Shown here: positions 1 to 64,000 of the stretch, piece after piece | Layout of the letters: each line of letters begins with the position of its first letter | Numbering within the stretch: position 1 is the stretch's first letter | Source: a virus | Virus record (IMG/VR): IMGVR_UViG_3300038393_001027 | Location: 1-64,000 of that record | DNA length: 64,000 nt | Strand: one strand, 5' to 3' | Translations under genes and position numbers: made by a program | Notes under the pieces: generated by a model | The model's database searches: none | What the model saw: only the letters and a program-made list of their open reading frames with translations | Told to the model about the DNA's origin: nothing

Positions 1-117
1 CATGGGTAGGGCGCCCCAGTATCCCTAGGCGCATGGGTAGGGCGCCCCAGTATCCCTAGGCGCATGGGTAGGGCGCCCCAGTATCCCTAGGCGCATGGGT
101 AGGGCGCTCCAGTACCC
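1..117. repeat. 31-bp tandem repeat (CATGGGTAGGGCGCCCCAGTATCCCTAGGCG), 3 exact copies plus 1 degenerate partial; may continue beyond the window
   Basis: Units at 1-31, 32-62 and 63-93 are identical; 94-117 is a variant; no spacers between units. Confidence 0.95.
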
Positions 118-1059
118 TTAACTGCCCTGCCGAAGCTCAGCGATGCGCCGATCGGCGATCTGACTGAAGCGAGCACGCAGTTCAGCCTGCTCGTCAGCGG
201 GCGCCGCCTTGATGTAGGCCTCCACAGCGGCGGCGTCGCCGTCGATGTTGACGTTGGTGTTGTTGTTGTTGTTGTGGTTGATGGTCACATCGGGTAGCTC
301 CTGCCGCTCCTTGGCGATAAGCTGGCTGGTCTCGCGCAGTTCAGAGATGATGCCCTTCAGGGACTCAGCACTGATCTGCTCAGCGCCCTTACCGCTCTGG
401 TCCAGAAGTTGTTCGAACTTGGCTTCTGCCACAGCGAAGAGCTTGTCGTTGACGCGGGTCATGCGGGCGATTCGGATGCGCTTGTTGGCAATGCTCATCT
501 CTGTGATCAGCTTGTCATAGTAGCGCCAGAACTCGCCGCTGGGGTGGTTCATCCACCTGTAGATGGTGGTCTTGCCGACGTCATACGCCGACACGACATT
601 TTCGATCGTGTTACCATCTGCCAGCGCTTCGCAGACGGTGAGCTTTTTCTGGTCCCAGATCCACTCGCCCGGCTTGGTGCTGTTCGCTGGGTCTGTTGAA
701 CTGGGCAGTGCCATTTCGTCCGGGTGGATGATGGCACTCAGTGGTGCTTTGGCCTTGCGACCATCGTTGTCTTCCGCATAGGTGGCCTGAGCGTCCATTT
801 CAGCGAGAACTTCTTCCCACGGGCGCCCCAGCTTGGCGGCCTTCTTCTTGGCGTAGCCGATGCGGTTGCGTCGCCGCTTGTCTTCGTCAGTCGTGTTCTT
901 CCCCAGATTAGCCCGGCGGTCCTTGCTGTTGACGGCGTTCGGCCGGGGGGATGCCTTCAGTATCTCTTTGGTTCCTTCAACGGCCCGGTTCAGGGCGTTG
1001 ATGCCTGTTTCGACGGTGCGATCGATGACCTTCGTAGGCCGTGGCGTCTTGCGTGCCAT
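118..1059 (-). CDS. HTH DNA-binding protein, probable terminase small subunit
   Basis: HTH-like segment ALADGNTIENVVSAYDVGKTTIYRWMNHP followed by helical region and N-rich tail (VTINHNNNNNTNVNI), as often seen in TerS; ATG at 1059 chosen (MARKTPRP). Confidence 0.55.
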   Translation of the reverse strand: MARKTPRPTKVIDRTVETGINALNRAVEGTKEILKASPRPNAVNSKDRRANLGKNTTDEDKRRRNRIGYAKKKAAKLGRPWEEVLAEMDAQATYAEDNDGRKAKAPLSAIIHPDEMALPSSTDPANSTKPGEWIWDQKKLTVCEALADGNTIENVVSAYDVGKTTIYRWMNHPSGEFWRYYDKLITEMSIANKRIRIARMTRVNDKLFAVAEAKFEQLLDQSGKGAEQISAESLKGIISELRETSQLIAKERQELPDVTINHNNNNNTNVNIDGDAAAVEAYIKAAPADEQAELRARFSQIADRRIAELRQGS

Positions 1060-1106
1060 AACGGGCGCCCCCTTGCAGTACAATTCTGTACAACAAGTGT
1101 AGCACA

Positions 1107-1138
1107 AAACCCCGGCTGGGAAAACCAACCGGGGTTTT
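1107..1138. terminator. Intrinsic terminator-like hairpin
   Basis: AAAACCCCGGCTGG...CCAACCGGGGTTTT inverted repeat with A/T flanks. Confidence 0.6.
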
Positions 1139-1144
1139 GTGTTG

Positions 1145-1405
1145 TCAGTACAGGGCACAGACGCATGCGTCTTGGGGCTTGCGGCAGTCTGGGCACAGCC
1201 CCAGAAGCTCACGCAGGCTCACCACGATGGGGGTCATCCGGCGCCACTGGCTCATGGCGCCGTTCAGACGTGCCTGCGACATGCGCCCCCGGCTTTTCAT
1301 TTTGCTGATGCGCTCAACAGTGCGCTCGGCGCCACTGTGATAGGCTTCAGCTTCACAGAGTGCCCATTCAAGCGCCTTGCGCTGGTCATCGGTTAGGTCA
1401 GCCAT
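1145..1405 (-). CDS. Hypothetical protein with C-terminal Cys cluster
   Basis: Fills the gap in a minus-strand gene run; CPDC...CVC. Confidence 0.6.
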   Translation of the reverse strand: MADLTDDQRKALEWALCEAEAYHSGAERTVERISKMKSRGRMSQARLNGAMSQWRRMTPIVVSLRELLGLCPDCRKPQDACVCALY

Positions 1406-1413
1406 GGGTGAGC

Positions 1414-2028
1414 TTAGGCCTTCTTGCCGTGCATGGGCGGGCGGTCCATGTTGTAGAGCATCTTCTGGGCGATGATCTGGGTCATGTTCACGTTCTGCAG
1501 GTCAGGATGGCGCCCGAACTCGCCCACGGTGGCGGCCCAGCGAAGCTGGATGTCGGCCATCTCCTTGAGAAAGCCTACCCAATCACCCACACGCAGGGCT
1601 TCCAGCGCCTCAGCGATCTCTGACACGATGAGCACAAGCCGGGCGGCGATGGCTGTCTTGCTGGTGGCAAGGGGTGTTTCGGCGTCTTCCCGATAGCCCC
1701 TGATGTACTTTTGTGCGTAAAGAGCCAGCCCGTCTTCGTCTATGTCTTCAAGAGCGATCCCCAGTCGCGCCAGCGCGTCGGTGTGATCCCCACCAACACG
1801 AATGTCGGCTGTCAACTCACCAAGTGCCTCGATGGCGGGCGCCAGCGATACAAGCTCAGTCATAGTCGGCATGGGCTTGTCGATGACCATGCCCGGCAGG
1901 TCATGGAAGCCCTTGTCTTCCATGATGGCGTGATGGTGCTTGATTAACCAGCCCAATGGCATGTCAATAAGCGGGGACTCAGCGTAAGTCTGCAGGTCTT
2001 GCCTGAGCAGGTCACCAAATGTCTGCAT
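1414..2028 (-). CDS. MazG-like nucleotide pyrophosphohydrolase
   Basis: RLVLIVSEIAEALEALR...EMADI...QKMLYNMDRPPMHGK matches the phage MazG-like all-alpha NTP-PPase pattern; GGAGGG RBS before ATG 2028. Confidence 0.75.
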   Translation of the reverse strand: MQTFGDLLRQDLQTYAESPLIDMPLGWLIKHHHAIMEDKGFHDLPGMVIDKPMPTMTELVSLAPAIEALGELTADIRVGGDHTDALARLGIALEDIDEDGLALYAQKYIRGYREDAETPLATSKTAIAARLVLIVSEIAEALEALRVGDWVGFLKEMADIQLRWAATVGEFGRHPDLQNVNMTQIIAQKMLYNMDRPPMHGKKA

Positions 2029-2107
2029 GTTGGAATCCCTCCGTGTTCTTAGGGTAACACAAAGCCCCCAGCTTGCGCCGGGGGCTTTGTGTGGGGGTTG
2101 TTGGGTG

Positions 2108-2395
2108 CTAGGACTCGACGCCGATGCACCCGTAGGTGCGGATCCAAAGGTCGTACTTGTTATGGGCGATGGTGTAGTCCGTACTGTTGAACGACTGGAC
2201 GACGGAGCCGCCTTGGATGCGGTTGACGAAGTAGTACATCCCCCGGCTCTCAAACGTCACGACGCAGTTGTTTAGGTTGATGGAGACCGGGGGCTTGATG
2301 CCGGGTTGCTCCGACGCATAGACCGGGGCGGCCGTCATGCACAGGGCGAGCAGGGCCATCAGGGTCAGCAGGAGCTTCCGCAGGCGTTTGGTCAT
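2108..2395 (-). CDS. Small secreted protein
   Basis: Sec-type signal peptide MTKRLRKLLLTLMALLALCMTAAPVYA; AGGAGG RBS; hairpin at 2061-2088 downstream. Confidence 0.7.
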   Translation of the reverse strand: MTKRLRKLLLTLMALLALCMTAAPVYASEQPGIKPPVSINLNNCVVTFESRGMYYFVNRIQGGSVVQSFNSTDYTIAHNKYDLWIRTYGCIGVES

Positions 2396-2461
2396 GGTGG
2401 GTATCTGCCTCCTTTTGTTGGGTCTGCTAGTAGACTTCGACGTGGTTGTGTCGAAATCCTC

Positions 2462-2755
2462 CTAGTTTTTGGAAACTTTGTACCAAAGTACAAGGTGTAG
2501 GGGTAGGCAGGGCACTAGGCACAGGTAGAAGTCCAGCCGTGCGGTATCCGGCGAAGCTGGGGTGGATGACCAGAAGGCGCCCACCCACAGATCCGCCAGC
2601 TTGGACTCCAGCCGTAATTGCCACGGGCGCCCGGTCTTGGTCATGCAGAGGATCTTGGTGTGGCCCCAGTATTCAGGGCCGTCCCGGAAGAGCCGCCACG
2701 CCAGATGAAGCGTGAAGAGCCAGCCATAGATGTTGATTAGGGTGTTGATGGTCAT
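2462..2755 (-). CDS. Hypothetical membrane protein
   Basis: Hydrophobic N- and C-terminal segments; ATGA overlap with the upstream gene. Confidence 0.55.
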   Translation of the reverse strand: MTINTLINIYGWLFTLHLAWRLFRDGPEYWGHTKILCMTKTGRPWQLRLESKLADLWVGAFWSSTPASPDTARLDFYLCLVPCLPLHLVLWYKVSKN

Positions 2756-2961
2756 GATGTGCGCCTCCCAGCCAGCAAGATCTCGCACCGGAGGTTCTGG
2801 ATCTGGTCGGCAGGGAGGGCACAAAGCCGCTCCACTGCCGCCACTGCGAATTCATTTACAGAGACCTGACCAATCTGCTGGGCCTGCAGGACTTCGATAG
2901 CACGTGCAACTAGCGGTTTCAGCGCGTCAGGGAAACGCACGTTGATCGCCCAGCGCTTCAT
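2752..2961 (-). CDS. Ribbon-helix-helix DNA-binding protein
   Basis: AINVRFPDALK...VSVNEFAVAAVE fits an Arc-like beta-alpha-alpha pattern. Confidence 0.6.
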   Translation of the reverse strand: MKRWAINVRFPDALKPLVARAIEVLQAQQIGQVSVNEFAVAAVERLCALPADQIQNLRCEILLAGRRTS

Positions 2962-2966
2962 GGCGT

Positions 2967-4085
2967 TTAGGCCTCCCGCCGGAAGGTGATGGTGCGCTTG
3001 GTCTCGCGCTCCAGCACCCGGCCCAGCCGCTCAGCGTAGGCCAGAGACCGATCATCCTTGGCGATTTCGTCACTGTGTTGGAGGAGGATCCGCATGACCT
3101 TGAGGGCGCCGTACTCCATGTTCAGTTGGGACAGAAGGCGCCGGGCGGCGTCACTGAGACCAACGTCGAACTCAGCGCCGAAGGTTTCCTCGATCTCCTT
3201 TTGCTCAGCGCTGGGTATATGACCGAAGCCATAGATCAGGGAATGTCGCAGGACACCTACGTAGTAGCCTACAGGATCCTGCAGATGTTCCTTCTGGTAA
3301 TGACGCTGTGTGATGTGGATGGCGTCGGTGACCCACTGCCGGGCGTTGAATCCCTTGCCTTCCACCGTGCGGTAGGTCTCATGGATGGCCGTGCGGTATT
3401 CCTTCTCCTTGTGCGGCCCCATCAACGTCTTCCAAAGTGCCCAGCACTCCGCGATCTCCGGGGTTGCCGGGGCGTCGGCCACGCTCGGCTGAGGCGTCGG
3501 GGTCGGGCTGGGTGTAGGGGTCGTAGGGCCAACCGATGACGTTAGGGCTGATGTTAGGGGCGCCACGCTCGGCTGGGGCGCCGGGGTCCGGTCACCGATG
3601 ACCACCGGGGGCAGAACCGGGGCGGCCTGTTCTGATTCCCACTTATAGCGGATGTCCCCAGCCCGCAGGCGGTATATCTGCTGGTTCCTGCGAACCAGTG
3701 TCAGAAAGTCGTGGCTGACCAGATCCGCCAGAAGCTGGTTGTACTGCTTGGGCGTGCAGTTGCCTACCGCAAAGGACATGATGCCGTCTTCAGCGGTTAC
3801 AAAACCGTCCTTGTCGCTGTAGCGGATCAGACCCTGCAGGGCCAGATTCTGCTGGGCGGTCAGGCACCGGAACGAAAGCGGGTGGGGCAGGTCACGGAGC
3901 GGCTGGGGAAGGCTCGCGGCGTAGGGCGCTGTGGTGGTGGCGGTGGGTGTCACGGTAGCTTCGACCTCCTCTTCTTCTTCTTCGAGCAGAAAGCGCTGGA
4001 CCTCTTCTGCCGTGGGGCCGGGCGGCCCCTTCTTGGCCCGCACGACACTTGGGTTCCGATGATAGTGTTTGACTCGACGGCCCAT
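2967..4085 (-). CDS. Replication initiator-like protein (wHTH, Pro/Thr linker, DnaD-like C-terminus)
   Basis: QLLADLVSHDFLTLV wHTH-like segment; VTDAIHIT...PVGYYVGVLRH resembles the DnaD/DnaB_2 YxxxILxxW motif. Confidence 0.5.
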   Translation of the reverse strand: MGRRVKHYHRNPSVVRAKKGPPGPTAEEVQRFLLEEEEEEVEATVTPTATTTAPYAASLPQPLRDLPHPLSFRCLTAQQNLALQGLIRYSDKDGFVTAEDGIMSFAVGNCTPKQYNQLLADLVSHDFLTLVRRNQQIYRLRAGDIRYKWESEQAAPVLPPVVIGDRTPAPQPSVAPLTSALTSSVGPTTPTPSPTPTPQPSVADAPATPEIAECWALWKTLMGPHKEKEYRTAIHETYRTVEGKGFNARQWVTDAIHITQRHYQKEHLQDPVGYYVGVLRHSLIYGFGHIPSAEQKEIEETFGAEFDVGLSDAARRLLSQLNMEYGALKVMRILLQHSDEIAKDDRSLAYAERLGRVLERETKRTITFRREA

Positions 4086-4249
4086 TACTGCAACAGCCTC
4101 CGATACTTCATGTAACGGCTGTGCGCACGGCGGGCGGCGGCCCGCTTGAGCAAGCGGTCCATGGGCGCCCAGACCCGGCTCAGGGCTTCAGCGGCCAGCC
4201 CGGCGCACATCAGGAACAGAGGGAAGATGGCAAGCTCGAACGGCGGCAT
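4085..4249 (-). CDS. Small membrane protein (54 aa, not in ORF track)
   Basis: Translated by hand as MPPFELAIFPLFLMCAGLAAEALS...RRLLQ*; AAGGAAGGG RBS; TAATG overlap with the next gene. Confidence 0.55.
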   Translation of the reverse strand: MPPFELAIFPLFLMCAGLAAEALSRVWAPMDRLLKRAAARRAHSRYMKYRRLLQ

Positions 4250-4264
4250 ACTGTACCCTTCCTT

Positions 4265-4600
4265 CTATGGTAATTTGCGCTTGGCACCACAATTGGGACA
4301 CCGTGCACCGGATCGGGTAGCAGTTGGCTTGACTATGTTGCCGTCATTACATTCGTGCAGAAGAATGCCCTTGGGGTTCACGGTCTCGTACCAGTGTCCA
4401 TGGGCATTTGGAGCGTTGTCCTGCAGGGGTTTGAGACCGATGGCGGCTTCGAGTGCACGCTTGACAACCCAGTTGTTGAAGCTTTCCCCGCGAATCTTCA
4501 TGATGTTGTAGATGCTGTCAAACTGACCCCAGTCACCTTTGCGCAAGGTGATTTGAGATACTTCAGCTTGGATGGTTACGGTTTCAGACACGCTGTACAC
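4265..4600 (-). CDS. Hypothetical Zn-ribbon protein
   Basis: HEC...RCPNCG; GGGGGAGG RBS before GTG. Confidence 0.6.
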   Translation of the reverse strand: MYSVSETVTIQAEVSQITLRKGDWGQFDSIYNIMKIRGESFNNWVVKRALEAAIGLKPLQDNAPNAHGHWYETVNPKGILLHECNDGNIVKPTATRSGARCPNCGAKRKLP

Positions 4601-4671
4601 CTCCCCCCGACAGGTTGTCCAGTATTGTTCGGGAGGGCGAGGATAAATCCCTGCCCTCCCGTCTATGGCAA

Positions 4672-5064
4672 CTAGAGGCCTTCAAGCTGGATCAGCTTCT
4701 GCAGGGGCGGGGTCAACGGCTGGATGAAGCCATCCTTCTGCAGTTGCAGGGTCAGGAACATGGCGCCTTGATCCAGCACAAGGATGCCCAAGTAGTCCAT
4801 GGCGTTGGTGCCCTTGAAGTCGGCTACCGTCAGGTAGCGCAGGTACCCGTCATCGTCATGGAAGACCTCGCAGGCGACGAACTGGGCCTGCGGGATGATG
4901 GCATGACGGGGGTCGCTCAGGTTGGTCAGCCCGGCGTACTGGAACGTCCGGCCGTCCGGCAGGCTGAAGAAGCGCTTGTGGGCGCCCTTGGGGGCTGGGT
5001 TCTCGGACGTCAACCCTTCGCCGTGCAGGTCCGGGTTGAACTCGAAGGCGGCCTCGTTACGCAT
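4672..5064 (-). CDS. Hypothetical protein
   Basis: AAGGAGG RBS; tightly packed. Confidence 0.65.
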   Translation of the reverse strand: MRNEAAFEFNPDLHGEGLTSENPAPKGAHKRFFSLPDGRTFQYAGLTNLSDPRHAIIPQAQFVACEVFHDDDGYLRYLTVADFKGTNAMDYLGILVLDQGAMFLTLQLQKDGFIQPLTPPLQKLIQLEGL

Positions 5065-5569
5065 GGTCGGGGACCTCCTTGGGGGTGTTAGGTTGGCGCA
5101 GGACCAGATGTGGGTGGTCATGTGGGTGGGTCGGGACTTCAACCAAGATGTAGTAGTCGGACCCGTTGCTGGACAAACCGGGCGCCGGGAAAGCGGCGTT
5201 CTGCCTGCGCTTGACTTCATCGAAGATCTGGTACATGTGCTCCCAAGCGGTCAAGTAGGCGCCGTTGGTGTAGTACTTGCCTGACTCCTTGAAGTAGGTC
5301 AGGACCACCACATGCTTCAGGTCAGCATGCGGCCATGCGCAGTTCTCATCCTTCTCAGACCAGACTTCCACCCAGTCTTCGTTGAAGAAGTAGCTGAGGG
5401 TGGGATTCAGATTCGGGTGTGTGTTGGCTTCAATCCAGCCGCGCACGGCAATCAGCGTCGCAAAAGCTTGGTGCATGCGCTGTCCACCCATGGTGTAGCC
5501 TAACTTGAACGGTAAGTTCAGAGCCACGATGCAACAGGCCTCCTTTTTTAAACGCTGAGCTTCTCCCAA
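5057..5569 (-). CDS. Hypothetical protein
   Basis: Tightly packed ORF; LTYFKESGKYYT motif. Confidence 0.6.
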   Translation of the reverse strand: MGEAQRLKKEACCIVALNLPFKLGYTMGGQRMHQAFATLIAVRGWIEANTHPNLNPTLSYFFNEDWVEVWSEKDENCAWPHADLKHVVVLTYFKESGKYYTNGAYLTAWEHMYQIFDEVKRRQNAAFPAPGLSSNGSDYYILVEVPTHPHDHPHLVLRQPNTPKEVPDHA

Positions 5570-5880
5570 GCGGTCAGGTCGATGACACCCAGCCGGACGC
5601 CCCGGTACCAGACCTCGACGGACTCATGGCCGTCTTCCCGAAGCTCTTCAACGGTGGTCGCCGGATTGTCGATGTGGAAAGGGTCACCAATCAGGGCCGC
5701 TTTAAAGTCGTAGGCATGCGGATTCGTTGTGGTCAACACAGCTTCCAGCACCGCGCCGGGCGGTTGGTGTACAAGAGCGCTATGTGGCGCTGGGGTGATC
5801 TTCATGGTGGGGCGCAGACCGGGGCTGTGGAAGGGGCCGGGTACCAAACCGTTGTGGAACAGGTGGCTCTCTTCGCTCAT
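5548..5880 (-). CDS. Hypothetical protein
   Basis: Tightly packed ORF. Confidence 0.55.
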   Translation of the reverse strand: MSEESHLFHNGLVPGPFHSPGLRPTMKITPAPHSALVHQPPGAVLEAVLTTTNPHAYDFKAALIGDPFHIDNPATTVEELREDGHESVEVWYRGVRLGVIDLTAWEKLSV

Positions 5881-5882
5881 GA

Positions 5883-6176
5883 TCAAAACCTCACTTTCGG
5901 GGTGTACTCGATGCACCCATCGATCGGTTCTTGCTGGGGCTTCGCGCCGCCCCAGTGGTTATCCATCAGGCGGCAGGTTCCGTTCACGGAATACTCACAG
6001 CCAAAGGCGTTGCACCGGACGAGCGTATGCGTGCAGACCTTGCAGGGTTGCAGGTTGGCGGCCTGTGCGTCAGCCTCAGGCATGGACTCACGGTCATAAG
6101 CGGGCAGGTTCGTGCAGGCGGTGCTGGTGTGGTAGCTCTTGCGGCTGACGCCGCCGATGTAAACGGTACGCTCCAT
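5883..6176 (-). CDS. Cys-rich metal-binding protein (YH..C..PCxxC module plus DUF1540-like module)
   Basis: SYHTSTAC...QPCKVC and VRCNAFGCEYSVNGTC. Confidence 0.55.
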   Translation of the reverse strand: MERTVYIGGVSRKSYHTSTACTNLPAYDRESMPEADAQAANLQPCKVCTHTLVRCNAFGCEYSVNGTCRLMDNHWGGAKPQQEPIDGCIEYTPKVRF

Positions 6177-6263
6177 GGGGAGTGCGCTCCTTTATGAAGC
6201 CGGGCGGGGGCGCCCGGCTTCTGTGTTGTGGGTGTGGCATGGTGGGGGTTGGGGCCTCCTGAC

Positions 6264-7472
6264 CTAGAAGGAGATTAACGGCAAGGTGTAGACAGTGAGG
6301 GGTGACTCCGGGGCGGTCAGCTTAACGGCCGTGCGGTTACTACTGAAGTTCCAGACGAGGTTCTTGATCTTGCCGAAGCTGGGTAGGACCGCCTTGATGC
6401 GGGCGTAGTCAAGTACACAGTCCATATCGAACCGGGCACCCTTGACCAGCCCTTCGATAACGGCGGGCGCCAGTGGGATGGTGTGGAAGCGCACAGAGGG
6501 ACCTTCCTTCCTGACGATCTTTTCAACCGTCTTGCCGCCCTTACCCTTGACGGTCTCGGGTACGTCACGCATGACCTTCTTCCGGATGTGTAGGTCCGCC
6601 CGCTGATTCGAGAGTTTCGTACCAGTGCTGGGGATTGACTGGTACACCTCGAAGTGTAGGTGGTAGGTCGGCAGGGCGGCCAACTGCCGCTTCAGGAGGT
6701 CCAGTTCCGTGGTGATCACGATTGGGTAGCTCTGCGGGATCAGCCGGAGTACGTCGGGGTACTGGGCTTCGATGCGCCGGATGGCAACCCGCAGGGCGCC
6801 GTCGATGATGTACAGCCACGATGCCGAATCCCACGTGCCCTCAGCAACCTTGGCCTTGGCGCTTAGCTTGGCGGCCACGCCTTTGGTGTGCTCGACCGGA
6901 ATGATGACGCTCTTGAATGGTGTTCCGCAGGGGTAGGTGGCAATCTGTGCACCGTTGCAGGCGATGACCTGCGCGGCGGTCAGATGGATGCCGTTCAGCC
7001 ACGGCGTGCTGTGGTCGGTACCAGCCACAGGGGCAACAGCCACGATGGCGGCGCCCAAGTCGGGTGCAGGCGTGAAGGCATCAGGAGTGGGGAATTCCGG
7101 CAGGGTTGGGAAGTCCTCGGGGCCGTTGCCGAAGTGTCCCACCCGGTATGTGGTGCCGTCCTTGATCTGCAGGCGCAGGCACTTGTCGCTATCCTCGGAC
7201 CAGAGGATGACGCCGCCTTCACCTTCGAGACCCTTGAGCAAGGCAACCAGTTCCTTATACGTCACCGTAACGGACCCGGTGTCCCTGAGGCCGTCCAACT
7301 TGATGCAGGATACCATGTGAAGCTCGGTATTTGTGGTGCGTAAGATCAGGTGCCACTTGGTAATCGTGAGGAGCACGTTCTGCAGGACCGGGTAGGTGGT
7401 CTTGGACGGGACGGCCGGGGCGATAGTCTTCAGGGCGACGAGCAGATCCTTGGCGTTGACGGTGCAGTTCAT
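6264..7472 (-). CDS. dnaN: DNA polymerase III beta sliding-clamp homolog (divergent)
   Basis: N-terminus MNCTVNAKDLLVALKTIAPAVPSKTTYPVLQNVLL..TTNTEL, plus EDFPTLP, LNGIHL and RRIEAQYPDVLRLIP, all typical of DnaN. Confidence 0.8.
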   Translation of the reverse strand: MNCTVNAKDLLVALKTIAPAVPSKTTYPVLQNVLLTITKWHLILRTTNTELHMVSCIKLDGLRDTGSVTVTYKELVALLKGLEGEGGVILWSEDSDKCLRLQIKDGTTYRVGHFGNGPEDFPTLPEFPTPDAFTPAPDLGAAIVAVAPVAGTDHSTPWLNGIHLTAAQVIACNGAQIATYPCGTPFKSVIIPVEHTKGVAAKLSAKAKVAEGTWDSASWLYIIDGALRVAIRRIEAQYPDVLRLIPQSYPIVITTELDLLKRQLAALPTYHLHFEVYQSIPSTGTKLSNQRADLHIRKKVMRDVPETVKGKGGKTVEKIVRKEGPSVRFHTIPLAPAVIEGLVKGARFDMDCVLDYARIKAVLPSFGKIKNLVWNFSSNRTAVKLTAPESPLTVYTLPLISF

Positions 7473-7497
7473 GGTGGAATCCCTCCGAAGTTTTGAT

Positions 7498-7557
7498 GGG
7501 GGCGGGGAGGCCGCCCCCTCATTATTGAAGTACACCGGGCTACCTAGGCTGTGACAG
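7498..7557 (-). promoter_or_regulatory. Class I cassette element, copy 1 (heads dnaN-like gene)
   Basis: CTGTCACAG CCTAGGTAGCCC GGTGTAC TTCAA TAATGA GGGGGCGG..CCGCCCCC. Confidence 0.85.
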
Positions 7558-7564
7558 GCTGGGC

Positions 7565-7738
7565 TTAACGGTCCTTGACAAAGAAGGTTACCCGTCCAAG
7601 TACAAGGTCCGTTTCATACTGGTCGTAAAGCTCCCCCATGACTTTTACGAAGTCCTCTCTGGCCGGGAGAACTTCACGTTGCTCCGGGGCGTTCGCCGGA
7701 TCGGCACGGAGGCCTGCCTTGAGCACGAGGATGACCAT
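7565..7738 (-). CDS. Small hypothetical protein (57 aa, not in ORF track)
   Basis: Translated by hand as MVILVLKAGLRADPANAPEQ...FFVKDR*. Confidence 0.5.
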   Translation of the reverse strand: MVILVLKAGLRADPANAPEQREVLPAREDFVKVMGELYDQYETDLVLGRVTFFVKDR

Positions 7739-7741
7739 CGT

Positions 7742-8248
7742 CTACCCCCAGTTCCGGAGGTTGAAGTCCTCCAGCGCCGCCGCGTAGGCATGGGCCTCGG
7801 TTGGGTACTCGGAACCGACTTCGAAGTAGTGCCCTGTGAACAAGCTATCAGTTTGCTGGTTGTACTCCCATGTCACCCACTCGATCTGGTTGTTTCCCTT
7901 GTCGATGCGGGTCAGTACATAGAGCAGGTAGTTCTCGCCGCCGCGCTTGATGCCGAAGCAGGAGCCGCCCATGGATGCCACCGCACCGGGGCACCACGGG
8001 ATGGTGCCCTTCACTGGGTCGGGGAGCCAGATATTGCCGTCGATCTTCTTGACGGTCTTGGGGGCGCTGGGGTCGATGACGTGCTCCATGGGCGGATAGG
8101 CAAACTCGCCGTCACCCATGTGGGTGGCGTCGTTCTCGCCAGCCGTGGTCGGCACCCAAACGCACTCGATAACCTGACCGGAAGCGTCAACCTGCTCGAC
8201 CGTTGCCTTGACCAGAACCTCGTCGCCAACCTTGTACTGCTTCGTCAT
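7742..8248 (-). CDS. Hypothetical protein
   Basis: GGGAGGG RBS; N-terminal YKVGDEV motif. Confidence 0.7.
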   Translation of the reverse strand: MTKQYKVGDEVLVKATVEQVDASGQVIECVWVPTTAGENDATHMGDGEFAYPPMEHVIDPSAPKTVKKIDGNIWLPDPVKGTIPWCPGAVASMGGSCFGIKRGGENYLLYVLTRIDKGNNQIEWVTWEYNQQTDSLFTGHYFEVGSEYPTEAHAYAAALEDFNLRNWG

Positions 8249-8266
8249 GATGAAGCCCTCCCTTTC

Positions 8267-8656
8267 TTACTTCGGTTCGTTGTCGATCAGGTGGTCAAAC
8301 GGGCCGGGCGGCTCGTTGTAGGGGCACTCGGCATCGTCCGGGGCCGGGGGCAGGCTCGGCTCGGGGCCGGGCCACGGAGCACGGTCAACCTCGGGTGCCT
8401 CGAAGGGGTCCAGCGGGGCGCCCGGCTCTTCGCCGTCTTCAAAGGCTTCCTTGATCTCCTCAGGGGTAGGCGGGTCCTGCTCGTCGATCGAGTGCGGGAA
8501 CTCATACACGTTGGCATCAGCCTTGACGATGACCGGGGCGTTCTCACGTGCGTCCCAGTGACCCTCCATGCAGTGCACAATCACCGTGATCTCACGGCCG
8601 TTGATCTCCTGCACGACAGCCGGGACCAAAACGGTCTGCCCAACCTTGAACATCAA
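8267..8656 (-). CDS. Hypothetical protein with acidic Pro-rich tail
   Basis: FKVGQTV N-terminus; GGAGGAG RBS. Confidence 0.65.
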   Translation of the reverse strand: MMFKVGQTVLVPAVVQEINGREITVIVHCMEGHWDARENAPVIVKADANVYEFPHSIDEQDPPTPEEIKEAFEDGEEPGAPLDPFEAPEVDRAPWPGPEPSLPPAPDDAECPYNEPPGPFDHLIDNEPK

Positions 8657-8847
8657 AACTCCTCCTTCGTCTCTTCTGGGTCCTGCAGGGCCAACGCCAC
8701 GTTGGAACCGCAGGCCTGCACGCTCAGGACGGCCAGATGATGGTCAGCGGTCTCCCACGGCTCGGGGCTCAAGGCCTCGACCTCAGCCGGGGTCAGGGTC
8801 TCGAACTCGGGGTGCAGGATCTCAAGCTCTTCCCAGTTGATCGGCAT
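8653..8847 (-). CDS. Small acidic hypothetical protein
   Basis: First gene after element copy 2; GGGAG RBS. Confidence 0.6.
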   Translation of the reverse strand: MPINWEELEILHPEFETLTPAEVEALSPEPWETADHHLAVLSVQACGSNVALALQDPEETKEEF

Positions 8848-8872
8848 GGTTGGCACGCTCCCGATTGATGAT

Positions 8873-8931
8873 GGGGGCGGTGCCCCGCCCCCTCATTACT
8901 TACGTACACCGGGCTACTGGGCCTGTGACAG
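8873..8931 (-). promoter_or_regulatory. Class I cassette element, copy 2
   Basis: CTGTCACAG GCCCAGTAGCCC GGTGTAC GTAAG TAATGA GGGGGCGG..CCGCCCCC. Confidence 0.85.
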
Positions 8932-8934
8932 GGC

Positions 8935-9123
8935 CTACAGGTCCAGATTGGGGTTCAAACGTTGGGCCAGCGAGCCGTCCCGCTGGGACTGGGCCTGCCG
9001 CTCCTGCCAGCGGGCGGCCTGCTTCCGGTTCAGGTACTTGCGGCCCTTGCAGGTCCGGCAGGTGTCGGCCGTAACATACGGCACACCAACAAACCCACGA
9101 CCGCCACAGGTTGGGCATGTCAT
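8935..9123 (-). CDS. DnaJ-type Zn-finger small protein
   Basis: CPTCGGRG...CRTCKGR. Confidence 0.6.
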   Translation of the reverse strand: MTCPTCGGRGFVGVPYVTADTCRTCKGRKYLNRKQAARWQERQAQSQRDGSLAQRLNPNLDL

Positions 9124-9263
9124 CGGTACTGCCACTCAATCAGGAACTTGATCAGGAACTCTTCAGCCAGCTTCTCCGTATCGAACTTGATCGGGATGCC
9201 GTTGATGTAGAGCCACTCGCCCCGGACCTCGATCTGCCGCAGGATGGAATCAGTTGCCGCCAT
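9120..9263 (-). CDS. Small hypothetical protein (47 aa, not in ORF track)
   Basis: Translated by hand as MAATDSILRQIEVRGEWLYINGIPIKF...; ATGA overlap with the next gene. Confidence 0.5.
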   Translation of the reverse strand: MAATDSILRQIEVRGEWLYINGIPIKFDTEKLAEEFLIKFLIEWQYR

Positions 9264-9921
9264 TAGGGGCGCCCTCCTCTCGGGCACCGTCAGGGGCGCC
9301 CCCTTCCGTCTTGCGTGCCTTGACCTGAATCAATACGGGCGCGTCGTTGGTGCAGTAGATGCCATGAACACCATCGGGCAAATCAGCGGCGTGAATCTTC
9401 GCCATCTCATGCGCAACTTCGGCGTTGGGCGCCGTGCCCAGTCGGGACAGGATCGTAGGCTCTTCGTTAGTGGTCATGTAGATGCTGTTCGGCTGAAGCG
9501 TCTGGCCGGGCGTCATGTAGTACGGGTCCGGCAGACCCTTGAAGTTGTCAGCGGTTGCACTGCGCGGTACCTTACCGTTCAACATGTTGCCTATGACCCG
9601 CCACTCACCCTCATCAATGGCGTCCTCAGCCAGCACGTTCAAATCCAGCCGGGGGATCAGCGCGAGCACGTCCCGCATGACGGGGAGCACATGGCGTCGG
9701 GTCAGCGGTACGCCCTCCGCTTCCGCCCGGTTCAGCAGGTCGGTGATCTTGACAGCCTGCGCCGCCAGCGTATCGGCCACGTTGCCCAGCCGCCGCCGGA
9801 TCTCGTCGCTGTAGTGGGCCTGCATAAGCTGAAGTTGCTTCTGTTGTTCAGCTTTCTGCTCAGCCTCGGTCAGCATGCGAATTGCCCGGATCGGGGTCGG
9901 GTCGGCTTTACGCTTCGCCAT
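9250..9921 (-). CDS. Hypothetical protein
   Basis: AAGGAGG RBS before MAKRKAD. Confidence 0.65.
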   Translation of the reverse strand: MAKRKADPTPIRAIRMLTEAEQKAEQQKQLQLMQAHYSDEIRRRLGNVADTLAAQAVKITDLLNRAEAEGVPLTRRHVLPVMRDVLALIPRLDLNVLAEDAIDEGEWRVIGNMLNGKVPRSATADNFKGLPDPYYMTPGQTLQPNSIYMTTNEEPTILSRLGTAPNAEVAHEMAKIHAADLPDGVHGIYCTNDAPVLIQVKARKTEGGAPDGAREEGAPNGGN

Positions 9922-10597
9922 CGGGGGTGTCCTCCTTGTGCTCCGCTCCGTCGCCGCCGGGCAGGCTGAGCAGGCTGGGGTTGGCCTGCAGTTCTGCCAG
10001 ACCAAGGCGATGGACCGTGGTGGAAATCAGGGCTTCAAACTCACCCTTGGCCTCCATGACCGTCTTATCCATCTGCTCGTTGAACTGAGACAGCACAAAA
10101 GGCATGTTGTCGCGGATGTTCATGGCAACTTGCTGGATCTTCTTCAGCAGGGCCTCCCGCTCAGCCTTTGTGGGCGCCTTGGCCGCCAGAACCTCCCGCG
10201 CCATCTGCTCCAAGGCGCCCAGCCCGTTTGTGACAGCGTTCATGGTACGCTTGAACTCCGCTTGAAACTGCGTGCGCTTGTTGACAAAGGGTACTTGTTC
10301 AATCCGCCCCACACCACGAAGCCACTTGATCGTGACGGGTACACCGTCACCGTTCTGGCTGGTGATGGCCTCGACAAACTGGGTGTAGCTCATTTCGACC
10401 TCGACGATGTGGTTCGTACCGTGAATCCAGTCGTTGGACAGCTTACGCTCCAGTTTGGCCTCACGAAGCTCCATGATAACGGTGTGCCCGTGCGTGACAC
10501 TGGAACCGAACAGGGGCCGGACATCGCCGGAAGAACGGCCAAAGCGAAGCGTACCGTAGCTGGGGTGGGTCTCAGGCATCTTGTGCTCATCGGACAT
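9908..10597 (-). CDS. Phage hypothetical protein
   Basis: HPSYG..LFGSSVTH..VEVEMSYTQF..GVPVTI; AGGAGG RBS; class II promoter upstream. Confidence 0.7.
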   Translation of the reverse strand: MSDEHKMPETHPSYGTLRFGRSSGDVRPLFGSSVTHGHTVIMELREAKLERKLSNDWIHGTNHIVEVEMSYTQFVEAITSQNGDGVPVTIKWLRGVGRIEQVPFVNKRTQFQAEFKRTMNAVTNGLGALEQMAREVLAAKAPTKAEREALLKKIQQVAMNIRDNMPFVLSQFNEQMDKTVMEAKGEFEALISTTVHRLGLAELQANPSLLSLPGGDGAEHKEDTPDGEA

Positions 10598-10621
10598 GTG
10601 ATGAAGCCCTCCTTTGAGTCT

Positions 10622-10642
10622 ATTATGGACGATACTGGACAA
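10622..10642 (-). promoter_or_regulatory. Class II promoter (TTGTCCAR-N7 then -10)
   Basis: TTGTCCAG TATCGTC CATAAT. Confidence 0.6.
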
Positions 10643-10705
10643 AACTACACGAGGAAAAAGCAGGGACGCCGGGTGGCGCCCCTGCCCTCTTTTGGGGGGC
10701 GGTCG

Positions 10706-11428
10706 CTAGTCCTGCCCCCCATACTTCTTCACAAGGTAGGCGTCGCCCTGATTAACCCGATGGGCGATGCCCCAGTTGTAGGCGTCGGTGCGGTGGTTCT
10801 CATGGATCCAGCACCCGTTGTAGCCAAGCCGGAAGTCTTGGGCGTCCTGCTCCTTGGTGCTGGAGAACATGGGGGTGTTGTCTTCGCGCAGGACCGTCCA
10901 AAGCTGACTTAGATTCTTGACGGTCGCCTGATCAAGTTTCGGCTTGAACAGCCCTACGTTGTGGACGTTGGTGTAGCCGCTGGGGTCAGCCAGCAGGACC
11001 CGCTTACCGTCCGTGATCATGATGACCTTCAGGTAGTTACCCGCGATGAAGCGGCGGCGCTCGTCTTCCGTCCACTGGTACTCGAACAGGTCGGCCCGGT
11101 TGCCTTCGGGGGGTGTGTCAGACCAGTAGCCGGGGCGCAGGTTGGCGGCCGGGTGCTCATTCTGGCGCTGAATGAACTCGTAGTCAGCCAGCAGGTTCTT
11201 GGTGATGATGTCGAACTGATGTTCTGGGACCGGGTAGAAGGCGATCGTTTGGAAGGCCATCCAGCGGTAGGTACCCCGCTTGATCTGTCGCTCGGCGTCT
11301 GATAGTGAATCCGGCTCGTTGCAGGTGAAGCAGGCCATGGGCCGGGGGGTACTGGGTGCCTTCAGAACCGTGTAGCGGGCATGAATATCACCGGGCTTCT
11401 GCACGGGGATGATCTTGACTTCAGCCAT
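10706..11428 (-). CDS. Hypothetical protein
   Basis: AAGGAGG RBS. Confidence 0.7.
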   Translation of the reverse strand: MAEVKIIPVQKPGDIHARYTVLKAPSTPRPMACFTCNEPDSLSDAERQIKRGTYRWMAFQTIAFYPVPEHQFDIITKNLLADYEFIQRQNEHPAANLRPGYWSDTPPEGNRADLFEYQWTEDERRRFIAGNYLKVIMITDGKRVLLADPSGYTNVHNVGLFKPKLDQATVKNLSQLWTVLREDNTPMFSSTKEQDAQDFRLGYNGCWIHENHRTDAYNWGIAHRVNQGDAYLVKKYGGQD

Positions 11429-11485
11429 GATGGTAGCCTCCTTGGGAGTGTGATGGGGAAGGGGCCGGGGCGCCGGGTGGCGCCC

Positions 11486-11842
11486 CTAGTGCATTTGACG
11501 GTAGATGCCCAAGGCCTCGTCAGGGAAGCCTGCCTCGATGAAGAGCTTCTTGGCGACTTCGGTCACGGCCTCCGTACAGCACATGCCCTGCGTCTTCTGC
11601 CCGTGCCGGAAGCTCCGCATGTAGCAGGTCTTGCCGAACCACGTGGTCTTGAAAAAGCCATTCGCCAGCAGGTCCTTGACAACGTTGCCCTTGGCGTGCG
11701 ACGGCCAGACTACGAGGTTCACGAAGCCGCAGGCGTCGTAGTCCCGCCCACCCATGACCTCTTCAAAGTACCGCTTGCCCTCGACCAGTGCCGCCGCGTC
11801 AGCCTTCTCAACCAGACCCTTGATGTCAATGTTCTTCAGCAT
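11486..11842 (-). CDS. Hypothetical protein
   Basis: ACGF motif; RBS and leader hairpin. Confidence 0.7.
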   Translation of the reverse strand: MLKNIDIKGLVEKADAAALVEGKRYFEEVMGGRDYDACGFVNLVVWPSHAKGNVVKDLLANGFFKTTWFGKTCYMRSFRHGQKTQGMCCTEAVTEVAKKLFIEAGFPDEALGIYRQMH

Positions 11843-11883
11843 GATGAATCCCCCTTGTTTGATTGGGGCGCTGGGGGCGCTCC

Positions 11884-12384
11884 TTAGCGGTGGGCCAGAG
11901 CCTTGCGGGGCGCCGGGATGGTGCTGGCGTCCAGCTTCAGGATCAGGTCGATCAGGCAGTTGCGAACCCCCACGCTGTCGGACGCAAACATGAAGTCAAC
12001 GTCAGCCTTGTTGGTCTTGTAGAGGGGCGAGCGCTCGATGATGAGCTTACCCCAGTCCAGCAGAAGCTGTTCGGCCTTCTTGAACTGCTCACGGAAGAAG
12101 GGCAGTTCAACCTCGTTGGCGACTTCCTCAGCCCGCTCACAGTAGCGATCCAGCGCCGGGGCCGTCTCTGGGTTCCACCATGAATCCTCGGGGATGGACC
12201 CGTCAGGGAACTCGGCATTCAACACCTTGTTCTGCCCGGCGAGCGCCGTCTCATAGGCGGCCTTGCAGGTCATGTAGGTACGCTGGACCGGGGCGATGGT
12301 CGGGTCCTTCTTCATGGATTCGTGCAGGGCAACGAAGTTGACGATGGCGGCGTCCTTGGTGGTGAGCTTCTTGGTCTTGGGCAT
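11884..12384 (-). CDS. Hypothetical protein
   Basis: First gene after element copy 3; GGAGG RBS. Confidence 0.7.
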   Translation of the reverse strand: MPKTKKLTTKDAAIVNFVALHESMKKDPTIAPVQRTYMTCKAAYETALAGQNKVLNAEFPDGSIPEDSWWNPETAPALDRYCERAEEVANEVELPFFREQFKKAEQLLLDWGKLIIERSPLYKTNKADVDFMFASDSVGVRNCLIDLILKLDASTIPAPRKALAHR

Positions 12385-12408
12385 GTGAATCGACCTCCGA
12401 TGATTGAT

Positions 12409-12467
12409 GGGGGAGGGAGGCCTCCCCCTCATTACTTACGTACACCCGCCTACTGGGGCTGTGACAG
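12409..12467 (-). promoter_or_regulatory. Class I cassette element, copy 3
   Basis: CTGTCACAG CCCCAGTAGGCG GGTGTAC GTAAG TAATGA GGGGGAGG..CCTCCCCC. Confidence 0.85.
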
Positions 12468-12758
12468 AGCCTCGATGAAGGCGGCGATGGCCCGGCGCTC
12501 GAAGTCCGTTACAGGCTGATCCGGAATGTCGGCATCAGACCGGGGTTCAGTCAGGGCGCCGTTCTCGTAGGCGATGAGGCGGTTCCCATCATGAAGCAGG
12601 TCGATATCGCCCTCGACGTTCAGGATCGTCAGTCCGGTCTCCTCATCCTTGGCGTCACCATGGGAAGGCTCGGCTCGGCACAGGCGCTGGTTCTCCTCCA
12701 AGTTGCTCAGGCGATTGGCGTGTGCCTCGGTCAGCAGGCGCTCGATGATCTCCTTCAA
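12450..12758 (-). CDS. Hypothetical protein ending inside element copy 3 (LSQPQ*)
   Basis: GGAGGGG RBS; the element supplies the stop codon. Confidence 0.65.
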   Translation of the reverse strand: MKEIIERLLTEAHANRLSNLEENQRLCRAEPSHGDAKDEETGLTILNVEGDIDLLHDGNRLIAYENGALTEPRSDADIPDQPVTDFERRAIAAFIEALSQPQ

Positions 12759-12777
12759 GGCGATCCCCTCCGCTACT

Positions 12778-12798
12778 AGTTTGGACGATCTTGGACGT
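12778..12798 (-). promoter_or_regulatory. Class II promoter-like site
   Basis: ACGTCCAA GATCGTC CAAACT. Confidence 0.45.
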
Positions 12799-12800
12799 TT

Positions 12801-12995
12801 CTACTCGTCGGCGCTGTTGTCGTAGGGCGGGATGCCCGTCTCCTTCGACAGGGCCTCAGCCTTCTTCTGGATCCGGTCCCAGTCGGTGTCCTTGGCAAGG
12901 ATGGCGGTCGGGTCTACCGAATCCGCGTAGTCGATCCCCAGCCGGGGGCCAGTCGGGGTCGTCAGCTTCACCACGCACAGAACGTCAGCGGCCAT
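12801..12995 (-). CDS. Small hypothetical protein
   Basis: AAGGAG RBS. Confidence 0.55.
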   Translation of the reverse strand: MAADVLCVVKLTTPTGPRLGIDYADSVDPTAILAKDTDWDRIQKKAEALSKETGIPPYDNSADE

Positions 12996-13043
12996 GCAAG
13001 CGCACACTCCTTTCAGAATGGAACGGGGCGCCACCCAGCGCCC

Positions 13044-13370
13044 CTACTCGTCGTTCCCGGCCGGGAAGTCGTCAGCCGGGTCCTCGTACTCCAGTTCCTG
13101 CGGGAAGTCATCGTACTTGGCGGCTTCATGCTCAAGCTCAGCGTCTTCGCCTGCACACAAGCAGGGCCGCTCGCCGCAGGATGCGCACACGTCGCTGTTG
13201 AAGCACGCCCACGAAGCGTAGATGTTGCCCGCGCCGTCGTCAACGAAGCCGGGGCTGTTCTCATCAGCGGCCTCTTCGTCAGGGACCGGGCGCCCACAAC
13301 CACAGGCGCACTTGGCGTTCTCGCTGGGGAACATCTGGTCACGGGCCTGCCGGATGGTCAAGTCATCCAT
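13044..13370 (-). CDS. Acidic Cys-rich hypothetical protein
   Basis: CACGCG and CASCGERPCLC; very acidic. Confidence 0.6.
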   Translation of the reverse strand: MDDLTIRQARDQMFPSENAKCACGCGRPVPDEEAADENSPGFVDDGAGNIYASWACFNSDVCASCGERPCLCAGEDAELEHEAAKYDDFPQELEYEDPADDFPAGNDE

Positions 13371-13749
13371 TCTGCTTCGCCTCCAGTTCGCCAAGCTTGG
13401 CATTCATCTGCGCAATCGAGGCCATAAGTTCACGGAATTCAGTTTCCTTCCGGTCCTCGACCGCTGTCCGTGCCGTCTGCACAGCGTGCTGGGCGCGGGA
13501 CTGGTGATGCGTGATGAAGCCCAGCGTCGTGGCGTCGTCTGGGTACAGGACTTGGAAGGCCATACGCAGACCGTCAATGACACCAGCCTGCGCAACTGCT
13601 ATCTGTGTACGGGTTTCCAGACCTAGCAGGGCACTCGGAGCGTCGATCTCGGTCAGGTTTAGAACCGTCTCGGCTGTGATGCGAACCAGTTCGACAAGGC
13701 GCGTCTTGGTTTCGATCCGGCGCTCGATGGGCTTGCTCTCGTCAGTCAC
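13363..13749 (-). CDS. Hypothetical coiled-coil protein
   Basis: AAGGAGG RBS before GTG. Confidence 0.6.
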   Translation of the reverse strand: MTDESKPIERRIETKTRLVELVRITAETVLNLTEIDAPSALLGLETRTQIAVAQAGVIDGLRMAFQVLYPDDATTLGFITHHQSRAQHAVQTARTAVEDRKETEFRELMASIAQMNAKLGELEAKQNG

Positions 13750-13761
13750 GGTGATTCCTCC

Positions 13762-14223
13762 TTACCAGCAGATGGCGTTCTTGTCCTTGACCACACGAAC
13801 CGGGGCGGCCAGCTTCGGGGCCTCCAGCTTGAAGGTGCCGATGACCTCAACACCGCCGCGCTTGGGGACCCAGATCTCTTCCTTCGTCATGACGGCGCCG
13901 CTCATCTTCTTGATCAGGGCCTTGATCTCCTTGTCGGTCAGCTTGTCGAAACGCTCGGCGGCCTCAGATGCCCAGTTGAAGCGCTCGCCATACTTACCAA
14001 GGCAGATGGGACCCACGCCCAACTCGCGGCTCACATGGTTGGTCAGGTCAGCGCCACACCAAGCGCAGTTCACATGGGGCTTCGGGACCATCTTGACGTT
14101 GCGGATCAGGATGCCCTTCTCGGTCTCACGAATGACCTCGCCGGAGACGATGCGGGCGATGCCCTTCTGCTGGGCGATGAAGCGGGACAAGGTAACCTCA
14201 ACAACCTTACCGACGAGAGTCAT
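13762..14223 (-). CDS. DUF6011-like Zn-binding protein
   Basis: CAWCGADLTNHVSRELGVGPIC matches the CxxCGxxLTxxxSxxxGxGPxC signature. Confidence 0.7.
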   Translation of the reverse strand: MTLVGKVVEVTLSRFIAQQKGIARIVSGEVIRETEKGILIRNVKMVPKPHVNCAWCGADLTNHVSRELGVGPICLGKYGERFNWASEAAERFDKLTDKEIKALIKKMSGAVMTKEEIWVPKRGGVEVIGTFKLEAPKLAAPVRVVKDKNAICW

Positions 14224-14250
14224 GATGGGTAACCCCCTGATGTTTATTGG

Positions 14251-14307
14251 AGGGGGCGGGGCGCCCCCTCATTATTGAAGTACACCCGGCTACTGGGGCT
14301 GTGACAG
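14251..14307 (-). promoter_or_regulatory. Class I cassette element, copy 4
   Basis: CTGTCACAG CCCCAGTAGCCG GGTGTAC TTCAA TAATGA GGGGGCG..CGCCCCCT. Confidence 0.85.
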
Positions 14308-14547
14308 CTCCTTTTCAAAGTTCCGATAGGCTTCATTCGGCGTCACAAGTCCTTGTCGGCAGTCTGCCAGTAGCGCCGGGTCTTCCTTTTGCAGGGCGGC
14401 TTCGGCGCCGGGTGACAGCGACGAAATCTTACCTGCTTCCAACCACCGCCGCACATCCGGGGTGTTGTGGCTAGTGCCCATGTACAGGTGAGCATTCAGT
14501 TCGTAGAGGCACCAGAGATGAAACTTGGTGGCGAATTGCAGTTGCAC
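14290..14547 (-). CDS. Hypothetical protein ending inside element copy 4 (LSQPQ*)
   Basis: AGGAGG RBS; stop codon lies in the element. Confidence 0.65.
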   Translation of the reverse strand: MQLQFATKFHLWCLYELNAHLYMGTSHNTPDVRRWLEAGKISSLSPGAEAALQKEDPALLADCRQGLVTPNEAYRNFEKELSQPQ

Positions 14548-14552
14548 AGGCG

Positions 14553-14738
14553 CTACCTCCTACCCGGCCATTCGGCTGGAAGTTCAGCAAACCGGGGTTC
14601 AGTGCGGGGCGTACCCAGTAAGGCCAGCTTCAGATCTTCAGCGAAGCCCCAGACGTCGGTCACGCCGTATTTGGCGGCCAACTTCCGGGCCTCCTCTTCA
14701 ACCTTCTTCAAGGAGACTCGTTTGATCTCCGTGCTCAC
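14553..14738 (-). CDS. Small hypothetical protein
   Basis: GTGA overlap with the upstream gene. Confidence 0.55.
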   Translation of the reverse strand: MSTEIKRVSLKKVEEEARKLAAKYGVTDVWGFAEDLKLALLGTPRTEPRFAELPAEWPGRR

Positions 14739-15412
14739 CGTCGATCCCTCAGCTTCCGCTGGGCGTTGGCGCCCGCACGCATGCGCTCGTTTATCTCGTC
14801 AGCCAGTCCGAACAGACGGTCATCCGGATCACCCCGGAGGGCGGCCGCAAGTAGTAAGTCCACAATCAGGCGGTTGGGTACGGCGTCGGCCGGGGCGTGC
14901 TCATAGGTCATGGCTTCCGTGAGGCGTCGCTCACGGATCTGCGCCTGAATGAGTCGATTGCGCTCTTCGCGCTCCCGCTCCTGTTTCCAGATCGCCTCAG
15001 CAAGGCGATAAGCGGCGTCTGAAAGGGTCAAGTAGGTATCTGAAAGGGTTAAGTGCGCAGAGGCAGAAGGTTGCTTGGCGCCAGACAGGTAGCACACGAG
15101 ACCTTCCAACTCACTTCGAATCCAGCCTAGGGTCTTCAGATCTGGGTCGTTGCCGTCCCGCACCTGCCAGATACCTTCACTGATCGGGATGACATAGAGG
15201 AAGGTACCCCGGACACCGGGCGGGGCGTCGTCGTAGGTGAACCGCTGGGCCTTGGCGCCTTGATTGAAGCCTTCCTGATAGGCCGCCGCATGGTCTTCTC
15301 GGGCGTTCCACTCGCGGGGGTGCGGTACGCCCGTGATGGCGGCCCGGCGGCCCCGGTTCCGCCAGTTCTCAAGGTTGCGTTCGGTGCTGGTCTTGTTCGC
15401 TGTGTGGCTCAT
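14735..15412 (-). CDS. Hypothetical protein
   Basis: AAGGAGG RBS with leader hairpin. Confidence 0.65.
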   Translation of the reverse strand: MSHTANKTSTERNLENWRNRGRRAAITGVPHPREWNAREDHAAAYQEGFNQGAKAQRFTYDDAPPGVRGTFLYVIPISEGIWQVRDGNDPDLKTLGWIRSELEGLVCYLSGAKQPSASAHLTLSDTYLTLSDAAYRLAEAIWKQEREREERNRLIQAQIRERRLTEAMTYEHAPADAVPNRLIVDLLLAAALRGDPDDRLFGLADEINERMRAGANAQRKLRDRR

Positions 15413-15465
15413 GATTAGGTCCTCCTTTATGATGGGAAAGGGCGCCCAGACCGGGCGCCCTCCTC

Positions 15466-15846
15466 TTACTTGAGACCAGCCGCCGTCCGCATCAGATTGT
15501 TGCGGATCAACCAGACCTTATCGATGGCCTCCTGCAAGGGGTAGTTGTTGAGGAACCAGTCGGACTTGTTCTTGTAGGCGTCGTCCAGATAGTGAATCTG
15601 CACACTGTCACCGCCAACGCACCCATAACCCGTGATGACAACGTAACCGCCGTGGGCGGCCGTCGCTCGGTACAGCTTCACTGTACCCTTCACCTTATCG
15701 AGCTTGTGGCCGTTGGACCACCCTACACAGGCACTGGGTGAAACCTCCTTCAGGGCCGTGTCCGTCAGGTACATGCCCAGCACCGTGATCTCCGTGTTCA
15801 GCCGGACGTTTGCTTCCTGCAACTGCTTTGCGCTTACCTTCGCCAT
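15466..15846 (-). CDS. Hypothetical protein
   Basis: GGAGGAGG RBS. Confidence 0.65.
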   Translation of the reverse strand: MAKVSAKQLQEANVRLNTEITVLGMYLTDTALKEVSPSACVGWSNGHKLDKVKGTVKLYRATAAHGGYVVITGYGCVGGDSVQIHYLDDAYKNKSDWFLNNYPLQEAIDKVWLIRNNLMRTAAGLK

Positions 15847-15848
15847 GG

Positions 15849-16085
15849 TTAATTGGCCTCCTCCGGGAGTAGTGCATAGACGTCCTTATCCCAGTCAACG
15901 GACCCGATGCCGTCCACGAAGCAGACCTGATCGCAGGCGTCCACCACGTCTTCGGGGCTAACCTTGTGCGTCTTGGTCGTGGCGATGACGGCGCTGAACT
16001 GGTTCACCTTGTCCGTGTAGTGCAGAGTGCTGAACGTAGCGTAGATGGCTCGCTGAGTCTCGGTAGCCGTGATCGGAGTTGCCAT
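15849..16085 (-). CDS. Small hypothetical protein
   Basis: First gene after element copy 5. Confidence 0.65.
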   Translation of the reverse strand: MATPITATETQRAIYATFSTLHYTDKVNQFSAVIATTKTHKVSPEDVVDACDQVCFVDGIGSVDWDKDVYALLPEEAN

Positions 16086-16112
16086 GATGGTATCCGCTCC
16101 TTTGGTTTGATT

Positions 16113-16172
16113 GGGGGCGGGGAGGCCGCCCCCTCATTATTCTCGTACACCGGGCCTCTAGGACTGTGACAG
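16113..16172 (-). promoter_or_regulatory. Class I cassette element, copy 5
   Basis: CTGTCACAG TCCTAGAGGCCC GGTGTAC GAGAA TAATGA GGGGGCGG..CCGCCCCC. Confidence 0.85.
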
Positions 16173-16553
16173 GCGTCCCCGGCGGCGCCCAGCGCCTCGG
16201 CTAGGCAGATTATCCAGCATCTGCAGTAGCTCGCGCTCCAAAGCTGTCTCCGTGTCAGGCTGTTGCTGACGCTTCGCCTTCTCGGTGGCGATGAACCCGT
16301 CAAGCTGGTCTTTGTGGACTGCCCAGCACCAGTGCCCAGAACGTGTCCGGCGCAGGTCCCAGCGGTCAGCCTGCGCGTAGGTGTACTTCATGACGTCCTT
16401 GGGAGTTGCCTTGGCCTGCTCGACCGTGATGAAAGCCTTGACCCGGTAGCCCTTCGCCGGATCGACCGGATGCCCCAGCACGAAGAATTCACCGTTCAAC
16501 TCGCCAACCACGATGTAGCCCTTCGATTGGCCCTTCAGTATCTTGCGTGCCAT
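16158..16553 (-). CDS. Hypothetical protein ending inside element copy 5 (LSQS*)
   Basis: Stop codon lies in the element. Confidence 0.6.
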   Translation of the reverse strand: MARKILKGQSKGYIVVGELNGEFFVLGHPVDPAKGYRVKAFITVEQAKATPKDVMKYTYAQADRWDLRRTRSGHWCWAVHKDQLDGFIATEKAKRQQQPDTETALERELLQMLDNLPSRGAGRRRGRLSQS

Positions 16554-16554
16554 G

Positions 16555-16746
16555 CTAGTTCACCACCACTTCCACGCCAAAGAGAGCACCGATGGCCTTC
16601 AAGACGCCGGGCCGGACCCGGTTATAGCGTGCGGATGCCAACGACGTACGGAGAATCATGGCGGGATCGTCGCCATGAATTAGCTCGGAAACACGCACGA
16701 TGGCGCGGGCCTGCTGACGAGCGAGGTTCACATTCTTGATCGTCAT
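16555..16746 (-). CDS. Small hypothetical protein
   Basis: First gene after element copy 6; GGAGG RBS. Confidence 0.6.
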   Translation of the reverse strand: MTIKNVNLARQQARAIVRVSELIHGDDPAMILRTSLASARYNRVRPGVLKAIGALFGVEVVVN

Positions 16747-16771
16747 AGCGTCTCAGCCTCCAGTGTTTGTT

Positions 16772-16824
16772 AGGGGGCTTCACCCTCATTACTTACGTAC
16801 ACCGGGCATCATAAACTGTGACGG
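16772..16824 (-). promoter_or_regulatory. Class I cassette element, copy 6 (AT-rich spacer variant at the strand switch)
   Basis: CCGTCACAG TTTATGATGCCC GGTGTAC GTAAG TAATGAGGGTG. Confidence 0.8.
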
Positions 16825-16834
16825 GGGTGTTTTC

Positions 16835-17248
16835 ATGCGCGGTGACACGCATCTACTGGCCGGGGCCGCCTTCGGCGTCGTGGCAGGCCTCACTGACCCG
16901 GTAAGCTGGGGCGCCCTGCTCTTCGGCTCGCTTCTGCCCGACATCGACCACCACGCCAGCCCCATCGGCCGCTGTGTACCTTTTGTGCAGAAGCTTGCTG
17001 GGCACCGGGGCCTACTCCACAGCGTCACCGTCGGCATGGGGCTGGGTGTAGCTGTGCACCCATGGCTGGGCATCGGGTACCTGCTCCATGAACTGCTCGA
17101 TACCTTCAACCCCAGCGGTGGTAAGTTCCTCTGGCCCTTCGTCCCCGATCGGATCAAATGCCCGTGGGGTGTCATCCGGACGGGTAGCGGCGGCGAACTA
17201 CTCGTGCGGGCGCTGTTGGTAAGCATAATTGTAGCCCGGCTGTTCTAG
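16835..17248 (+). CDS. YdjM-like membrane-bound metal-dependent hydrolase
   Basis: TH..GSLLPDIDH..GHRGLLHS..GYLLHELLDTFNPSG motifs of the YdjM family; GGGGGTG RBS. Confidence 0.8.
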   Translation: MRGDTHLLAGAAFGVVAGLTDPVSWGALLFGSLLPDIDHHASPIGRCVPFVQKLAGHRGLLHSVTVGMGLGVAVHPWLGIGYLLHELLDTFNPSGGKFLWPFVPDRIKCPWGVIRTGSGGELLVRALLVSIIVARLF

Positions 17249-17262
17249 CCGGGCTGTTTTGT
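17233..17262 (+). terminator. Intrinsic terminator
   Basis: AGCCCGGC-TGTTCTA-GCCGGGCT followed by GTTTTGT. Confidence 0.7.
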
Positions 17263-17276
17263 TGGGTGTTTCGCTC

Positions 17277-17303
17277 ACCGGGTCCATCTGGCAGGCATAA
17301 TCT
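17277..17303 (+). promoter_or_regulatory. Putative sigma-K-like (mother-cell) promoter
   Basis: AC-N17-CATAATCT between the terminator and the RBS; low-information consensus. Confidence 0.35.
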
Positions 17304-17332
17304 GGCCCACAACCTTGAAAGGGGCTGTTGCC

Positions 17333-17533
17333 ATGGACCTGATGGCCTTCTCGAAGCTGGCAGGCGCCCTACTGGCGACGTCATTTCTGGCGTCTGCGCT
17401 GGACTCCATGGGCTATCCAGCCACTGCCCGGCTCTTGAACTTGGGCGGAACGCTCCTGCTGGGCTGGAACCTCCTACAGATCGGCCTGAAGTTCTATCAG
17501 GCCGCTATGAGCCTGCTGGGTGAGTTCGTCTGA
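17333..17533 (+). CDS. SpoIIIAC/AD-like small membrane protein
   Basis: KLAG....SFL...LDSMG...A.LL.L.G pattern and 66-aa length parallel SpoIIIAC (QIAG..VAFLHTILDQMGKKEYAQWVTLLG, from memory); TGATG-coupled to the next gene. Confidence 0.55.
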   Translation: MDLMAFSKLAGALLATSFLASALDSMGYPATARLLNLGGTLLLGWNLLQIGLKFYQAAMSLLGEFV

Positions 17534-19881
17534 TGAAGCTTTACACCATCCTGACGCCTAGGGGCGATGCCCCAGACCCCAGCGCCTTTGTAGCCCTATG
17601 GGAGTCACTCTATGCCGTGCACCACCCGTCGCCAGAGACCTATTTCACGCTGGAATGGCACGCCAAAGCCGGGGAAGTGACCCTCCGGGCCGCTGTGCCG
17701 GATGGCCTGTTCCCCATCTTTGAGCGTGCATGGGCCGCCGTACACCCGGCGGTGGAGTTTGTTGAAGCGTCAGACCCACTGGCCGATTGTGTTGGCGAGA
17801 TGGCCGCCGCCCGGCTCACCTTGTGGGATCACTTCATGTTTCCGCTCGCGCAGGAGTACCGCCCAGCCGCCGACCCGGTAACCGGGCTGATCAGCGCCTT
17901 GGGTGGTCTGGGCGAGCAGGAACAGGTTTGCGTGCAGGTCACCCTGCAACCCGTTCATTTGCGGCATACCAGCCGTTTGGAGCACACATGGCAGGCCTAC
18001 CAGCGCTCGGGCGCCCGGCCCAGCCGGACACCCGAAGCCCTTTGCGACTGGCCGACCGCCCTAGAACTGCCCATCGGCATGCTCTACACCGTAGCTGACT
18101 GGGCCTATCGCTATACGCAGGGGCGCGGTCAGCGGGCGTCACAGGTCCTGCCGGAAGTCGCAGGTAGCGTCCGGCGGAAGATCGATGGCCGCTACTTGCT
18201 CGATGCTACCGTCCGGATACTCGCTGTGGCCGCTGACGCCGGATCCGCCGACACCAACCTTGCCGCAGTCGTTTCGGCGTTCGCACCCCTCGCTCACCAA
18301 AACCGCTGGCACACCCACAGAGAGGATGCAACCACGCTTCTGCCGTTAATGCGCGCACGGTCCCGCCCCTTCCACAAAGAGAACTTCCTTGGCCCTGCTG
18401 AACTTGCCGCCATGCTTCATACCCCGGCGCCCCAAACCCCGCTGTTCAAGCGCCTCCCCAGTCGTAGGATGCCCGTTCCAGACGGCATTCAAACCTACCC
18501 AACCATAGAAGCGGCTCAGGCCGCTGGGGCGATCGTGATAGGAGTAAGCCGCTACCGGGGTACAACCCGCTACATCGGCTTTACCAACCTGCGAATGCTC
18601 ATGCAACACCTTTACTGCATCGGCGCCACCGGGTCCGGCAAGACCACCATGCTTCAGCTTATTGCCCTACAGGTTGCAGTACAGCATGGGGCCGGACTGA
18701 CCTTCTTCGATGTGAAGGGCGACGCCGTAAAGCACCTGATGACCTACCTGCCAGAAGCCGCCCGCAACCGTGTTATCTACATCGACCTGTCACAGGACCT
18801 CTGGTTCATGCCCTTCAACGTCCTCCGCTTCCCCGGTCTGGACCTGCTGGACCTCGTGACACTGATCGTCAACGTCTTTCTGGCGATCTTCGGCGAACAG
18901 TCCATTCAGGCGCACAGCCAGAAGATGTTGCGAGCCTCACTCATCGCCATCTTGGAACAAGACCCCGACGCCACGCTCTATGAAGCCTACCGCATGTTCA
19001 CAGACGCCGCCTACCGCCAGCGCATTATTGCAGGCATGGAGCGTCAGACCGAGTACCCCCATGACGTACTTCACTTCTGGCGGATCTACGATGACCCCAA
19101 GGGCATGGGCGAGAAACGGCCGGATTCAGCCGCCATTCAGAACAAGCTGGAGTACATCCTACAGGCAACGAAGCCCAAACACATGCTGACCCAACCGGGT
19201 TTGGCCTTCGATTGGCGTGAAGCCATGGACTCCTCCAAGATCGTCCTTGTGAACCTCGACATCGGCCGAAATGACCCCACCATTCAGAAGTTCTTCGGGA
19301 CCCTGTTCACCCGACTCATCCTGAAGGCCGCATTCAGCCGCTCCGATCAGCCAGAAGCAGACCGGGTACCACATCTGTTCATCCTCGATGAGTTTGAGCA
19401 GTTCACGGAGCAGAGCGGCGAGTTCGCAGACCTACTGGCCCTTGCCCGTGCCTACGGGCTGGGGCTGTGCCTCACCCATCAATCAGTGAAGCAACTCGAT
19501 GACCGCATGCTCAGCCTCATCGCCGACAACACCTTCACCCAGATCAGCCTGATGATCGGTGATGGCTCTTCTGGGCGCATTTCGAAGCTGTTTCCCGGCT
19601 TCCAGCCCGACGATCTAACCAGCCTGCTCTGTGGGTCAGCTACCGGGTTTGAAGGGGTTGCCCGGCTCAGGAAGCTGGACCCCCAGCCGTTCACCTTTAA
19701 CACACTGGCCGTAGAGGACCTGTTTGAGCCACAGGGTTCTGTTGAAAACCTGATTCAAGACCAACACCAACGCCTTTACCGCCCAAGAGCCGCCGTGCAG
19801 GCTGAACTGGCCGCCCGCCGGGGCGCCTCGGCCCAGATTGACACCAGCGGGGCTGTGAAACGGAAAAAGCCCCCAGCCTAA
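17533..19881 (+). CDS. VirD4/TraD/TrwB-like type IV coupling ATPase (FtsK/HerA superfamily)
   Basis: HLYCIGATGSGKT (Walker A), FFDVKGD, FILDEF (Walker B), ARAYGLGLCLTHQSVKQL. Confidence 0.85.
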   Translation: MKLYTILTPRGDAPDPSAFVALWESLYAVHHPSPETYFTLEWHAKAGEVTLRAAVPDGLFPIFERAWAAVHPAVEFVEASDPLADCVGEMAAARLTLWDHFMFPLAQEYRPAADPVTGLISALGGLGEQEQVCVQVTLQPVHLRHTSRLEHTWQAYQRSGARPSRTPEALCDWPTALELPIGMLYTVADWAYRYTQGRGQRASQVLPEVAGSVRRKIDGRYLLDATVRILAVAADAGSADTNLAAVVSAFAPLAHQNRWHTHREDATTLLPLMRARSRPFHKENFLGPAELAAMLHTPAPQTPLFKRLPSRRMPVPDGIQTYPTIEAAQAAGAIVIGVSRYRGTTRYIGFTNLRMLMQHLYCIGATGSGKTTMLQLIALQVAVQHGAGLTFFDVKGDAVKHLMTYLPEAARNRVIYIDLSQDLWFMPFNVLRFPGLDLLDLVTLIVNVFLAIFGEQSIQAHSQKMLRASLIAILEQDPDATLYEAYRMFTDAAYRQRIIAGMERQTEYPHDVLHFWRIYDDPKGMGEKRPDSAAIQNKLEYILQATKPKHMLTQPGLAFDWREAMDSSKIVLVNLDIGRNDPTIQKFFGTLFTRLILKAAFSRSDQPEADRVPHLFILDEFEQFTEQSGEFADLLALARAYGLGLCLTHQSVKQLDDRMLSLIADNTFTQISLMIGDGSSGRISKLFPGFQPDDLTSLLCGSATGFEGVARLRKLDPQPFTFNTLAVEDLFEPQGSVENLIQDQHQRLYRPRAAVQAELAARRGASAQIDTSGAVKRKKPPA

Positions 19882-19904
19882 GCTGGGGGCTCCCTATAAG
19901 GAGG

Positions 19905-20762
19905 ATGCCGAGTTTGCGCCGCCACAAACTAACACCCTTAGAAAGGGTTCTCGCTTCGCCGCGACTTACCTGCCGGGATAAAGAGGTACTTTTTACCATC
20001 GGGCGCCTCCGGCTGGTAACCCCCCGCCTGCTGGCCGAAGTATTCCTGCCCTGCTATCCGGAAGCTTCCGCGCTGGTTATCATCCGGCGGCGGTTAAAGG
20101 TCCTGCTGGACCTAGGCCTGATCGACCGCTGGCGCCCCCGGCTGGCCCCCGGCAAGGGTACGGCGGAGTACGTCATACTGCTCACGAGCCTCGGCAAAGA
20201 GTTTCTGCAGTTCTTCAGCGGCTACACGTGCCGGATCGGAAGCCCAAGCCAACCGCTTGGGATTGTTCAATCCACGATGCACACTTATGAGGTAAGCACA
20301 CGGCTCTATCTTCCCATCCTTCGGGCAACGCGCCAGCGTCAGCTTCAACTCCGTGAGTACGCCGTGGAGGACGGTTTGCATTGTCCCGATGTGCCAGCCT
20401 GTAACAAGCCACGGATCCGGCTGTTCCCTGATCTCACGCTCAAACTCGGTACGCCAGACGATGAAAGCGACTTCTACCTGTGTTTCGAATGGGATCGTGG
20501 GACCATGACAGTTAAGCAACTCCTGCAGAAACTTGACCGTTACGATCGATTCTGTCGAACGACCCGATGGGCACCTGTCTGTGCTTTCGTGACCACCAGT
20601 TGGCACCGAGTTCTGACCGTGGCAAAAGCCATTACGCATTGTAGTCCTCCTCTGCAAGTTCCATGGCACTTGACCGCTATCGAAGACTTCGAGCGCAACC
20701 CGCTAGGTCGCATCTGGGTCCGGCCGGGCGCCCTTGATACAGCAGTACCACTCCCCGTCTAA
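19905..20762 (+). CDS. Replication-relaxation (Replic_Relax) family nuclease
   Basis: LTCRDKEVL..RRRLKVLLDLGLI wHTH; H..; FPD..; FEWDRGTM..KLDRY signature; AAGGAGG RBS. Confidence 0.8.
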   Translation: MPSLRRHKLTPLERVLASPRLTCRDKEVLFTIGRLRLVTPRLLAEVFLPCYPEASALVIIRRRLKVLLDLGLIDRWRPRLAPGKGTAEYVILLTSLGKEFLQFFSGYTCRIGSPSQPLGIVQSTMHTYEVSTRLYLPILRATRQRQLQLREYAVEDGLHCPDVPACNKPRIRLFPDLTLKLGTPDDESDFYLCFEWDRGTMTVKQLLQKLDRYDRFCRTTRWAPVCAFVTTSWHRVLTVAKAITHCSPPLQVPWHLTAIEDFERNPLGRIWVRPGALDTAVPLPV

Positions 20763-20764
20763 GC

Positions 20765-20798
20765 AAAAAAGCCCCCGGCCACACGGCTGGGGGCTTTT
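20765..20798. terminator. Bidirectional intrinsic terminator between convergent units
   Basis: AAAAAA GCCCCCGGCC ACAC GGCTGGGGGC TTTT. Confidence 0.8.
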
Positions 20799-20805
20799 CT
20801 GGTCA

Positions 20806-21213
20806 CTACTCAGCCTCGTGGGGCATGTTGTCTGGGTACAGGGGTGGCACAGGAGCGTCAGGTTCAGCACCGGGGCCATCATAGGGGACCTCCGAGGCCG
20901 CTGGGACCGGGGGAATCAGCTTGATCTCACCCGTCGCCAGATCCACGTTGATCTGGGCGCTCGGCGCAAGCGCATAGCGCTCCAGCAAGGCCTGTCGAAC
21001 TTCACCCTGCTTCCGCTGGTTCTCAGCGACCTTCCCCCGGAGCGTGCCGATCAGGTAGTCGGTGACCAGCTTGGTCTCTTCCGCCTCCTGAGTCAGCATC
21101 CGAACGTAGTTCAGTTCCGTAACGCTCACCTTACCCAGAATCACCGGGGCGCCCGGTTCAGCGGTAGCCTGCGCGGCTTCAGCGGCCTTGATGCGCTTCT
21201 GCTTCTCACCCAT
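20806..21213 (-). CDS. Hypothetical coiled-coil protein
   Basis: AAGGAG RBS. Confidence 0.65.
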   Translation of the reverse strand: MGEKQKRIKAAEAAQATAEPGAPVILGKVSVTELNYVRMLTQEAEETKLVTDYLIGTLRGKVAENQRKQGEVRQALLERYALAPSAQINVDLATGEIKLIPPVPAASEVPYDGPGAEPDAPVPPLYPDNMPHEAE

Positions 21214-21228
21214 GGTTGTTTAGTCTCC

Positions 21229-21435
21229 TTATGCCTCGTAGATGTCGTAGATCTCCAGCAGGTACCGGGCCTGCACCCGGCGCCCCTCACGGGCCTGCTC
21301 TGAAAGCTGGTCCCACTCCAAAAACGGCTGGCCGGGCACCTTGTTGACTACCAACCCAGCCTCGACCGCCTCCCGACCCGCCTCATGTAGAGTTTTGGCA
21401 AGCTCCTCAGCATCTATGATCAGCCGCTTAGACAT
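21229..21435 (-). CDS. Small hypothetical protein
   Basis: LAKTLHEA..WDQLSEQARE motif. Confidence 0.65.
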   Translation of the reverse strand: MSKRLIIDAEELAKTLHEAGREAVEAGLVVNKVPGQPFLEWDQLSEQAREGRRVQARYLLEIYDIYEA

Positions 21436-21446
21436 GTTCGTTCCCC

Positions 21447-21800
21447 CTACTTGATGATGACGTTCTGCTCTTCAAGGGTCGATGCAACCGGGGCCATGTA
21501 CTGGGGCGTCTTTAGCTCCTTCCATGCACCTAGACCCGCCCTGCGCTGGCCTTCCGATTGCTTCTCGGCAGTCACCTTCACAAGGTAGCGGTCCCGCTGG
21601 CTCTTCTTGGCCGCCCGGCAGGTCGCACCCTCGGGCAGGGGCAATTCAGACCCCGCCGGGACACAGGCCACAACAGTGCCTTGGTAGGTCTTGGACCCCC
21701 AGCCGCTGGTCCTCAGGATCACATCCTGACCCGGTGTCAACCAACGTCGCAGGTCCAGCGTCACTTGGGCACTCTTTTCACGTACCATATCAGCTTCCAC
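21447..21800 (-). CDS. Hypothetical protein
   Basis: Tightly packed ORF. Confidence 0.6.
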   Translation of the reverse strand: MEADMVREKSAQVTLDLRRWLTPGQDVILRTSGWGSKTYQGTVVACVPAGSELPLPEGATCRAAKKSQRDRYLVKVTAEKQSEGQRRAGLGAWKELKTPQYMAPVASTLEEQNVIIK

Positions 21801-22386
21801 CTCTCAAAATGAAGTCGCTATAGCTACTCCGGGGTGTGCCCCGGCTTGCTATGTAGTCCCGCAGGCCACCTTCGCCCCGGTTGTAAGCCGTCAGGGTCTC
21901 ATCCCAGTCCGGATACTTCCCGTGCAGGTAGTCAAGGTACCAGAAGCCCATGGTTAGATTGTCGCGGGGGTTGTAGAGGTCTGGATTCTCCAGCCCCACC
22001 CGCCGGGCCAGCCACGGCCACGTTCCCGCGTTCAACTGCATCAGCCCATGGTCATTCGTCGGACTGATAAGGTTGGTGTTGCCCTTGGATTCCCGCCAGA
22101 TGAGCCGCTGGGCTACCCAGTGCGGGATCTCGTAGGTTCCCGCCAACTCATAGGCGACTTGTCCAGCTTCCGTGCCTAAGAACTCCTGCCAGTGCAGAAG
22201 CGCCGGATCTGGGGGACCTTCGAAGGTGTCCCCCATGGCGTACAGGGGCGGTCCTTCTACGACGTCACTCAGCAGGGGCGGCACCGTGACGACGATCTCC
22301 GTAACGACTAACGGCTGGGGGGTAAGTAACCCCCCAGCCGTCAGAGCGACGCCAAAGATGATGAAGGGGAGAAGGAGGTATTTCAT
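21790..22386 (-). CDS. Membrane-anchored lytic transglycosylase (SLT domain)
   Basis: N-terminal TM helix; RES..GLMQL..YNPRDN..G..YL..AYNRG. Confidence 0.85.
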   Translation of the reverse strand: MKYLLLPFIIFGVALTAGGLLTPQPLVVTEIVVTVPPLLSDVVEGPPLYAMGDTFEGPPDPALLHWQEFLGTEAGQVAYELAGTYEIPHWVAQRLIWRESKGNTNLISPTNDHGLMQLNAGTWPWLARRVGLENPDLYNPRDNLTMGFWYLDYLHGKYPDWDETLTAYNRGEGGLRDYIASRGTPRSSYSDFILRGGS

Positions 22387-22390
22387 CCGG

Positions 22391-22702
22391 TTAGCGGCTC
22401 TCGTAGGCCTCAGCATAGGCCGCAGGCGCAAGACGGACCCGGATGATGGTTAGCTGGTAGCCCTTACGGGTCTCATTGGCACCCACCGTCAGATCAGCGA
22501 AGTCAGGCTTGATCACGCAATCCTCACCGCGCGGCGCCAGATGCCCCCGCGCGATGCAGATGGCGGCCAGCGCCTTGGTATAGGCGTCTTCCCCCATAAA
22601 CTCCAGCACCACGGCGTCGGTCTCCTTCAGCCGGGCAGTCAGGGCGCCTGCCAGCGACTTGGGCTCGGTGGCGGCGGCAACTTTTAGCGTCGGTAGCGTC
22701 AT
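22391..22702 (-). CDS. spoVS: Stage V sporulation protein S homolog
   Basis: LKVAAATEPKSLAGAL..MGEDA..KALAAICIARGHLAPRGED..PDFADL parallels SpoVS (LKVSAKSSPNSVAGAL..AVKAVAIARGFVAPSG, from memory). Confidence 0.8.
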   Translation of the reverse strand: MTLPTLKVAAATEPKSLAGALTARLKETDAVVLEFMGEDAYTKALAAICIARGHLAPRGEDCVIKPDFADLTVGANETRKGYQLTIIRVRLAPAAYAEAYESR

Positions 22703-22717
22703 CGGAGCGGCCCCCTT

Positions 22718-23413
22718 CTAGATGCCTTCTTGGGACGTGATTTCGGGCGGGAGGAAGTCGGCGAAGTAGATGCCCGGTCGGCTGGCGTTGTAGTCAGCCA
22801 GATGGACAACGATCTCTACCGAACTTTGAGGCCTGAAGCGGTTGTTGGGGCCTTCTGACCCGATGTTCACCCAGCCGCCTTTGGCGATGTTCCCCATATG
22901 TGTCTCGATGGCGTCAAAAATGGCATTCGCCGCCGCGAGCGGGATCTCCTTGTGAAACTGATGGTCCTCGTGCCGGGGGCTGGCGTACAGGATCCGGGGC
23001 AGGACCGGGTGGGCGTTGTAGTAGCCCTCGTCCGGATCGTCATGCAAGCCGTACTTGCAGGTATCATGCAGGGCCATGGCCGCTACAGCGATGTCCCGTT
23101 GGTCGATCGTCAGGCCAAAGGTATCAGCAAGCTCATAGGCGTTGTACATGCCGAAGACCACGTGCCGAAGCAGGCCGCCTTCACCTAGTCCCCAGTTGGG
23201 GTGGTACTTACCCGTCATCGAAGAAGGGATGTACCAGAAGTAGAGCGGGGCCGCCTCCAAGCACTTCATCACGAACTGCTGGATCATGATGCTGTTGCGG
23301 CTGGGCGCCTTCGGGTCCCCGATCCACTTCTCGACGTACTCCCGGATCTCCACAAGGCCTTCAGCCCGGAACTGCGCCTTCTGCTCAGCGGTGTAGGTTG
23401 GGAATGTACGCAT
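22718..23413 (-). CDS. HD-domain phosphohydrolase
   Basis: SSMTGKYHP..GGLLRH..LHDTCK..HP..THMG..HLAD. Confidence 0.8.
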   Translation of the reverse strand: MRTFPTYTAEQKAQFRAEGLVEIREYVEKWIGDPKAPSRNSIMIQQFVMKCLEAAPLYFWYIPSSMTGKYHPNWGLGEGGLLRHVVFGMYNAYELADTFGLTIDQRDIAVAAMALHDTCKYGLHDDPDEGYYNAHPVLPRILYASPRHEDHQFHKEIPLAAANAIFDAIETHMGNIAKGGWVNIGSEGPNNRFRPQSSVEIVVHLADYNASRPGIYFADFLPPEITSQEGI

Positions 23414-23466
23414 GAGGTCCTCCTTGGGTGTGATGGGGGCCGGGCGCCCGGCCCCCCCGTTGGATG

Positions 23467-24675
23467 TTACAGCCCCAGATCGGTCATGATCTTTTCAGCG
23501 CCCGTAGCCTTGCGGGTGCGCTTGGGCTTCGTTTCAGCCGGGACTAGGGTCGGTGGTATAGCTTCCGCCGCCTGCAACTCCATAGCCGTTAGAACCGGGG
23601 TCTCTGACTTCTCAACCAGCGCCAACGCCATCAACTGCTTGAACTGGGCGATCTGCTCCTCCGGGGTGTCCTCCGGCAGGGTATAGGTCAGGCCGCCAAT
23701 CTCGACGACGTTGGGCTTCGCCGGGGGCGGCAGTACCCCGTCAGACTCCCAGCAGAAGTGGTAGTAGCCACAGTTGCCGTCCGTCCACTTGCAGGGGAAC
23801 TTGCTGGCGTTGGCGCCCTCGCACATGGGCGGAAGCTCCCGGCGGTCGATCATCTCCGCAAGCTCCACCAACTCCTGAAGCATGCCCTTCTGGATCCAGT
23901 TGACGCCATCGTTGGCCTTAATGCCGTAGATGAAACGGGGGTCGTAGACCTGCGCAAAGGCCTTGTCGTACTGCTTGTTCTTGTCCTCGTAGTAGACCCA
24001 GCCCACCCGGATGCCCGTACGCCACTGGTAGAAGGCCAACTGCCGGATGTGGGCAGGCTCAGGGGCGTCGTTCTTCACATGGTCCTTGAAGCCCCACTCG
24101 CCCACCGACTTCATCTCGATGATGGCAAGGTCGCCGGGCTTCGGGGCCGGGCCTTCCGGTAGGGGGAACTGCGCCGGGTTAATGAAGCCTTGCTCCGCAA
24201 GCTCCAGATAGAGACAATAGAGCTTGTAGTAGTCGATGATCAGGTCGATGCGGCCTGAGATATTGACGGGGACCTCCGGGTCCTCGTAGGTATCCACCCG
24301 AACTTCTTCTGCCACCAGCAGACCAGCTTCCTTCAGCCAGTCAGAGTGGCGCATCTGGACGTACTCACCGTTCTCAAAGACGCGGGCGTGCTTGCCGTGG
24401 AAGAGTTCCTTCTTAGGAACCTCAGGTATGAAGCCCAAGAAGACCTTCCGGGCCGGGTAGCCGATCTCAGAGGCGTAGTAGCCCTTGCGCTTGGACCCGT
24501 GGGTCTTCTTGCGCTCGATCTCCTTGACGCCGTTGCGCCGGATCAGCCATGCGTTGAGCACGCCACCCAAGTCCAGCGGCTGAAGACCGGGTGTGGTCAG
24601 GTCACGGGCGTTGTTGTTCTGGATGGCTTCACCGATCAGCGGGGCGTAATCAGGGTGGATGTACGTCTCAGACAT
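23467..24675 (-). CDS. Cas4-like / PD-(D/E)XK exonuclease
   Basis: SGRIDL..IEMKS..HIRQLAFY and C-terminal C..C..C cluster. Confidence 0.75.
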   Translation of the reverse strand: MSETYIHPDYAPLIGEAIQNNNARDLTTPGLQPLDLGGVLNAWLIRRNGVKEIERKKTHGSKRKGYYASEIGYPARKVFLGFIPEVPKKELFHGKHARVFENGEYVQMRHSDWLKEAGLLVAEEVRVDTYEDPEVPVNISGRIDLIIDYYKLYCLYLELAEQGFINPAQFPLPEGPAPKPGDLAIIEMKSVGEWGFKDHVKNDAPEPAHIRQLAFYQWRTGIRVGWVYYEDKNKQYDKAFAQVYDPRFIYGIKANDGVNWIQKGMLQELVELAEMIDRRELPPMCEGANASKFPCKWTDGNCGYYHFCWESDGVLPPPAKPNVVEIGGLTYTLPEDTPEEQIAQFKQLMALALVEKSETPVLTAMELQAAEAIPPTLVPAETKPKRTRKATGAEKIMTDLGL

Positions 24676-24709
24676 GTGGATGGGTCCCTCCTTGGGGTGT
24701 TTCGACCTC

Positions 24710-24731
24710 AGTATAACCCGTACTTGGACAA
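24710..24731 (-). promoter_or_regulatory. Class II promoter
   Basis: TTGTCCAA GTACGGGT TATACT. Confidence 0.6.
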
Positions 24732-24820
24732 AAAACAACAATTTTGTATAAGAAGGAGGGCCGGGTGATTTACCCAGCCCTCAGCGATTTACCCAGCCCC
24801 ACCGGGGCCTAACAGGAGCC

Positions 24821-26752
24821 TCAGCCCTTGGCTGGGCGCTCCACCTTGAAGGTAGGCGCCGCCGGGCGCTCGACCAGCGGCATCTCACACATCCCGCTGT
24901 GGCAGTTGGCGTCAAGGATCTGCTGGGCGGCCTCTAGGTTGGGATCCGCAGGTTCCCCACCCGCCATGGGCGCCGGGGCCGCCTCCGTCTTGTTGCCTGC
25001 CGTGAGCACCTGCCCATAGCGGGAGCCGTCCCGGTAGACCGTGATGCCCTTCAGGCCCAGCTTCCACGCCAGATCGTAGGCCTCACGCACGTTGGCTTCG
25101 GTGGCCTCGTTGGCGAAGTTGATCGTTTTGCTGACCGCCGCACATGTGGTCTCCAGCACACTCTCATCGTCGTCGCCCTGCCATGCGGCCTGCATGCGCA
25201 CATGCCACTTCGGCCCGATCTCGTTGGCCGTCAGGAACAGGTTCCGGACGTTCTTCGGCACAAGGTCGGTATCCACGTCGCCATAGACCTGCAGATGCTC
25301 AGCCAGATCATCGGACCAGAAGCCTTGAGCCTTCGCCACCGCGATGAACTGCGCATCAACGTCCAGCATCTGGGCGCCCGCCTGATTCCGGGTGATCACG
25401 AGGGCGAACTTCGGCTCGATGCCGCCTGAAACAGGCATGTCGGGCCGGGCGGCAAGGATGGAGATGGTCCCAGTCGGGGCCACGGTCAGGGTCGTAGCGT
25501 TGCGCATGGGCACACCCGCCTTCTGCCACTGCGAGCCTGCATACTCCGGGTAGGTGCCCCGAACGCCCGCCAGCCGCTTCGACTCTTCCACGGTCGCCCG
25601 TTTGATGAAGCGTCGCACCCGGACGGCCATCTCGATGCCTTCTTCACTGGCGTAGGGGATGCCCAACTGGACGAGCATCTCAGCCCAGCCCATGACACCC
25701 AGCCCAATCCGGCGGTCCCGGCGGGCCTTCTCAGCGATCTGCTCCAGTGGGTACTTGTTCAGGTCGATCACGTTGTCAAGGAAGTGGGTCGTGAGCGCCG
25801 TCACAGACGCCAGCCGGACCCAATCCGGCCGGGCCGCCGGGGTGTAAGGGTCAAGCACGAAGTTGGCGAGGTTGATCGAACCAAGGTTGCAGGAACCGTA
25901 GGGCGGCAGGGGCTGTTCGCCGCAGGGGTTGGTGGCCTCGATGATCTCCGCATGGTTGTTGGGGTTGCGGCGGTTCATCCGATCAAGGAAGACGATGCCC
26001 GGCTCGCCCGTGGCCCAAGCGGCGTTGACCAGCTTATCCCAGACCATCTTAGCGTCCAGCATGTCAACAACCCGGTTATTATGCGGGCTAATCAGTTCAT
26101 AGGCGTCACCTGTCTCCAGCGCCGCCATGAAGGCGTCCGTGATGCCCACAGAGATGTTGAAGTTGGTGATCTGGCTCGTGTCAGACTTGCACTCGATGAA
26201 CTCCAAGATGTCCGGGTGATCGACCCGGAGGATGCCCATATTGGCGCCCCGACGGGTCCCGCCCTGCTTGATGTGCTCCGTGCTGGCGTTGTAGACCTGC
26301 ATGAAGCTGACCGGGCCGCTGGCGATGCCCTGCGAGCGACGCACCGGAGCGCCCTTCTCCCGCAGGCGACTGAAACTGAAGCCCGTACCACCGCCCGTCT
26401 GGTGGATCAGGGCCTGATACTTCATGCCGTCGTAGATCTCGGGGATGCTGTCACCCACCGGAAGAACGAAGCAGGCGCTTAGCTGACCCAGTTCGGTCCC
26501 GGCACCCGTGAGCGTCGGGGAGTTGGGCATGAAGTCGTGGTTCTGCATCAGGCGGTAGAGCATGCCAGCGAATAGCGTCGCCGTCTCCTCATTTGCGCCG
26601 TACTTCAGGTCGCCCGATGCGACGACGCTTGCCACCCGCCACAGCAGTTCCTCCGGGGTTTCGCGCTCCCCGTTCTCCTTTAGGCGCGGGTACCGCTTTT
26701 CCAGTACCGTTTTGGCGATGTCCGTGATCACCCAAGGTTGCAGATCCGTCAT
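24821..26752 (-). CDS. nrdJ: Class II (adenosylcobalamin-dependent) ribonucleotide reductase
   Basis: FMPNSPTL, LSACFV, TNPCGEQ, CNLGSINL, APTGTIS, KGITVYRDGSR, C-terminal CxxxxC; no beta subunit gene nearby. Confidence 0.9.
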   Translation of the reverse strand: MTDLQPWVITDIAKTVLEKRYPRLKENGERETPEELLWRVASVVASGDLKYGANEETATLFAGMLYRLMQNHDFMPNSPTLTGAGTELGQLSACFVLPVGDSIPEIYDGMKYQALIHQTGGGTGFSFSRLREKGAPVRRSQGIASGPVSFMQVYNASTEHIKQGGTRRGANMGILRVDHPDILEFIECKSDTSQITNFNISVGITDAFMAALETGDAYELISPHNNRVVDMLDAKMVWDKLVNAAWATGEPGIVFLDRMNRRNPNNHAEIIEATNPCGEQPLPPYGSCNLGSINLANFVLDPYTPAARPDWVRLASVTALTTHFLDNVIDLNKYPLEQIAEKARRDRRIGLGVMGWAEMLVQLGIPYASEEGIEMAVRVRRFIKRATVEESKRLAGVRGTYPEYAGSQWQKAGVPMRNATTLTVAPTGTISILAARPDMPVSGGIEPKFALVITRNQAGAQMLDVDAQFIAVAKAQGFWSDDLAEHLQVYGDVDTDLVPKNVRNLFLTANEIGPKWHVRMQAAWQGDDDESVLETTCAAVSKTINFANEATEANVREAYDLAWKLGLKGITVYRDGSRYGQVLTAGNKTEAAPAPMAGGEPADPNLEAAQQILDANCHSGMCEMPLVERPAAPTFKVERPAKG

Positions 26753-27311
26753 GATGCTCAACTCCCACTAGGTATTTGAATCGGCAGTATGCCAGCCCGA
26801 TGGCGTCCCGGATGTGGTATCCGGGGTCGTTCGCCTTCAGGTAGGCGGCGTCAAGCTTCAACGCCTTCTCATGGGTAAGGTAGTGGGAAGTTTGGTTCTT
26901 GTTGGCTGTGCGGCACTTCAGCAGAATCTGCTTCCAGTGACCGTTAGTGAAGATTTCACAAGGTACACCCAGCGTCCTGCAGGCAATCCGGATGCTCTCG
27001 ATGAGAGCCACCATGGCTGAAGGTACATCACCCCGGCCGCCCATGTAAACGAAGTCTTCCATGACGACGTGGGTGACTTGGTGTTCCCGAATGGCTTCCA
27101 CCACCCGGCCTACCTGCATGTCGATGCGTTCCCGGTTGCTGAACGCGATGCCCAGCGCCTTGTCAGCCCATTTTTCGGTCTTCCAAAGACCAAAGGCCAT
27201 CATGGGCTTCAGGACCTTCCCCAAGGTTGTGTCACCTTCGAGTACGTCCCAGCCAAAGCTTGCGGTTCCCGGATCCAGCCCCAGAATCCGAACAATCGCC
27301 ACGTGGACCAC
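26589..27311 (-). CDS. ruvC: RuvC-like Holliday junction resolvase
   Basis: ILGLDPGTASFGW, VVMED, WK..ANK, DAIGLA. Confidence 0.8.
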   Translation of the reverse strand: MVHVAIVRILGLDPGTASFGWDVLEGDTTLGKVLKPMMAFGLWKTEKWADKALGIAFSNRERIDMQVGRVVEAIREHQVTHVVMEDFVYMGGRGDVPSAMVALIESIRIACRTLGVPCEIFTNGHWKQILLKCRTANKNQTSHYLTHEKALKLDAAYLKANDPGYHIRDAIGLAYCRFKYLVGVEHHDGSATLGDHGHRQNGTGKAVPAPKGERGARNPGGTAVAGGKRRRIGRPEVRRK

Positions 27312-27348
27312 CCCCCATCGTGTATAGAAAGACGCCCAACCGCGTAAT

Positions 27349-27984
27349 CTATGGCTGGGTGGGGGCTTGTAGCTGAAGCCGTTCAGTGACTACCAAGTAG
27401 ATCTCGTTGCGAACGTCACGAACCGATCGGTTGGCGTCGATGCGTACGTAACGACCGCCCTGAGCGGCCAGCCGTTCAAACTCAGCCGCTATCCGGGCGC
27501 GGAAACCGGGGTTCTCCGACTCGAAGGTGTCGTTCGGGTCCATGGCCTTGGCCGCATGTGGTGTCCCGCAGAGGACTAGGGTCAGATCAGGTACGAGAAA
27601 CCCGGTCGTGGCGTGATGGAGGCCTAGCAGAAGTGCACGACTCCACCCCCGGCCCGCTCCCTGATAGGCCATCGTGGTGTCCCAAAAGCGGTCGCAGACC
27701 ACAATCTTACCCGCCCGGATGGCAGGCTTGAGCACCCGCCTGTAATGCTCAGCCCGGTCAGCTTGGAACAGAAACAACTCAGTCGCCTTGCCCAGCTTGT
27801 GCTCCTTGTTCAGCAGAAGGCCTCGAAGCACCTGCCCGACTGGTGTCCCGCCCGGCTCGAAGGTCCGAATCACGTCATGGCCGCTCTGCTCCAGCCATTC
27901 GGTCAGAAGCTTCTCCTGCGTGCTTTTGCCCAGCCCTTCATCACCTTCGATGGTGATGAAGAAGCCCTTGCTACGTTGTCGCAT
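27349..27984 (-). CDS. tmk: Thymidylate kinase
   Basis: FITIEGDEGLGKSTQ, EPGGT, ADRAEH, CDRF..AYQG, PDLT. Confidence 0.9.
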   Translation of the reverse strand: MRQRSKGFFITIEGDEGLGKSTQEKLLTEWLEQSGHDVIRTFEPGGTPVGQVLRGLLLNKEHKLGKATELFLFQADRAEHYRRVLKPAIRAGKIVVCDRFWDTTMAYQGAGRGWSRALLLGLHHATTGFLVPDLTLVLCGTPHAAKAMDPNDTFESENPGFRARIAAEFERLAAQGGRYVRIDANRSVRDVRNEIYLVVTERLQLQAPTQP

Positions 27985-28049
27985 GCTCTGCGCCCCCGTT
28001 CAGATAGAGGGACCCCCGGCGCCTGCCGGGGGCCTTCCGTGTGCCCGGC

Positions 28050-29078
28050 CTAGTCCTGCCAACCGCCGTCTGGTAACAAGGACGCTGGGCACATGCGGTT
28101 GTCTTCCAGCGTTGGACCAACCCTGCGATGGCCCAGACCTTCAACACCACCGCAGACCGGGCACCAGCGTACCTTCTTAGGTGCTGGGGCAGGGCCGTTC
28201 CACGTGTCCTTCGGGCGCCCGCCCCACTGCGCCATGATGAAGTCCCAGATGGGCTGGCCCAGCGAGTTGGTCAGGGCGAAGTTCAGCTTCTCCACCAGCC
28301 CGGCCTTCTCCAACCGATCCAAGAACTGCTGGACCGTCACATCGCGCTCCCGTAGCTGACGCATGGCACGGGACCCATACATGGTGGGCGGGCCGTAGAA
28401 CTCGTAGAAGGCATCCCACAAGTCCGGGTCCGTGGCGTGCACGATGTCCCACAGCATCTCAACGATGCGCCGGGTGTCCGGATCGGCGCCCACGGCCCAG
28501 TTCCGGGCCTTGAAGATGTACATGAGCGTCATGTAGTTGAGGCTCATCGTCCACCGAACCATGGAGTTGAAGGGGGCCACAGCGCGGGCGTCTTGGTTCT
28601 TCTCGCCGCCGATGTTGATGCGAGCGATGTAGTTCGCCAAAGCATCCTCACCGATGGCCTGCAAGGTCTCCCGGTCCTTGGCGCCCTCCGGGGCGTAGAA
28701 GTCCAGCGCCTCGGAGACCCGCAGACCCTTGGCGGCCATGGCCCAGCGGGTGACGTTCCGCACCAAATGCTCCCGAATCGGCTCCGGCGCGTAGAAGGTG
28801 ACGTGGAAGCCGACACCCCGGAAGATTTCAGCCTCGTCACGCTTCAGCAGGATGAGCGGCAGGGACTCGTTGGACTGGGGATCTTTGTACTCGTGAGCCA
28901 AGAAGACCAGATCGGCCCAGTTGGACTGTGCACGGTCCCATGCGTCTGTGACAGCCACCCACATCTTACCGTGAGAGGCCTTCCACCAAGGACGCTTGGT
29001 GCGCGGTTCGGTCTCGACAACCCGCTCGTAACCGTAGACAGGCGCCGCTGGAATCTCGTAGTTTCCTGCCTTAGCCAT
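28050..29078 (-). CDS. thyX: Divergent ThyX-like flavin-dependent thymidylate synthase
   Basis: REHLVR, QDARAVAP, SLNY..L..IFKAR..A..TRRIV..L; adjacent to tmk; canonical RHRx7S motif is altered. Confidence 0.6.
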   Translation of the reverse strand: MAKAGNYEIPAAPVYGYERVVETEPRTKRPWWKASHGKMWVAVTDAWDRAQSNWADLVFLAHEYKDPQSNESLPLILLKRDEAEIFRGVGFHVTFYAPEPIREHLVRNVTRWAMAAKGLRVSEALDFYAPEGAKDRETLQAIGEDALANYIARINIGGEKNQDARAVAPFNSMVRWTMSLNYMTLMYIFKARNWAVGADPDTRRIVEMLWDIVHATDPDLWDAFYEFYGPPTMYGSRAMRQLRERDVTVQQFLDRLEKAGLVEKLNFALTNSLGQPIWDFIMAQWGGRPKDTWNGPAPAPKKVRWCPVCGGVEGLGHRRVGPTLEDNRMCPASLLPDGGWQD

Positions 29079-29094
29079 GCTCTGGCCGTCCTTT

Positions 29095-29454
29095 CTACTC
29101 AAACCGAAATAGAAGCTCGTTCCGGTCCTCGATCACATCCACAACACCGGACGCCAGTCGAAGCTTGCGCAGAACCCGGTAGGACCCGCTTACCTGCGCC
29201 TGCTGGACCTGCGGTAGCTCCCACAGACCCGTCACAGACAGCTTCTGAAGCACGACCGGGTTGACGTAGAGGGTCTTAGGCGGCCCGCCGCCGTAGTAGG
29301 CACAGCAGTGGGCCGCCGTCTCGACCGTATCCATGAAGACTTGGGCGGGGGTCTTTTCTGGGGTAGGCGCCAGTGCCTCGTTGATCAGCACCTGCAACCT
29401 CTCCTGCAACTTCTGCCTAGTCTCGGGCGGAACGCCGTTAGGCTGGTCTGTCAT
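29095..29454 (-). CDS. Hypothetical protein
   Basis: Tightly packed ORF in the replication operon. Confidence 0.6.
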   Translation of the reverse strand: MTDQPNGVPPETRQKLQERLQVLINEALAPTPEKTPAQVFMDTVETAAHCCAYYGGGPPKTLYVNPVVLQKLSVTGLWELPQVQQAQVSGSYRVLRKLRLASGVVDVIEDRNELLFRFE

Positions 29455-29460
29455 ACCGCC

Positions 29461-32139
29461 TTACCCCGCCTTCTTCTCCTTGAACTTGTAAGCGACGCCT
29501 GCCATCTCTAACCGACGCAGGAATTCTTCTCCGTAAGTCTGGATGGTTCCTTCCTGAGTCTGACCCTTCGCCGGGTCATATTTGAAGGACACCGAGTTAT
29601 TTTCCAAGTCCAGCTTCTGATGCCACTTCCACCCAACCGCCGCCTCAGCCACGATGGGGACCTCAAAATTGGGGATGGGAAGCTCCATGGTCTGCTTGAT
29701 CAGCGGGACCACTTCCTGCACCAGCGAGACTGGAACCTCGAAAATCAACTCGTCGTGGATCTGCATGACCATCTTAACGCCCATGGCCGCGTAGCCACGC
29801 TCGATGAAGGCCCGGTTCAGCCGGACCATGGCAAGCTTGATGATCTCACTAGCGCTACCTTGGATCGGCGTGTTGATGGCTGACCGTTCAGCGTTCATGC
29901 GGATCCACTTGTTCCAGTGCCGGATCTCGGGTAGCTCCCGGCGACGGCCGAACATGGTATCGACATAGCCATGCTCACGGGCGAAGGCGATCATGCCGTC
30001 CATGTAGGCCTTGATACCGGGGAAGGCCGTCATCAGGGTCATGATGATCTGCTTCGCCTCACGCTCCGTACAGCCAACCGTCTGGGAAATGCTCTTCTCG
30101 GTTGCTCCGAAGACCAGCCCGAAGATGACCGCCTTCGCCCGTGAACGCAGTTCCTTGTGGAAGTCCTTGACGGCGTTGGCCGCACACTCCAGATGCCATG
30201 CGGTCTTGGCCGTGAAGCCGTGTACGTCATCCCCCCGCTCGAAAGCGGCCTTCATACCCTTCTCGCCGGAGTAGTGCACAAAGACCCGAAGCTCGATCTG
30301 CGAGTAGTCACAGAAGACCAGCAGAGTCGGTTCGTCCCGGTACGCTACCGGGCGCCCCGGCAAGATAATCGACGTGAATTCCGGCGCCCAGAAGGCTGAC
30401 CGGACGCCCAGCTTGTCGTTCTCAACACGGGGGGCGTTCTGAGTGTTGGGCTTCTTGCACGCAAACCGCCCGGTGCGCACGAAGATCTGGTCCAGCAGTG
30501 GGTGCAGGCGCCCGTCAGGGCCGATCCATTCAGCGTACCCTTCCAGATAGGTAGACAGGATCTTCGAATAACCCCGCCACTCCAGAATCTTGCCGAACAG
30601 GGGCAGTTTAACCTCGGTCTCCGGCTTACCCGTCTTCTCGTCGATGATGACGGCTCCCGTCGCCGGGTCCTTCTTCACGACGGTGAAGCGAGCCTCCAGC
30701 TTGTGCATAACCTCTTCGTCTAGCTGAGCCTTGCCCGTCTTTGTACGGGCGATGATCGGGAGCCTCAGCATATCAAAGAGAAGCCAGCCCAAGTGGGCGC
30801 CGGAACCGATGTTGAATGGCTTCGGTTCCTTCCCCACAGGAGCGATGATGTCAGCCCGCAGGGTCTCAGCCAGTTCTTGAGCGTGCCGCAGTGCCACTTC
30901 GTGCATCTGCGGGGAATCCACAGCCGCCATGCCGATGGGCAGGACGCTAACCTGAAGCTTCAGTTCATCGCTGGTCGGGATGTGAAGCTGACGCCGGATC
31001 TCCGCTAGAATTTCAACCTCCAGCCGGGCAATCTCCCGCTGGGCGATCGGCTTCAGGTAGTCGATCAGGACTGACTTGTTACACGCCCAGCCGTTGGTAC
31101 GAATCTGATCCAGCACCAGCACCAGCGGGTTGTCAATCTCCATCGCCAGATCGAAGATGTCCCATGCGTCTAAGTCAACCTTCATGTCCTCGTACTCAGC
31201 CAGCGCCCAGTCCGAGTCGCCGCAGGTGTACTCCAGACACTCCGGTGTCAGCGGGTCCACCTCGTTGAAAGTGCGCAGGACCTCAACGTACTTGGGATCA
31301 CCCTTCTTGGCGCCCTTGGCCTTGTTGGCGCTCCCCCAGAACCCAACCTGCACCCGCCGCTTGCCCACGGTCTCCTCATAGGTGGGCATTTGGTGCCCAA
31401 AGAGCTTCTTGACCAGTGGTTTGAGACCCAGAATGCCCCGGCCGTCTTGGTCCTTGTACTTGGGATGCGACTTGAGCAGGTTGGCGGCAATCATGGGATC
31501 GAATATTGGCTCGGCCAACAGGATGCCTTCCTTACGAAGCCATGTCGCTTCGAAGGGGGCGTTGTGGGCGATCTTAAGCTTATCGGGGGACGTGAACCAC
31601 CATTCGAAGTCGAACAGCACCCCAACAGGCCAGTTATGCTCGTAGCCATCATGCCAGATGGGCAGGTAATAGCCCGTCCCGCGCTTGGTAGAGAAAGAAA
31701 TGCCGACGATCTTCGCATCCTCAGCGTCGTCGTCGGCGGTATTGGTCTCGAAGTCGAACGCGGCCCGTTCGGTATCCTGAAGCTCTTGCTGGAGGCGCCG
31801 CATGGACACCTCGTCGCCCTGCGGGACCAGCCAGTACCGCACCTTCTTCTTCTGGTACAGCCGCTTGGTAAGCTCCTCTGGTGTCAGGGTAGACCGGGGC
31901 CTATCATCAGGTACGATGACCGGGGCGGCTGTGGGGGGCGGTGCCTCAGGCGGCGTCGGCGGCGGTGCCGCCTTCACGGGGGTTGGGGGCGGCGCCGGGG
32001 GCAGTTCCTTGACGATCTCAGCAAACTGGGCTGGAGATGACGTCTCGTAGTCGGGGTGATCGAAAGGGCTTAGTGTGCGGGTGAGCGCCGCCGTGATGCG
32101 ACTTGCATCAGCGGCGGCCTTCTGCTTCTTTAGGCCCAT
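29461..32139 (-). CDS. polA: Family A DNA polymerase with 3'-5' exonuclease
   Basis: FDFET, HNAPFE, TGRF..PNTQN, DYSQIELR, RSRAKAVIFGLVFG, INTPIQGSASE, QIHDEL. Confidence 0.95.
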   Translation of the reverse strand: MGLKKQKAAADASRITAALTRTLSPFDHPDYETSSPAQFAEIVKELPPAPPPTPVKAAPPPTPPEAPPPTAAPVIVPDDRPRSTLTPEELTKRLYQKKKVRYWLVPQGDEVSMRRLQQELQDTERAAFDFETNTADDDAEDAKIVGISFSTKRGTGYYLPIWHDGYEHNWPVGVLFDFEWWFTSPDKLKIAHNAPFEATWLRKEGILLAEPIFDPMIAANLLKSHPKYKDQDGRGILGLKPLVKKLFGHQMPTYEETVGKRRVQVGFWGSANKAKGAKKGDPKYVEVLRTFNEVDPLTPECLEYTCGDSDWALAEYEDMKVDLDAWDIFDLAMEIDNPLVLVLDQIRTNGWACNKSVLIDYLKPIAQREIARLEVEILAEIRRQLHIPTSDELKLQVSVLPIGMAAVDSPQMHEVALRHAQELAETLRADIIAPVGKEPKPFNIGSGAHLGWLLFDMLRLPIIARTKTGKAQLDEEVMHKLEARFTVVKKDPATGAVIIDEKTGKPETEVKLPLFGKILEWRGYSKILSTYLEGYAEWIGPDGRLHPLLDQIFVRTGRFACKKPNTQNAPRVENDKLGVRSAFWAPEFTSIILPGRPVAYRDEPTLLVFCDYSQIELRVFVHYSGEKGMKAAFERGDDVHGFTAKTAWHLECAANAVKDFHKELRSRAKAVIFGLVFGATEKSISQTVGCTEREAKQIIMTLMTAFPGIKAYMDGMIAFAREHGYVDTMFGRRRELPEIRHWNKWIRMNAERSAINTPIQGSASEIIKLAMVRLNRAFIERGYAAMGVKMVMQIHDELIFEVPVSLVQEVVPLIKQTMELPIPNFEVPIVAEAAVGWKWHQKLDLENNSVSFKYDPAKGQTQEGTIQTYGEEFLRRLEMAGVAYKFKEKKAG

Positions 32140-32528
32140 ACCACCACATCCCCCAGATAGGTACTGACAAACTCGTCCAGCCGGGGCGTTGCCAGATAGT
32201 AGATGCGGGACTCCTGCCGGACCATGCCTGCCTTCCGCAAGGCGTCGAACCGCTTCCGCACAGGCACGTCATGGCAGGTCAGGACTGTGCAGACCTCCTC
32301 CGTGGTCACGATGCGGCGGTTGTACAGCATCTCCACGATGCGCTGGGTTAGATCCATGGACGCCTGCCGCTTCGTCGGATGAAGCCGGGCCTCCAGCAGT
32401 TGCAGGTCCGTAGTTGTCAGTGGGCGTGTCTCCGGGGTCGCTTGCCCAGAGGCCTTCCAACCCGCAATCTTGGCTTCATAGGTCTGCTGAACGGTCTCTT
32501 TCGACTTGTAGCCACCCTTGGGTGCCAT
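32130..32528 (-). CDS. Winged-helix DNA-binding protein
   Basis: RIVEML..TTEEV..VRKRFDALRKAGMV. Confidence 0.6.
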   Translation of the reverse strand: MAPKGGYKSKETVQQTYEAKIAGWKASGQATPETRPLTTTDLQLLEARLHPTKRQASMDLTQRIVEMLYNRRIVTTEEVCTVLTCHDVPVRKRFDALRKAGMVRQESRIYYLATPRLDEFVSTYLGDVVVWA

Positions 32529-32531
32529 GGG

Positions 32532-32858
32532 CTACTTCACCTCTTTCTCTTCCACAGGGATAATCTTGAGGACGACACCCGTAGCTGTGATCTCCAGCCG
32601 AATGTCCTTCTGGAAGACCACCACGCCCCCCTCGACAACCCGGATGGTGCGCAAAAAGGGGTCATTCGTGTAGAACACACTCTCCGGCTGGGCCTTCCAG
32701 CCATTTGCCACACTCTTTAGCGATGCCTCTGCCACGACATTATCAGTGACGAAGGCAAACTTCCGCAGGGCCTGATCAATCATAGTCTGCATGAGATTCT
32801 GCGCCGCCTGCAGTTCCAGTGGAATCGGTACGTCAGCCAGCACCAACTTCGCTTGCAT
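32532..32858 (-). CDS. Hypothetical protein
   Basis: GGAGGAGG RBS. Confidence 0.65.
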   Translation of the reverse strand: MQAKLVLADVPIPLELQAAQNLMQTMIDQALRKFAFVTDNVVAEASLKSVANGWKAQPESVFYTNDPFLRTIRVVEGGVVVFQKDIRLEITATGVVLKIIPVEEKEVK

Positions 32859-32881
32859 GATGTGTCCTCCTCTGGCCCCGG

Positions 32882-35800
32882 CTACTCAGCCGGGGCGTAC
32901 TTGTCTAGGTAGATCAGGAACTTAGCGAGCTTGCGCAGGCCGTATCGGGTCTTTCGGACCAGTTGGTGCTTTGACAGGATGCCGATGACCTGCGTTACTT
33001 CCTGCCGCTCGAAGCCTGTCATGTCCGTGATGTCCGACGCCTTGAGAATATCGTTGCGTCGGAACAGTCGCAGAATCTCCTTACCCTGTCCACCAGCCGC
33101 TGTGAAGTCGAATTGCTGGATCTCCTTCGTGATGGTGGCGGCTTCCTCTTCGGTTAGCTCTGACTCCTCCTTCGCCATGGCACTGTAGCTGTCCAGTCGG
33201 CAGTTCTTGGCGTCGTAAATCAACTCCAAGAACTCGACAACGTAGCGCACATGGTCGGCGGTCACAATGACCTGTTCATGGGTCTTGTCGGTGGAGTGAA
33301 CCAGCGCCGCCGCCGCCACCGCCATGCGGGCCAGCTTGATGCGAAGGTCGGCAGGCTCGCAGAGAGGGATGTTCTGGGCGTGCCCGTACTTGTCGGCCAG
33401 CCGTCCAGCTTCCGCCAGAATCAGATCGACAGCGGGTTCCGTGATGTTCACGTGGTCGGCCCGGCGGCTCCATGCCCACAAGACCGAGTTCTTAATCGTC
33501 TCCGAAGAGATGAGCGAAGTGCGGTTCTCCGGCGGCGGAATCTTGCGGTTCAGGACCTCCTGCGGGACGTCGCCTGATGCCATGAAGACGGCCAAATCCA
33601 GTCGGCGGATGTCGGCCGGGGCGTCGAAGACTGTCTTCAAAGCCTCGACCCCGTACGTAAATTCCCGTAGGGGACGCTTATCACGGGGGTTGGTCATGAG
33701 GAAGAGCCGGGTCCGAGCGTTCGTCTCAGCGTTGATCACCCGGTCCACCTTCAGGACGCCCGTAGAGCGGGATTCCGTCATGCGGCCCAAGTCTTCTGCG
33801 CTCATTTCCGCCAACTCGTCGATCTTGAGTAACTTCCGGTCATTCAGCGGGTACTTACCCCAGTTGATGAACCAACGTTCACCAATCTGCTCCAGACGGT
33901 AAACAAGACCCGTCCGGCTGGCCGACTCACCTGAGACCCCTTCGCCCAGCCCGATAAACTCCATCATGTTGTCGGCAAGCTGGGACTTGGCCTGCCCCGA
34001 GTCACCCACAAGGATGCTCTCCAGCCAACCTCGCTTCACCCGCAAACCTTGGAAGTCGAAACTGAGCACACTGTGGTAAGTCAGAAGCAGAGCCAGCAGG
34101 GCGGCGTCTCGTTCCCAGACGAAGGTGACGTTCTCAGTCAGATCGTCCAAGATGACGTCGATGCGATCGTCCAGCGTCTCGCCCTTCTGGACTTGGAAGA
34201 TGCTCAACGCCTGTTGGATCTCCGGCGTCAGCTTGAACTGGGCTACGTTGTCCTGCAGTGGCTCATGCAGGTCTGCCAACACCGTACCCATCATGTTCTT
34301 GGGGTGCGGGAAGACATACCCGGTTAGCTGGTAGTACTGATTGGCTTCCACCGTCTGACCCACCGTGTAGACCTTACGGGCTACATAGGGTTTCTGGTTT
34401 TCGTCCAATTCCTGCCACTTTGGCGCCTCTTCCGTGCCTGTATTGACGGCCCGGACCCGCTCGGCCATGGGGACCACCAGTAGTTCTTCGACGTTCTGCC
34501 GGGAGACGATCTCCACGTCAACGGTCTTGCAATTGGGCGCCCCGGACCAGTTCCGGATGATGCTGTTCGCCATCTGCTGGTTGACGTTGGTCACCTCGAT
34601 CAGCAGGGGATGCTCAGCCGTGAATGTCCGATCCAGAATGCCGCCCGCCTCACCAACTGGGCACATGTCCCGCTTAGGGCAGGTCTCGTGACCCGTCTCG
34701 TAAGCGCAAAAGTACCGAACCTCTTTTGGGACGATGAAGGGTGTATCCAGCTTGCCTGACACGAGGACCTTCGTCGTGATCTGCTTGCGCGTCAGTTCGG
34801 CGTTGGCCGCATCAGCCAGATGCACCGGAATGGCCCCATCCTCATTCGTGGCATGCTCCGGATGGCAGGGGCACGTCTTGCCTGCGCAGGCCACCTTTTC
34901 AACCTTGCGGCCCTCGCGCTCGCCGTTGAGTGCCCACATGAAGCGGCACCCGAAGTGGTACTGGTCGGACTCGTAGACCGTAGAAACGCAGGTTCGAGTT
35001 GATGCCTTACGGGTGGTTGGGTCCGAACTAGTCAGGGTACCCGGAATCCGCATCACCCAGTCTAGCAAAACCGCTTCGGCCGTCTCCTGCGAATAGCCCA
35101 TGTCCTTTAGGAAGCTTGCCAAAGCCATGGTTGCCTTGTTACGGTCGCTTCCCTTCTTGATGCTGTTCTCCAGAATGTCAGCCACGCAAACAGGCCACGA
35201 CTCGATGATCTCCGTCGGATCAGCGGCCAGAACAGTCTCGTCACCCTCTGACCGGAAGTGATCCGCGATTGAAGTCGTGAGCGCCACCTTCGTCGATCGT
35301 TGCCGGGCCACCTCTTCGTAATCCTGCACTTCATGCAGGTACCATGTCCGGGCACCCTCAACCACCTGCAAGCTGTCCGATGGGTACAGCGGCGTCCGGG
35401 GCTGACTGGCGATGCCGATGTGGTGCGTGATCGGATGCCCTACTTCGTCCGGCGATAGCTCCACCTTAAAGAGCTTGCTCTTCTGATGGATGCTGTTGAC
35501 CAACCGAAGCATACGGCGCTTGGAGTAAATTGATCCGATGTCCAGCGCCTCAAGCCCCAGCAGTTCCCGCAGTTGCAGGGCGATGTGCTTGAAGACCATG
35601 TACAGATCAGAACGCGGTTCAACCCCCAGCGCCCGTGCACTGACCATCACGTGATAGCCCTTGCGCCCAGAGAACCAGAAGCGCACGTCTTCTGCCTTCA
35701 GACCCATCGTCCGGATGAAGAACTCCCGAAGCTTGATAGCATCTGACTGGCTCACCGTGAGGTTGCCATACCAGCGCAGATCCTTCAGAACGGGTACCGC

Positions 35801-36289
35801 CTGTGTGGATGCCACCAGCGCCTTCAGCTTGGGGTTACTCTCGATCTGATCAGAGTCCCTTTTATCAAAAGTATCGCCCGCCAGCGCCCGGATGGTGAAG
35901 ATCTGCTCCGTAGACGGGTCGATGTCCATGTTTTTCCACTGATCCAAGGCGATAGCCAGCGCCTTGGGCAGGTGTGGCATGATCTGATCCAGCGTGATCC
36001 GGCCAGCCTGCAGAAGCTTGAAAATACCTTGGTCACAGTCAAGGTCGAAGTAGAGCGGCATGAACATGACTTCATCTTCCATAGGCGCTGGGATCCGCCA
36101 CAAATTCACCGTGGCGAAAACGTTGAAGTTGGCCTTCTGCGCTTGGAAGTCGTGTACATCTGTGACCTTGACGCGATTCCACTGTGTCCGGTTTCCAGTA
36201 GCCGGGTCTTCGGCGTAGGTGTCTACGTAGATGAACTCACTGAGGTCGTAACCCCCGGCCTGTTGGGAGGCCTTGCGTTTGCGTCCCAT
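32882..36289 (-). CDS. AEP primase - MCM-like AAA+ helicase fusion
   Basis: LYFDLD and FSGRKGYH (AEP); WPVC..RN..C (PriL/PriCT-like); LVGDSGQAKSQL, IDE, TNP, RRLDL (MCM-type). Confidence 0.85.
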   Translation of the reverse strand: MGRKRKASQQAGGYDLSEFIYVDTYAEDPATGNRTQWNRVKVTDVHDFQAQKANFNVFATVNLWRIPAPMEDEVMFMPLYFDLDCDQGIFKLLQAGRITLDQIMPHLPKALAIALDQWKNMDIDPSTEQIFTIRALAGDTFDKRDSDQIESNPKLKALVASTQAVPVLKDLRWYGNLTVSQSDAIKLREFFIRTMGLKAEDVRFWFSGRKGYHVMVSARALGVEPRSDLYMVFKHIALQLRELLGLEALDIGSIYSKRRMLRLVNSIHQKSKLFKVELSPDEVGHPITHHIGIASQPRTPLYPSDSLQVVEGARTWYLHEVQDYEEVARQRSTKVALTTSIADHFRSEGDETVLAADPTEIIESWPVCVADILENSIKKGSDRNKATMALASFLKDMGYSQETAEAVLLDWVMRIPGTLTSSDPTTRKASTRTCVSTVYESDQYHFGCRFMWALNGEREGRKVEKVACAGKTCPCHPEHATNEDGAIPVHLADAANAELTRKQITTKVLVSGKLDTPFIVPKEVRYFCAYETGHETCPKRDMCPVGEAGGILDRTFTAEHPLLIEVTNVNQQMANSIIRNWSGAPNCKTVDVEIVSRQNVEELLVVPMAERVRAVNTGTEEAPKWQELDENQKPYVARKVYTVGQTVEANQYYQLTGYVFPHPKNMMGTVLADLHEPLQDNVAQFKLTPEIQQALSIFQVQKGETLDDRIDVILDDLTENVTFVWERDAALLALLLTYHSVLSFDFQGLRVKRGWLESILVGDSGQAKSQLADNMMEFIGLGEGVSGESASRTGLVYRLEQIGERWFINWGKYPLNDRKLLKIDELAEMSAEDLGRMTESRSTGVLKVDRVINAETNARTRLFLMTNPRDKRPLREFTYGVEALKTVFDAPADIRRLDLAVFMASGDVPQEVLNRKIPPPENRTSLISSETIKNSVLWAWSRRADHVNITEPAVDLILAEAGRLADKYGHAQNIPLCEPADLRIKLARMAVAAAALVHSTDKTHEQVIVTADHVRYVVEFLELIYDAKNCRLDSYSAMAKEESELTEEEAATITKEIQQFDFTAAGGQGKEILRLFRRNDILKASDITDMTGFERQEVTQVIGILSKHQLVRKTRYGLRKLAKFLIYLDKYAPAE

Positions 36290-36327
36290 GGGCGCCCTCC
36301 CGTGTTCTGCACGTTGTTAGGGAATGG

Positions 36328-36360
36328 AAAGAGCCGCCGCCCGCTATTGGGCGGCGGCTC
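36328..36360 (-). terminator. Intrinsic terminator-like hairpin
   Basis: GAGCCGCCGCCC..GGGCGGCGGCTC then TTT on the minus strand. Confidence 0.6.
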
Positions 36361-36374
36361 TTCGCCTTGTGGAA

Positions 36375-37244
36375 CTAGCCAACCTGAACGTCACCGTCAG
36401 CGTTCGCCATCTCGGAGACGAGGCCGATGGCTTGGAAGACGAACTGGGACCACGTAATGGGCTTACCCTCGATGGTCTTGGTCACCCGGCGCACCGTGAC
36501 ACGGGTCACAACGTCAGCCAGCGACAGCGGCTGGTTTGGGGTGCCCTTGAACTCGCCGCGCTCCGGGTGGACGTACCAGCCGTTGTTGTTGCCGTTCGGG
36601 CCGAAGCTGACCGCCTTGCGGGGGTCACGGGCCGACCGGAGGTAGGCCATGTCGTCCTTGCTGGCAACCTCGCCCTTGGCAAGGGCCTTGGCGTAGTCGA
36701 TGAAGGCGATGCCCGAGGTGGTAGAGCAGGCCAGCACGTGCTCACGCATCGTGCTCTCCATCTCATCCCACTCTTGGAAGGTCAGGTCGTACTTCATCTT
36801 GCACTTCTTGAACTTGGGGCAGGTGGCGCAGATCAGGCCGTCAACCGACGTCTTGTGGTTGTCGATCGACATGCACATGCCGCCCTCTTCGATCTGCTCG
36901 CCCTGATCGTTCTTGGCGGGCCACCACTGATGGTACTTCATGCCCTTGAGGATGTCCGTGCCGGGGATGATCAGTTCAGTCACCCGCAGGCCATCCAGCG
37001 CCTTGTAGACCAACTCGGTGCCGTCAGCCACGACACGGGAGCGGGAATCGCCGCCCTCGTCGTCCAGCCCAAGGTTCGGGTTAAGCTCACCCAGCTTCAT
37101 CGGGCCGCCCGTGTACTCACCCACGGCGCCCCCCTGCGGGGTGGTGCTCACGTTGTTCTGGGGCTGGGTCTGCTCAGCCGGGGTGTTGTTGATGATCTCC
37201 GGGTCCTGCTCAACGGTCGTCGGGCTCTTGCGTGACTTCAACAT
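36375..37244 (-). CDS. Putative ssDNA-binding / annealing protein
   Basis: First gene of the primase-polymerase block; beta-rich with a Cys cluster; strong GAGGAGG RBS; function inferred from position only. Confidence 0.4.
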   Translation of the reverse strand: MLKSRKSPTTVEQDPEIINNTPAEQTQPQNNVSTTPQGGAVGEYTGGPMKLGELNPNLGLDDEGGDSRSRVVADGTELVYKALDGLRVTELIIPGTDILKGMKYHQWWPAKNDQGEQIEEGGMCMSIDNHKTSVDGLICATCPKFKKCKMKYDLTFQEWDEMESTMREHVLACSTTSGIAFIDYAKALAKGEVASKDDMAYLRSARDPRKAVSFGPNGNNNGWYVHPERGEFKGTPNQPLSLADVVTRVTVRRVTKTIEGKPITWSQFVFQAIGLVSEMANADGDVQVG

Positions 37245-37258
37245 GGTTGGGTCCTCCT

Positions 37259-37298
37259 CGTTACGTCGTCGCATCGTTACATCGTTACATCGCTACGT
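37259..37298. repeat. Five tandem 8-mers (consensus CGTTACAT) abutting the RBS
   Basis: CGTTACGT CGTCGCAT CGTTACAT CGTTACAT CGCTACGT. Confidence 0.8.
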
Positions 37299-37374
37299 GA
37301 GGCCGGGGCCGGGGCCGGGGCCGGGCGGCCCACTTGGTTAGCCCGGTCAAGCCTAGGCTACCAGTTGATGGCCT

Positions 37375-37647
37375 TTACTGATTCTGGACCGGGGCCGGGA
37401 ACTCCTGCTGGCTGGTGGAAGATTTTTCAGCGGCTTTTTCCACACAAAGCCGAAGCTTATCAGGGTCAAAGCGCCGGATCTCATACGTACCAGAGGAGTT
37501 TATATTGAAGTATGGACGGGGAAGGCCGTACCCTTCCCACTCGGCCAGTCGCTTGTAGAAGGTGCTTCTGGACTTCACGCCCAGAAACGCCATAGCCTGT
37601 GCCATCGTCCACATCGTATTGGGGTGGGGGATATGATCTACGTGCAT
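37375..37647 (-). CDS. HTH (AlpA/excisionase-like) regulator
   Basis: TMAQAMAFLGVKSRSTFYKR..RRFDPDKL; upstream TATAAT at 37673-37678. Confidence 0.7.
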   Translation of the reverse strand: MHVDHIPHPNTMWTMAQAMAFLGVKSRSTFYKRLAEWEGYGLPRPYFNINSSGTYEIRRFDPDKLRLCVEKAAEKSSTSQQEFPAPVQNQ

Positions 37648-37736
37648 GCTGTGACGCCTCCTTTCTGGGCCTATTATAACCCGTAGGCGCCACTTTATGC
37701 ACGTCTTTGGACAATTTTTCGGGTAGGGACGGCGCC

Positions 37737-37982
37737 CTAGCGTTTCGCCGGGCGCCGGGGGTCGTTCTCCGGCCAGATGATGGCCGCCGGGAACTTATCC
37801 TTCAGCAAGAACAGGACACCTAGGAAGCCCTTCTTGCAGGGGGCGCAAGCTCGAACCTCCGTTGTAGGCGGGGTCATGCCGGGCCGGGCTGGTTTGTTCA
37901 GCCCCTCGATCGTCTCCAGCTTCTCGTCCGGGGACAGTTCCCGGTTGCAGGCCGGGCAGTAGCGGGGTGCGTTGGGTGGCAT
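37737..37982 (-). CDS. Small Zn-binding hypothetical protein
   Basis: CPAC..CAPC; AAGGAGG RBS. Confidence 0.6.
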   Translation of the reverse strand: MPPNAPRYCPACNRELSPDEKLETIEGLNKPARPGMTPPTTEVRACAPCKKGFLGVLFLLKDKFPAAIIWPENDPRRPAKR

Positions 37983-38010
37983 GGAGCCGGGTCACCTCCT
38001 TGGGCCTTTG

Positions 38011-38039
38011 GTACACCAGCCAAATCAGGGCTGTGACAG
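38011..38039 (-). promoter_or_regulatory. Class I cassette element, copy 7 (partial, spacer +1, no hairpin)
   Basis: CTGTCACAG CCCTGATTTGGCT GGTGTAC. Confidence 0.55.
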
Positions 38040-38043
38040 CAAC

Positions 38044-38685
38044 TTAGTTGTTGCCCCAGTCACCGGGATCATACCCCATCGGGTACGGGTCATCTGGATC
38101 ATGACGCCAGCGGCGCCCGCCGCCGCCATATCCCCGTCGGGGCCGGGGCTTACGGATGATCCGGCCGTCTTCGGTCACGTCGTCGCAGGCGAAGGTGCAC
38201 TTGGGGTAGTTCGAGCATCCATAGAAGGTGCCGCTCTCGTCTTTGCGACTCCGCTTAACCAATACGCCGCCCAGCCGCCCGCGCTGTTTGCATTCAGGAC
38301 ACGTCACCGGGGCCGCCGTTGTCATTAGCCGCCCGGTAGAGTCACGGGTGAAGTTGAACTCGCCCGGCGGAATGGCTTCAACCCGCGCCTGCCCCTTGCG
38401 CCGGGCTTCTTCACGGTATTGCTCTGCCATACGGCGCCGCTCAGCGGCCAGCCGGGCTTCTTCGGCTTCGTTCTTCTGGCGCTTGGCTTCCATGGCGTCC
38501 ATTTCAGCTTCCCAGACCGCATGCCCAGCTTCTCGGACCATCTCCTCAGCCCAGTCCAACATCTTCTGGGCTGAGACGGTTCCTTCACCACCGCAGACAA
38601 GGCAAGCACGGGTGTGGCTTGCACCGAAGCGGCCGAAGCGTTCACCGCCACAGCCGTAGCAGGTGAAGCTCTTTGGTGCTGTCAT
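38044..38685 (-). CDS. Zn-finger protein with topoisomerase-type C4 zinc ribbon
   Basis: CYGCGG..CLVCGG; CPEC..FYGCSNYPKC. Confidence 0.7.
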   Translation of the reverse strand: MTAPKSFTCYGCGGERFGRFGASHTRACLVCGGEGTVSAQKMLDWAEEMVREAGHAVWEAEMDAMEAKRQKNEAEEARLAAERRRMAEQYREEARRKGQARVEAIPPGEFNFTRDSTGRLMTTAAPVTCPECKQRGRLGGVLVKRSRKDESGTFYGCSNYPKCTFACDDVTEDGRIIRKPRPRRGYGGGGRRWRHDPDDPYPMGYDPGDWGNN

Positions 38686-39068
38686 CGTGCGGCACCTGCC
38701 CGGTTGATCGGCCAGCGGATGTCAATTTCCACATCCAGATGCGCCGCCCAAGCCATGATCTGGTTGCGAAGCTCTTCCCACGAATGCCCAACGCCCACGC
38801 CCGGCCGGATCAGCAGGGCTGTGCGTTCGTCCCCAAAGGGAACAAAGATCCAGCCGCACCGACTAAACGGTCCCCAGTCGAAGGCCAGAAATAGGGCCTC
38901 GTGCATGTACTGCACGTCCTTGTTGGCCATCACCAGCAGGATGCCCCTGTCGGCGTAGAAGGCCTCTTCAAAGTCCGGGGCGCCCGGCAGGGGCCGGATG
39001 GCCCCCTCCGTTAGCTCCCGAACGGTCTCAGCGTCAAGAGTCTTGGGTTGATCCCAAGGTTCAGCCAT
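38682..39068 (-). CDS. Hypothetical protein
   Basis: Overlap-coupled ORF. Confidence 0.55.
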   Translation of the reverse strand: MAEPWDQPKTLDAETVRELTEGAIRPLPGAPDFEEAFYADRGILLVMANKDVQYMHEALFLAFDWGPFSRCGWIFVPFGDERTALLIRPGVGVGHSWEELRNQIMAWAAHLDVEIDIRWPINRAGAAR

Positions 39069-39234
39069 TTGGTTCTACCACCTTTACGTCCAGTCGCTTG
39101 GTGATGATGTCCCCGTTGGCGAAGTTTGCATTCTGCAAGGCTTCCGCTGGGGTGTCATACTCTTCAACCGTGTAGCCATCATGGTGATTCAAAAATTTGA
39201 TCAGCAGGTAGGGTTTCGGCTTGGTGTTAGCCAT
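39061..39234 (-). CDS. Small hypothetical protein
   Basis: GGAGGAGG RBS before MANTKP. Confidence 0.55.
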   Translation of the reverse strand: MANTKPKPYLLIKFLNHHDGYTVEEYDTPAEALQNANFANGDIITKRLDVKVVEPNG

Positions 39235-41410
39235 CAGTTTTCGCCTCCTCCCAGAAGCGGTTTGGCGGTAGCCCAGCATCCTTGCGGATCTTGTTGTAGC
39301 CACTCGGACCCAACCAGATGCACACTCGGAAGGTCATCTTCGCCTGCCACGGGTCCTCGATGGCCCAGTCCATCGGATCGAGCCGTTGGAGGATGGGATT
39401 CCCCCGGTAGGCGACGTTCCCAGCCGTCCAGTGCTGGAGAACATCCGGCAAATCGGAAACTTCACAACCACAGAGAAGCGCCAACGCCGCCGCCGTAGTG
39501 GGCTTGAAATAAGCCTGAAAAGGGGCTTCTTTCCCTGTCCCCGTGACGAAACAAGCTCGCTTCTTTGTGGTGCTCGCTATGCTATGATCCCACTTCAGCG
39601 TACACAATCCAACGTCACCGCTGTCCCCGCTAAGCCATGCCTTAGACACATGGGCGCCCGTCACGTAACGTGTTTCGTGCTTACCGCTTTCACGCCACGT
39701 CCCCGGAACCCAGACCGTCTGGTACAGACCACAGATGTTCTGTGATTCAATCACATGACCGAAGCCGCCGTCATGCTTCAGATCGGGTGCTAGGAATTCA
39801 CCGCAGGCCACCGCCCGCAGAAGCGCTGGGGCGTTCGCCTTGATGCGTTCTTCATACCACTCGGCGATCTCGGCCCGACGTTCTACAAACTCGGCCCACG
39901 CCGCCTGCTGGATGCGCTTCGCAAGATTGTAGCGGGCCACCCAGTAGCGGTCAGCTTCGATGTCTTCAACCGTGCCAAACTTCTTGGCGTCCAGCGACTC
40001 GAATCCCACATGCACGATGTTCCTTTCGGCGTCAGTGATGAAGTGCGAGCGCTTGGCTTTCACCAGAGCCACCGCCTTTTCCACCGACGCCGGAAGCGAC
40101 AAGATACCTTGCTCATCAGGACCAACCTTGTTTAGGTCGTCTGCCGTTACCCGGTCCTTGTAGCGGTCCACCAACCAGAACGTCTCACCCGATGCGGCAC
40201 GGCGCCACTTACCGCGCTTCAACGCCAGATCGTGGTCAGTGATCTCCTCAACCGTGATGGGCGGAAGCTCCAGCGGCTTGTAGCGGCTCAGGTCCATGAG
40301 CGCCTTCCCGGCACCTAACGCCTCCGGTACGCGCACCATCTCGCCTGTATACGAAAGGCGTTTCGTCCGATAGCCCTCCACCCAGAACTTGTGCTTGAGC
40401 AGGCCAAAGACCATGATGAGCCAAACGATCTGCTCCGGTTGAAGGTCTGCCACCCTCACAAGCGGCTCGGGCCGCTCCTGATAACGCACCAGCCCAGTCC
40501 GATGCGTCTTGTCGTGAGTCATATCGCCGCTTTCGTTGACCTTAATGCCCAACACCTGATAGGGGAACCAGTACTGTGACGCCCGCTCGTCGAAGCGCCG
40601 TCCTTTCGACCGGGACCGCGACATACTGTTCTGCAGAGGGTGCGCGTTCTCCGTCTTGTCGGTCACCAGTGAGATGGTAGCGCCATTCTTGACGCCGAAG
40701 GCGAAATAGCTCTCCTCTGCATCAGGCTCCCACAGGATCGCCAACACCACGCCTGACGGGGCGCTCGGGTGTGTGAGTGACCGGATCATGGAGTTTACGT
40801 TCCAGTACCGGGCCACTTCCCGATAGAAGATCGGTTCGGCCCCGTCCGAATCACCCTGCATGAACTGATGCGTTGAGAGGCGCTTCGCACCATTCAAAGC
40901 ATCCCGGCGCAGGAAGGCCATGGCGTGCTTATCATCCAGCAGGTCAAAGACATCTTCCCGGTCGATTCCCCAGTCCTCCAACGTGCGGAACATGCCCGCC
41001 CGAAAGTCGTCCCGGTGCGCATTCAGATCCGGGGACCGCAGTAGGCCGAAGAGTTCCTTTGCAAGTGCTACGTCCTCTTCCACTTCCTGCAACTGTGCCT
41101 TCAGATGCGGGCTAACAAACTCCGGCCCCAACAGGCAGATGACAGGCAATGTCCACTCCGACAGGTACTCTTCCAGATAGTAGTCCAACAGAAGCATGGT
41201 GAGCAGGCCGCTGGGATCCAAGTCAGCCGCATCCTTCAAATCTTCGTGGGCGTCGTGCAGATGTCCCCAGCGCATACTAAAGCTGGTAACTCCCCGCTCG
41301 TCTTCCACACCCTGCTTCTTGAAGGTCAGCTTCTGCCAAAGCTCCAGTGCCTTTTCGACCTGACCTGTGAGGCCCCCCGGCTGGGGGGCCTCCTTCCTCT
41401 TCGCGCCCAT
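39227..41410 (-). CDS. Large hypothetical protein (727 aa)
   Basis: Long ORF; no motif recognised. Confidence 0.8.
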   Translation of the reverse strand: MGAKRKEAPQPGGLTGQVEKALELWQKLTFKKQGVEDERGVTSFSMRWGHLHDAHEDLKDAADLDPSGLLTMLLLDYYLEEYLSEWTLPVICLLGPEFVSPHLKAQLQEVEEDVALAKELFGLLRSPDLNAHRDDFRAGMFRTLEDWGIDREDVFDLLDDKHAMAFLRRDALNGAKRLSTHQFMQGDSDGAEPIFYREVARYWNVNSMIRSLTHPSAPSGVVLAILWEPDAEESYFAFGVKNGATISLVTDKTENAHPLQNSMSRSRSKGRRFDERASQYWFPYQVLGIKVNESGDMTHDKTHRTGLVRYQERPEPLVRVADLQPEQIVWLIMVFGLLKHKFWVEGYRTKRLSYTGEMVRVPEALGAGKALMDLSRYKPLELPPITVEEITDHDLALKRGKWRRAASGETFWLVDRYKDRVTADDLNKVGPDEQGILSLPASVEKAVALVKAKRSHFITDAERNIVHVGFESLDAKKFGTVEDIEADRYWVARYNLAKRIQQAAWAEFVERRAEIAEWYEERIKANAPALLRAVACGEFLAPDLKHDGGFGHVIESQNICGLYQTVWVPGTWRESGKHETRYVTGAHVSKAWLSGDSGDVGLCTLKWDHSIASTTKKRACFVTGTGKEAPFQAYFKPTTAAALALLCGCEVSDLPDVLQHWTAGNVAYRGNPILQRLDPMDWAIEDPWQAKMTFRVCIWLGPSGYNKIRKDAGLPPNRFWEEAKTDG

Positions 41411-41411
41411 G

Positions 41412-42041
41412 CTACCGCCCGCCCTTGTAGTAGTCAGCCGGGTTCAGGCCGATCTTTCCGATGTACTCCAGCAAGATCCGGAAGTTCTGCTCCAGCCGGG
41501 CGTTGTGCTTACGCACGTAGTCCTTCGCCTCCACCTGCGACAGAACACCGTGCTCCTTGATCTGGGCCAGCGTCAGCTTGATCGTGTGGGTGGGGAAGAT
41601 GCAGAAGCGCCGCGTGCCATCCGGCTCTACCGTGTCGTCCGGGCTAAGATCAACCTCGAACTGATCATCCAGCGACTGGTGCATGCGGCCCACGCCTTCG
41701 GAGCAGTAGACGAGGATGCCGCTCGGCCCCTCGATGACGGCGAGGTTGTCGTTCGCCACGCCGTGCGGGACCAGCGGCTGTTCGCCCTGCTCGACGCGGG
41801 CCTTGTTGCTGGGCATATCCAACACTGCCTGCCGGATGTTGTAGACGTTCAGCGGGGTGACGGCGGGCGCCGGGGGGTTCGGGCTGATCTCATCCATGAT
41901 GGGGTTCATAGGGTCATGGAGCGGCGGCCGGACCTCGCCGGGCAGGGGCTCATTCAGGACCTTCTCGATCTGCGGGGCCGTACGGTCAAGCTCAGCCTGA
42001 AACAAGCGGATGCCCTCAGCGATCTCGTCAGGGGTAGCCAT
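41412..42041 (-). CDS. Hypothetical protein
   Basis: First gene after element copy 8; AAGGAGG RBS. Confidence 0.7.
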   Translation of the reverse strand: MATPDEIAEGIRLFQAELDRTAPQIEKVLNEPLPGEVRPPLHDPMNPIMDEISPNPPAPAVTPLNVYNIRQAVLDMPSNKARVEQGEQPLVPHGVANDNLAVIEGPSGILVYCSEGVGRMHQSLDDQFEVDLSPDDTVEPDGTRRFCIFPTHTIKLTLAQIKEHGVLSQVEAKDYVRKHNARLEQNFRILLEYIGKIGLNPADYYKGGR

Positions 42042-42072
42042 GTGGGTGTCCTCCTTGGGGATGTGTTGGGTT

Positions 42073-42132
42073 GGGGGCGCCCAAGGCACCCCCTCATTAC
42101 TTCCGTACACCGGGCTACTGGGGCTGTGACAG
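42073..42132 (-). promoter_or_regulatory. Class I cassette element, copy 8
   Basis: CTGTCACAG CCCCAGTAGCCC GGTGTAC GGAAG TAATGA GGGGGTGCC..GGCGCCCCC. Confidence 0.85.
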
Positions 42133-42303
42133 CTTCGTTTCTAGCACCGTTGCCCGGCGCCCTTCCAGCATGTCGGTTGGCACCCAGACCTGACAGAAAG
42201 GACAAACCAACGCCTCACCGTCCACCGGGTCCGGCTTCCAGTCCTGTTCTGCGGTCCACTCACTACAGAAGGGGCAGTGGATGGCCTGCACTTCCTGCGG
42301 CAT
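42115..42303 (-). CDS. Small Zn-ribbon protein ending inside element copy 8 (LSQPQ*)
   Basis: CPFC twice; GGAGG RBS. Confidence 0.65.
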   Translation of the reverse strand: MPQEVQAIHCPFCSEWTAEQDWKPDPVDGEALVCPFCQVWVPTDMLEGRRATVLETKLSQPQ

Positions 42304-42315
42304 GTTGCACCTCCG

Positions 42316-44433
42316 CTAAAGCTGAATGTTGGGGTTCAAAGCCTGCGCCTTGCTGATCGTCACCGTCGTGGCCGGGTTGAAGCTCGCCAGAGGCGCTGTG
42401 CTGGCCGCCCGCCGGGGCTGAACCAGCGACTTCAACTCTTCCAGCGTGATCAGCTTGGCGAAGGCCTCTTCCGACAGTTCACCGTCCTCGACCAGCGCTT
42501 GGAAGATGGTGCGCTTGGAGTCCAGAAGCTTCATCTTGGCCTCTTCGAAGCCATCCCGGCAGAGGAGGTTGATGACCGTCACCGGGTTCTTCTGCCCAGA
42601 CCGATGGACACGGCCGTAGATCTGGTTCATCTTCTGGGGGTTAAAGTGCTGGTCAAGACAGATCACATAGTCGCCTTCCGACGTGCCGCTCTTGTCGAAA
42701 AGCTCCACGCCATAGTTGGCGGCCGTCGTGATGATGGCGATGCGGGTCTTGGGGTCCGTTTGGAACTTCTCAACCCGCTCGCTGATCTCAATGGACTTCA
42801 GCCCACCCTTGATGTAGACAAAGCCTACATGCGGGTAACGAAGCTGGATCTCCCGAAGTACGATGTCGGTCATCTCCACGTACTGGCTGAAGATCGTCAC
42901 CTTGTGCGTCACAAGGCCGATGTCCCCGATGATCTTCCACATCTCATCCAGCTTGGCACTCTCAGCCGGGATCGACATGTCCCGGATGATCGTCGTGACA
43001 GGCTCACCTGCTCGGTTGACTTTCACGCGCTCCTGACCGGGGTTCTCCGGGTCCGGCTCCATGACATAGACCACTTCGCCCAGCACCCGTTGCATGATCT
43101 CTGTCGTGTTGCAGACCTGCTGAAGCCGGGTGATCTGGGCCATGACAGCGAGGTACTGGGTCGTCTCGCCGTCTTCGTCGTCCCATGACTGCAGGATGCC
43201 CTCAACGATCTGGTCGTAGAGCTTCTCCTGCGCCGGGGTGTAGTCAACCCACTGCTCTAAGATGGTCAGTTCAGGCAGGTTGAGCGCGTCCTTCTTGGTT
43301 TTGCGCATGGATAGCGGCTCCAGCCGGGCTTTCAGTTCCGGCAGGGTCTCCGGGTTCGGCTGGCCTGTGCTGTGCCCGCCATAGTCGGTCAGGATGTAAC
43401 GGTCCTTGTACTGCGCCCACGTGCCCAGATAGCCCGGCCGGATGAAGTCCACGAGGTTGAATAGCTCCTCGATGTTGTTCTCCAGTGGGTTGGCCGTCAG
43501 CAGAGCCTTCCAGCCCGCCCCGCCGCAGATCTCGAAGAGCCGCTTGGACGCCACGCCCGTGTTCTTGACCCGGTGCGCCTCGTCAAGGATGACGCCCCAC
43601 GTCTGGTCGATGCCCAGCGCCCGCAGGAACTCGTGGTCGTTCATGAACAGTTCGTAGTTCACGACAATCACGTCTACATCCTGCTCGTACTGGACCTTAC
43701 GAAGCTCCTTTCCGGACACCCGCCGGATGTTGGGAACCATGCGGCCCGTCTTGCCTCGGAGGTACTTCTTCTTACCGTCCACCAAGGTATAGACGCGCTT
43801 GCCTTGCTCATCGCGGATCCAGTCCTCTTCCTCGATCATGCCGTAGTCCACATCGTCCGGTAGGTCACCGTCGATGATCTGGACCGACAGGTCCGTCCAC
43901 TGGCCGACTTCCTTGCGCCACGTGGAATACTTCAGCGGCGCCGGACAGATCACCAACAGGCGCTTCAGCCGTTTGCCTGCGATGAGCCGCAGACCAGCGG
44001 CGAGGGCGCCCAGTGACTTGCCTAGACCAACGTCCCATGCAAGGATGCCGCCGTCGCCAACCTTGACGTCCGTCAGGAACTGCACGCCAACCTTCTGGTA
44101 GTCACGGAGCGCCCAGCCGTTCGGCGACTTCAGTCCGTTAATGGTGATGGCGGATGCCTCTTGATTCTTGATCTGAATGCGCCGGGTGGCCTCAGCCAGT
44201 TGCTCCTTTAGCTGGGCCTCAACCTGTGGCGGGAGCATGGCCTGCGGGAGGAGGCGCTTGGCCTCCTCCAGATTCATCAGCGGAACCTCGTAGGCGCCCC
44301 GAACGCCGCCGGGGAGCATGAGTTCCTTCTCGAAGACGGCGCCGGGGATCTGGCGCAGGATGTGTCGGACGCTGAAGCCGTTCTTGATGCAGAACTTGGT
44401 GGGGTCCTTGGGGTGAGCGCAGAAGATGATCAC
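42316..44433 (-). CDS. SNF2-family helicase
   Basis: LRDYQ, GILAWDVGLGKS, LDEAHRVKN, LTANPLEN, IFSQY, QIYGRVHRSGQ. Confidence 0.9.
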   Translation of the reverse strand: MIIFCAHPKDPTKFCIKNGFSVRHILRQIPGAVFEKELMLPGGVRGAYEVPLMNLEEAKRLLPQAMLPPQVEAQLKEQLAEATRRIQIKNQEASAITINGLKSPNGWALRDYQKVGVQFLTDVKVGDGGILAWDVGLGKSLGALAAGLRLIAGKRLKRLLVICPAPLKYSTWRKEVGQWTDLSVQIIDGDLPDDVDYGMIEEEDWIRDEQGKRVYTLVDGKKKYLRGKTGRMVPNIRRVSGKELRKVQYEQDVDVIVVNYELFMNDHEFLRALGIDQTWGVILDEAHRVKNTGVASKRLFEICGGAGWKALLTANPLENNIEELFNLVDFIRPGYLGTWAQYKDRYILTDYGGHSTGQPNPETLPELKARLEPLSMRKTKKDALNLPELTILEQWVDYTPAQEKLYDQIVEGILQSWDDEDGETTQYLAVMAQITRLQQVCNTTEIMQRVLGEVVYVMEPDPENPGQERVKVNRAGEPVTTIIRDMSIPAESAKLDEMWKIIGDIGLVTHKVTIFSQYVEMTDIVLREIQLRYPHVGFVYIKGGLKSIEISERVEKFQTDPKTRIAIITTAANYGVELFDKSGTSEGDYVICLDQHFNPQKMNQIYGRVHRSGQKNPVTVINLLCRDGFEEAKMKLLDSKRTIFQALVEDGELSEEAFAKLITLEELKSLVQPRRAASTAPLASFNPATTVTISKAQALNPNIQL

Positions 44434-44732
44434 TTCTGAACACCTCCCACCTGAAGCTCCATGCACTCAGTAACAGGATGCGGGCCGTCAGCCGGATAGG
44501 TCTTGAAATAAACCTGATCCCACCCAGCCGTCCTGAACGCTTTAATCAGTTGCTCCCGTACCCAGTTCGTGACCCCACCCCGTAGCGGAACTGACACGTT
44601 GACCTTCCCCTGCGTGGCATAGGAAAGGATCGTGGTGTTAGCGTGCGTAATCATGGCGCCCAGCACCTCGTTCTCCTTGGCGCGAAGCGCTTCCTGCACC
44701 TGAGTACTCAGCGGTCCTAACGGCGTCGGCAT
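44430..44732 (-). CDS. Hypothetical protein
   Basis: First gene after element copy 9. Confidence 0.65.
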   Translation of the reverse strand: MPTPLGPLSTQVQEALRAKENEVLGAMITHANTTILSYATQGKVNVSVPLRGGVTNWVREQLIKAFRTAGWDQVYFKTYPADGPHPVTECMELQVGGVQK

Positions 44733-44753
44733 GATGATGCCCTCCTTTGTGCT

Positions 44754-44812
44754 GGGGGTGGAGGACCACCCCCGCATTACTTACGTACACCGGGCTACCG
44801 GGGCTGTGACAG
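44754..44812 (-). promoter_or_regulatory. Class I cassette element, copy 9
   Basis: CTGTCACAG CCCCGGTAGCCC GGTGTAC GTAAG TAATGC GGGGGTGG..CCACCCCC. Confidence 0.85.
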
Positions 44813-45103
44813 CTAACCCTGCGGCGTCCGGTACAGCCGGAAGTCCCCCTGCCAGTCCTCACCCGGCTTGGGCGTCTTGCCTTGGAACTTCAGGTCCCCC
44901 CAGCCAACGGCGATGTACCGCTCGCGCAGGATCTTCTCAACCGCCCCGTTGGGGTCCAGATCCTTCTCCGTGATGGTGACGAAGATAATCTCACCGATGC
45001 CCTTCGCCATCGCCACCCGGTCGATCTCTGCGTCAATGATCTTCTCCAGCTTGGCCGCCTTCTCCAGAATGGCCGTCTTACCGTGGTTCGGTCCCAGTGC
45101 CAT
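44813..45103 (-). CDS. Hypothetical protein whose stop abuts element copy 9
   Basis: AAGGAGG RBS; TAG is directly followed by CTGTCACAG. Confidence 0.65.
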   Translation of the reverse strand: MALGPNHGKTAILEKAAKLEKIIDAEIDRVAMAKGIGEIIFVTITEKDLDPNGAVEKILRERYIAVGWGDLKFQGKTPKPGEDWQGDFRLYRTPQG

Positions 45104-45116
45104 GACTAGACCCTCC

Positions 45117-45419
45117 TTAAAAGTCGCTGATCCGTCCACCGTATCGCCGGACGCTCGCCCGGACACCCTCTGCTACGATCTGGTTGTAGGTCTCTTGGTC
45201 TGACCGCCGGATGTCGTCTTGGTCAGCCTGATAAGAAGCCCCCTCGTCAGGCATAAACTCCGGATCCTCCGGGTACGGCTGGTTCAGCGGAACGTTGATG
45301 CCTGCACCGCACCCACTGCACTTTGTTGCCTCAAGCTGATCTAGCGAGTGGACCACATGCCCGTTCGTATGACCGCACAGCGGGCACTGAAGCGTTACCT
45401 TGATCGTCGGTAGATTCAT
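45117..45419 (-). CDS. Zn-ribbon hypothetical protein
   Basis: CPLCG..CSGCG. Confidence 0.6.
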   Translation of the reverse strand: MNLPTIKVTLQCPLCGHTNGHVVHSLDQLEATKCSGCGAGINVPLNQPYPEDPEFMPDEGASYQADQDDIRRSDQETYNQIVAEGVRASVRRYGGRISDF

Positions 45420-45531
45420 CAGTCAGTCACCCCCAAATCTGAATGGCCCCGATCAGCAGAGCCAGCAGAATCATCGTCAGAATCGCCGCCGGAATCGCGT
45501 ACACCCACCGCATCCGGATCACCTCGGACCT

Positions 45532-45552
45532 AGCATACCCGATTCTAGACGA
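45532..45552 (-). promoter_or_regulatory. Class II promoter-like site
   Basis: TCGTCTAG AATCGGG TATGCT. Confidence 0.45.
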
Positions 45553-45585
45553 TAATGCACAATCCGAACGCTGGGAAAGGTCGGG

Positions 45586-46029
45586 TTAGGTCCCGGCCAA
45601 ATCCTGCTGATGTTGTGTCTGGACCCCGGCTCGCTCCAAGAAGGCCAGCGGTTTGTCGTCACGGTACAACTCCGCGTAGACCACCCGGCTGATGCCCTCA
45701 GTCACCATGCGCTTGGCGCAGTTCATGCAAGGCGATAGCGTCAGGTAGACCGTGGCACCCCGCAGATCCAGTCCACGGGCGACGGCCTTTAAGATAGCGT
45801 TCTCCTCCGCATGTCGGGTCCGGTGACACCCCTCACCCTCACCGGGGATCTGCAGGCAACCCACCTCTGTGCAGTGGGGGTGCCCGGCCGGGGCGCCGTT
45901 GAAACCGATCGTCAGTACGTCCTTCCCCTTCACGATGACAGCGCCAACCTGCTTTCGGGGACAGGTCCCCATGGTAGCGGTCAGAGCGGCCATCTGCAGG
46001 AAGAACTCGTCATAGCTGGGGCGCCCCAT
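45586..46029 (-). CDS. dCMP deaminase
   Basis: TCPRKQVGAVI, GFNG, HAEENA, PCMNC. Confidence 0.9.
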   Translation of the reverse strand: MGRPSYDEFFLQMAALTATMGTCPRKQVGAVIVKGKDVLTIGFNGAPAGHPHCTEVGCLQIPGEGEGCHRTRHAEENAILKAVARGLDLRGATVYLTLSPCMNCAKRMVTEGISRVVYAELYRDDKPLAFLERAGVQTQHQQDLAGT

Positions 46030-46319
46030 CAGTAGAGCACCCCGCCGCTGTACTGGTCATCGGTCAGGTCGAAGGTGGGTGGCACGGCGCCCTGTTCCAC
46101 GTAGAGCACGTGATGGCGCTCGTAGAGCCGGGGGTTCACCCGCTTCACGAGGATGAAGTCAGACCCGCTGTGCTTCTCCTCCGCTATCTGGGCCTCAGCG
46201 TCCGTGTAGGGCTGGCACTGCTCGACAACACCCGTCAGCAGGTAACCATGAGGGGTCTCACGCTCCAGCACCCCGAAGATGGGCGGTCGATCGTCGATGA
46301 AAAACAGCTTCACGTCCAT
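46029..46319 (-). CDS. Hypothetical protein
   Basis: Overlap-coupled ORF. Confidence 0.6.
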   Translation of the reverse strand: MDVKLFFIDDRPPIFGVLERETPHGYLLTGVVEQCQPYTDAEAQIAEEKHSGSDFILVKRVNPRLYERHHVLYVEQGAVPPTFDLTDDQYSGGVLY

Positions 46320-46558
46320 TAGTAGATCACCTCAGCCTTCCAAGCGTCGTCCGTTAGGTTCTTGTCGATCAGGGGTAGATGGAACGGGGCCAGTAACAGC
46401 CATTCCGTGGTACCAGCGATGCCCGGCACGGCCTCCTCAGCCGCCCGCCGGAGCTTCGTGTTCAGTTCCGCTGAAACCGCCGCCACCTTGGTCCCGACAG
46501 GCCATGGCCCCGCCTTGAAATAGGCGTCCACAGCCTGCCCCAGCAGATTCTGGGTCAT
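46319..46558 (-). CDS. Hypothetical protein
   Basis: AGGAGG RBS. Confidence 0.6.
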   Translation of the reverse strand: MTQNLLGQAVDAYFKAGPWPVGTKVAAVSAELNTKLRRAAEEAVPGIAGTTEWLLLAPFHLPLIDKNLTDDAWKAEVIY

Positions 46559-46560
46559 GG

Positions 46561-46986
46561 TTACCCCTCCTGCACCTTGTAGACCTTTGCTGACACAACA
46601 TGGCCGTCCGGCTCAAACGTGGTCCGGATGCCTTGGCCTTCCTCGATTTCGGGACCACTGGCGCTCGTCGGCTCAGGAATCCCCTGTGCCTGCCGAAGCT
46701 CACGTGTCGCCAAAATCAACTGCTTGATCTGGTAGCGAGTGGCGTCCGTTTCGAAGTGTGGATGTGCCTCATTCTCGATCACCAGACCGAACTCGTTGGG
46801 GGCCAAACACACCCATGCGATGGGCAGATCACCGCCTCGGAAAAAGACGGCCGCATGGACCGGGATGGACCCCATCGCCTTCGGGATCCGCTTCATGCAC
46901 AGGTTGCCCTGCGCCACCTCCTCAGCCCCGTTGATGATCTGCAAGAGCATTCGGGACCGCTTGCGCCGCACAATGACATTCGTCAT
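46561..46986 (-). CDS. Hypothetical protein
   Basis: Tightly packed ORF. Confidence 0.6.
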   Translation of the reverse strand: MTNVIVRRKRSRMLLQIINGAEEVAQGNLCMKRIPKAMGSIPVHAAVFFRGGDLPIAWVCLAPNEFGLVIENEAHPHFETDATRYQIKQLILATRELRQAQGIPEPTSASGPEIEEGQGIRTTFEPDGHVVSAKVYKVQEG

Positions 46987-46992
46987 GATCGG

Positions 46993-47304
46993 TCAAACCC
47001 CTTTCTTGTTCAGCCACGGTAACCGAAACTGACTCAGGTCCGTCACGGGCAGACCCTGCGCCAGCCGCTGGCGCCGGATGTGGTTGTTCAGATCGTCCCG
47101 CCGGGTGTTCTCCACGAGGATGGCCCGGTCCACATCAGCCGGGATGGTTGCCCCTTGAAAGTCGCCCTCAGCCACATTCAGCCCGTCGATCAGGGATTGA
47201 AGCGGATCCGCTTCAACCTGTACAGGTTGGGCTGGGGCCAGAAACGCCATGATCCGGGCCTCAACCGCCGCATAGTTCCCCGTCAGCCACTCCAGCGTCT
47301 TCAT
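46993..47304 (-). CDS. Hypothetical protein, possibly YaaL/DUF2508-like
   Basis: AEGDFQGATIPADVDRAIL resembles the F..AtdpdlID.AI pattern; weak match. Confidence 0.4.
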   Translation of the reverse strand: MKTLEWLTGNYAAVEARIMAFLAPAQPVQVEADPLQSLIDGLNVAEGDFQGATIPADVDRAILVENTRRDDLNNHIRRQRLAQGLPVTDLSQFRLPWLNKKGV

Positions 47305-47570
47305 CGCCCCGCCGCTCCTTCCGCATCGTCCTCGATGGTACCCAGCATCCAGCCCATCAACTCGCACAACCGGAAGAGCCGCTTCAGCGCCCGGATGTTG
47401 CGCCTCGCCACGGGCAAAACCCGCTCGAAGTTCCGCCGCTTCAGTTCCAATTCCGGAGACAAGGGCTGGGGCAACGCATTCAGGTCCCGGATGCCCAAGA
47501 GCAGAGAGTTCTCCCGACTCTCTGCTCTCCTCAGCGCCCACTCCAAGGCCTCCAGCAAGTCTTCGTTCAC
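47301..47570 (-). CDS. Hypothetical protein
   Basis: Tightly packed ORF. Confidence 0.55.
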   Translation of the reverse strand: MNEDLLEALEWALRRAESRENSLLLGIRDLNALPQPLSPELELKRRNFERVLPVARRNIRALKRLFRLCELMGWMLGTIEDDAEGAAGR

Positions 47571-47572
47571 GA

Positions 47573-48589
47573 TTACATCCCGACTCCCGTCCAGTAGTAG
47601 ATCGGATTTGCGTCAGCCGGGACTTCGTGGGGCCGCTCTGACCAGCTTGCATAGACCGGAACAAGCCGCTTGAACCACTCGATGTTGATGCCTGCCGCCT
47701 CATCCACGTTGTAGGTGTCGATGTACTGGAAGATCTGGCTACCCTCGTAACCACCGTAGAAGGTACCATAGATGCTCTGCCTGCGCTGGAAGAGTTGATC
47801 CATTCGCACAGCTTCGCCCTTCATGAGCCGCAGGCCAAACTCCTTTGCCTCCGGATCAATCTCCTTGTGCTGGTCAACATACGTCTGGATCCACGCTGAA
47901 TTGACCAGCGTCGCATGATGCCACGGGTTACCCATGCGGGCGAAGAGCAACTCAGCCCGCTGGTAGTTCAGTACATTCAGCCCCGTCCGTGACTGGACAA
48001 TCGTACGCCACACCTTAGGGCCAAAGTCGTAAATCCGAGGGTTCATGGCGTAGCCTGCAATCGCCTTCTCGCCTTTCTGCCCGAAGATGGTCACCCGCTT
48101 CGGCTCCTGATGCTTGAGCAGGGCCTCGCCAAACGGCCGCAGGAGTTCCCGCCGGGCCGCCGCTTCCCCCTCTACGCCGATGGCGCTCCAGCTAAACCCG
48201 AAGGAAATCTCCCGACGCCACGCCTCGGGCGTCATCCACTGGGCAAAAGATCGCTCGTCGATCAGCCGCATGAACGCCCGGCCCAGATCAGTCGGCACGG
48301 GCGCCGGGCAGTTGCGCTTGTCACGGTCGTAGTGACACTCGTGCTCACCTACGTACTCGATCAGCCCCAGCCGCTTCAACTGCTTGATCTGCTTCAGGTC
48401 AAGGCTGAGTTCGTCTTCAAAGTAGTGCTTGCAGACACCACTGCCCCAGCCGTCCAACAGCCGATAGAACATGCCATACAAGGCATCCTTGGTGGTCGGC
48501 GTCAGCTTGATCATGTAGTCAGCTTCCGTCACCGGGTTCTGATACAGTAAGGGCGCCGGGGCCTTATGCGACCAGATCTGCATGGACAT
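47573..48589 (-). CDS. Hypothetical protein with N-terminal wHTH-like segment
   Basis: KQIKQLKRLGLIEY..PTDLGR. Confidence 0.7.
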   Translation of the reverse strand: MSMQIWSHKAPAPLLYQNPVTEADYMIKLTPTTKDALYGMFYRLLDGWGSGVCKHYFEDELSLDLKQIKQLKRLGLIEYVGEHECHYDRDKRNCPAPVPTDLGRAFMRLIDERSFAQWMTPEAWRREISFGFSWSAIGVEGEAAARRELLRPFGEALLKHQEPKRVTIFGQKGEKAIAGYAMNPRIYDFGPKVWRTIVQSRTGLNVLNYQRAELLFARMGNPWHHATLVNSAWIQTYVDQHKEIDPEAKEFGLRLMKGEAVRMDQLFQRRQSIYGTFYGGYEGSQIFQYIDTYNVDEAAGINIEWFKRLVPVYASWSERPHEVPADANPIYYWTGVGM

Positions 48590-48632
48590 GAGGAATCGCG
48601 CTCCTTTTGATTGGGGCGGGCGCCCCGTGGTG

Positions 48633-48929
48633 TTAGGCCTCGATCAACGGGACCTTAATGATACTGACGGTTGTCACCCAATAAAACGACACGTCAACAC
48701 CCTTGAAGCCATGGCGCCGAAGCACTGTTTGCACAGGATTCCGGCCACCCGCCAGCCGCTTCTGCAAGATACGCTCACTGTAGTCGCAGTTGTACAGGTC
48801 CTTCTGTAGCGCATCCGCCTTTGCCTCAGCCTGTGGTCCGGCGAAGACACCCACGATGTCTAGCCGCTCGTGGGGATCATCGCCTGCCATGACCACGTAA
48901 GCCAACGTGAACTTTGCCATGATCTTCAC
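48633..48929 (-). CDS. Hypothetical protein
   Basis: Leader hairpin and AAGGAG RBS. Confidence 0.6.
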   Translation of the reverse strand: MKIMAKFTLAYVVMAGDDPHERLDIVGVFAGPQAEAKADALQKDLYNCDYSERILQKRLAGGRNPVQTVLRRHGFKGVDVSFYWVTTVSIIKVPLIEA

Positions 48930-48971
48930 TCCTTGGGGGCCGGGTGGTCCGGCCCCCCCTCGCCGCTTGGT

Positions 48972-49658
48972 TTAGAAGCTGAAGTCGTAGTACTCACTCC
49001 GGGCGCCCAGCCCGATGGAGTAGTTGCGATCCTTGATCGTACCCTTGATCCAGTAGATCCGCCCGTTACGCTCGACCCGCCGGGCGTCGTAGGTCTGGCC
49101 CTCCGGGTCCCGCTCGAAGCGGTAATCCTGCGATTCGCTCATGCCGTTCGTGTCAATGCGCTCGGCTCGGTCCTGCTGGACCTCGACGCCCTTGACCCGG
49201 CCGTCCTTGGTGAACAGGACCTTGCTGACCGTGGCCGCATGGCGGTCGCTGAACATGATGACCGTCGCCGGGGCGCCCACCACCGGGCCGATGACGTCGT
49301 AGATCATGGAGAGGATGCCGCCCTCACCGTGCGGGTAGTCCGTCCGGTTGTCATAGGGGACCACGTTCCCTGCCGGGTCTACGATCTGGTAGTGCCGCTC
49401 GATGCGCTCCTCCGGGGCCTTGCCGGGCGGGCGCACCGTGAAGGTATGCGTGTCGGTCAGGTAGAGCTTGTAGCCAGCCGCATGGAGCTTTGCCATGGTC
49501 TCGGCCAGCACCTCCGGCACCATCTCGGTGGAGTCGGTCGGATGCGGGCCGTTCGGTAGCTCAGTCCACGTGGAGCGGTCACGACGGTTCGGTAGGTTGG
49601 CGATGACGGTCTGCAGGCGGGAGCTAGTCTGCTGGGTGCTCATACGTTCGGTGGTCAT
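48972..49658 (-). CDS. Phage hypothetical protein
   Basis: First gene after element copy 10; SDRHAAT..NGMSESQDY..YYDFSF. Confidence 0.7.
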   Translation of the reverse strand: MTTERMSTQQTSSRLQTVIANLPNRRDRSTWTELPNGPHPTDSTEMVPEVLAETMAKLHAAGYKLYLTDTHTFTVRPPGKAPEERIERHYQIVDPAGNVVPYDNRTDYPHGEGGILSMIYDVIGPVVGAPATVIMFSDRHAATVSKVLFTKDGRVKGVEVQQDRAERIDTNGMSESQDYRFERDPEGQTYDARRVERNGRIYWIKGTIKDRNYSIGLGARSEYYDFSF

Positions 49659-49682
49659 GTGGTTATCCCCCTTGTTGTTGAT

Positions 49683-49743
49683 GGGGGGCGGGGTTGCGCC
49701 CCCCTCATTACTCTCGTACACCGGGCCTCTGGCGCTGTGACAG
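49683..49743 (-). promoter_or_regulatory. Class I cassette element, copy 10
   Basis: CTGTCACAG CGCCAGAGGCCC GGTGTAC GAGAG TAATGA GGGGGGCG..CGCCCCCC. Confidence 0.85.
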
Positions 49744-49747
49744 TCCT

Positions 49748-49770
49748 AGTGTAGCCGGGTCCTTGGACAA
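49748..49770 (-). promoter_or_regulatory. Class II promoter-like site in tandem with copy 10
   Basis: TTGTCCAA GGACCCGGC TACACT. Confidence 0.45.
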
Positions 49771-49807
49771 ATATGCACAATCAGAAGCCCACAAAGCCGG
49801 GGCAGGA

Positions 49808-50206
49808 CTAGAATGGATGCTCCGGCAGGGCGCCCTCAAGACCCAGCGTCTCGATGACCCGCTCAACAGAACCTACCCGGTCACCCTCTTCCAGACCCTC
49901 GAAGATGGCGTCACGCACTGCCTCAGCCTTGGACTTGGCCGCTAGGCAGGCGTCGTCGCTCTTTTTGCCAACACCGACGAAGAAGCACAGGACTTCGGTT
50001 TCCGGTCCGAAGTTGTCGCTGTACCCACCGCTGACCGTAGAGACAGCCAACACTTGGTACCCCACGATGATCTTGCCGTCCGGAGCATTCTTCAGCCCCA
50101 CAGACCGCGCCTGTGCATCCGTCAACCCGTGCCACAGGGGCAGGACCTCGATCTTGAAGCACTGATCCGTATTAACCGGGGTCCCGTCTAGCGCTCTAAT
50201 CCACAT
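49808..50206 (-). CDS. Hypothetical protein
   Basis: GAGGAGG RBS before MWIRALDG. Confidence 0.6.
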   Translation of the reverse strand: MWIRALDGTPVNTDQCFKIEVLPLWHGLTDAQARSVGLKNAPDGKIIVGYQVLAVSTVSGGYSDNFGPETEVLCFFVGVGKKSDDACLAAKSKAEAVRDAIFEGLEEGDRVGSVERVIETLGLEGALPEHPF

Positions 50207-50552
50207 CTTCCACAGCCTCCTCGTGGGTGACGCCAGCCGCCCGCTGGATCTGTTCAATGAAGTCCTGCCGGAACCGCCCGTCCTCGTCATAGTTGGCCGG
50301 GTCGGCGCCGGGTACGTGCCAGCCGAACATGGACCCTGCACTCATCGCCTCAGCCTGCCCCTTGGTGATGCCCATCTCCGCGTTCAACTCGTCGGCCGGG
50401 AGCTTGCGCATGTGCTCATCCTTGAGCGGGTAGAAGCCCATCTCACCCCGGCGGATGCCGATCGTCTCCCCGGTCGTCCGGTTGGTACCGTAACAGGCCG
50501 CCGGAAGTCCTCCGAACGTCGGATGCACCTTGTACAGATCCTGCTCAGACAT
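50196..50552 (-). CDS. Mobile-element hypothetical protein
   Basis: IRRGEMGFYP..ADELN..GIT..AEAM..GSMFGW.VPGADP motif. Confidence 0.7.
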   Translation of the reverse strand: MSEQDLYKVHPTFGGLPAACYGTNRTTGETIGIRRGEMGFYPLKDEHMRKLPADELNAEMGITKGQAEAMSAGSMFGWHVPGADPANYDEDGRFRQDFIEQIQRAAGVTHEEAVEDVD

Positions 50553-50593
50553 GTGTACTCGCTCTCCTTTCAGATGTGGGCCGGGGCCGGGGG

Positions 50594-51217
50594 TTACCCG
50601 GCCTGCTTCTTGTTCTTGGTACCTTCAGCCTTGCCTGCCGACTTGCCACGGGCGCCGCTGGCGCCCTTCTTGGCGTCATGTGACACCTTAGGCGTCTTCG
50701 ACGTCTTGGGCGCCGCCTTGGTCTTGCTGGGGGCCTTGGGCGGGGTCTCAGGGGCGGCGCGTTCAGCAAGCTCCGCAAGCTGGCGCCGATCCGCCCGTGC
50801 CGCCCGGCCCGCCGCTCGTTTGGCCTGCGTATCGGCCTGCACCTTATCCCACCCGGTCAACTCCCGTTTGGCCGGGGTCTGCGCCTCAAACACGATGGGG
50901 GTCTCAGCCTTGGCCTTAGCTGGCTTGGCCGGGCGCTCAGGCTTGGTGGGCGCCTTGTACTCGACACCCTTGAGCTTCCCAAGGATGCCCTCGAACAGAT
51001 CAGCCTCCAGAAGCTGGGGCTTCTCAAAGCCCGGCTTCCCGTCAGCACCGATGGAGCGCTGGGCAATCTTCACGAAGTGCTTCGTGATGCCGTGCGCAAC
51101 CATCGTCGATTCAACGACTCGAACCTCCGTCTGGGTCTCCGTGTTCTGCCGGATGAAGCTCGCCAGCGTACGGCCCTCGATGAATTCGTAGTCCGTCTTC
51201 TGCTTATCGTCTGCCAT
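50594..51217 (-). CDS. Putative DNA-binding protein with histone-like Lys/Ala tail
   Basis: First gene after element copy 11; C-terminal half is very K/A-rich. Confidence 0.65.
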   Translation of the reverse strand: MADDKQKTDYEFIEGRTLASFIRQNTETQTEVRVVESTMVAHGITKHFVKIAQRSIGADGKPGFEKPQLLEADLFEGILGKLKGVEYKAPTKPERPAKPAKAKAETPIVFEAQTPAKRELTGWDKVQADTQAKRAAGRAARADRRQLAELAERAAPETPPKAPSKTKAAPKTSKTPKVSHDAKKGASGARGKSAGKAEGTKNKKQAG

Positions 51218-51244
51218 GTGTGATGCAACCCCTTCGGTTTGATT

Positions 51245-51305
51245 GGGGGCGATAGTCGCCGCCCCCTCATTATTTCCGTACACCGGGCCTCTAGGCCTGT
51301 GACAC
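51245..51305 (-). promoter_or_regulatory. Class I cassette element, copy 11
   Basis: GTGTCACAG GCCTAGAGGCCC GGTGTAC GGAAA TAATGA GGGGGCG..CGCCCCC. Confidence 0.85.
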
Positions 51306-51506
51306 AGCCTTTATCAGCAGGCTTGCGGCATAGCCGTGCCAGCGCTCGTCATCAAGTTGGGTCTCCGTGAAGACCACCATCGTACGGCCACGCCGGACAA
51401 TCCGGCGCACCTTGCCCGGCCGGGATGTTCCGGCCGGGCGCCGCAAGGCTACCATGTCACCGATGACCACCCGGCCATCCCAGATCGTGGCGCTTTTGCA
51501 GTCCAT
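51291..51506 (-). CDS. Small protein ending inside element copy 11 (VSQA*)
   Basis: Stop codon lies in the element. Confidence 0.55.
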   Translation of the reverse strand: MDCKSATIWDGRVVIGDMVALRRPAGTSRPGKVRRIVRRGRTMVVFTETQLDDERWHGYAASLLIKAVSQA

Positions 51507-51507
51507 G

Positions 51508-51975
51508 CTAGGCGCCCTGCTTCCAGTAACGGTTCTCGATGGGGCCGTGGTTCATGACCGTATCACAGTCGTACATGGCCCAGCGTCCGGTTGACACCGA
51601 CTCAAAGCTGAATGGAGCCACAATCTCAATCTTCTCGATGACCTTACCGCTGACATCCATGTCTACGATCAGATCACCTACCGATAAGCTGTTCATGTTG
51701 TAGCAATCATACCCTGCCTGCCGAGCCTCCTCATCCAGATGCTCCAACACACCAACCGGATCCTCTTCAACCCGGTTGAACTCACGGAAGATGTGCTGAT
51801 CACGCTGAAGCGGAGTTAGCTCACCTTCCCAGACCATGCGGTAGAGGGGCGCTGTCTTCTCGGTGAAGCATCCCTTCCGTGCGTCAAAGTAGGCCTTCAG
51901 CGTCTCCGAGTCAATTGGCTGACCTGCCCCATCGAAAACCTTATTCATGTCGATCTGGTAGATGCGAACCATCAT
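51508..51975 (-). CDS. YodL-like domain protein
   Basis: RIYQI..YRMVWEGEL..IFREFN..SLSVGDLIV. Confidence 0.65.
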   Translation of the reverse strand: MMVRIYQIDMNKVFDGAGQPIDSETLKAYFDARKGCFTEKTAPLYRMVWEGELTPLQRDQHIFREFNRVEEDPVGVLEHLDEEARQAGYDCYNMNSLSVGDLIVDMDVSGKVIEKIEIVAPFSFESVSTGRWAMYDCDTVMNHGPIENRYWKQGA

Positions 51976-52032
51976 GCTGATGACCACCTTTCGTTTGATG
52001 GGGGCGGGGTGGCCGCCCCCGTTGTGCCTTAG

Positions 52033-52710
52033 CTACGCTGAGACAACTACCACGGCGTGCTCCAGCGTCGGGATCTCCTGCCGACGGTTCCGGTCGTAGC
52101 CTTGCGATGCCCACAGCAGGTAGAACCGATCGTAGATCTTCTCGACCATGGCCGTTTGCACCCCAGCCTTGTAGACGTACCACTGGTTCTCGTTCTCCTG
52201 CAGGATCTCGATGGCCTCCGGGTCGGTCACCTTGAAGGGGACGTGATCGAACAGGGAAACACGCTTCAACTTACCGCCTACGCAGATGTAGGCCTCATGA
52301 TCCGACTTCAGCGTTCCATTCGGGAAGTAGCACTTCGTCCACGCGATGGCGTGTGCCACCTGCTGAGGCTTACCCGTCAGTCCATGGAGGTGGGTACCCA
52401 TATCCCGAACCACCCAGACGAAACCGTTTGTCAGATAGTCAGGGTGCTTCGCCAGCGCCTCTAAGTCATGCAAGAAGTCCTCGTGGTAGGCGTTGATCTT
52501 CTTCGATGCGATCTCGGCCATCTGCTGGACCACCGGGTTGGCGCCCAGCTTGCGCCACAGACGCTGGATGCTCTTCAGCCGGGCCTCGTACGTGCGAAGC
52601 TCTTCCATACGGAACTCGGTAGAGCCGTGCTCCTCGATGCAGGCCTTCATGCTCTGAATGCCGTCTTTGCACTTGGTCTCGATCACGGTCACAATGGCAG
52701 GCTTCGTCAT
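52033..52710 (-). CDS. Hypothetical protein
   Basis: First gene after element copy 12. Confidence 0.7.
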   Translation of the reverse strand: MTKPAIVTVIETKCKDGIQSMKACIEEHGSTEFRMEELRTYEARLKSIQRLWRKLGANPVVQQMAEIASKKINAYHEDFLHDLEALAKHPDYLTNGFVWVVRDMGTHLHGLTGKPQQVAHAIAWTKCYFPNGTLKSDHEAYICVGGKLKRVSLFDHVPFKVTDPEAIEILQENENQWYVYKAGVQTAMVEKIYDRFYLLWASQGYDRNRRQEIPTLEHAVVVVSA

Positions 52711-52734
52711 GGTGGGGTCCCCCTTGGTTTTGTT

Positions 52735-52792
52735 GGGGGCGCAGGGCGCCCCCTCATTTCTCTCGTACACCGGGCTACTGAAGCTGTGACAC
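52735..52792 (-). promoter_or_regulatory. Class I cassette element, copy 12
   Basis: GTGTCACAG CTTCAGTAGCCC GGTGTAC GAGAG AAATGA GGGGGCGC..GCGCCCCC. Confidence 0.85.
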
Positions 52793-53104
52793 CTTGGTAT
52801 AGATGGCGTTCAGCCGCCGCAGGTACTCATCCGCCCGGCCACGGAGCCAGTCGATGCGGCCAGCCTCGTCCTCGGAGAAGACCGGGCCGTAGCTGTTAAG
52901 ACCGTCGATGAAGTTCAGTACGCCAATCGCCCGCGCCAGCCAGCGGCTGGCATTCTTGTAGTACTCCGCTAGACGGCGCCCAGCCGCCGGGTTGGAGAAT
53001 GCGTACTCAGCAACGTTTTCAGCCGCCTTTAAAATCTCTAAGGTCTTGTCGATGTCCTGCGTCAGCGCCGCGATGCCTGCCTGCTGGGCCTTGATGTCAA
53101 GCAT
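52775..53104 (-). CDS. Hypothetical protein ending inside element copy 12 (VSQLQ*)
   Basis: AAGGAG RBS after a class II promoter; stop codon lies in the element. Confidence 0.65.
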   Translation of the reverse strand: MLDIKAQQAGIAALTQDIDKTLEILKAAENVAEYAFSNPAAGRRLAEYYKNASRWLARAIGVLNFIDGLNSYGPVFSEDEAGRIDWLRGRADEYLRRLNAIYTKVSQLQ

Positions 53105-53126
53105 GCCGATCCGCTCCTTCGCTATC

Positions 53127-53147
53127 ATTATGGACGATCTTGGACAA
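53127..53147 (-). promoter_or_regulatory. Class II promoter
   Basis: TTGTCCAA GATCGTC CATAAT; nearly identical to 10622-10642. Confidence 0.6.
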
Positions 53148-53177
53148 CTACACACATGGGAAAGGCAGGGAGCGCTT

Positions 53178-53387
53178 CTAACCGAAGCGCTCCGTCGTCT
53201 TGAAACGGGCCTCAGCTTCAAGATAGGCCTCGTCAGGGTCTCTGGGATGGGCCAGAACCGTTAGCTCCGTGCCATCCTTGAACCAGAAGGTCATGCTGTC
53301 GTCCCAAAGCTCAACGCGGTCGATCAACTTACCTTCGAAGACCTCAGTTAGGCGCTTGGATGCCTGCTCCTTCATTCCAAACCCCAC
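53178..53387 (-). CDS. Small hypothetical protein
   Basis: Tightly packed ORF. Confidence 0.55.
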   Translation of the reverse strand: MGFGMKEQASKRLTEVFEGKLIDRVELWDDSMTFWFKDGTELTVLAHPRDPDEAYLEAEARFKTTERFG

Positions 53388-53773
53388 CTTTTCCGCAGTT
53401 CAGTGTGCAGGGCCTTGTAGATGGTCCGGGTCTTCAACCACTCCACCGGGTCAGCGTTCATTAACGCCTCCATCTCACGTTCGAAAGCGTCCTGCGCTCC
53501 ATCACCGTGGGGCCGCGTACCAAAGACGTAGTAACGCAGGATGAACGCATCTAGGTAGCGCTTTGCGTTCCGCTCCAACATACACACGGTGTTGTGCAAG
53601 TGGTTGGTATCCATCTGCGACGGAACCAGCTTGCGTCCGTCACGGGTTACCCAGATCGTGGAGTCCAACCACGTCAGGTCATCGTCAGACACCACCTGCT
53701 TAGGCGCCACCCGCTTGGATGGCGCCTTCGGCGCAGGCTTCAGCCAGCCGAACAGCTTCTGCCACAGGTTCAT
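53372..53773 (-). CDS. Hypothetical protein
   Basis: WVTRDGR..QMDTNHLHNT motif. Confidence 0.65.
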   Translation of the reverse strand: MNLWQKLFGWLKPAPKAPSKRVAPKQVVSDDDLTWLDSTIWVTRDGRKLVPSQMDTNHLHNTVCMLERNAKRYLDAFILRYYVFGTRPHGDGAQDAFEREMEALMNADPVEWLKTRTIYKALHTELRKRWGLE

Positions 53774-53775
53774 TC

Positions 53776-54033
53776 CTACTTACCCCCCACGTAGATGCTG
53801 TAGACCTCGACCGGGGCCATGGCCCGCTCGTTCCCCTCCGGGTAAACGTTCAGGTGGTAGCCTGTGCCTGCCCCGCTCAGGGCATCCATCGAAGTAGAGA
53901 CCCCGCACGGCTCGTTTGTAGGATCCCCGGTGCCGTGGTAGTGTCGGACGCCGTACTCAGCACAGATGTCTTGTACGATCTCCCAAGCCTTGGACCACGT
54001 GGCCGCCTTGTGCACCTTGCGTTCCTTCAGCAT
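53776..54033 (-). CDS. Hypothetical protein
   Basis: First gene after element copy 13. Confidence 0.6.
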   Translation of the reverse strand: MLKERKVHKAATWSKAWEIVQDICAEYGVRHYHGTGDPTNEPCGVSTSMDALSGAGTGYHLNVYPEGNERAMAPVEVYSIYVGGK

Positions 54034-54057
54034 GATCACTCCACCCTTCGTTTGATT

Positions 54058-54113
54058 GGGGGCCGGGCGCCCCCTCATTATTCTCGTACACCTGCCCACA
54101 AAGGCTGTGACAG
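54058..54113 (-). promoter_or_regulatory. Class I cassette element, copy 13
   Basis: CTGTCACAG CCTTTGTGGGCA GGTGTAC GAGAA TAATGA GGGGGC..GCCCCC. Confidence 0.85.
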
Positions 54114-54114
54114 G

Positions 54115-54500
54115 TTATTATTTTAGAAAATTCTGGCACACTTCCCCATATATCTATATATAGATATAGATATAGATAGATATAGATAGATATTTAAATA
54201 AATCATCATTCATATCATTATCATCATCTAGATCAATCTCAAGCCTTTTGGTTTCCGGCCGGGGCCGCTGGGGCAACTACCCTTTTTGTGGGTCGCAACT
54301 CGTTATCCTTTGAAAGGCTATCAACTCGGTGACTCTGAAAGTAACACACTTCACCGCCGCTGAGCCGCGAAAAAATAAAAAGAAAAACACCCGGCGATTT
54401 TTATTTTTACTTTTGGGGGAGGGGGGGCCTCTTTTGAAAATGTAATGCGTGAAAGGCTACCAGTTGATAGCCTTTCACGCATTTGACGTTGCCGTCGGGT
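54115..54500. other. AT-rich non-coding region, putative replication origin
   Basis: ORF-free; 20-bp palindrome TATATCTATATATAGATATA (54149-54168), ATAGAT repeats, inverted A/T tracts and a long hairpin at 54444-54483. Confidence 0.5.
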
Positions 54501-54501
54501 T

Positions 54502-55098
54502 TCAGGTGGTCTCGATCTCGTCAATGATGATCAGTTCAGCGTCAAGTCCAGTACCCAAATACTCGGGGTGCCCGTTTGTCGTCCGGTAGTATAGGTAGCT
54601 GGTTGGCTGTGTCTGCGCTTTGGGCTTCCGGTTCCGGGATCGGAACTTGGGGCGTCTGCATCGCTCGCCAAGGCGCTGTATGAGGGATTTAGCGCCCCCG
54701 ATCCCTGCGGGCCGCTCACCCTTCGTCCGGATCAGTGCGTAGTCGCCCCAGCTTCCCAGCCGCAGGAACCGCTCGGACTGGATGAACAGGTTCGCTTCAC
54801 GGCGGCTGGGCGCCCATGCGATGCTCTGCCCGATCACTCGGTCGAAGATGCGCCAGCCGGGTCTGGTTACGTCCTTCAAGAGCTTGCGGTACTGTTCATT
54901 CATCCGGGACACCTCCCGCGGGTTCCGGAAATACCGGGTCGGGATGCCTGACGCCTCACACAACTGCATCAGCAGACGCTTCTCGTATTCTGCCATGTTC
55001 ACTTCGAACGTACCACGCAACGGCATGATCTGTACACCGTTGCGGCCGATCGTCTTGCCCTGTGCATGGGCCTTCAGCGCTTCTTCAAAGCTTGCCAT
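54502..55098 (-). CDS. Hypothetical protein
   Basis: ORF ends in a Walker-B-like LIIIDE; no Walker A seen. Confidence 0.6.
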   Translation of the reverse strand: MASFEEALKAHAQGKTIGRNGVQIMPLRGTFEVNMAEYEKRLLMQLCEASGIPTRYFRNPREVSRMNEQYRKLLKDVTRPGWRIFDRVIGQSIAWAPSRREANLFIQSERFLRLGSWGDYALIRTKGERPAGIGGAKSLIQRLGERCRRPKFRSRNRKPKAQTQPTSYLYYRTTNGHPEYLGTGLDAELIIIDEIETT

Positions 55099-55662
55099 CT
55101 AACGGGCCTCCTTTAGGTAGTACGTGTCGCCCCGCTCCAGTGCCGCTTTGACCGCCGCTTCTAGTAAGTCGGTTGTTCCAGCCTCACCACTCGCCCGGTC
55201 AAGGTATTTGAGCGCGGCGGCTTCGTCTAGGCGCACAAGTGGTTGAACTTTGCGGTAGCTGTTCAGCATCAGGATCTCGCCTGAAGGCTCATAGGTGAAG
55301 TAGACCTTGTTGGGGTCCAGCTTCATCAGGCTCACGTAGCTCCGAAAGACGTGACGGCCAACGTTGCTTAGGATGGTGTAGAACCACGGCCGGGCGCCCG
55401 GCGGGGCCGTCTGGGGCGGAATTCGGCGCCCCAGACGAAGGTGCCCCGTCAGTGGCCGCTCCGGGGGAAACCACTCATAGCCGTCTTCGTCAGGCATGAA
55501 AACCTGAACCATGGTAATGTCGTGGTTGGTGTGGAACTTCGCCTGCGCGTGCGCATACAGCCAATCGAAGTTCTCAGCAGTGTTAGGCGTTGGGACCGGG
55601 AGGCGCGTTTCCCATGGACGCCCCCGGTCGCCAAACCACTTGAAAGTTGCCTGATGGCTCAC
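55099..55662 (-). CDS. Hypothetical protein
   Basis: GTGA-coupled to the upstream gene. Confidence 0.6.
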   Translation of the reverse strand: MSHQATFKWFGDRGRPWETRLPVPTPNTAENFDWLYAHAQAKFHTNHDITMVQVFMPDEDGYEWFPPERPLTGHLRLGRRIPPQTAPPGARPWFYTILSNVGRHVFRSYVSLMKLDPNKVYFTYEPSGEILMLNSYRKVQPLVRLDEAAALKYLDRASGEAGTTDLLEAAVKAALERGDTYYLKEAR

Positions 55663-56813
55663 TTCCGGCGTTCCTCCTTGCCCTTGGCCCACTGCTCCAT
55701 CTGCTCCAGCGTTTTGAAGAAGGTGGCCTCTTGCTTGTCACTGGCAAACTCGCCGTACTGCACGAGGCGCCCCATGATGTCGTCCAGCATGGCGAACTTC
55801 TCAGCTTGGCTGGGCATCCACTGGCCCAAGCTGGGATTGAAACCCTTCTTCTCGCTCCACTTGATGTGTGCGATGGCCTCCACCCGGCTGATCACGCCCT
55901 GCCACTTGTTCACGTTGGAGGCCTCATCCTGTGGCTGGGACCGCTTCATCTGCTTCTCGACGGCGGCGATCATGCCCTCGGTGGGGATCCAACCTGTGAC
56001 GTCGCTCAGGTAACGGCCGAACTTCTGGCGCATGGACGCCCAGAACTCGTTGCCCGGATCCTCAGCGGCCTTTTGCTGGATGAACTCCATGTGGGTACCG
56101 AACTTAGCCTTGCGCTCCGCAAGCTGGGCGGCCTCGGCCGCCTTACGCTCGGCCTGCAGGCGTTGGATCTCTGCGTCGGCGGTCTCTTTGGCTTCCGCCA
56201 GCTTGCCGATGGGGTTATCCAGCATGTGCCTACGGGCAAACTCGATGATGCCGCCCATCTTCTTCTCGCCATGCTCACCAGACTCGATGGCCCGCCGGGC
56301 CTCGAAGAGCGGGTGTGGCAGGAAGGCGTTCTCACCGTTCAGGGCCTTGAAGGCCTTGATGTAGTCCAGTACGTCCTTAAACCGCTCAACATAGGTGACC
56401 TTACGCTCAGCGGCACGAGCCTCCTTCTGCTTCTTCTGGAACTCCTTTTGAAGCTCGGCTGTCTTCAGTTCCGCCAGCCGGGCCTGCGACGGGTTCACGA
56501 TGGCGTAGTTACCCAGACAGTCGCACCCAAGCACACGCTCCCGGAAGATGTCGCCGGGTCCCGTCTGCCAGCACACCTGCTTGTAAATGATCGGGTGCCC
56601 GCAAAGCTGGCAGGAGACCGGGATCGGGATGCCGTTGGGTAACCGTGACTCTTCCGTGTGGCCGTACTTGATGTATTTGGCCGGGTCGTCACCGTCAGGG
56701 ATCCCCCAAGCCTGTAGCTGTTCGATGATGCGTCGTTCGTAGTTCCGGGCCTGTGCGCTGTTGCCGAAGGTACCCTCGATCTTCTGCGCCGCCGCCGTTG
56801 CCTTCTTAGGCAT
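55659..56813 (-). CDS. Hypothetical protein with Zn ribbon and coiled coils
   Basis: CQLCGHPI..LGCDC; GGGAGG RBS. Confidence 0.75.
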   Translation of the reverse strand: MPKKATAAAQKIEGTFGNSAQARNYERRIIEQLQAWGIPDGDDPAKYIKYGHTEESRLPNGIPIPVSCQLCGHPIIYKQVCWQTGPGDIFRERVLGCDCLGNYAIVNPSQARLAELKTAELQKEFQKKQKEARAAERKVTYVERFKDVLDYIKAFKALNGENAFLPHPLFEARRAIESGEHGEKKMGGIIEFARRHMLDNPIGKLAEAKETADAEIQRLQAERKAAEAAQLAERKAKFGTHMEFIQQKAAEDPGNEFWASMRQKFGRYLSDVTGWIPTEGMIAAVEKQMKRSQPQDEASNVNKWQGVISRVEAIAHIKWSEKKGFNPSLGQWMPSQAEKFAMLDDIMGRLVQYGEFASDKQEATFFKTLEQMEQWAKGKEERRK

Positions 56814-56865
56814 GTGAAACCCTCCCTATTGCTGTTGGGGCCGGGTGGGTCCGGCCCCTACCTCT

Positions 56866-56886
56866 ATTCTAAACGAAACTGGACAA
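56866..56886 (-). promoter_or_regulatory. Class II promoter followed by a 5' hairpin
   Basis: TTGTCCAG TTTCGTT TAGAAT, then GGGGCCGG..CCGGCCCC and an RBS. Confidence 0.6.
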
Positions 56887-56888
56887 TC

Positions 56889-57344
56889 TTACTCAATCGG
56901 CGCGTAGAAGGCAACAGGCTCCCCTGTCACGTTGTCATGGCGGCTGATGACTGTGAAGCCCTTCGTGTCCAGATCCTTTTGGCGGGACTGTCGGACGACT
57001 TCCATGTACTCAGCGCCCCGGTCCCGGTAGCGGTCCCGCTTGTAGTAGCGGTTCATGAACTCTTCCAGCGTCTTGACGTCGGTCACCCTGTACTTGCGGG
57101 CGCTCTCATAAGCGCCCCAGTACTCCTCCACCTTGCCGTTTCGCCGGAAGGTCATGAAGGTATAGTCACCCCGCGTGACCTTCAGGACATGCGCGGCGGC
57201 GTTCGAGGCATCCGGGTTGTCGATGAGGAACTGCCGAGCGGCGGCGACGGCCTCCTCTTCGGTCTCGAAGAAGTGATCCTTGTTTAGGGGCTTGGTCGCA
57301 TCAAAGCTGTCAATCACAGTCTGCAGGCCGTAGGGCTTCGTCAT
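56889..57344 (-). CDS. Hypothetical protein
   Basis: AAGGAGG RBS. Confidence 0.7.
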   Translation of the reverse strand: MTKPYGLQTVIDSFDATKPLNKDHFFETEEEAVAAARQFLIDNPDASNAAAHVLKVTRGDYTFMTFRRNGKVEEYWGAYESARKYRVTDVKTLEEFMNRYYKRDRYRDRGAEYMEVVRQSRQKDLDTKGFTVISRHDNVTGEPVAFYAPIE

Positions 57345-57380
57345 GGTGATAGCCTCCTTGGGTGTGGTTGGGGATCGGGT

Positions 57381-57923
57381 CTAGTCAGTGAAGATCGATC
57401 GGAACTTGACGACCCAGCAGAGGCGCTGGTGCCGATCTGCAAAGTAGTGGCCGTCCAGATAGGTTTGGCCGATGCCGTCAAAACCGCTGGAACCCAACTG
57501 CGGAAACCGCTTCATGGCCTCCGGCCACACCGTCTTGGCCCACTCCTCAATCTGAGCCTTCGTGACCACCTGCGGGTCTACCATCACGGCATAGAGCGTC
57601 TCACTGTCGGCATAGGGACGGGGCTGGCCTGCGGCGATGCAGACCACGTAGTTGCCCGATAGCAGTTGTGGCTTACGGTCAAACTGGCCGTAGCCTTCGA
57701 GTCGGGGCGTATAGCTGGAATCAGGCGCCGGGGCCGAGGCGCCATTAGCTACGTAGCCGTTCATAGCAAAGTTCCGGGCCGTGTCCATCGCCGCCTTGAA
57801 GTCCAGTCGCATGAAACCCTGCATGGGAAGCCCGTTCTCACAGACGTCGTGCTTGTCACGCTGATCAGGATTCCGTCGTACGCTAAACCGATGCGCCGTG
57901 TAAGGATAAGTCACTTCAGTCAC
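57381..57923 (-). CDS. Hypothetical protein
   Basis: AAGGAGG upstream; tightly packed. Confidence 0.65.
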   Translation of the reverse strand: MTEVTYPYTAHRFSVRRNPDQRDKHDVCENGLPMQGFMRLDFKAAMDTARNFAMNGYVANGASAPAPDSSYTPRLEGYGQFDRKPQLLSGNYVVCIAAGQPRPYADSETLYAVMVDPQVVTKAQIEEWAKTVWPEAMKRFPQLGSSGFDGIGQTYLDGHYFADRHQRLCWVVKFRSIFTD

Positions 57924-58125
57924 CCTCCTTGCTGTTGGTCGGCGGCTTCAGCGGCTGGAAGTTGGTGTCGATGCCCAACCGGGTGCACTCCTTCTCAATG
58001 GCCGCATGGGCAAGGTTCAACTTCTCCTGCAGGTCGGCGGCCTCCACCGGATCAGTGGTTCGGCGCGGGGCATCTTTCAGATTCCGAGCCTCGATGTTCA
58101 GGAAGCAAAGTCGGTTTGTGTCCAT
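57916..58125 (-). CDS. Small hypothetical protein
   Basis: First gene after element copy 14. Confidence 0.6.
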   Translation of the reverse strand: MDTNRLCFLNIEARNLKDAPRRTTDPVEAADLQEKLNLAHAAIEKECTRLGIDTNFQPLKPPTNSKEGD

Positions 58126-58134
58126 AGTGGTATC

Positions 58135-58178
58135 CCTCCTCATTATTGTCGTACACCGGGCTACATGGGCTGTGACAA
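58135..58178 (-). promoter_or_regulatory. Class I cassette element, copy 14 (no hairpin; RBS follows directly)
   Basis: TTGTCACAG CCCATGTAGCCC GGTGTAC GACAA TAATGAGGAGG. Confidence 0.8.
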
Positions 58179-58193
58179 CAGCTTTTCTGGACT

Positions 58194-58214
58194 AGTTTAC
58201 CCGACTTTGGACAA
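58194..58214 (-). promoter_or_regulatory. Class II promoter in tandem with copy 14
   Basis: TTGTCCAA AGTCGGG TAAACT. Confidence 0.55.
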
Positions 58215-58296
58215 ATTAAACCCCGGCGCCCGGCCGGGGTTCAGCGGTTGCCCGGCGCCCAGCCGGGGTGCATATGGGTGAAGCGACCGGGGTATC

Positions 58297-58725
58297 CTAG
58301 TTCTGCGGAGGTACCGCCGCCGATGGTGCCGTCTTGGGTTTGTTCCAGTGCACTGCCGCTTCAAGGGCCGTCTCGATGGCGGTGCGCATCGCCTTCAACT
58401 CGTTGTCGTCAACATCAATATCAACCTTCAGTAGATCTTCCACCATCTCAACGGCCCGATCGAGCCGTTCCTCAGGTGCCAACTGACCTGACTTCCACAA
58501 CTGTTCGACCGCCGCGTAGGCCGTGTGTGCGTGCTGGATGATCAACTCTGCGATGTTCCTGTGCTGGGGGTCCTTGTCCAGCTTGGCCGCTAGTCGATCG
58601 GCCGCCCCAATAACAGCCTGCGCAACCTGAAGAACCGGATCAAGGCTCTTACCACGCTTCAACAGCGCGGAAAACACTTCCACGACGACAACGATGATAA
58701 ACACAACCACAAAGTCTTGCCACAC
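58297..58725 (-). CDS. Holin, LL-H-like
   Basis: N-terminal TM helix; AYAAVEQL..RLDRA..AIETALEAAV; next to the endolysin. Confidence 0.6.
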   Translation of the reverse strand: MWQDFVVVFIIVVVVEVFSALLKRGKSLDPVLQVAQAVIGAADRLAAKLDKDPQHRNIAELIIQHAHTAYAAVEQLWKSGQLAPEERLDRAVEMVEDLLKVDIDVDDNELKAMRTAIETALEAAVHWNKPKTAPSAAVPPQN

Positions 58726-58854
58726 AGTAAGACCTCCCTAATCAATCTTGGACAAAACGAGTTTCCACGTTCAATCTAAAAGCTCCTGCTTCTGAAAGAA
58801 AGTTGACTTTGAGAATCCCAACATAAGCCGCCTACTACAGGCGTTTACATAGCA

Positions 58855-58887
58855 GAAGGGTGTTGCGTTTTAAGCGCAACACCCTTC
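58855..58887. terminator. Hairpin terminator after the endolysin
   Basis: GAAGGGTGTTGCG..CGCAACACCCTTC. Confidence 0.7.
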
Positions 58888-58894
58888 AAAACAC

Positions 58895-59611
58895 CTATCG
58901 GGACTTGATCACCCGCTGAAGCATTAAGGCAAACTCCCACCACTGCACAGGCTGGTAAGGATGCCGGACCGTCTGCAGGAAAGACTGTTCCTTTCCATCG
59001 ATGGTCACCTTGATCTGCGTTAGGTCCTGCACAGCCTTGTACTGCCAGTCGTCAGCCTTCCCGTAAGCTGTGGACCACTCCACAAGCTTAGCACTAACGG
59101 CGCCCCGGAAGTCAGGGAAGCTCTTACCGTACCGGGCGAAGAAGGCGATCGGATCCTGATGATCGGTCTCACTCGGGTAAAGCTTGGAGATGTCAGCATG
59201 GCTCTTGAGCTTCTCCGTGGCCCAGCCCATCCGCCAGCAGATGTCAGCGGCCAGCCAAACTGCCCGGTTCCATGCCTCAGTGAACTGCCGAACCTGCTCA
59301 GCCCAAGCGAGCTTCGTGTCAGGCTCACAGATCTCCATGGAAAGGGCCTTCTTGTTGGCTGTTGGACCCTGTGCTGGGGCCAGCATGCCTTCAGGTACCA
59401 CGCAGGAGATGGAATCCCAGTCAAGGTAGTAGTTGGCCCAGCCGTGCTGGCGGGCGCTGTTCAGCCACTTGTAGTGAGCCTCATCACCTACGCCGGGGTT
59501 GGCCGTGCTGTGGATGACCAGATACTCAGGCTGAATCGGAATTCGCTCCTGAATGGCATCGTCCAGCAGACGCTGAAAGACCGGGTACTCGGGCCGCAAC
59601 GGGTACGTCAT
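58895..59611 (-). CDS. N-acetylmuramoyl-L-alanine amidase endolysin (Amidase_2)
   Basis: LVIHSTAN, SMEICE, SHADIS, DHQDP. Confidence 0.85.
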   Translation of the reverse strand: MTYPLRPEYPVFQRLLDDAIQERIPIQPEYLVIHSTANPGVGDEAHYKWLNSARQHGWANYYLDWDSISCVVPEGMLAPAQGPTANKKALSMEICEPDTKLAWAEQVRQFTEAWNRAVWLAADICWRMGWATEKLKSHADISKLYPSETDHQDPIAFFARYGKSFPDFRGAVSAKLVEWSTAYGKADDWQYKAVQDLTQIKVTIDGKEQSFLQTVRHPYQPVQWWEFALMLQRVIKSR

Positions 59612-60165
59612 GGCTGACTCTCCTCCTTGTTCCGGGGCTTCAGCTTTTCAAGGGCCATGTCCTTTAGACGCTGAATGCGCCAAACTAAGAGCACCTCCAG
59701 CGCCTTGTGACCGTACCACTTCATGTTGATCCACGTCTCAGCGATGCTGGCGGCCTCGAAGACGTTGTAGCCAATCACCAGCGCATCCCGGACCATGTGT
59801 CCTTGCCCGAGGGACATATCGATCTGATGCACAAGCCAGATCCAGCCCCACATGGCGGCCTTCTTCGACAGGCCTTTGATGCCGATGTCGCTCCGGAACG
59901 TTGGATAGTGCTTACCCCGCCCCATCAGAGCGGCCAACACCCCAAACAGGAAGCCAACACTCTGCAACCGAATAAGAATTCCCATCTGGTTCGTTACCCC
60001 CCCTAGGTGGCGGTCCACTAATGAGAGGGCAAGCATTCCAGCACCGACGAACAGACCCCCAACGGTCTGCAACTTCGCTATAACGCCGGAAAATAGCTGG
60101 ATCTGCTCATCGGCGAACTCTGCAAGACCTGTCAGCAGTTGCATGATTGAAACTCCCCCTGCCAT
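59608..60165 (-). CDS. Holin (Phage_holin_4 / TcdE-like)
   Basis: SDIGIKGLSKK..QID..EAASIAE; several TM segments; ATGA-coupled to the amidase. Confidence 0.7.
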   Translation of the reverse strand: MAGGVSIMQLLTGLAEFADEQIQLFSGVIAKLQTVGGLFVGAGMLALSLVDRHLGGVTNQMGILIRLQSVGFLFGVLAALMGRGKHYPTFRSDIGIKGLSKKAAMWGWIWLVHQIDMSLGQGHMVRDALVIGYNVFEAASIAETWINMKWYGHKALEVLLVWRIQRLKDMALEKLKPRNKEESQP

Positions 60166-60330
60166 GTGTCATGTGAATATTGGGGGTCAGGAGGAGGAAT
60201 TTTAGGTCACTAAGGACAATTTGGCCGTTTTCTCCGGAAAACCTTCTTGGGCGCTCAAAATCCTTGGCGGAGCACTATTTGAAGGGAAAAATAAGAGCAG
60301 ATGGAATTAAACTCCATCTGCTCTTATGTG

Positions 60331-61212
60331 TTAGGCAACGAGCTTGCGACCTACGTAAGCGACTGTGGCCGCGCTGGGCAGGTTCAAGCGAATGTAGTTG
60401 GTGTTATCGATGCGGTATGGTCCATAAGCGGACATAAACATGGAATTAGCACCCTGCACACCGTTCGCCATCGTATATACAGACAGAGACGAGGGCGAGT
60501 CGGTATAAATCCCATCAATAATCCAGTCCTCACCAACGGGCGGGCGGATGTCGAAGTTGCCTGCACCAAGCGCTTGTGAGGCAAATACCCGTGAGCTAAG
60601 GAAGTCAGCTTCGTCAAACTCAAGTACGTACGCCGTCAAGGTTACTGTTGAACCTGAGTTATTTCGGATTGACAGCGGCTTATCGCGCCAACTCCACATA
60701 TCCATGCGGCCGTTGGCACTCGCACTCGAACCAAGCATGGCACCAAGATGTAAACCACCGCCGGAGTTCAGCCACGTAGTGCCGCCATTCAGTGAGATGT
60801 CTGCGACAAAATTCACTTGCGATGCGCCACTGTTATTAGCCAAATACAAAAAGCGCCACAGTTTATTTACAGGCGGCTGAAGTAGCAATCTACCGCCATT
60901 AACCACACTGGCCGAAGGACGTTGAGGGATATACGGTGCGGTTGATGTTGTAAACTTATGGCCTGACAAGTAGATCGCGGAAGTACCTGCAGGGGTGATG
61001 ATCAAAGGTACGGCACTGGTGAAGGCGGGTGCCAAGGTCGCTCGGGAACCTGCTGTAAGTTGTCCAAAACCTACAATACTTGCGATGCCTGTTGTACCCA
61101 GCGACACGTTGTTATTGTTAGATATGGCAGAGTTCAAGATCCAAACTTCATTAGCAGGGATCGTGGGTGTTACAGCAACAGACCCGTTAAACATATATTG
61201 CCATGTAGCCAT
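60331..61212 (-). CDS. Tail fibre-associated / receptor-binding protein
   Basis: Beta-rich protein directly after the tail fibre; visibly lower GC. Confidence 0.5.
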   Translation of the reverse strand: MATWQYMFNGSVAVTPTIPANEVWILNSAISNNNNVSLGTTGIASIVGFGQLTAGSRATLAPAFTSAVPLIITPAGTSAIYLSGHKFTTSTAPYIPQRPSASVVNGGRLLLQPPVNKLWRFLYLANNSGASQVNFVADISLNGGTTWLNSGGGLHLGAMLGSSASANGRMDMWSWRDKPLSIRNNSGSTVTLTAYVLEFDEADFLSSRVFASQALGAGNFDIRPPVGEDWIIDGIYTDSPSSLSVYTMANGVQGANSMFMSAYGPYRIDNTNYIRLNLPSAATVAYVGRKLVA

Positions 61213-61213
61213 A

Positions 61214-63676
61214 CTATGCACCTCCAATCTGCAGAGCGATGATCTTAGCTCGTGCATCAACCTGTGACTGGGTTAGGCCGGGCGATGACCAGTTTACCCC
61301 GTCTGAAGACGTTAGAATGGCACCTGTCGCCAGATCAAAGGTCACACGAGCGCCCACAACCACTCCAGCGGCTGTGATTTCAATGAAGCGCACAAGTGAC
61401 CCGCTGATCTCCAGTCGAAAGGACTTTGCCCCTGCTGTGGTGTCGATCACATCAAGCTGAGGTGCCGCCGCTGTGACAACATGGCCTGTAGCGGCGATCT
61501 CGCCAGTTGCATCACGCTGAACGATGGTGTTTGCCGTACCTGTCGTGCTGGGAGACTGCCCTCCAAGCTTAGCAGAGTCACCCACCCGGCCGTTGGGGTC
61601 TGTGACGGCTACGGAGTTGGCTGTTGTGCCGCCTGCAGAGGTTGCAGTGCGGTAGGTACCACCGGAGTCCTTCAGGGCGTTGGCCCGCCCAACGGCTCCG
61701 TTGGGGTCTGTGACGGCTACGGAGTTCGCTGTTGTGCCGCCTGCCGTCGTAGGTAGGAAGCCCCCCAGCGTCTTAGCGTCCTGCACGAGCTTACCAGCGC
61801 CGTCCAGTGTCGCCACACCACTGTTGGAGCCTTTATCTGTAGTCGGGATGTAGCTAAGCGGCGGGATTTGCGCCACTGGGATGAGCGATGAGCCATCCAG
61901 CGTTGCCACACCACTGGCGGCGCCCTTCTGGCTGGTCAGGATGTAGCTCGACAGGTCGCTCGTGCGTGCGATTCCTGCCGGAATCTGCGCATCTGGGATC
62001 TTCGTCGTGGCGTCCAGCGTCGCCACACCGCTGGCCGCGCCTTTGGCCGTGTTGGGTACATAGCTGGACAGATCGCTGACGCGGGCGATGGTGGTTGGGA
62101 TCTGCGCTACAGGAATGAGCGTTGATGCATCCAGCGTCGCTACACCGTTGGCGGCGCCCTTCTGCGCGGATGGGATGTAGCTGAGCGGTGGAATCTGCGC
62201 CACTGGGATGAGGGTGCTGGCATCCAGCGTCGCTACACCGTTGGCGGCACCCTTCTGAGTGGTTGGGACGTAGCTAGATAGGGCGGTCGTACGGGCAATT
62301 CCAGCCGGGATCTGCGCGTCCGGAATTAGCCCAGTCCCATCCAGTGTAGCCACACCATTTATGGCGCCGCGCTGGCTCGTTGGGACGTAGGCCAGCGTCG
62401 GAATCTGGGCAACTGGGATGAGGGCGCCCGCATCCAGCGTTGCTACACCGTTGGCGGCACCCTTCTGAGTGGTTGGGACGTAGCTGGACAACCCAGTCGT
62501 GCGCACGATGTTGGCGGGAATCTGGGTGTCAGGGATCAGTCCAGATCCGTCCAGAGAGGCAACACCGTTGACAGCGCCCCGCTGTGCCGTTGTCAGGTAG
62601 CTTCCCAGCGCCGTGGTAAGCTCCGAGTCGGTCACATAGGCGGCAGGAATCTGGCTGGTCGGGATCAAACCAGACCCATCCAGCGACGCAACACCGTTGA
62701 CTGCACCGCGCTGGCTGGTCGGGATGTAGCTGAGGGCCGGAATCTGCGCCACTGGGATCTTCGTCGTCGCATCCAGCGTCGCCACGCCGTTAGCGACGCC
62801 CTTATCACTGGTCGGGACGTAGTTCATGGCGGGCAACTGGGCCGAAGGCACCTTACCCGTGCCGTCCAGCGTCGCCACGCCGTTAGCGGCGCCCTTGGCG
62901 GTCGCTAACACGAACCGGGCGTCCAATTCGGGCATCGTGCCATCCTGCTTGACCGAAAGGAGGGTTGTCCCAGCAAAGTTCTGCACGTCGATGATCTTGT
63001 CAGTCGTCAACAAATCCCCGATCGGTCTCACAACGAGACCGGGCGCCCGGTGCGCTACATAGGGCCGGGCCTTGGCGATGTTGACGTCCGGGATGGTCGT
63101 GGCGTTGGCGGGAACCGTAATCACAGCCAGCTTCTGATAGCCAGCAGGCAGAGAAGGTTCAGCAGGAACAGCGGCCGCCACACCGTGCACAACCGTGATG
63201 CTAAAGTGGTTTTGCTTCCGGGTCGCAACGCTCTGGGTGTAGGACGTGCTTGTGCCCGTGTTCCAGAACGTCCGGCTCGCCACATCAGTATCCTGTGTGG
63301 CGAACTTGATACCAACCACGGTCTTGCGCGGGTTGGTAGCGTTGGCGGCCTGACCAGTACCCCAGATGCCAGCGCCTTGGTTCTCAGTGCCGGACAGGAT
63401 GTTGAGGGTCTGGTCGGCCGTCACTTCGATCAAACCCAGATTCACACCGTCGATGGCGGCGCCCGCCTTCAGGGCCACGGTGGCGGCACCGGACCCCAGC
63501 ACGTTCAAACCCCAGAGGGGCTGGAAGACGTTCGTCGTCCCATTCTGCACAGCACCGCCGAGGGCGATGAGGCCAACAGTCGTGTTGGAAAGGGCGAGCG
63601 TTTCACCTGCGGTCAGGTCACCTACAGTGATCTGCTCCAGATCAGAGAAGGCGATCACCTTTTGATTCCCGGCCAT
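61214..63676 (-). CDS. Tail fibre protein with 11 (K/R)GxxxGVA(T/S)LD repeats
   Basis: Repeated KGAANGVATLD..IP.AQIP units; lies between the baseplate and lysis genes. Confidence 0.85.
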   Translation of the reverse strand: MAGNQKVIAFSDLEQITVGDLTAGETLALSNTTVGLIALGGAVQNGTTNVFQPLWGLNVLGSGAATVALKAGAAIDGVNLGLIEVTADQTLNILSGTENQGAGIWGTGQAANATNPRKTVVGIKFATQDTDVASRTFWNTGTSTSYTQSVATRKQNHFSITVVHGVAAAVPAEPSLPAGYQKLAVITVPANATTIPDVNIAKARPYVAHRAPGLVVRPIGDLLTTDKIIDVQNFAGTTLLSVKQDGTMPELDARFVLATAKGAANGVATLDGTGKVPSAQLPAMNYVPTSDKGVANGVATLDATTKIPVAQIPALSYIPTSQRGAVNGVASLDGSGLIPTSQIPAAYVTDSELTTALGSYLTTAQRGAVNGVASLDGSGLIPDTQIPANIVRTTGLSSYVPTTQKGAANGVATLDAGALIPVAQIPTLAYVPTSQRGAINGVATLDGTGLIPDAQIPAGIARTTALSSYVPTTQKGAANGVATLDASTLIPVAQIPPLSYIPSAQKGAANGVATLDASTLIPVAQIPTTIARVSDLSSYVPNTAKGAASGVATLDATTKIPDAQIPAGIARTSDLSSYILTSQKGAASGVATLDGSSLIPVAQIPPLSYIPTTDKGSNSGVATLDGAGKLVQDAKTLGGFLPTTAGGTTANSVAVTDPNGAVGRANALKDSGGTYRTATSAGGTTANSVAVTDPNGRVGDSAKLGGQSPSTTGTANTIVQRDATGEIAATGHVVTAAAPQLDVIDTTAGAKSFRLEISGSLVRFIEITAAGVVVGARVTFDLATGAILTSSDGVNWSSPGLTQSQVDARAKIIALQIGGA

Positions 63677-63689
63677 TCATATTCACCCC

Positions 63690-64000
63690 TTACTGCTTCT
63701 GGTAGACGACGCGGGTACCCGCGAGCTTCGTCTCTTCGGTGATCTCCCGCACAAGGCTGTCGATCGTACCAAGAGCGCTGATGACCGGGGCGATGAAGCC
63801 TTGATTGGCCTGCCCTAAGTAGGTCTTGCCTACGAAGAGGCCGTTTGAGTTGGCGGAATCACCTTGGTAAGAAAGCTTGATCAGGAAAGAGTTCTGGAAG
63901 TCGTTGTACGCGCCTACCGTATAATCCTTGTCAACGGCGGTTCCGACTCCGTACTCCGTCACCGTTGCGTTGTTGGCAACTCCCTGTAGGGCCTTTACGA
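63690..64000 (-). CDS. 3' end of a probable baseplate/tail protein (truncated by the window)
   Basis: Ends TKLAGTRVVY, reminiscent of baseplate wedge proteins; directly upstream of the tail fibre. Confidence 0.45.
   Translation of the reverse strand, partial: VKALQGVANNATVTEYGVGTAVDKDYTVGAYNDFQNSFLIKLSYQGDSANSNGLFVGKTYLGQANQGFIAPVISALGTIDSLVREITEETKLAGTRVVYQKQ

Follow-up and report, generated by a model that had tools for sequence, protein, structure and literature searches.

Why would a phage repeat one short non-coding unit before many of its unrelated genes? The question is raised by a stretch of 64,000 nt (the window) of the record IMGVR_UViG_3300038393_001027, which belongs to an uncultured soil phage with a genome of 111 kb. 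An initial annotation had described a dispersed minus-strand element in this window, located by the low ends of units of ~60 bp, and this description is confirmed, with 13 full copies and a partial copy at 38 kb. The length of the unit is ~85 bp, and it combines a presumed two-box promoter of non-standard type with the sequence of an RNA hairpin and with a site for ribosome binding. The reading favored here, with a probability of about 0.6 given that it is built on sequence comparison, is that each copy is a phage-specific promoter whose geometry is that of the sigma-70 family and to which a standard 5′ leader is attached, and that it is read by a sigma-like domain encoded by the phage itself.

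Copies and geometry of the repeated unit

Scanning of the window for TGTCACAG-N12-GGTGTAC with at most three mismatches yielded 14 matches versus 1.57 expected, and none of 100 shuffles of the window reached this number. Thirteen matches have 0–1 mismatch, and all of these are intergenic and on the minus strand; the fourteenth (41543–41569), which has three mismatches and lies within a gene, was discarded as a chance match. The variant copy at 38 kb has a gap of 13 nt instead of N12 and lacks TAATGA and the hairpin. The whole-genome scan proposed earlier revealed one further, degenerate copy outside the window (genome 103711–103737), so that the total amounts to 13 full copies and two variants (38 and 103.7 kb), all intergenic and on the coding strand (Table 1). 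This last copy follows the portal gene directly, and the statement that no element lies in the structural block is thus not quite true.

Table 1. Copies of the element in the window (positions in the window; ORF, open reading frame; SD, Shine–Dalgarno sequence)
Feature	Position	Strand	Characteristics
Copy 7556, full element	7473..7556	-	−35 TGTCAC, −10 TGTACT, hairpin, linker, SD; heads beta-clamp gene 6264–7472
Copy 8930, full element	8848..8930	-	−35 8925–8930; −10 TGTACG 8903–8908; predicted +1 8896; heads 64-aa gene 8653–8847
Full element	12385..12466	-	Upstream ORF 12450–12758 terminates within (tail LSQPQ*); heads 166-aa gene
Full element	14224..14306	-	Upstream ORF terminates within (LSQPQ*); heads 153-aa DUF6011 gene
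Full element	16086..16171	-	Hairpin sequence as in copy 7556; upstream ORF terminates within (LSQS*)
Element, −35 CGTCAC	16747..16823	-	Hairpin weak, imperfect; heads 63-aa gene
Variant copy	37983..38038	-	One additional base between boxes; no TAATGA or hairpin; SD directly; directly before replication block
Copy 42131, full element	42042..42131	-	Upstream ORF terminates within (LSQPQ*); heads 209-aa, then 727-aa gene, both of unknown function
Copy 44811, full element	44733..44811	-	TAATGC with compensating GCA after stem; heads 100-aa gene, then SNF2 helicase 42316–44433
Full element	49659..49742	-	TTGTCC-type promoter-like site adjoins upstream (49748–49770)
Full element	51218..51304	-	Upstream ORF terminates within (VSQA*)
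Full element, AAATGA variant	52711..52791	-	Upstream ORF terminates within (VSQLQ*)
Copy 54112, full element, divergent spacer	54034..54112	-	Closes 0.47-kb AT-rich non-coding stretch
Copy 58177, promoter boxes + TAATGAGG	58126..58177	-	SD directly; no hairpin

The spacing of the boxes, annotated as fixed in 13 copies, is indeed invariant in the 13 full copies (TGTCAC-N16-TGTACG), the 38-kb variant being the exception (N17). An SD and an ATG are reached 53–91 nt beyond every copy (53–96 nt with the two variants counted), and the first genes behind different copies show no relatedness to each other, both in agreement with the initial annotation. The 727-aa protein encoded behind copy 42131 (39227–41410) matched no Pfam family, no PHROG family and no usable Atlas entry. 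When IMG/VR was scanned with the exact motif, 20 loci matched, among which L021 is the sole true relative (~70% nucleotide identity) and the remainder are single chance matches; no match was found for the extended motif in metagenome contigs, for the portal protein or SNF2 helicase protein used as queries for relatives, or for any Rfam family within the window. At the orthologous site, L021 retains the boxes exactly and has a different spacer, as does copy 54112, so that the spacer sequence, which had been noted as more conserved than a promoter would need, is not required.

The element places two conserved hexamers ahead of a gene and on its coding strand, as in bipartite promoters of the sigma-70 family, where the hexamers are 16–18 bp apart and transcription starts ~6–8 nt after the −10. 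Read accordingly, TGTCAC would be the −35, separated by the 16-nt spacer from the −10-like TGTACG, which is followed by six A/T-rich bases, and the predicted start would be the A of ATGAGG, where a 5′-terminal hairpin has its base. No RNA data set is listed as containing the stretch. The A/T-rich bases before GAGG could also be the −10 in an alternative register, with a start then inside the stem. Pairing of TAATGA as −10 with TGTCACA as −35 was rejected, as it would leave 25 nt between the two.

Hairpin and leader

The predicted RNA would begin at the foot of a G5…C5 hairpin and continue through an unstructured CA-rich linker to a strong SD and the ATG. A GC hairpin beginning at the G-run, which had been described as variable in sequence with pairing kept, is present in 12 of the 13 full copies; the description does not hold for copy 58177, where the SD follows directly. 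Changes on both sides of the stem preserve the pairing: position 6 is occupied by C-G, A-U, U-A, U-G or G-C, and UGA…UCA is replaced by UGC…GCA in copy 44811. Stem pairs were counted from single folds, because the MAFFT alignment misaligns loops. In four of the five phages compared below (G006 set aside), ~34 genuine hairpins, every one different in sequence, all begin at most 6 nt from the predicted start, with a folding z-score against shuffles whose median ranges from −2.6 to −3.9.

The possibility that the hairpin is an intrinsic terminator was rejected as unlikely, because the sequence after the element hairpins is A/C-rich and devoid of a U-tract, whereas canonical terminators elsewhere in the genome carry one. 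The hairpin would instead act as a 5′-terminal stabilizer; against this, every hairpin starts with G and ends with C, which suggests a sequence-specific role beyond RNA stability. An upstream ORF without a leader, with the ATG of TAATGAGG as its start, was also considered and rejected: G007 has ATAG/GTAG at this place, and the frame with respect to the main ORF varies by copy. Since one strand is used throughout and no terminators are associated with the elements, read-through is likely. Any division of the genome into cassettes by the elements is conjectural.

Relatives and the sigma-like domain

Four distant relatives (G004, G005, G006 and G007; 94–107 kb, GC 43–57%, 4–13 copies each) share one layout with the present phage (G000). 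It consists of a lineage-specific hexamer, 16 nt, TGTAyN, six A/T-rich nt and a purine, followed by a G-run/C-run hairpin, a CA-rich linker (CAAAACAAA-type), the SD AGGAG and the ATG. The distance from hexamer to TGTAyN is exactly 16 nt in the four relatives as well, and in all five phages the purine lies 7 nt past the −10-like hexamer. What is kept is the −10, the region of the start and the leader, while the −35 hexamers are unrelated, namely TGTCAC (G000), GTAGAG (G005), CTAGAA (G004), GTCCAC (G007) and YAAKAG (G006). This comparison of boxes, leader hairpin, linker and ribosome-binding site supports the earlier proposal of what would be a ready-made expression unit for a non-housekeeping factor. 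The unit stands before early or accessory genes that are lineage-specific and for the most part unknown, and before a small number of replication genes. Among the 25 genes that directly follow an element in G004, G005 and G007, only 5 have homologues elsewhere in the family, versus about half of all genes, and an element lies just upstream of an SNF2 helicase homologue in G005 and G007. The element marks where the fast-changing genes of this phage family are located.

The search for a phage-encoded sigma factor, also called for at the outset, led to a 2096-aa sigma+SNF2 protein of the head module (genome 83857–90147), whose residues ~290–590 are the sigma-like sequence and the sole sigma-like locus of the genome in a genome-wide family search. 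Its gene sits between portal/MuF-like genes and protease-scaffold/capsid genes. The protein is present in all five phages, the four relatives sharing it at 32–35% identity, and no other protein encoded by the genes common to G000, G004, G005 and G007 is related to transcription; G005 also has a second, ordinary sigma gene. The NCBIfam model TIGR02937 matched over its entire length (E 5e-6) and RpoD_Cterm matched as well (E 1.7e-5), both far below curated cut-offs, and in Pfam region 4 matched (E 1.5e-3, again below the cut-offs) and region 2 did not. Sigma-factor families nevertheless account for 10 of the 10 matches listed for the segment, and the best 50 Foldseek matches are almost all sigma-factor chains, with ~270–370 aligned columns; VIA gave Z values of 9–10 and a fit of region 4 of 1.8 Å over 61 residues. 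Alignment blocks correspond to region 2.2-like, IKLPR (region 2.4/3.0-like) and region 4.2-like sequences, the domain aligns with RpoD_Cterm across region 3, region 4 is a helix-turn-helix, and the SNF2 ATPase follows. A tblastn search of GenBank phages with the sigma segment gave no match.

The region 4.2 helix differs where the −35 hexamers differ, and the two phages with similar hexamers, G004 and G005, also have similar helices. The most likely reader would thus be the host core RNA polymerase associated with the phage's sigma-like domain, and the variation of the −35 by lineage would offer a natural series of matched sigma/promoter pairs. This pairing is seen as a correlation across five genomes, and a host factor could also co-vary with the promoter because the hosts of the five phages differ too. 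Since the gene for the sigma-like protein belongs to the late head module and the presumed promoters precede early-type genes, the domain might be packaged in the capsid within the 2096-aa protein and injected with the DNA, where it would redirect host core polymerase at once. This idea, in which promoter and sigma would be co-evolving across a family of ~100-kb phages, is tentative, and the odds lean against it.

Alternative readings and known systems

It is unlikely that the boxes are read by a host ECF-type sigma (ECF41-like or SigW-like), in which case the phage would tap a stress regulon of its host and the phage sigma-like domain would act otherwise. The pattern TGTCAC(A)-N15/16-TGTA/GTAC does fit ECF promoters in general, and the resemblance to ECF41 promoters (TGTCACA, spacer 16 ± 1, −10 CGTC or TGTT; PMC3426412) noted in the initial annotation stands for the −35 heptamer, which is identical, and for the 15–16-nt spacer to an nGTn-type −10. 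Beyond these the likeness is less clear at the −10, which in the element is TGTAC (TGTA/GTAC). The relatives carry other −35 hexamers although the rest of the unit is kept, and the sigma-like domain is not of ECF41 type; with neither an ECF41 sigma (regions 2 and 4 and a C-terminal extension, encoded beside a COE gene) nor a COE gene in the phage genome, ECF41 membership fails. Moreover, ECF sigmas are as a rule kept in an inactive state, a single neighboring gene is described as making up the ECF41 regulon (PMC3426412), and the sigma-like domain of the phage is conserved along with the element. Quite unlikely is the view that the repeats are mainly sites of homologous recombination shuffling cassettes, as proposed for repeats of T4-type phages, with promoter activity being secondary. 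In L021, the orthologue of copy 58177 has a hairpin and runs straight into the homologue of gene 57381–57914, whereas in the present phage a 69-aa gene, absent from L021, is inserted between TAATGAGG and that gene; one breakpoint therefore lies inside the element. The match to a near-identical strain (X4) stops at 51983, between the SD and the start codon of a leader that has only a hairpin, 8 nt short of that codon. Six upstream ORFs, which share a single frame, terminate inside the element; the types of spacer, N5 and hairpin form a mosaic among copies; and the genes behind the elements are lineage-specific. These traces leave thin ground for the earlier suggestion of a recombination point, given a single clean indel and the fact that intergenic breakpoints are expected anyway. 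Three further joints (42004>44770, 52018>58138 and 58177>42089) were rejected as deletions or circles: their sources are divergent contigs of low depth that align over the conserved element only, and they arise because element copies resemble each other. Conservation of the boxes far exceeds the needs of recombination, and the architecture persists in genomes without DNA similarity, so that function rather than mobility probably maintains the element.

Alternatively, the boxes might form an operator for a phage regulator and the hairpin an attenuator or RNase III processing site on long read-through transcripts started elsewhere, for example at TTGTCC-type promoters. Hairpin-only modules without boxes are indeed common between genes, and a second promoter-like class (TTGTCC-N9-11-YANAMT, with a good, sigma-70-like −10) occurs just upstream of three copies. 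Such a role is nonetheless very unlikely, considering that the 16-nt spacing plus 6 nt to the purine is promoter geometry kept in five phages, that the boxes are not palindromic, and that the hairpins lack the U-tract of the canonical terminators of the genome. The presence of both a giant virion-module protein and GC hairpins also evokes an N4-style promoter, in which the hairpin would act at the DNA level and be read by a phage-encoded RNA polymerase. This is extremely improbable: no polymerase-like protein occurs among the large proteins (a Pfam RNA_pol search of the genome gave no match but carries no weight, its control being silent too), and N4 hairpins lie upstream of the start with 3-nt loops, whereas here the loops are of 3–8 nt and the boxes precede the stems.

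Regarding the leader, the favored promoter–leader reading has precedents in the 5′-terminal stem-loops that stabilize the mRNAs of E. coli ompA and B. subtilis aprE. The likeness would lie in a stable hairpin at the 5′ end or a few bases from it, with a segment free of structure and then a strong SD behind it; the difference is that a single design recurs ~13 times per genome and is maintained across a family of phages. The 5′ CUUCGG hairpin of the T4 gene 32 transcript is likewise cited as an mRNA stabilizer (PMC8948821).

The closest repeats in architecture are the promoter-early stem-loops (PeSLs) of the T4-type phages RB49, phi1, PST and nt-1 (PMC2839356, PMC4122927), which are repeated cassettes of ~60–100 bp with a promoter, a polyG-then-polyC stem-loop, an SD and a start codon, placed before ORFan genes of variable regions and with a proposed role in indels between relatives; mini-circles have been shown for them. 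However, PeSL promoters are strong early promoters that are sigma-70-like and host-read, and the boxes TGTCAC/TGTACG are unlike TTGACA/TATAAT. In addition, the PeSL stem-loop is described as a terminator or attenuator for upstream transcription that appears to precede the promoter, whereas the G5/C5 hairpin of the element follows the boxes, inside the predicted 5′ UTR and without a U-tract.

Phage sigmas that redirect host core polymerase are known from phiEco32 (gp36) and 7-11 (gp47), with promoters consisting, respectively, of the single element tAATGTAtA, with starts 6–8 bp downstream, and of the bipartite GTAAtg-16-aCTA with a 16-bp spacer; starts at these promoters lie 6–9 bp downstream overall (PMC8948821). 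The ATGTAT core of the former resembles the TGTAT(G) core of the relatives (TATGTATG), and the start distance matches the predicted start. Yet gp36 has no region 4 and its promoters no −35, whereas the element has a conserved −35 and the sigma-like domain a region 4. Both sigmas are also free-standing middle/late genes serving middle/late genes, unlike the present domain, which is part of a 2096-aa head-module protein, with promoters heading early-type genes.

The location of this protein recalls the N4 virion RNA polymerase, a complete polymerase that is injected and reads DNA hairpins, and the polyvalent phage proteins, for which injection and a jump-start of transcription have been predicted (PMC4496689, PMC5512222); the word ‘sigma’ is absent from the text of the polyvalent-protein survey. 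The common feature is a giant multidomain protein encoded among head genes, with a minor head protein of MuF-like type and an SNF2 protein of DarB-like type adjoining it. In contrast to N4, the phage described here carries a sigma-like domain only, and the hairpin follows the boxes. If the domain is truly delivered by the virion, it would represent a third way to start transcription independently of the host housekeeping sigma, beside injected single-subunit and injected multisubunit polymerases. Repeated phage promoters are already known; here, one promoter–leader design, a compact and portable unit of presumed promoter, 5′ hairpin, linker and SD, is found across phages without other DNA likeness, with a −35 that is specific to each lineage.

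Anatomy of the repeated element and its leader

A motif search of the window for TGTCACAG-N12-GGTGTAC retrieves 13 copies with at most one mismatch, all intergenic and on the minus strand, against 1.6 matches expected by chance at the 3-mismatch setting, which confirms the dispersed, fixed-spacing element described in the initial annotation. Spacing is constant in all 13 full copies, in which the two boxes are followed by N5 and TAATGAGGGGG; 12 of them then carry a GC stem of 6–9 bp, and an A/C-rich stretch (AATCAAAC type) then leads to GGAGG and ATG. The distance from the first T to the start codon is 78–91 nt, or 53 nt in the hairpin-less copy 58177 (copies are named by their high-end coordinate). 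That the hairpin varies in sequence while its pairing is kept, as also proposed, is borne out by stem position 6 (C-G, A-U, U-A, U-G or G-C among copies) and by copy 44811, where the stem foot UGA...UCA is replaced by UGC...GCA. In the partial copy near 38 kb, one additional base separates the boxes and the hairpin is missing, and a degenerate copy lies outside the window, immediately after the portal gene. The 14th match of the search, with three mismatches and located within a gene, was rejected. Genes headed by different copies are mutually unrelated and nearly all without family.

This type of leader (hairpin, linker and SD, usually with other stem sequences) also stands between numerous genes with no promoter boxes ahead of it, and 3′ of a second promoter-like class, so that leader and promoter are separable modules. 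The second class, TTGTCC-N9-11-YANAMT, has seven exact copies (0.17 expected), all intergenic, with a good -10 (TAGAAT, CATAAT, TATACT). TTGTCC only 9–11 nt ahead of the -10 recalls activator-dependent middle promoters. Three sites of this class lie just 5′ of element copies 7556, 49742 and 58177.

The phage genome (111,151 bp, 60% GC, 104-bp direct terminal repeats), of which bases 1–64000 form the window and which is present in soil and rhizosphere metagenome samples, has nearly all its genes on the minus strand, and no tRNA genes were found in it. Its capsid protein is closest to SPO1-like Herelleviridae (34% identity), and no close relative was found among GenBank phages. The VirD4/HerA-like ATPase of its sole plus-strand island is conserved in two distant relatives, G005 and G007 (36–38% identity).

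Coordinates of features in the phage genome and, where stated, in a relative
Feature	Position	Strand	Remark
Terminase	108.8-110.5 kb		first in transcription sense; the six rows below follow in this sense
Portal	103.7-105.8 kb
MuF-like minor head protein, ParB-like end	97.3-98.9 kb
Three giant proteins, incl. DarB-like SNF2 and 2096-aa proteins	2096-aa protein: 83.9-90.1 kb (83857-90147 = L010:1157-7447)	minus	between MuF-like gene and protease-scaffold; strand for 2096-aa protein
Protease-scaffold and capsid	79.6-82.6 kb
Tail genes	64-79 kb
Small genes without assigned function	window, ~60 kb		surround replication block
Replication block	window		primase-MCM, family A DNA polymerase, ribonucleotide reductase, SNF2 helicase, beta clamp
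633-aa neighbour of 2096-aa protein	genome 95033-96934
Plus-strand island	window 16835-20762	plus	VirD4/HerA-like ATPase (782 aa), nicking-type replication initiator (PHROG 9381)
Terminal repeat	window 1-117; genome 111045-111151		~3 tandem copies of ~38-bp unit, GGGATACTGGGGCGCCCTACCCATGCGCCTA type
AT-rich non-coding stretches (44-48% GC, ~0.4-0.5 kb)	window 54113-54501; genome 98873-99350		the former ends in element copy 54112
Degenerate element copy	genome 103711-103737
Rejected 14th match	window 41543-41569
Box-less leaders (GC hairpin, CA-rich linker, SD)	window 11843-11883, 23414-23466, 48590-48632, 48921-48971, 51976-52032, 56814-56888, others		56814-56888 follows a TTGTCC-type site
TTGTCC-N9-11-YANAMT, exact	window 10622-10642, 24710-24731, 49748-49770, 53127-53147, 56866-56886, 58194-58214, 60199-60219	minus
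TTGTCC class, looser	~12790, 37714, 45500, 58750, 7590
Stop codons of six upstream ORFs	window 12450, 14290, 16158, 42115, 51291, 52775
465-aa sigma of relative G005	G005 28720-30117 (L058:8720-10117)	minus

Layout in relatives and promoter reading

Exact-motif scans identified a true copy in one further contig, the 6.6-kb L021 of a closer relative, syntenic with window 57.2–64.0 kb at ~70% nucleotide identity. Its element occupies the site equivalent to copy 58177 and has the same boxes, another spacer and a small hairpin, and the tandem of TTGTCC site and element at 58 kb is kept. Giant proteins of the same architecture were recovered with the sigma-like segment discussed below as query, and their alignment led to four complete or near-complete genomes (G004, G005, G006 and G007; 94–107 kb, 43–57% GC). 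This phage (G000), G004, G005 and G007 have in common the virion module, terminase, polymerase, primase-helicase, SNF2 helicase and 2096-aa-type protein (25–52% identity); none of this phage's accessory genes was found in G004, G005 or G007, and the TGTCACAG motif is in none of the four relatives.

Enriched upstream words in the relatives' genomes indicate a unit built like the element. When units are anchored on TGTA, a lineage-specific hexamer (TGTCAC, GTAGAG, CTAGAA, GTCCAC or YAAKAG) lies exactly 16 nt 5′ of the anchor in all five genomes. In each, TGTA(C/T)N leads through six A/T-rich bases to a purine, a hairpin opened by (U)GAGGGG or AGGGG and closed by CCCC(U), a CAAAACAAA-like linker, AGGAG and ATG. 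Folding predicts a hairpin with 5 bp or more that begins at most 6 nt from the purine in 37 of 39 anchored copies (G000, G005, G004, G007), no two being identical; three of the 37 were judged by eye to be spurious long-range folds at stemless copies, leaving ~34. The 9-mer CTTCSGAAG occurs ~107 times in G004 (L052-L056) and ~127 times in G005 (L057-L062), and CTTCWGAAG ~50 times in G007 (L063-L068), on both strands, often just 5′ of promoter units and within some hairpins.

Judged from sequence, two hexamers 16 nt apart with 6 nt to a conserved purine correspond to the promoter geometry of the sigma-70 family. On this register RNA would start at the A of ATGAGG, the first paired stem base in several copies (AUGA...UCAU), and the hairpin would then be 5′-terminal. 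Hairpins at 5′ termini protect mRNAs from 5′-end-dependent decay, and that of the element would be arranged like them. Its reading as an intrinsic terminator was rejected, the sequence 3′ of the stems being A/C-rich whereas the genome's ordinary terminators have U-tracts. The elements come with no terminator, so there is no support for their dividing the genome into insulated cassettes.

A candidate reader in the head module

The search for a phage-encoded sigma factor over the rest of the genome, suggested by the initial annotation, returned one sigma-like sequence in the whole genome, residues ~290–590 of the 2096-aa protein, which has a C-terminal SNF2 ATPase. NCBIfam matches are all to sigma families (TIGR02937, E 5e-6, model positions 4–164; RpoD_Cterm, E 1.7e-5) and all below curated cut-offs; in Pfam, the segment matches region 4 at E 1.5e-3, and a region 2 match is lacking. 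An AlphaFold model (single-sequence, pLDDT 69) matches almost exclusively sigma factors (Foldseek probability ~1.0 across ~300 columns; VIA Z 9–10), and its region 4 fits that of Thermus aquaticus sigma (1.8 Å, 61 residues, 28% identity). Alignment with the relatives displays region 2.2-like (DLVQTANIGF type), IKLPR and region 4.2-like blocks. The predicted -35-reading helix varies by lineage, the closest pair being G004 and G005 (KWVD type), which also have similar -35 hexamers, (C/G)TAGA(A/G). The proposed reading of the element's predicted promoter by this domain is an association across five genomes, a correlation and not a demonstration. None of the phage's large proteins was found to be polymerase-like. 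G005 additionally carries an ordinary stand-alone sigma gene. Its product, 465 aa long, gives a full sigma-70/ECF-superfamily match scoring 75.9 bits, which exceeds the cut-off, and resembles sporulation-type sigmas; no homologue was found in G000, G004 or G007.

The gene for the sigma-like domain, fused to an SNF2 ATPase, belongs to the head module, where genes for a DarB-like SNF2 protein and a MuF-like protein are its neighbours, and polyvalent proteins predicted to be packaged and injected have such a context (PMC5512222). Together with the early-type genes headed by the presumed target promoters, this fits delivery of the sigma-like domain in the virion, which would make the presumed element promoters immediate-early, a scenario given a fairly low probability. 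Residues 57–89 of the 2096-aa protein are 60% identical to residues 28–60 of its 633-aa neighbour, and residues 57–118 are 39% identical to residues 14–74 of the 1015-aa SNF2 protein; this shared N-terminal stretch may be a common packaging tag.

Possible gene exchange and comparison with known systems

The repeats could also act as exchange sites for gene cassettes, plausibly as a side effect. In L021, the homologue of gene 57381–57914 follows immediately after the element, whereas here a 69-aa gene stands between TAATGAGG and that gene, placing one breakpoint inside the element; this is a single clean indel, however, and intergenic insertions are tolerated in any case. A near-identical strain in sequencing run X4 has contigs over 40.0–47.8 and 52.0–59.9 kb, one of which departs into dissimilar sequence at 51983, a position between the SD and the start codon of a hairpin-only leader and 8 nt ahead of that codon. 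No near-identical contig of this strain, otherwise at least 99% identical, covers window 47757–51983 (~4.2 kb), an accessory block that has probably been replaced.

Six unrelated upstream ORFs terminate inside the element in a single frame, with tails (L/V)SQ(P/L)Q* or (L/V)SQ(S/A)* (LSQPQ*, VSQLQ*, LSQS*, VSQA*); TAG (motif positions 15–17) and TAA TGA (33–38) are all in their frame, but selection for the earliest stop could also explain such ends. Elements are mostly ahead of lineage-specific genes, and in G004 a gene is tandemly duplicated along with its leader. Against exchange as the reason for the repeats, the layout is retained between genomes lacking any similarity in their DNA, which argues that function maintains the element.

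Both the 16-nt spacer and the nGTA type of the -10 resemble those of ECF promoters. ECF41 promoters, TGTCACA-n16-CGTC or TGTT (PMC3426412), have the same -35 as the element; the ECF41 resemblance extends to this -35 and the spacer, but the relatives carry other -35 hexamers. Promoters of the phiEco32 sigma gp36 have a single element, tAATGTAtA, with starts 6–8 bp downstream (PMC8948821), which the relatives' core TATGTATG resembles. Exchange at the repeats, as a plausible side effect, is comparable to that at the promoter-early stem-loops (PeSLs) of T4-type phages (PMC2839356).

Follow-up and report, generated by a model that had tools for sequence, protein, structure and literature searches.

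We analysed a 64,000-nt window (positions 1 to 64,000 of IMG/VR record IMGVR_UViG_3300038393_001027) from an uncultured GC-rich soil phage with a complete 111-kb genome. The motif TGTCACAG occurs 16 times in this window against an expectation of 2.4, and 15 of the 16 occurrences are on the minus strand. The motif belongs to an extended element. Scanning all 111,151 bp of the genome with a profile of this element returned 12 strong copies, two weaker copies (16823 and 38038) and one partial copy (103739), and every one of them lies on the minus strand. Counts of frame and geometry refer to the 14 cassettes in the window.

Repeated cassettes and the ORFs that end at them

The core of the repeat is cTGTCACAG-N12-GGTGTAC, in which the two boxes are invariant and separated by a fixed gap of 12 nt (TGTCAC-N16-TGTAC). 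The complete cassette comprises, in order, cTGTCACAG, a 12-nt semi-conserved spacer, GGTGTAC, nnAnTAATGAGG, a G5/C5-based hairpin, an A/C-rich leader, a GGAGG-type ribosome-binding site and a start codon. All 14 copies in the window, and likewise the relative L018, have GTCACAG and GGTGTAC unchanged irrespective of overlap with an ORF, and the spacer between the boxes varies among copies. TGTCACAG lies 73-90 nt from the start codon in copies with a hairpin and 52-56 nt from it in the two hairpin-less copies. In 11 copies the hairpin has G5...C5 stems with predicted energies of -13 to -19 kcal/mol. Compensatory changes among copies (covariation) occur at stem positions 6-8, the loop is variable and there is no U tract. 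The copies are alike over the whole ~85 nt, including spacer subtypes, hairpin and leader. Where a cassette has a co-directional upstream gene, the stop of that gene lies within -8 to +16 nt of TGTCACAG in 9 of 13 cases. We assigned the cassette to the 5' side of the downstream gene because of the fixed distance to the start codon and the Shine-Dalgarno sequence; the repeat is most likely a 5' regulatory cassette of that gene.

The first-pass annotation had reported that six unrelated ORFs enter the repeat in one frame and stop at its TAG. They lie on the minus strand, and translation confirms all six tails. Each overlap reads (C/G)TG TCA CAG, with the TAG 11 or 14 nt past the T of TGTCACAG. 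At +14, the TAG of cassette 12385..12467 terminates ORF 12450..12758 (102 aa, ending in ALSQPQ), whose last five codons and stop lie within the cassette. The TAG is at the same position in cassettes 14224..14307, 42042..42132 and 52711..52792, where it terminates ORF 14290..14547 (85 aa, ELSQPQ), the zinc-ribbon ORF 42115..42303 (62 aa, KLSQPQ) and ORF 52775..53104 (109 aa, KVSQLQ), respectively. At +11, it terminates ORF 16158..16553 (131 aa, RLSQS) in cassette 16086..16172 and ORF 51291..51506 (71 aa, AVSQA) in cassette 51218..51305, which has the CTAGAGGCC spacer type. In a strain variant of the latter cassette (copy 51304), the flanks, the loop of the hairpin and the leader have many substitutions, and none of those listed falls in the core.

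The six tailed proteins are ORFans. The sole homolog of the product of ORF 16158..16553 is an 86%-identical strain variant that keeps the tail, and the database search with ORF 52775..53104 matched only the protein of the window itself. All six ORFs have a coding-type GC3 pattern; the coding signal is weakest for ORF 14290..14547 (GC3 0.65), which is below the gene-call filter. A clear Shine-Dalgarno-like motif precedes four of the six starts. It is weak at 16553 and 51506, and both of these starts directly follow an upstream stop. We infer from the sequence that the ORFs are probably translated through the element.

Three further minus-strand ORFs abut the cassette, as had also been described. 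Their stops fall 4, 5 and 1 nt before TGTCACAG, or 0-4 nt before the element when the conserved C at -1 is counted. ORF 8935..9135 (66 aa, CxxC pairs) ends with a TAG in frame 1, 4 nt before the motif in cassette 8848..8931. ORF 38044..38685 (213 aa, zinc ribbons) ends with a TAA in frame 3, 5 nt before the motif in 37983..38039, a degenerate cassette lacking the hairpin. ORF 44813..45103 (96 aa) ends with a TAG in frame 1, 1 nt before the motif in cassette 44733..44812.

The remaining minus-strand cassettes have other surroundings. Cassette 7473..7557 lies ~186 nt past the upstream gene, is preceded by a TTTGTCAAGG box and heads a gene for a 402-aa sliding-clamp-like protein. Cassette 49659..49743 lies ~66 nt past the upstream gene, has a TTGTCCAAGG box before it and contains no TAG. 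Cassette 54040..54113 is in a 390-nt AT-rich intergenic region and also lacks the TAG; its frame 1 closes at a TAA at +32. An intrinsic terminator and a TTGTCCAAAG box precede cassette 58126..58178, one of the copies without a hairpin, which stands at the head of the non-structural gene region. The variant copy 16747..16824 (CGTCACAG) fills the 88 nt that separate the minus-strand gene 16555-16746 from a divergent plus-strand gene starting at 16835.

Stop codon availability and the shared C-terminal tail

The three reading frames differ in the stops that they meet. Frame 1 reaches a stop 11-34 nt into the cassette in 14 of 14 copies. For frame 2, the first stop is 60-1290 nt away in 13 of the 14 copies, and in five this frame is in register with the downstream gene. 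Frame 3 is closed within 28 nt in only five of the 14. If the frames were free, six of six overlapping ORFs would share one frame by chance with a probability of ~0.4%. The frames are not free, since only frame 1 is closed by stops inside the element, and the common frame, though real, is thus no independent signal. Frame 1 is also used by two of the three abutting genes. Stop availability gives no reason for this; the chance probability of at least two in three is ~0.26.

We propose that tight packing of the genome makes upstream genes end at the 5' edge of the cassette or a few codons inside it. A stop ahead of the hairpin and the next ribosome-binding site would be reachable only in frame 1, through CTG TCA CAG .. 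TAG at +11/+14, with TAA and TGA at +32/+35 as backup stops in the same frame. Accordingly, every overlapping gene lies in this frame and gains (L/V)-S-Q plus one or two spacer-encoded residues. Such a tail could arise in two ways. A stop just upstream may be lost, and two abutting genes have such a stop, also in frame 1; or a cassette may come to lie across the end of a gene.

Another reading takes the shared C-terminus as a functional tag, for example a degron or a packaging signal, as suggested earlier, or a sorting signal. L/V-S-Q does stand at an equal distance from the C-terminus in six unrelated proteins. However, the serine and glutamine codons (TCA CAG) show zero synonymous variation, and the same bases are equally invariant in the eight copies into which no ORF extends. 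What follows SQ (PQ, S, A, LQ) changes with the type of spacer, and non-coding copies carry the same spacer variants; neighbouring genes that stop 1-5 nt earlier do without the tail. Nothing in the peptide is conserved more than the DNA constraint by itself would demand. Because TGTCACAG is invariant when unread and the variable tail residues follow the spacer, the constraint acts on DNA and not on the peptide, and we regard a functional tag as very improbable.

A second phage also argues against the tag and serves as an independent replicate of the overlap. The syntenic relative G001/L035 has the same order of helicase, primase-helicase and DNA polymerase. It carries an analogous cassette whose first box differs, in 11 copies on one strand. 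Of the 11 upstream ORFs, eight end inside the cassette, in three frames and without a common tail; five of these eight stop at a TAG in the first box. The layout of the cassette family is conserved between these two distantly related ~105-111-kb soil phages, and the first-box sequence is not.

The (L/V)SQ tail is very probably a passive by-product of a constraint at the DNA level. The overall explanation, in which a 5' regulatory cassette, tight packing and frame-1 stops together would give rise to by-product tails, is likely, if held with somewhat less confidence. On this explanation the tails come from the usual close spacing of phage genes and call for neither capture nor a tag. A striking common C-terminal peptide can thus be purely a side effect of coding overlap with constrained regulatory DNA, which is a useful caution for the annotation of compact phage genomes.

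Candidate promoter function and a sigma-like module

We lean towards reading the box pair as a promoter for host RNA polymerase carrying a sigma-like module of the phage itself. There are two boxes at fixed spacing, on the minus strand and upstream of the genes served, as in phage sigma promoters. The transcript would start near AATGAGG, which would place the hairpin at the 5' end of the mRNA. Copy 16823 supports a promoter because the divergent plus-strand neighbour makes one necessary in the 88-nt gap. Copy 58177 and its counterpart in L018 were also counted toward this role, as both are preceded by intrinsic terminators.

The candidate for the sigma-like module is within a 2096-aa SNF2 protein. 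Residues ~335-585 gave near-full-length but sub-threshold matches to sigma-70 family models (TIGR02393, E 8e-6; TIGR02937, E 2e-5; both below curated cut-offs). In a Foldseek search with a model of this protein (mean pLDDT 66, mediocre), all top matches were sigma factors, at E ~1e-3 and with low TM-scores. The Pfam Sigma70_r2 search returned no match. A search for a T7-type RNA polymerase detected none, and the control of the same search also gave no match. Scanning 44000-60000, which includes six cassettes, for the sigma-70 consensus yielded no sigma-70-like site at any copy.

Published phage sigma promoters provide a comparison. One type has a pair of boxes spaced by 16 bp, transcription begins 6-9 bp past the promoter element, and the positions are kept between relatives despite diverged sequence (PMC8948821). 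Examples are the phiEco32 gp36 promoter tAATGTAtA and the Salmonella phage 7-11 gp47 promoter GTAAtg-N16-aCTA (Lavysh et al. 2022, PMC8948821). Like these, the boxes described here are phage-specific, non-sigma-70 motifs, and positions are kept while the motif diverges, as seen against G001. Unlike in phiEco32 and 7-11, the sigma-like module is embedded in the 2096-aa SNF2 protein and is not a separate gene, and the cassettes head non-structural genes whereas the 7-11 promoters serve late genes. The likeness seen is one of layout and not of sequence, and the start sites in our phage are predictions.

The element could instead act on RNA. As a conserved leader or processing site it would subdivide a long early transcript, with the hairpin stabilising the 3' end of the upstream message or the 5' end of the downstream one, and the overlaps would follow from the same packing. 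The covariation in the hairpin is in line with this, as are the missing U tract, hence no classic terminator, and the strong ribosome-binding site that closes each cassette at a fixed distance. Repeated leaders of this kind are known elsewhere: the start-associated sequences of cluster K mycobacteriophages are likewise short conserved repeats just upstream of many starts, in one orientation (Pope et al. 2011, PMC3203893). Unlike them, the conserved part of our cassette is 50-90 nt upstream and has a two-box layout. Start-associated sequences measure ~13 nt, coincide with the ribosome-binding site and have a putative role in translation. Several points speak against an action on RNA. Two invariant boxes that keep their spacing while the sequence between them varies are the hallmark of a DNA site, the boxes persist in two copies that lack the hairpin, copy 16823 receives no co-directional transcript from upstream that could be processed, and there was no Rfam match. 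We consider an RNA-level element unlikely.

With the promoter reading, the cassette family (two non-sigma-70 boxes, a covarying hairpin and a leader) offers ready candidate promoters for a phage-borne sigma module. The spacer, hairpin and leader are nevertheless more similar among copies than a promoter alone needs. This excess similarity suggests that cassettes have spread as whole units, by duplication or recombination, and that some gene ends may stem from cassette placement and not from stop loss.

Gene capture, recombination and the PeSL analogy

The first-pass annotation had compared the element with integron attC sites, as a supplier of stop codons for captured genes. One part of that proposal stands, in that the element supplies the stop and the last 4-5 residues. 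Integron-like capture, with an attC-type site at the 3' end of captured cassettes, does not, and its probability is close to negligible. A cassette ORF of an integron can indeed end inside a repeated, hairpin-bearing element. However, attC is the 3' end of its own cassette and needs the IntI tyrosine recombinase, whereas our element is the 5' leader of the next gene, tied to its start codon and ribosome-binding site, and searches for tyrosine and serine recombinases (PF00589, PF00239) found no match in the complete 111-kb genome, with positive controls. The conserved boxes form no inverted repeat, the hairpin has a simple G5/C5 stem in which we saw nothing resembling attC, and the copies are all in one orientation over 50 kb of essential replication genes. 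We also rejected the element as the 3' side of a captured cassette, since it is locked to the downstream start codon and the common frame follows stop availability.

The closest known analogue is the promoter-early stem-loop (PeSL) cassette of T4-type phages (Arbiol et al. 2010, PMC2839356; Comeau et al. 2014, PMC4122927). As drawn, a PeSL comprises an upstream stop codon, two promoter boxes, a G-tract/C-tract stem-loop, a Shine-Dalgarno sequence and the next start codon (PMC2839356). Our cassettes resemble PeSLs as repeated intergenic elements in one orientation that are enriched among small ORFans, with fixed-geometry copies (n=14) near upstream stops and a stable G-tract-then-C-tract stem-loop. 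They differ in that the boxes, TGTCACAG and GGTGTAC, do not match the sigma-70 consensus of an early promoter, the stem-loop is always past the second box, and the stop lies inside the box spacer and not in an AT-rich zone before a -35 box. The genome that carries them is that of an unrelated 111-kb GC-rich soil phage, and promoter, terminator and recombination activities are putative here.

By analogy with PeSLs, homologous recombination at the cassettes might move ORFans in and out, with only frame-1 fusions surviving. The sharp 5' edge at C/TGTCACAG would then be the recombination junction, and the tails scars of replaced native C-termini. The homology of copies over their whole ~85 nt fits such shuffling, and the cassettes bracket small ORFans. 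PeSLs are documented to begin at an upstream stop codon and to mediate such exchange (PMC2839356). L018 has a cassette directly before its homolog of 57381-57923, and at this locus our phage has an extra 69-aa ORFan and lacks the hairpin. However, this is the single cassette-adjacent indel seen, and the sides of the contig joints that soil runs show at elements are 25-40 nt, too short to trust and what repeats produce. A native C-terminus was recovered for none of the six ORFs. Cassette positions upstream of the helicase block are shared with the distant relative, which suggests old, vertically inherited sites. We regard shuffling of this kind as an unlikely explanation.

Similarly tentative is the broader idea of a universal plug for gene exchange, which would close recombined frame-1 ORFs and then drive the next gene with the phage's own sigma factor. 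The first 35 nt carry TAG, TAA and TGA in one frame, so that an ORF joined at the 5' edge would be closed at once. The (L/V)SQ tails would then be scars left when ORFans were captured in a PeSL-like manner, and the phage lineage would itself supply the sigma factor for these promoters. Demonstrated recombination between cassettes would carry the PeSL concept beyond T4-type phages.

The cassette and its genome setting

The record is a complete virus genome of 111,151 bp with terminal repeats and a GC content of ~60%, and it occurs in soil and rhizosphere metagenomes; the window spans its bases 1-64000. Genes are encoded almost exclusively on the minus strand, the exceptions being confined to a plus-strand island at ~16.8-21.3 kb. 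Those for terminase, portal, head and tail fill about 111-60 kb, and the stretch from ~58 to 1 kb encodes DNA polymerase A, a primase-helicase, an SNF2 helicase, ribonucleotide reductase, a clamp-like protein and numerous small ORFans. We found no megablast match among isolated phages, for which the best protein matches have <40% identity. Rfam and tRNA scans returned nothing in the window, and no RNA runs were listed as containing the phage. The terminal repeat (window 1-104; genome 111048-111151) is built of 31-nt tandem units, with its first 30-mer found at 1, 32 and 63 and again at 111048, 111079 and 111110.

The motif TGTCACAG occurs 16 times in the window (2.4 expected), 15 of them on the minus strand. 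A profile of the extended motif, searched across the whole genome, recovered 12 strong, two weaker and one partial copies, all on the minus strand; 14 of these are located at 7.5-58.2 kb. Read on the minus strand, the repeated unit (the cassette) has c TGTCACAG and GGTGTAC separated by a semi-conserved spacer of 12 nt, in most copies CCCCAGTAGCCC or nCCTAGAGGCCC. These are followed by G.nAnTAATGAGG, a hairpin with a G5/C5 stem, a stretch rich in A and C, a ribosome-binding site of the GGAGG type and the start codon. TGTCACAG is 73-90 nt away from the start codon in copies with a hairpin and 52-56 nt in the two that lack it, and this near-fixed spacing indicates that the unit belongs to the downstream gene. 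Stem positions 6-8 show compensatory changes (C-G, G-C, T-A, A-T, T-G). Because the similarity between copies extends over the whole ~85 nt, spacer subtypes and leader included, we conclude that they spread as units. The fifteenth copy, which is diverged (CTGTCACAG..GGCGTAC, followed at some distance by a hairpin), is found outside the window on the minus strand (genome 103709-103740), directly after the portal gene stop; no other copy lies among the structural genes' half of the genome. Metagenome contigs contained no match to the element pattern, and its matches in viral contigs were rejected as chance, except for one relative of the phage, L018.

Gene ends that overlap the cassette

The first-pass annotation had claimed that unrelated upstream genes end inside the element in a single frame with (L/V)SQ tails, and translation confirmed this for six minus-strand ORFs (12450-12758, 14290-14547, 16158-16553, 42115-42303, 51291-51506 and 52775-53104). 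All six read (C/G)TG TCA CAG and end at a TAG in the spacer, with the respective tails ALSQPQ, ELSQPQ, RLSQS, KLSQPQ, AVSQA and KVSQLQ. Three abutting minus-strand ORFs (8935-9135, 38044-38685 and 44813-45103) stop 4, 5 and 1 nt, respectively, before TGTCACAG. The six ORFs have a GC3 pattern of the coding type, weakest in 14290-14547 (0.65; under the gene-call filter). Shine-Dalgarno-like motifs are clear at four of the six starts, and the remaining two begin straight after an upstream stop. PHROGs and Pfam yielded nothing useful for the nine ORFs. Homolog searches with the 109-aa and 62-aa proteins matched only the window's own proteins, and a full HMMER search with the 131-aa protein retrieved one irrelevant partial match and one strain variant. 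The six proteins are ORFans, and their sole homolog found is this 86%-identical variant, which keeps RLSQS.

To account for the shared frame, we located the first stop per frame in each of the 14 copies. Frame 1 (CTG TCA CAG) is closed at +11 or +14 by a TAG or TGA in 11 copies; the other three have a TAA at +32, and hairpin copies have a further stop, TGA, at +35. In frame 2, the first stop lies 60-1290 nt downstream in 13 of the 14 copies, five of which are in frame with the next gene, and frame 3 is closed within 28 nt in only 5 of 14. Given this distribution, frame 1 is the only one in which an overlapping gene can terminate ahead of the hairpin and of the ribosome-binding site of the following gene, and the common frame and L/V-S-Q residues arise because the sequence of the element dictates them. 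TAG is a common stop genome-wide (47 of 123 called genes).

A search with the SNF2 helicase returned a set of roughly 100-kb viral contigs, among them G001 (104,950 bp, 45% GC), which is collinear with the phage over helicase, primase-helicase and DNA polymerase. The primase-helicase query had no match among viral contigs, and a metagenome scan did not find the contig of a 79%-identical helicase (P0003). An analogous cassette, composed of aGCGTAGAG, a spacer rich in A, GTATGTATGgTAAgtATGAGGG, a hairpin, AAAACAAAA and a ribosome-binding site, is present in G001 in 11 copies, all on the same strand; its right half is similar to TGTACGTAAGTAATGAGGGGG of the phage, and its first box is different. 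One copy directly precedes the helicase gene; in the phage, copy 44811 heads the helicase block. The upstream ORF ends within the G001 cassette in 8 of 11 cases: five terminate at the first-box TAG and the other three within the AT-rich spacer, with three frames used overall, and two further upstream ORFs end 3 and 14 nt before it. These counts indicate that gene-end overlap with the cassette is a habit of the lineage, and that no common tail forms when the cassette has stops available in more than one frame. The near-palindrome CTTCCGAAG / CTTCGGAAG, absent from the phage (0 copies), is repeated many times in several relatives of diverse GC content (L035, L043, L046 and L047), sometimes within cassette hairpin loops, and might be a site for binding, or one linked to modification or restriction.

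DNA constraint, peptide tag and gene capture

Two explanations had been offered for the tails: a functional peptide tag, and integron-like gene capture in which the element supplies the stop. No copy, with or without an ORF across it, deviates from GTCACAG or GGTGTAC, and neither does L018. The tag did not hold up, since the Ser and Gln codons of the tails show no synonymous variation, unread copies are equally invariant, and the residues after SQ vary exactly with the spacer subtype, the same subtypes occurring in unread copies. A strain variant from a soil run has many differences around copy 51304 in the ORF, hairpin loop and leader; none is listed for 51255-51341, the stretch containing the core of that copy. 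As judged from sequence comparison, the constraint acts on the DNA and not on the peptide. The capture model fared no better: the complete genome contains no tyrosine or serine recombinase (controls were positive), we saw no attC-like inverted-repeat architecture in the element, and the element is joined to the following gene at its 5' side. In this tightly packed phage genome, gene ends overlap a DNA-level regulatory cassette, and the tail is best explained as a by-product of that overlap.

The cassette is a new sequence family of a kind already known. Among published elements it most closely resembles the PeSL of T4-type phages, which extends from the stop codon of the upstream gene to a ribosome-binding site and start codon, with promoter boxes and a poly-G/poly-C stem-loop in between, and which mediates ORFan shuffling via homologous recombination (PMC2839356). 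In L018, a cassette with hairpin stands directly before a homolog (41% identity) of the phage gene 57381-57923. The phage has an extra 69-aa ORFan between cassette and gene (57916-58125, compared with L018:5609-6113), and its cassette copy there lacks the hairpin. This difference in gene content, located exactly at the cassette, fits the PeSL picture as a single case. Contig joints at cassettes (42004/44770, 52018/58138 and 58177/42089) were discounted, as their sides of 25-40 nt are of the type that repeats create.

Promoter reading and a candidate sigma module

The regulatory cassette could act as a promoter or, in a rival explanation, at the RNA level as a leader or processing site. Variant copy 16823 occupies the 88-nt gap between the minus-strand gene 16555-16746 and a divergent plus-strand gene starting at 16835, a position that co-directional transcripts cannot reach. 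Immediately upstream of copy 58177 is a GC hairpin with a T run, and the L018 counterpart of this copy follows a clear intrinsic terminator. These three contexts point to a promoter. For phage sigma factors, two boxes ~16 bp apart have been described, as have promoter positions kept between related phages despite motif divergence (PMC8948821); on this basis, we read the boxes as a putative phage-specific promoter. Transcripts would then begin near AATGAGG, placing the hairpin at the mRNA 5' end; both the promoter role and this start are our inference. The plus-strand island (16835-21303) opens with a membrane-hydrolase-like 137-aa gene, 11 nt from copy 16823, and also encodes a 782-aa protein that weakly matches the terminase large subunit ATPase region.

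A T7-type RNA polymerase search gave no match, a weak result since the family control gave no match anywhere. A 2096-aa protein encoded outside the window (genome 83857-90147, minus strand; L031:57-6347) carries an SNF2 helicase region and a putative divergent sigma-70 family module. RpoD C-terminal and ECF sigma models matched residues ~335-585 over near-full length, with NCBIfam E values of 1e-5 to 1e-6, under the curated cut-offs. For a single-sequence structure model (mean pLDDT 66), the top Foldseek matches were all sigma factors from RNA polymerase holoenzyme structures, at E ~1e-3 and low TM-scores. The sigma-like module is a candidate for the cognate factor of the cassette boxes.

A second repeated motif, (T)TTGTCCAAG, has a TAnAnT-like box 9-11 nt downstream and occurs in seven minus-strand copies (window 58755, 58214, 53147, 49770, 37714, 24731 and 7583) versus two on the plus strand, most of them intergenic. 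A sigma-70 -35 role for its TTGTCC box was ruled out by the spacing of only 9-11 nt to the TAnAnT box. Three copies precede a TGTCACAG cassette by ~30 nt, and the L018 cassette is preceded by the same motif, which could represent an operator or another class of promoter.
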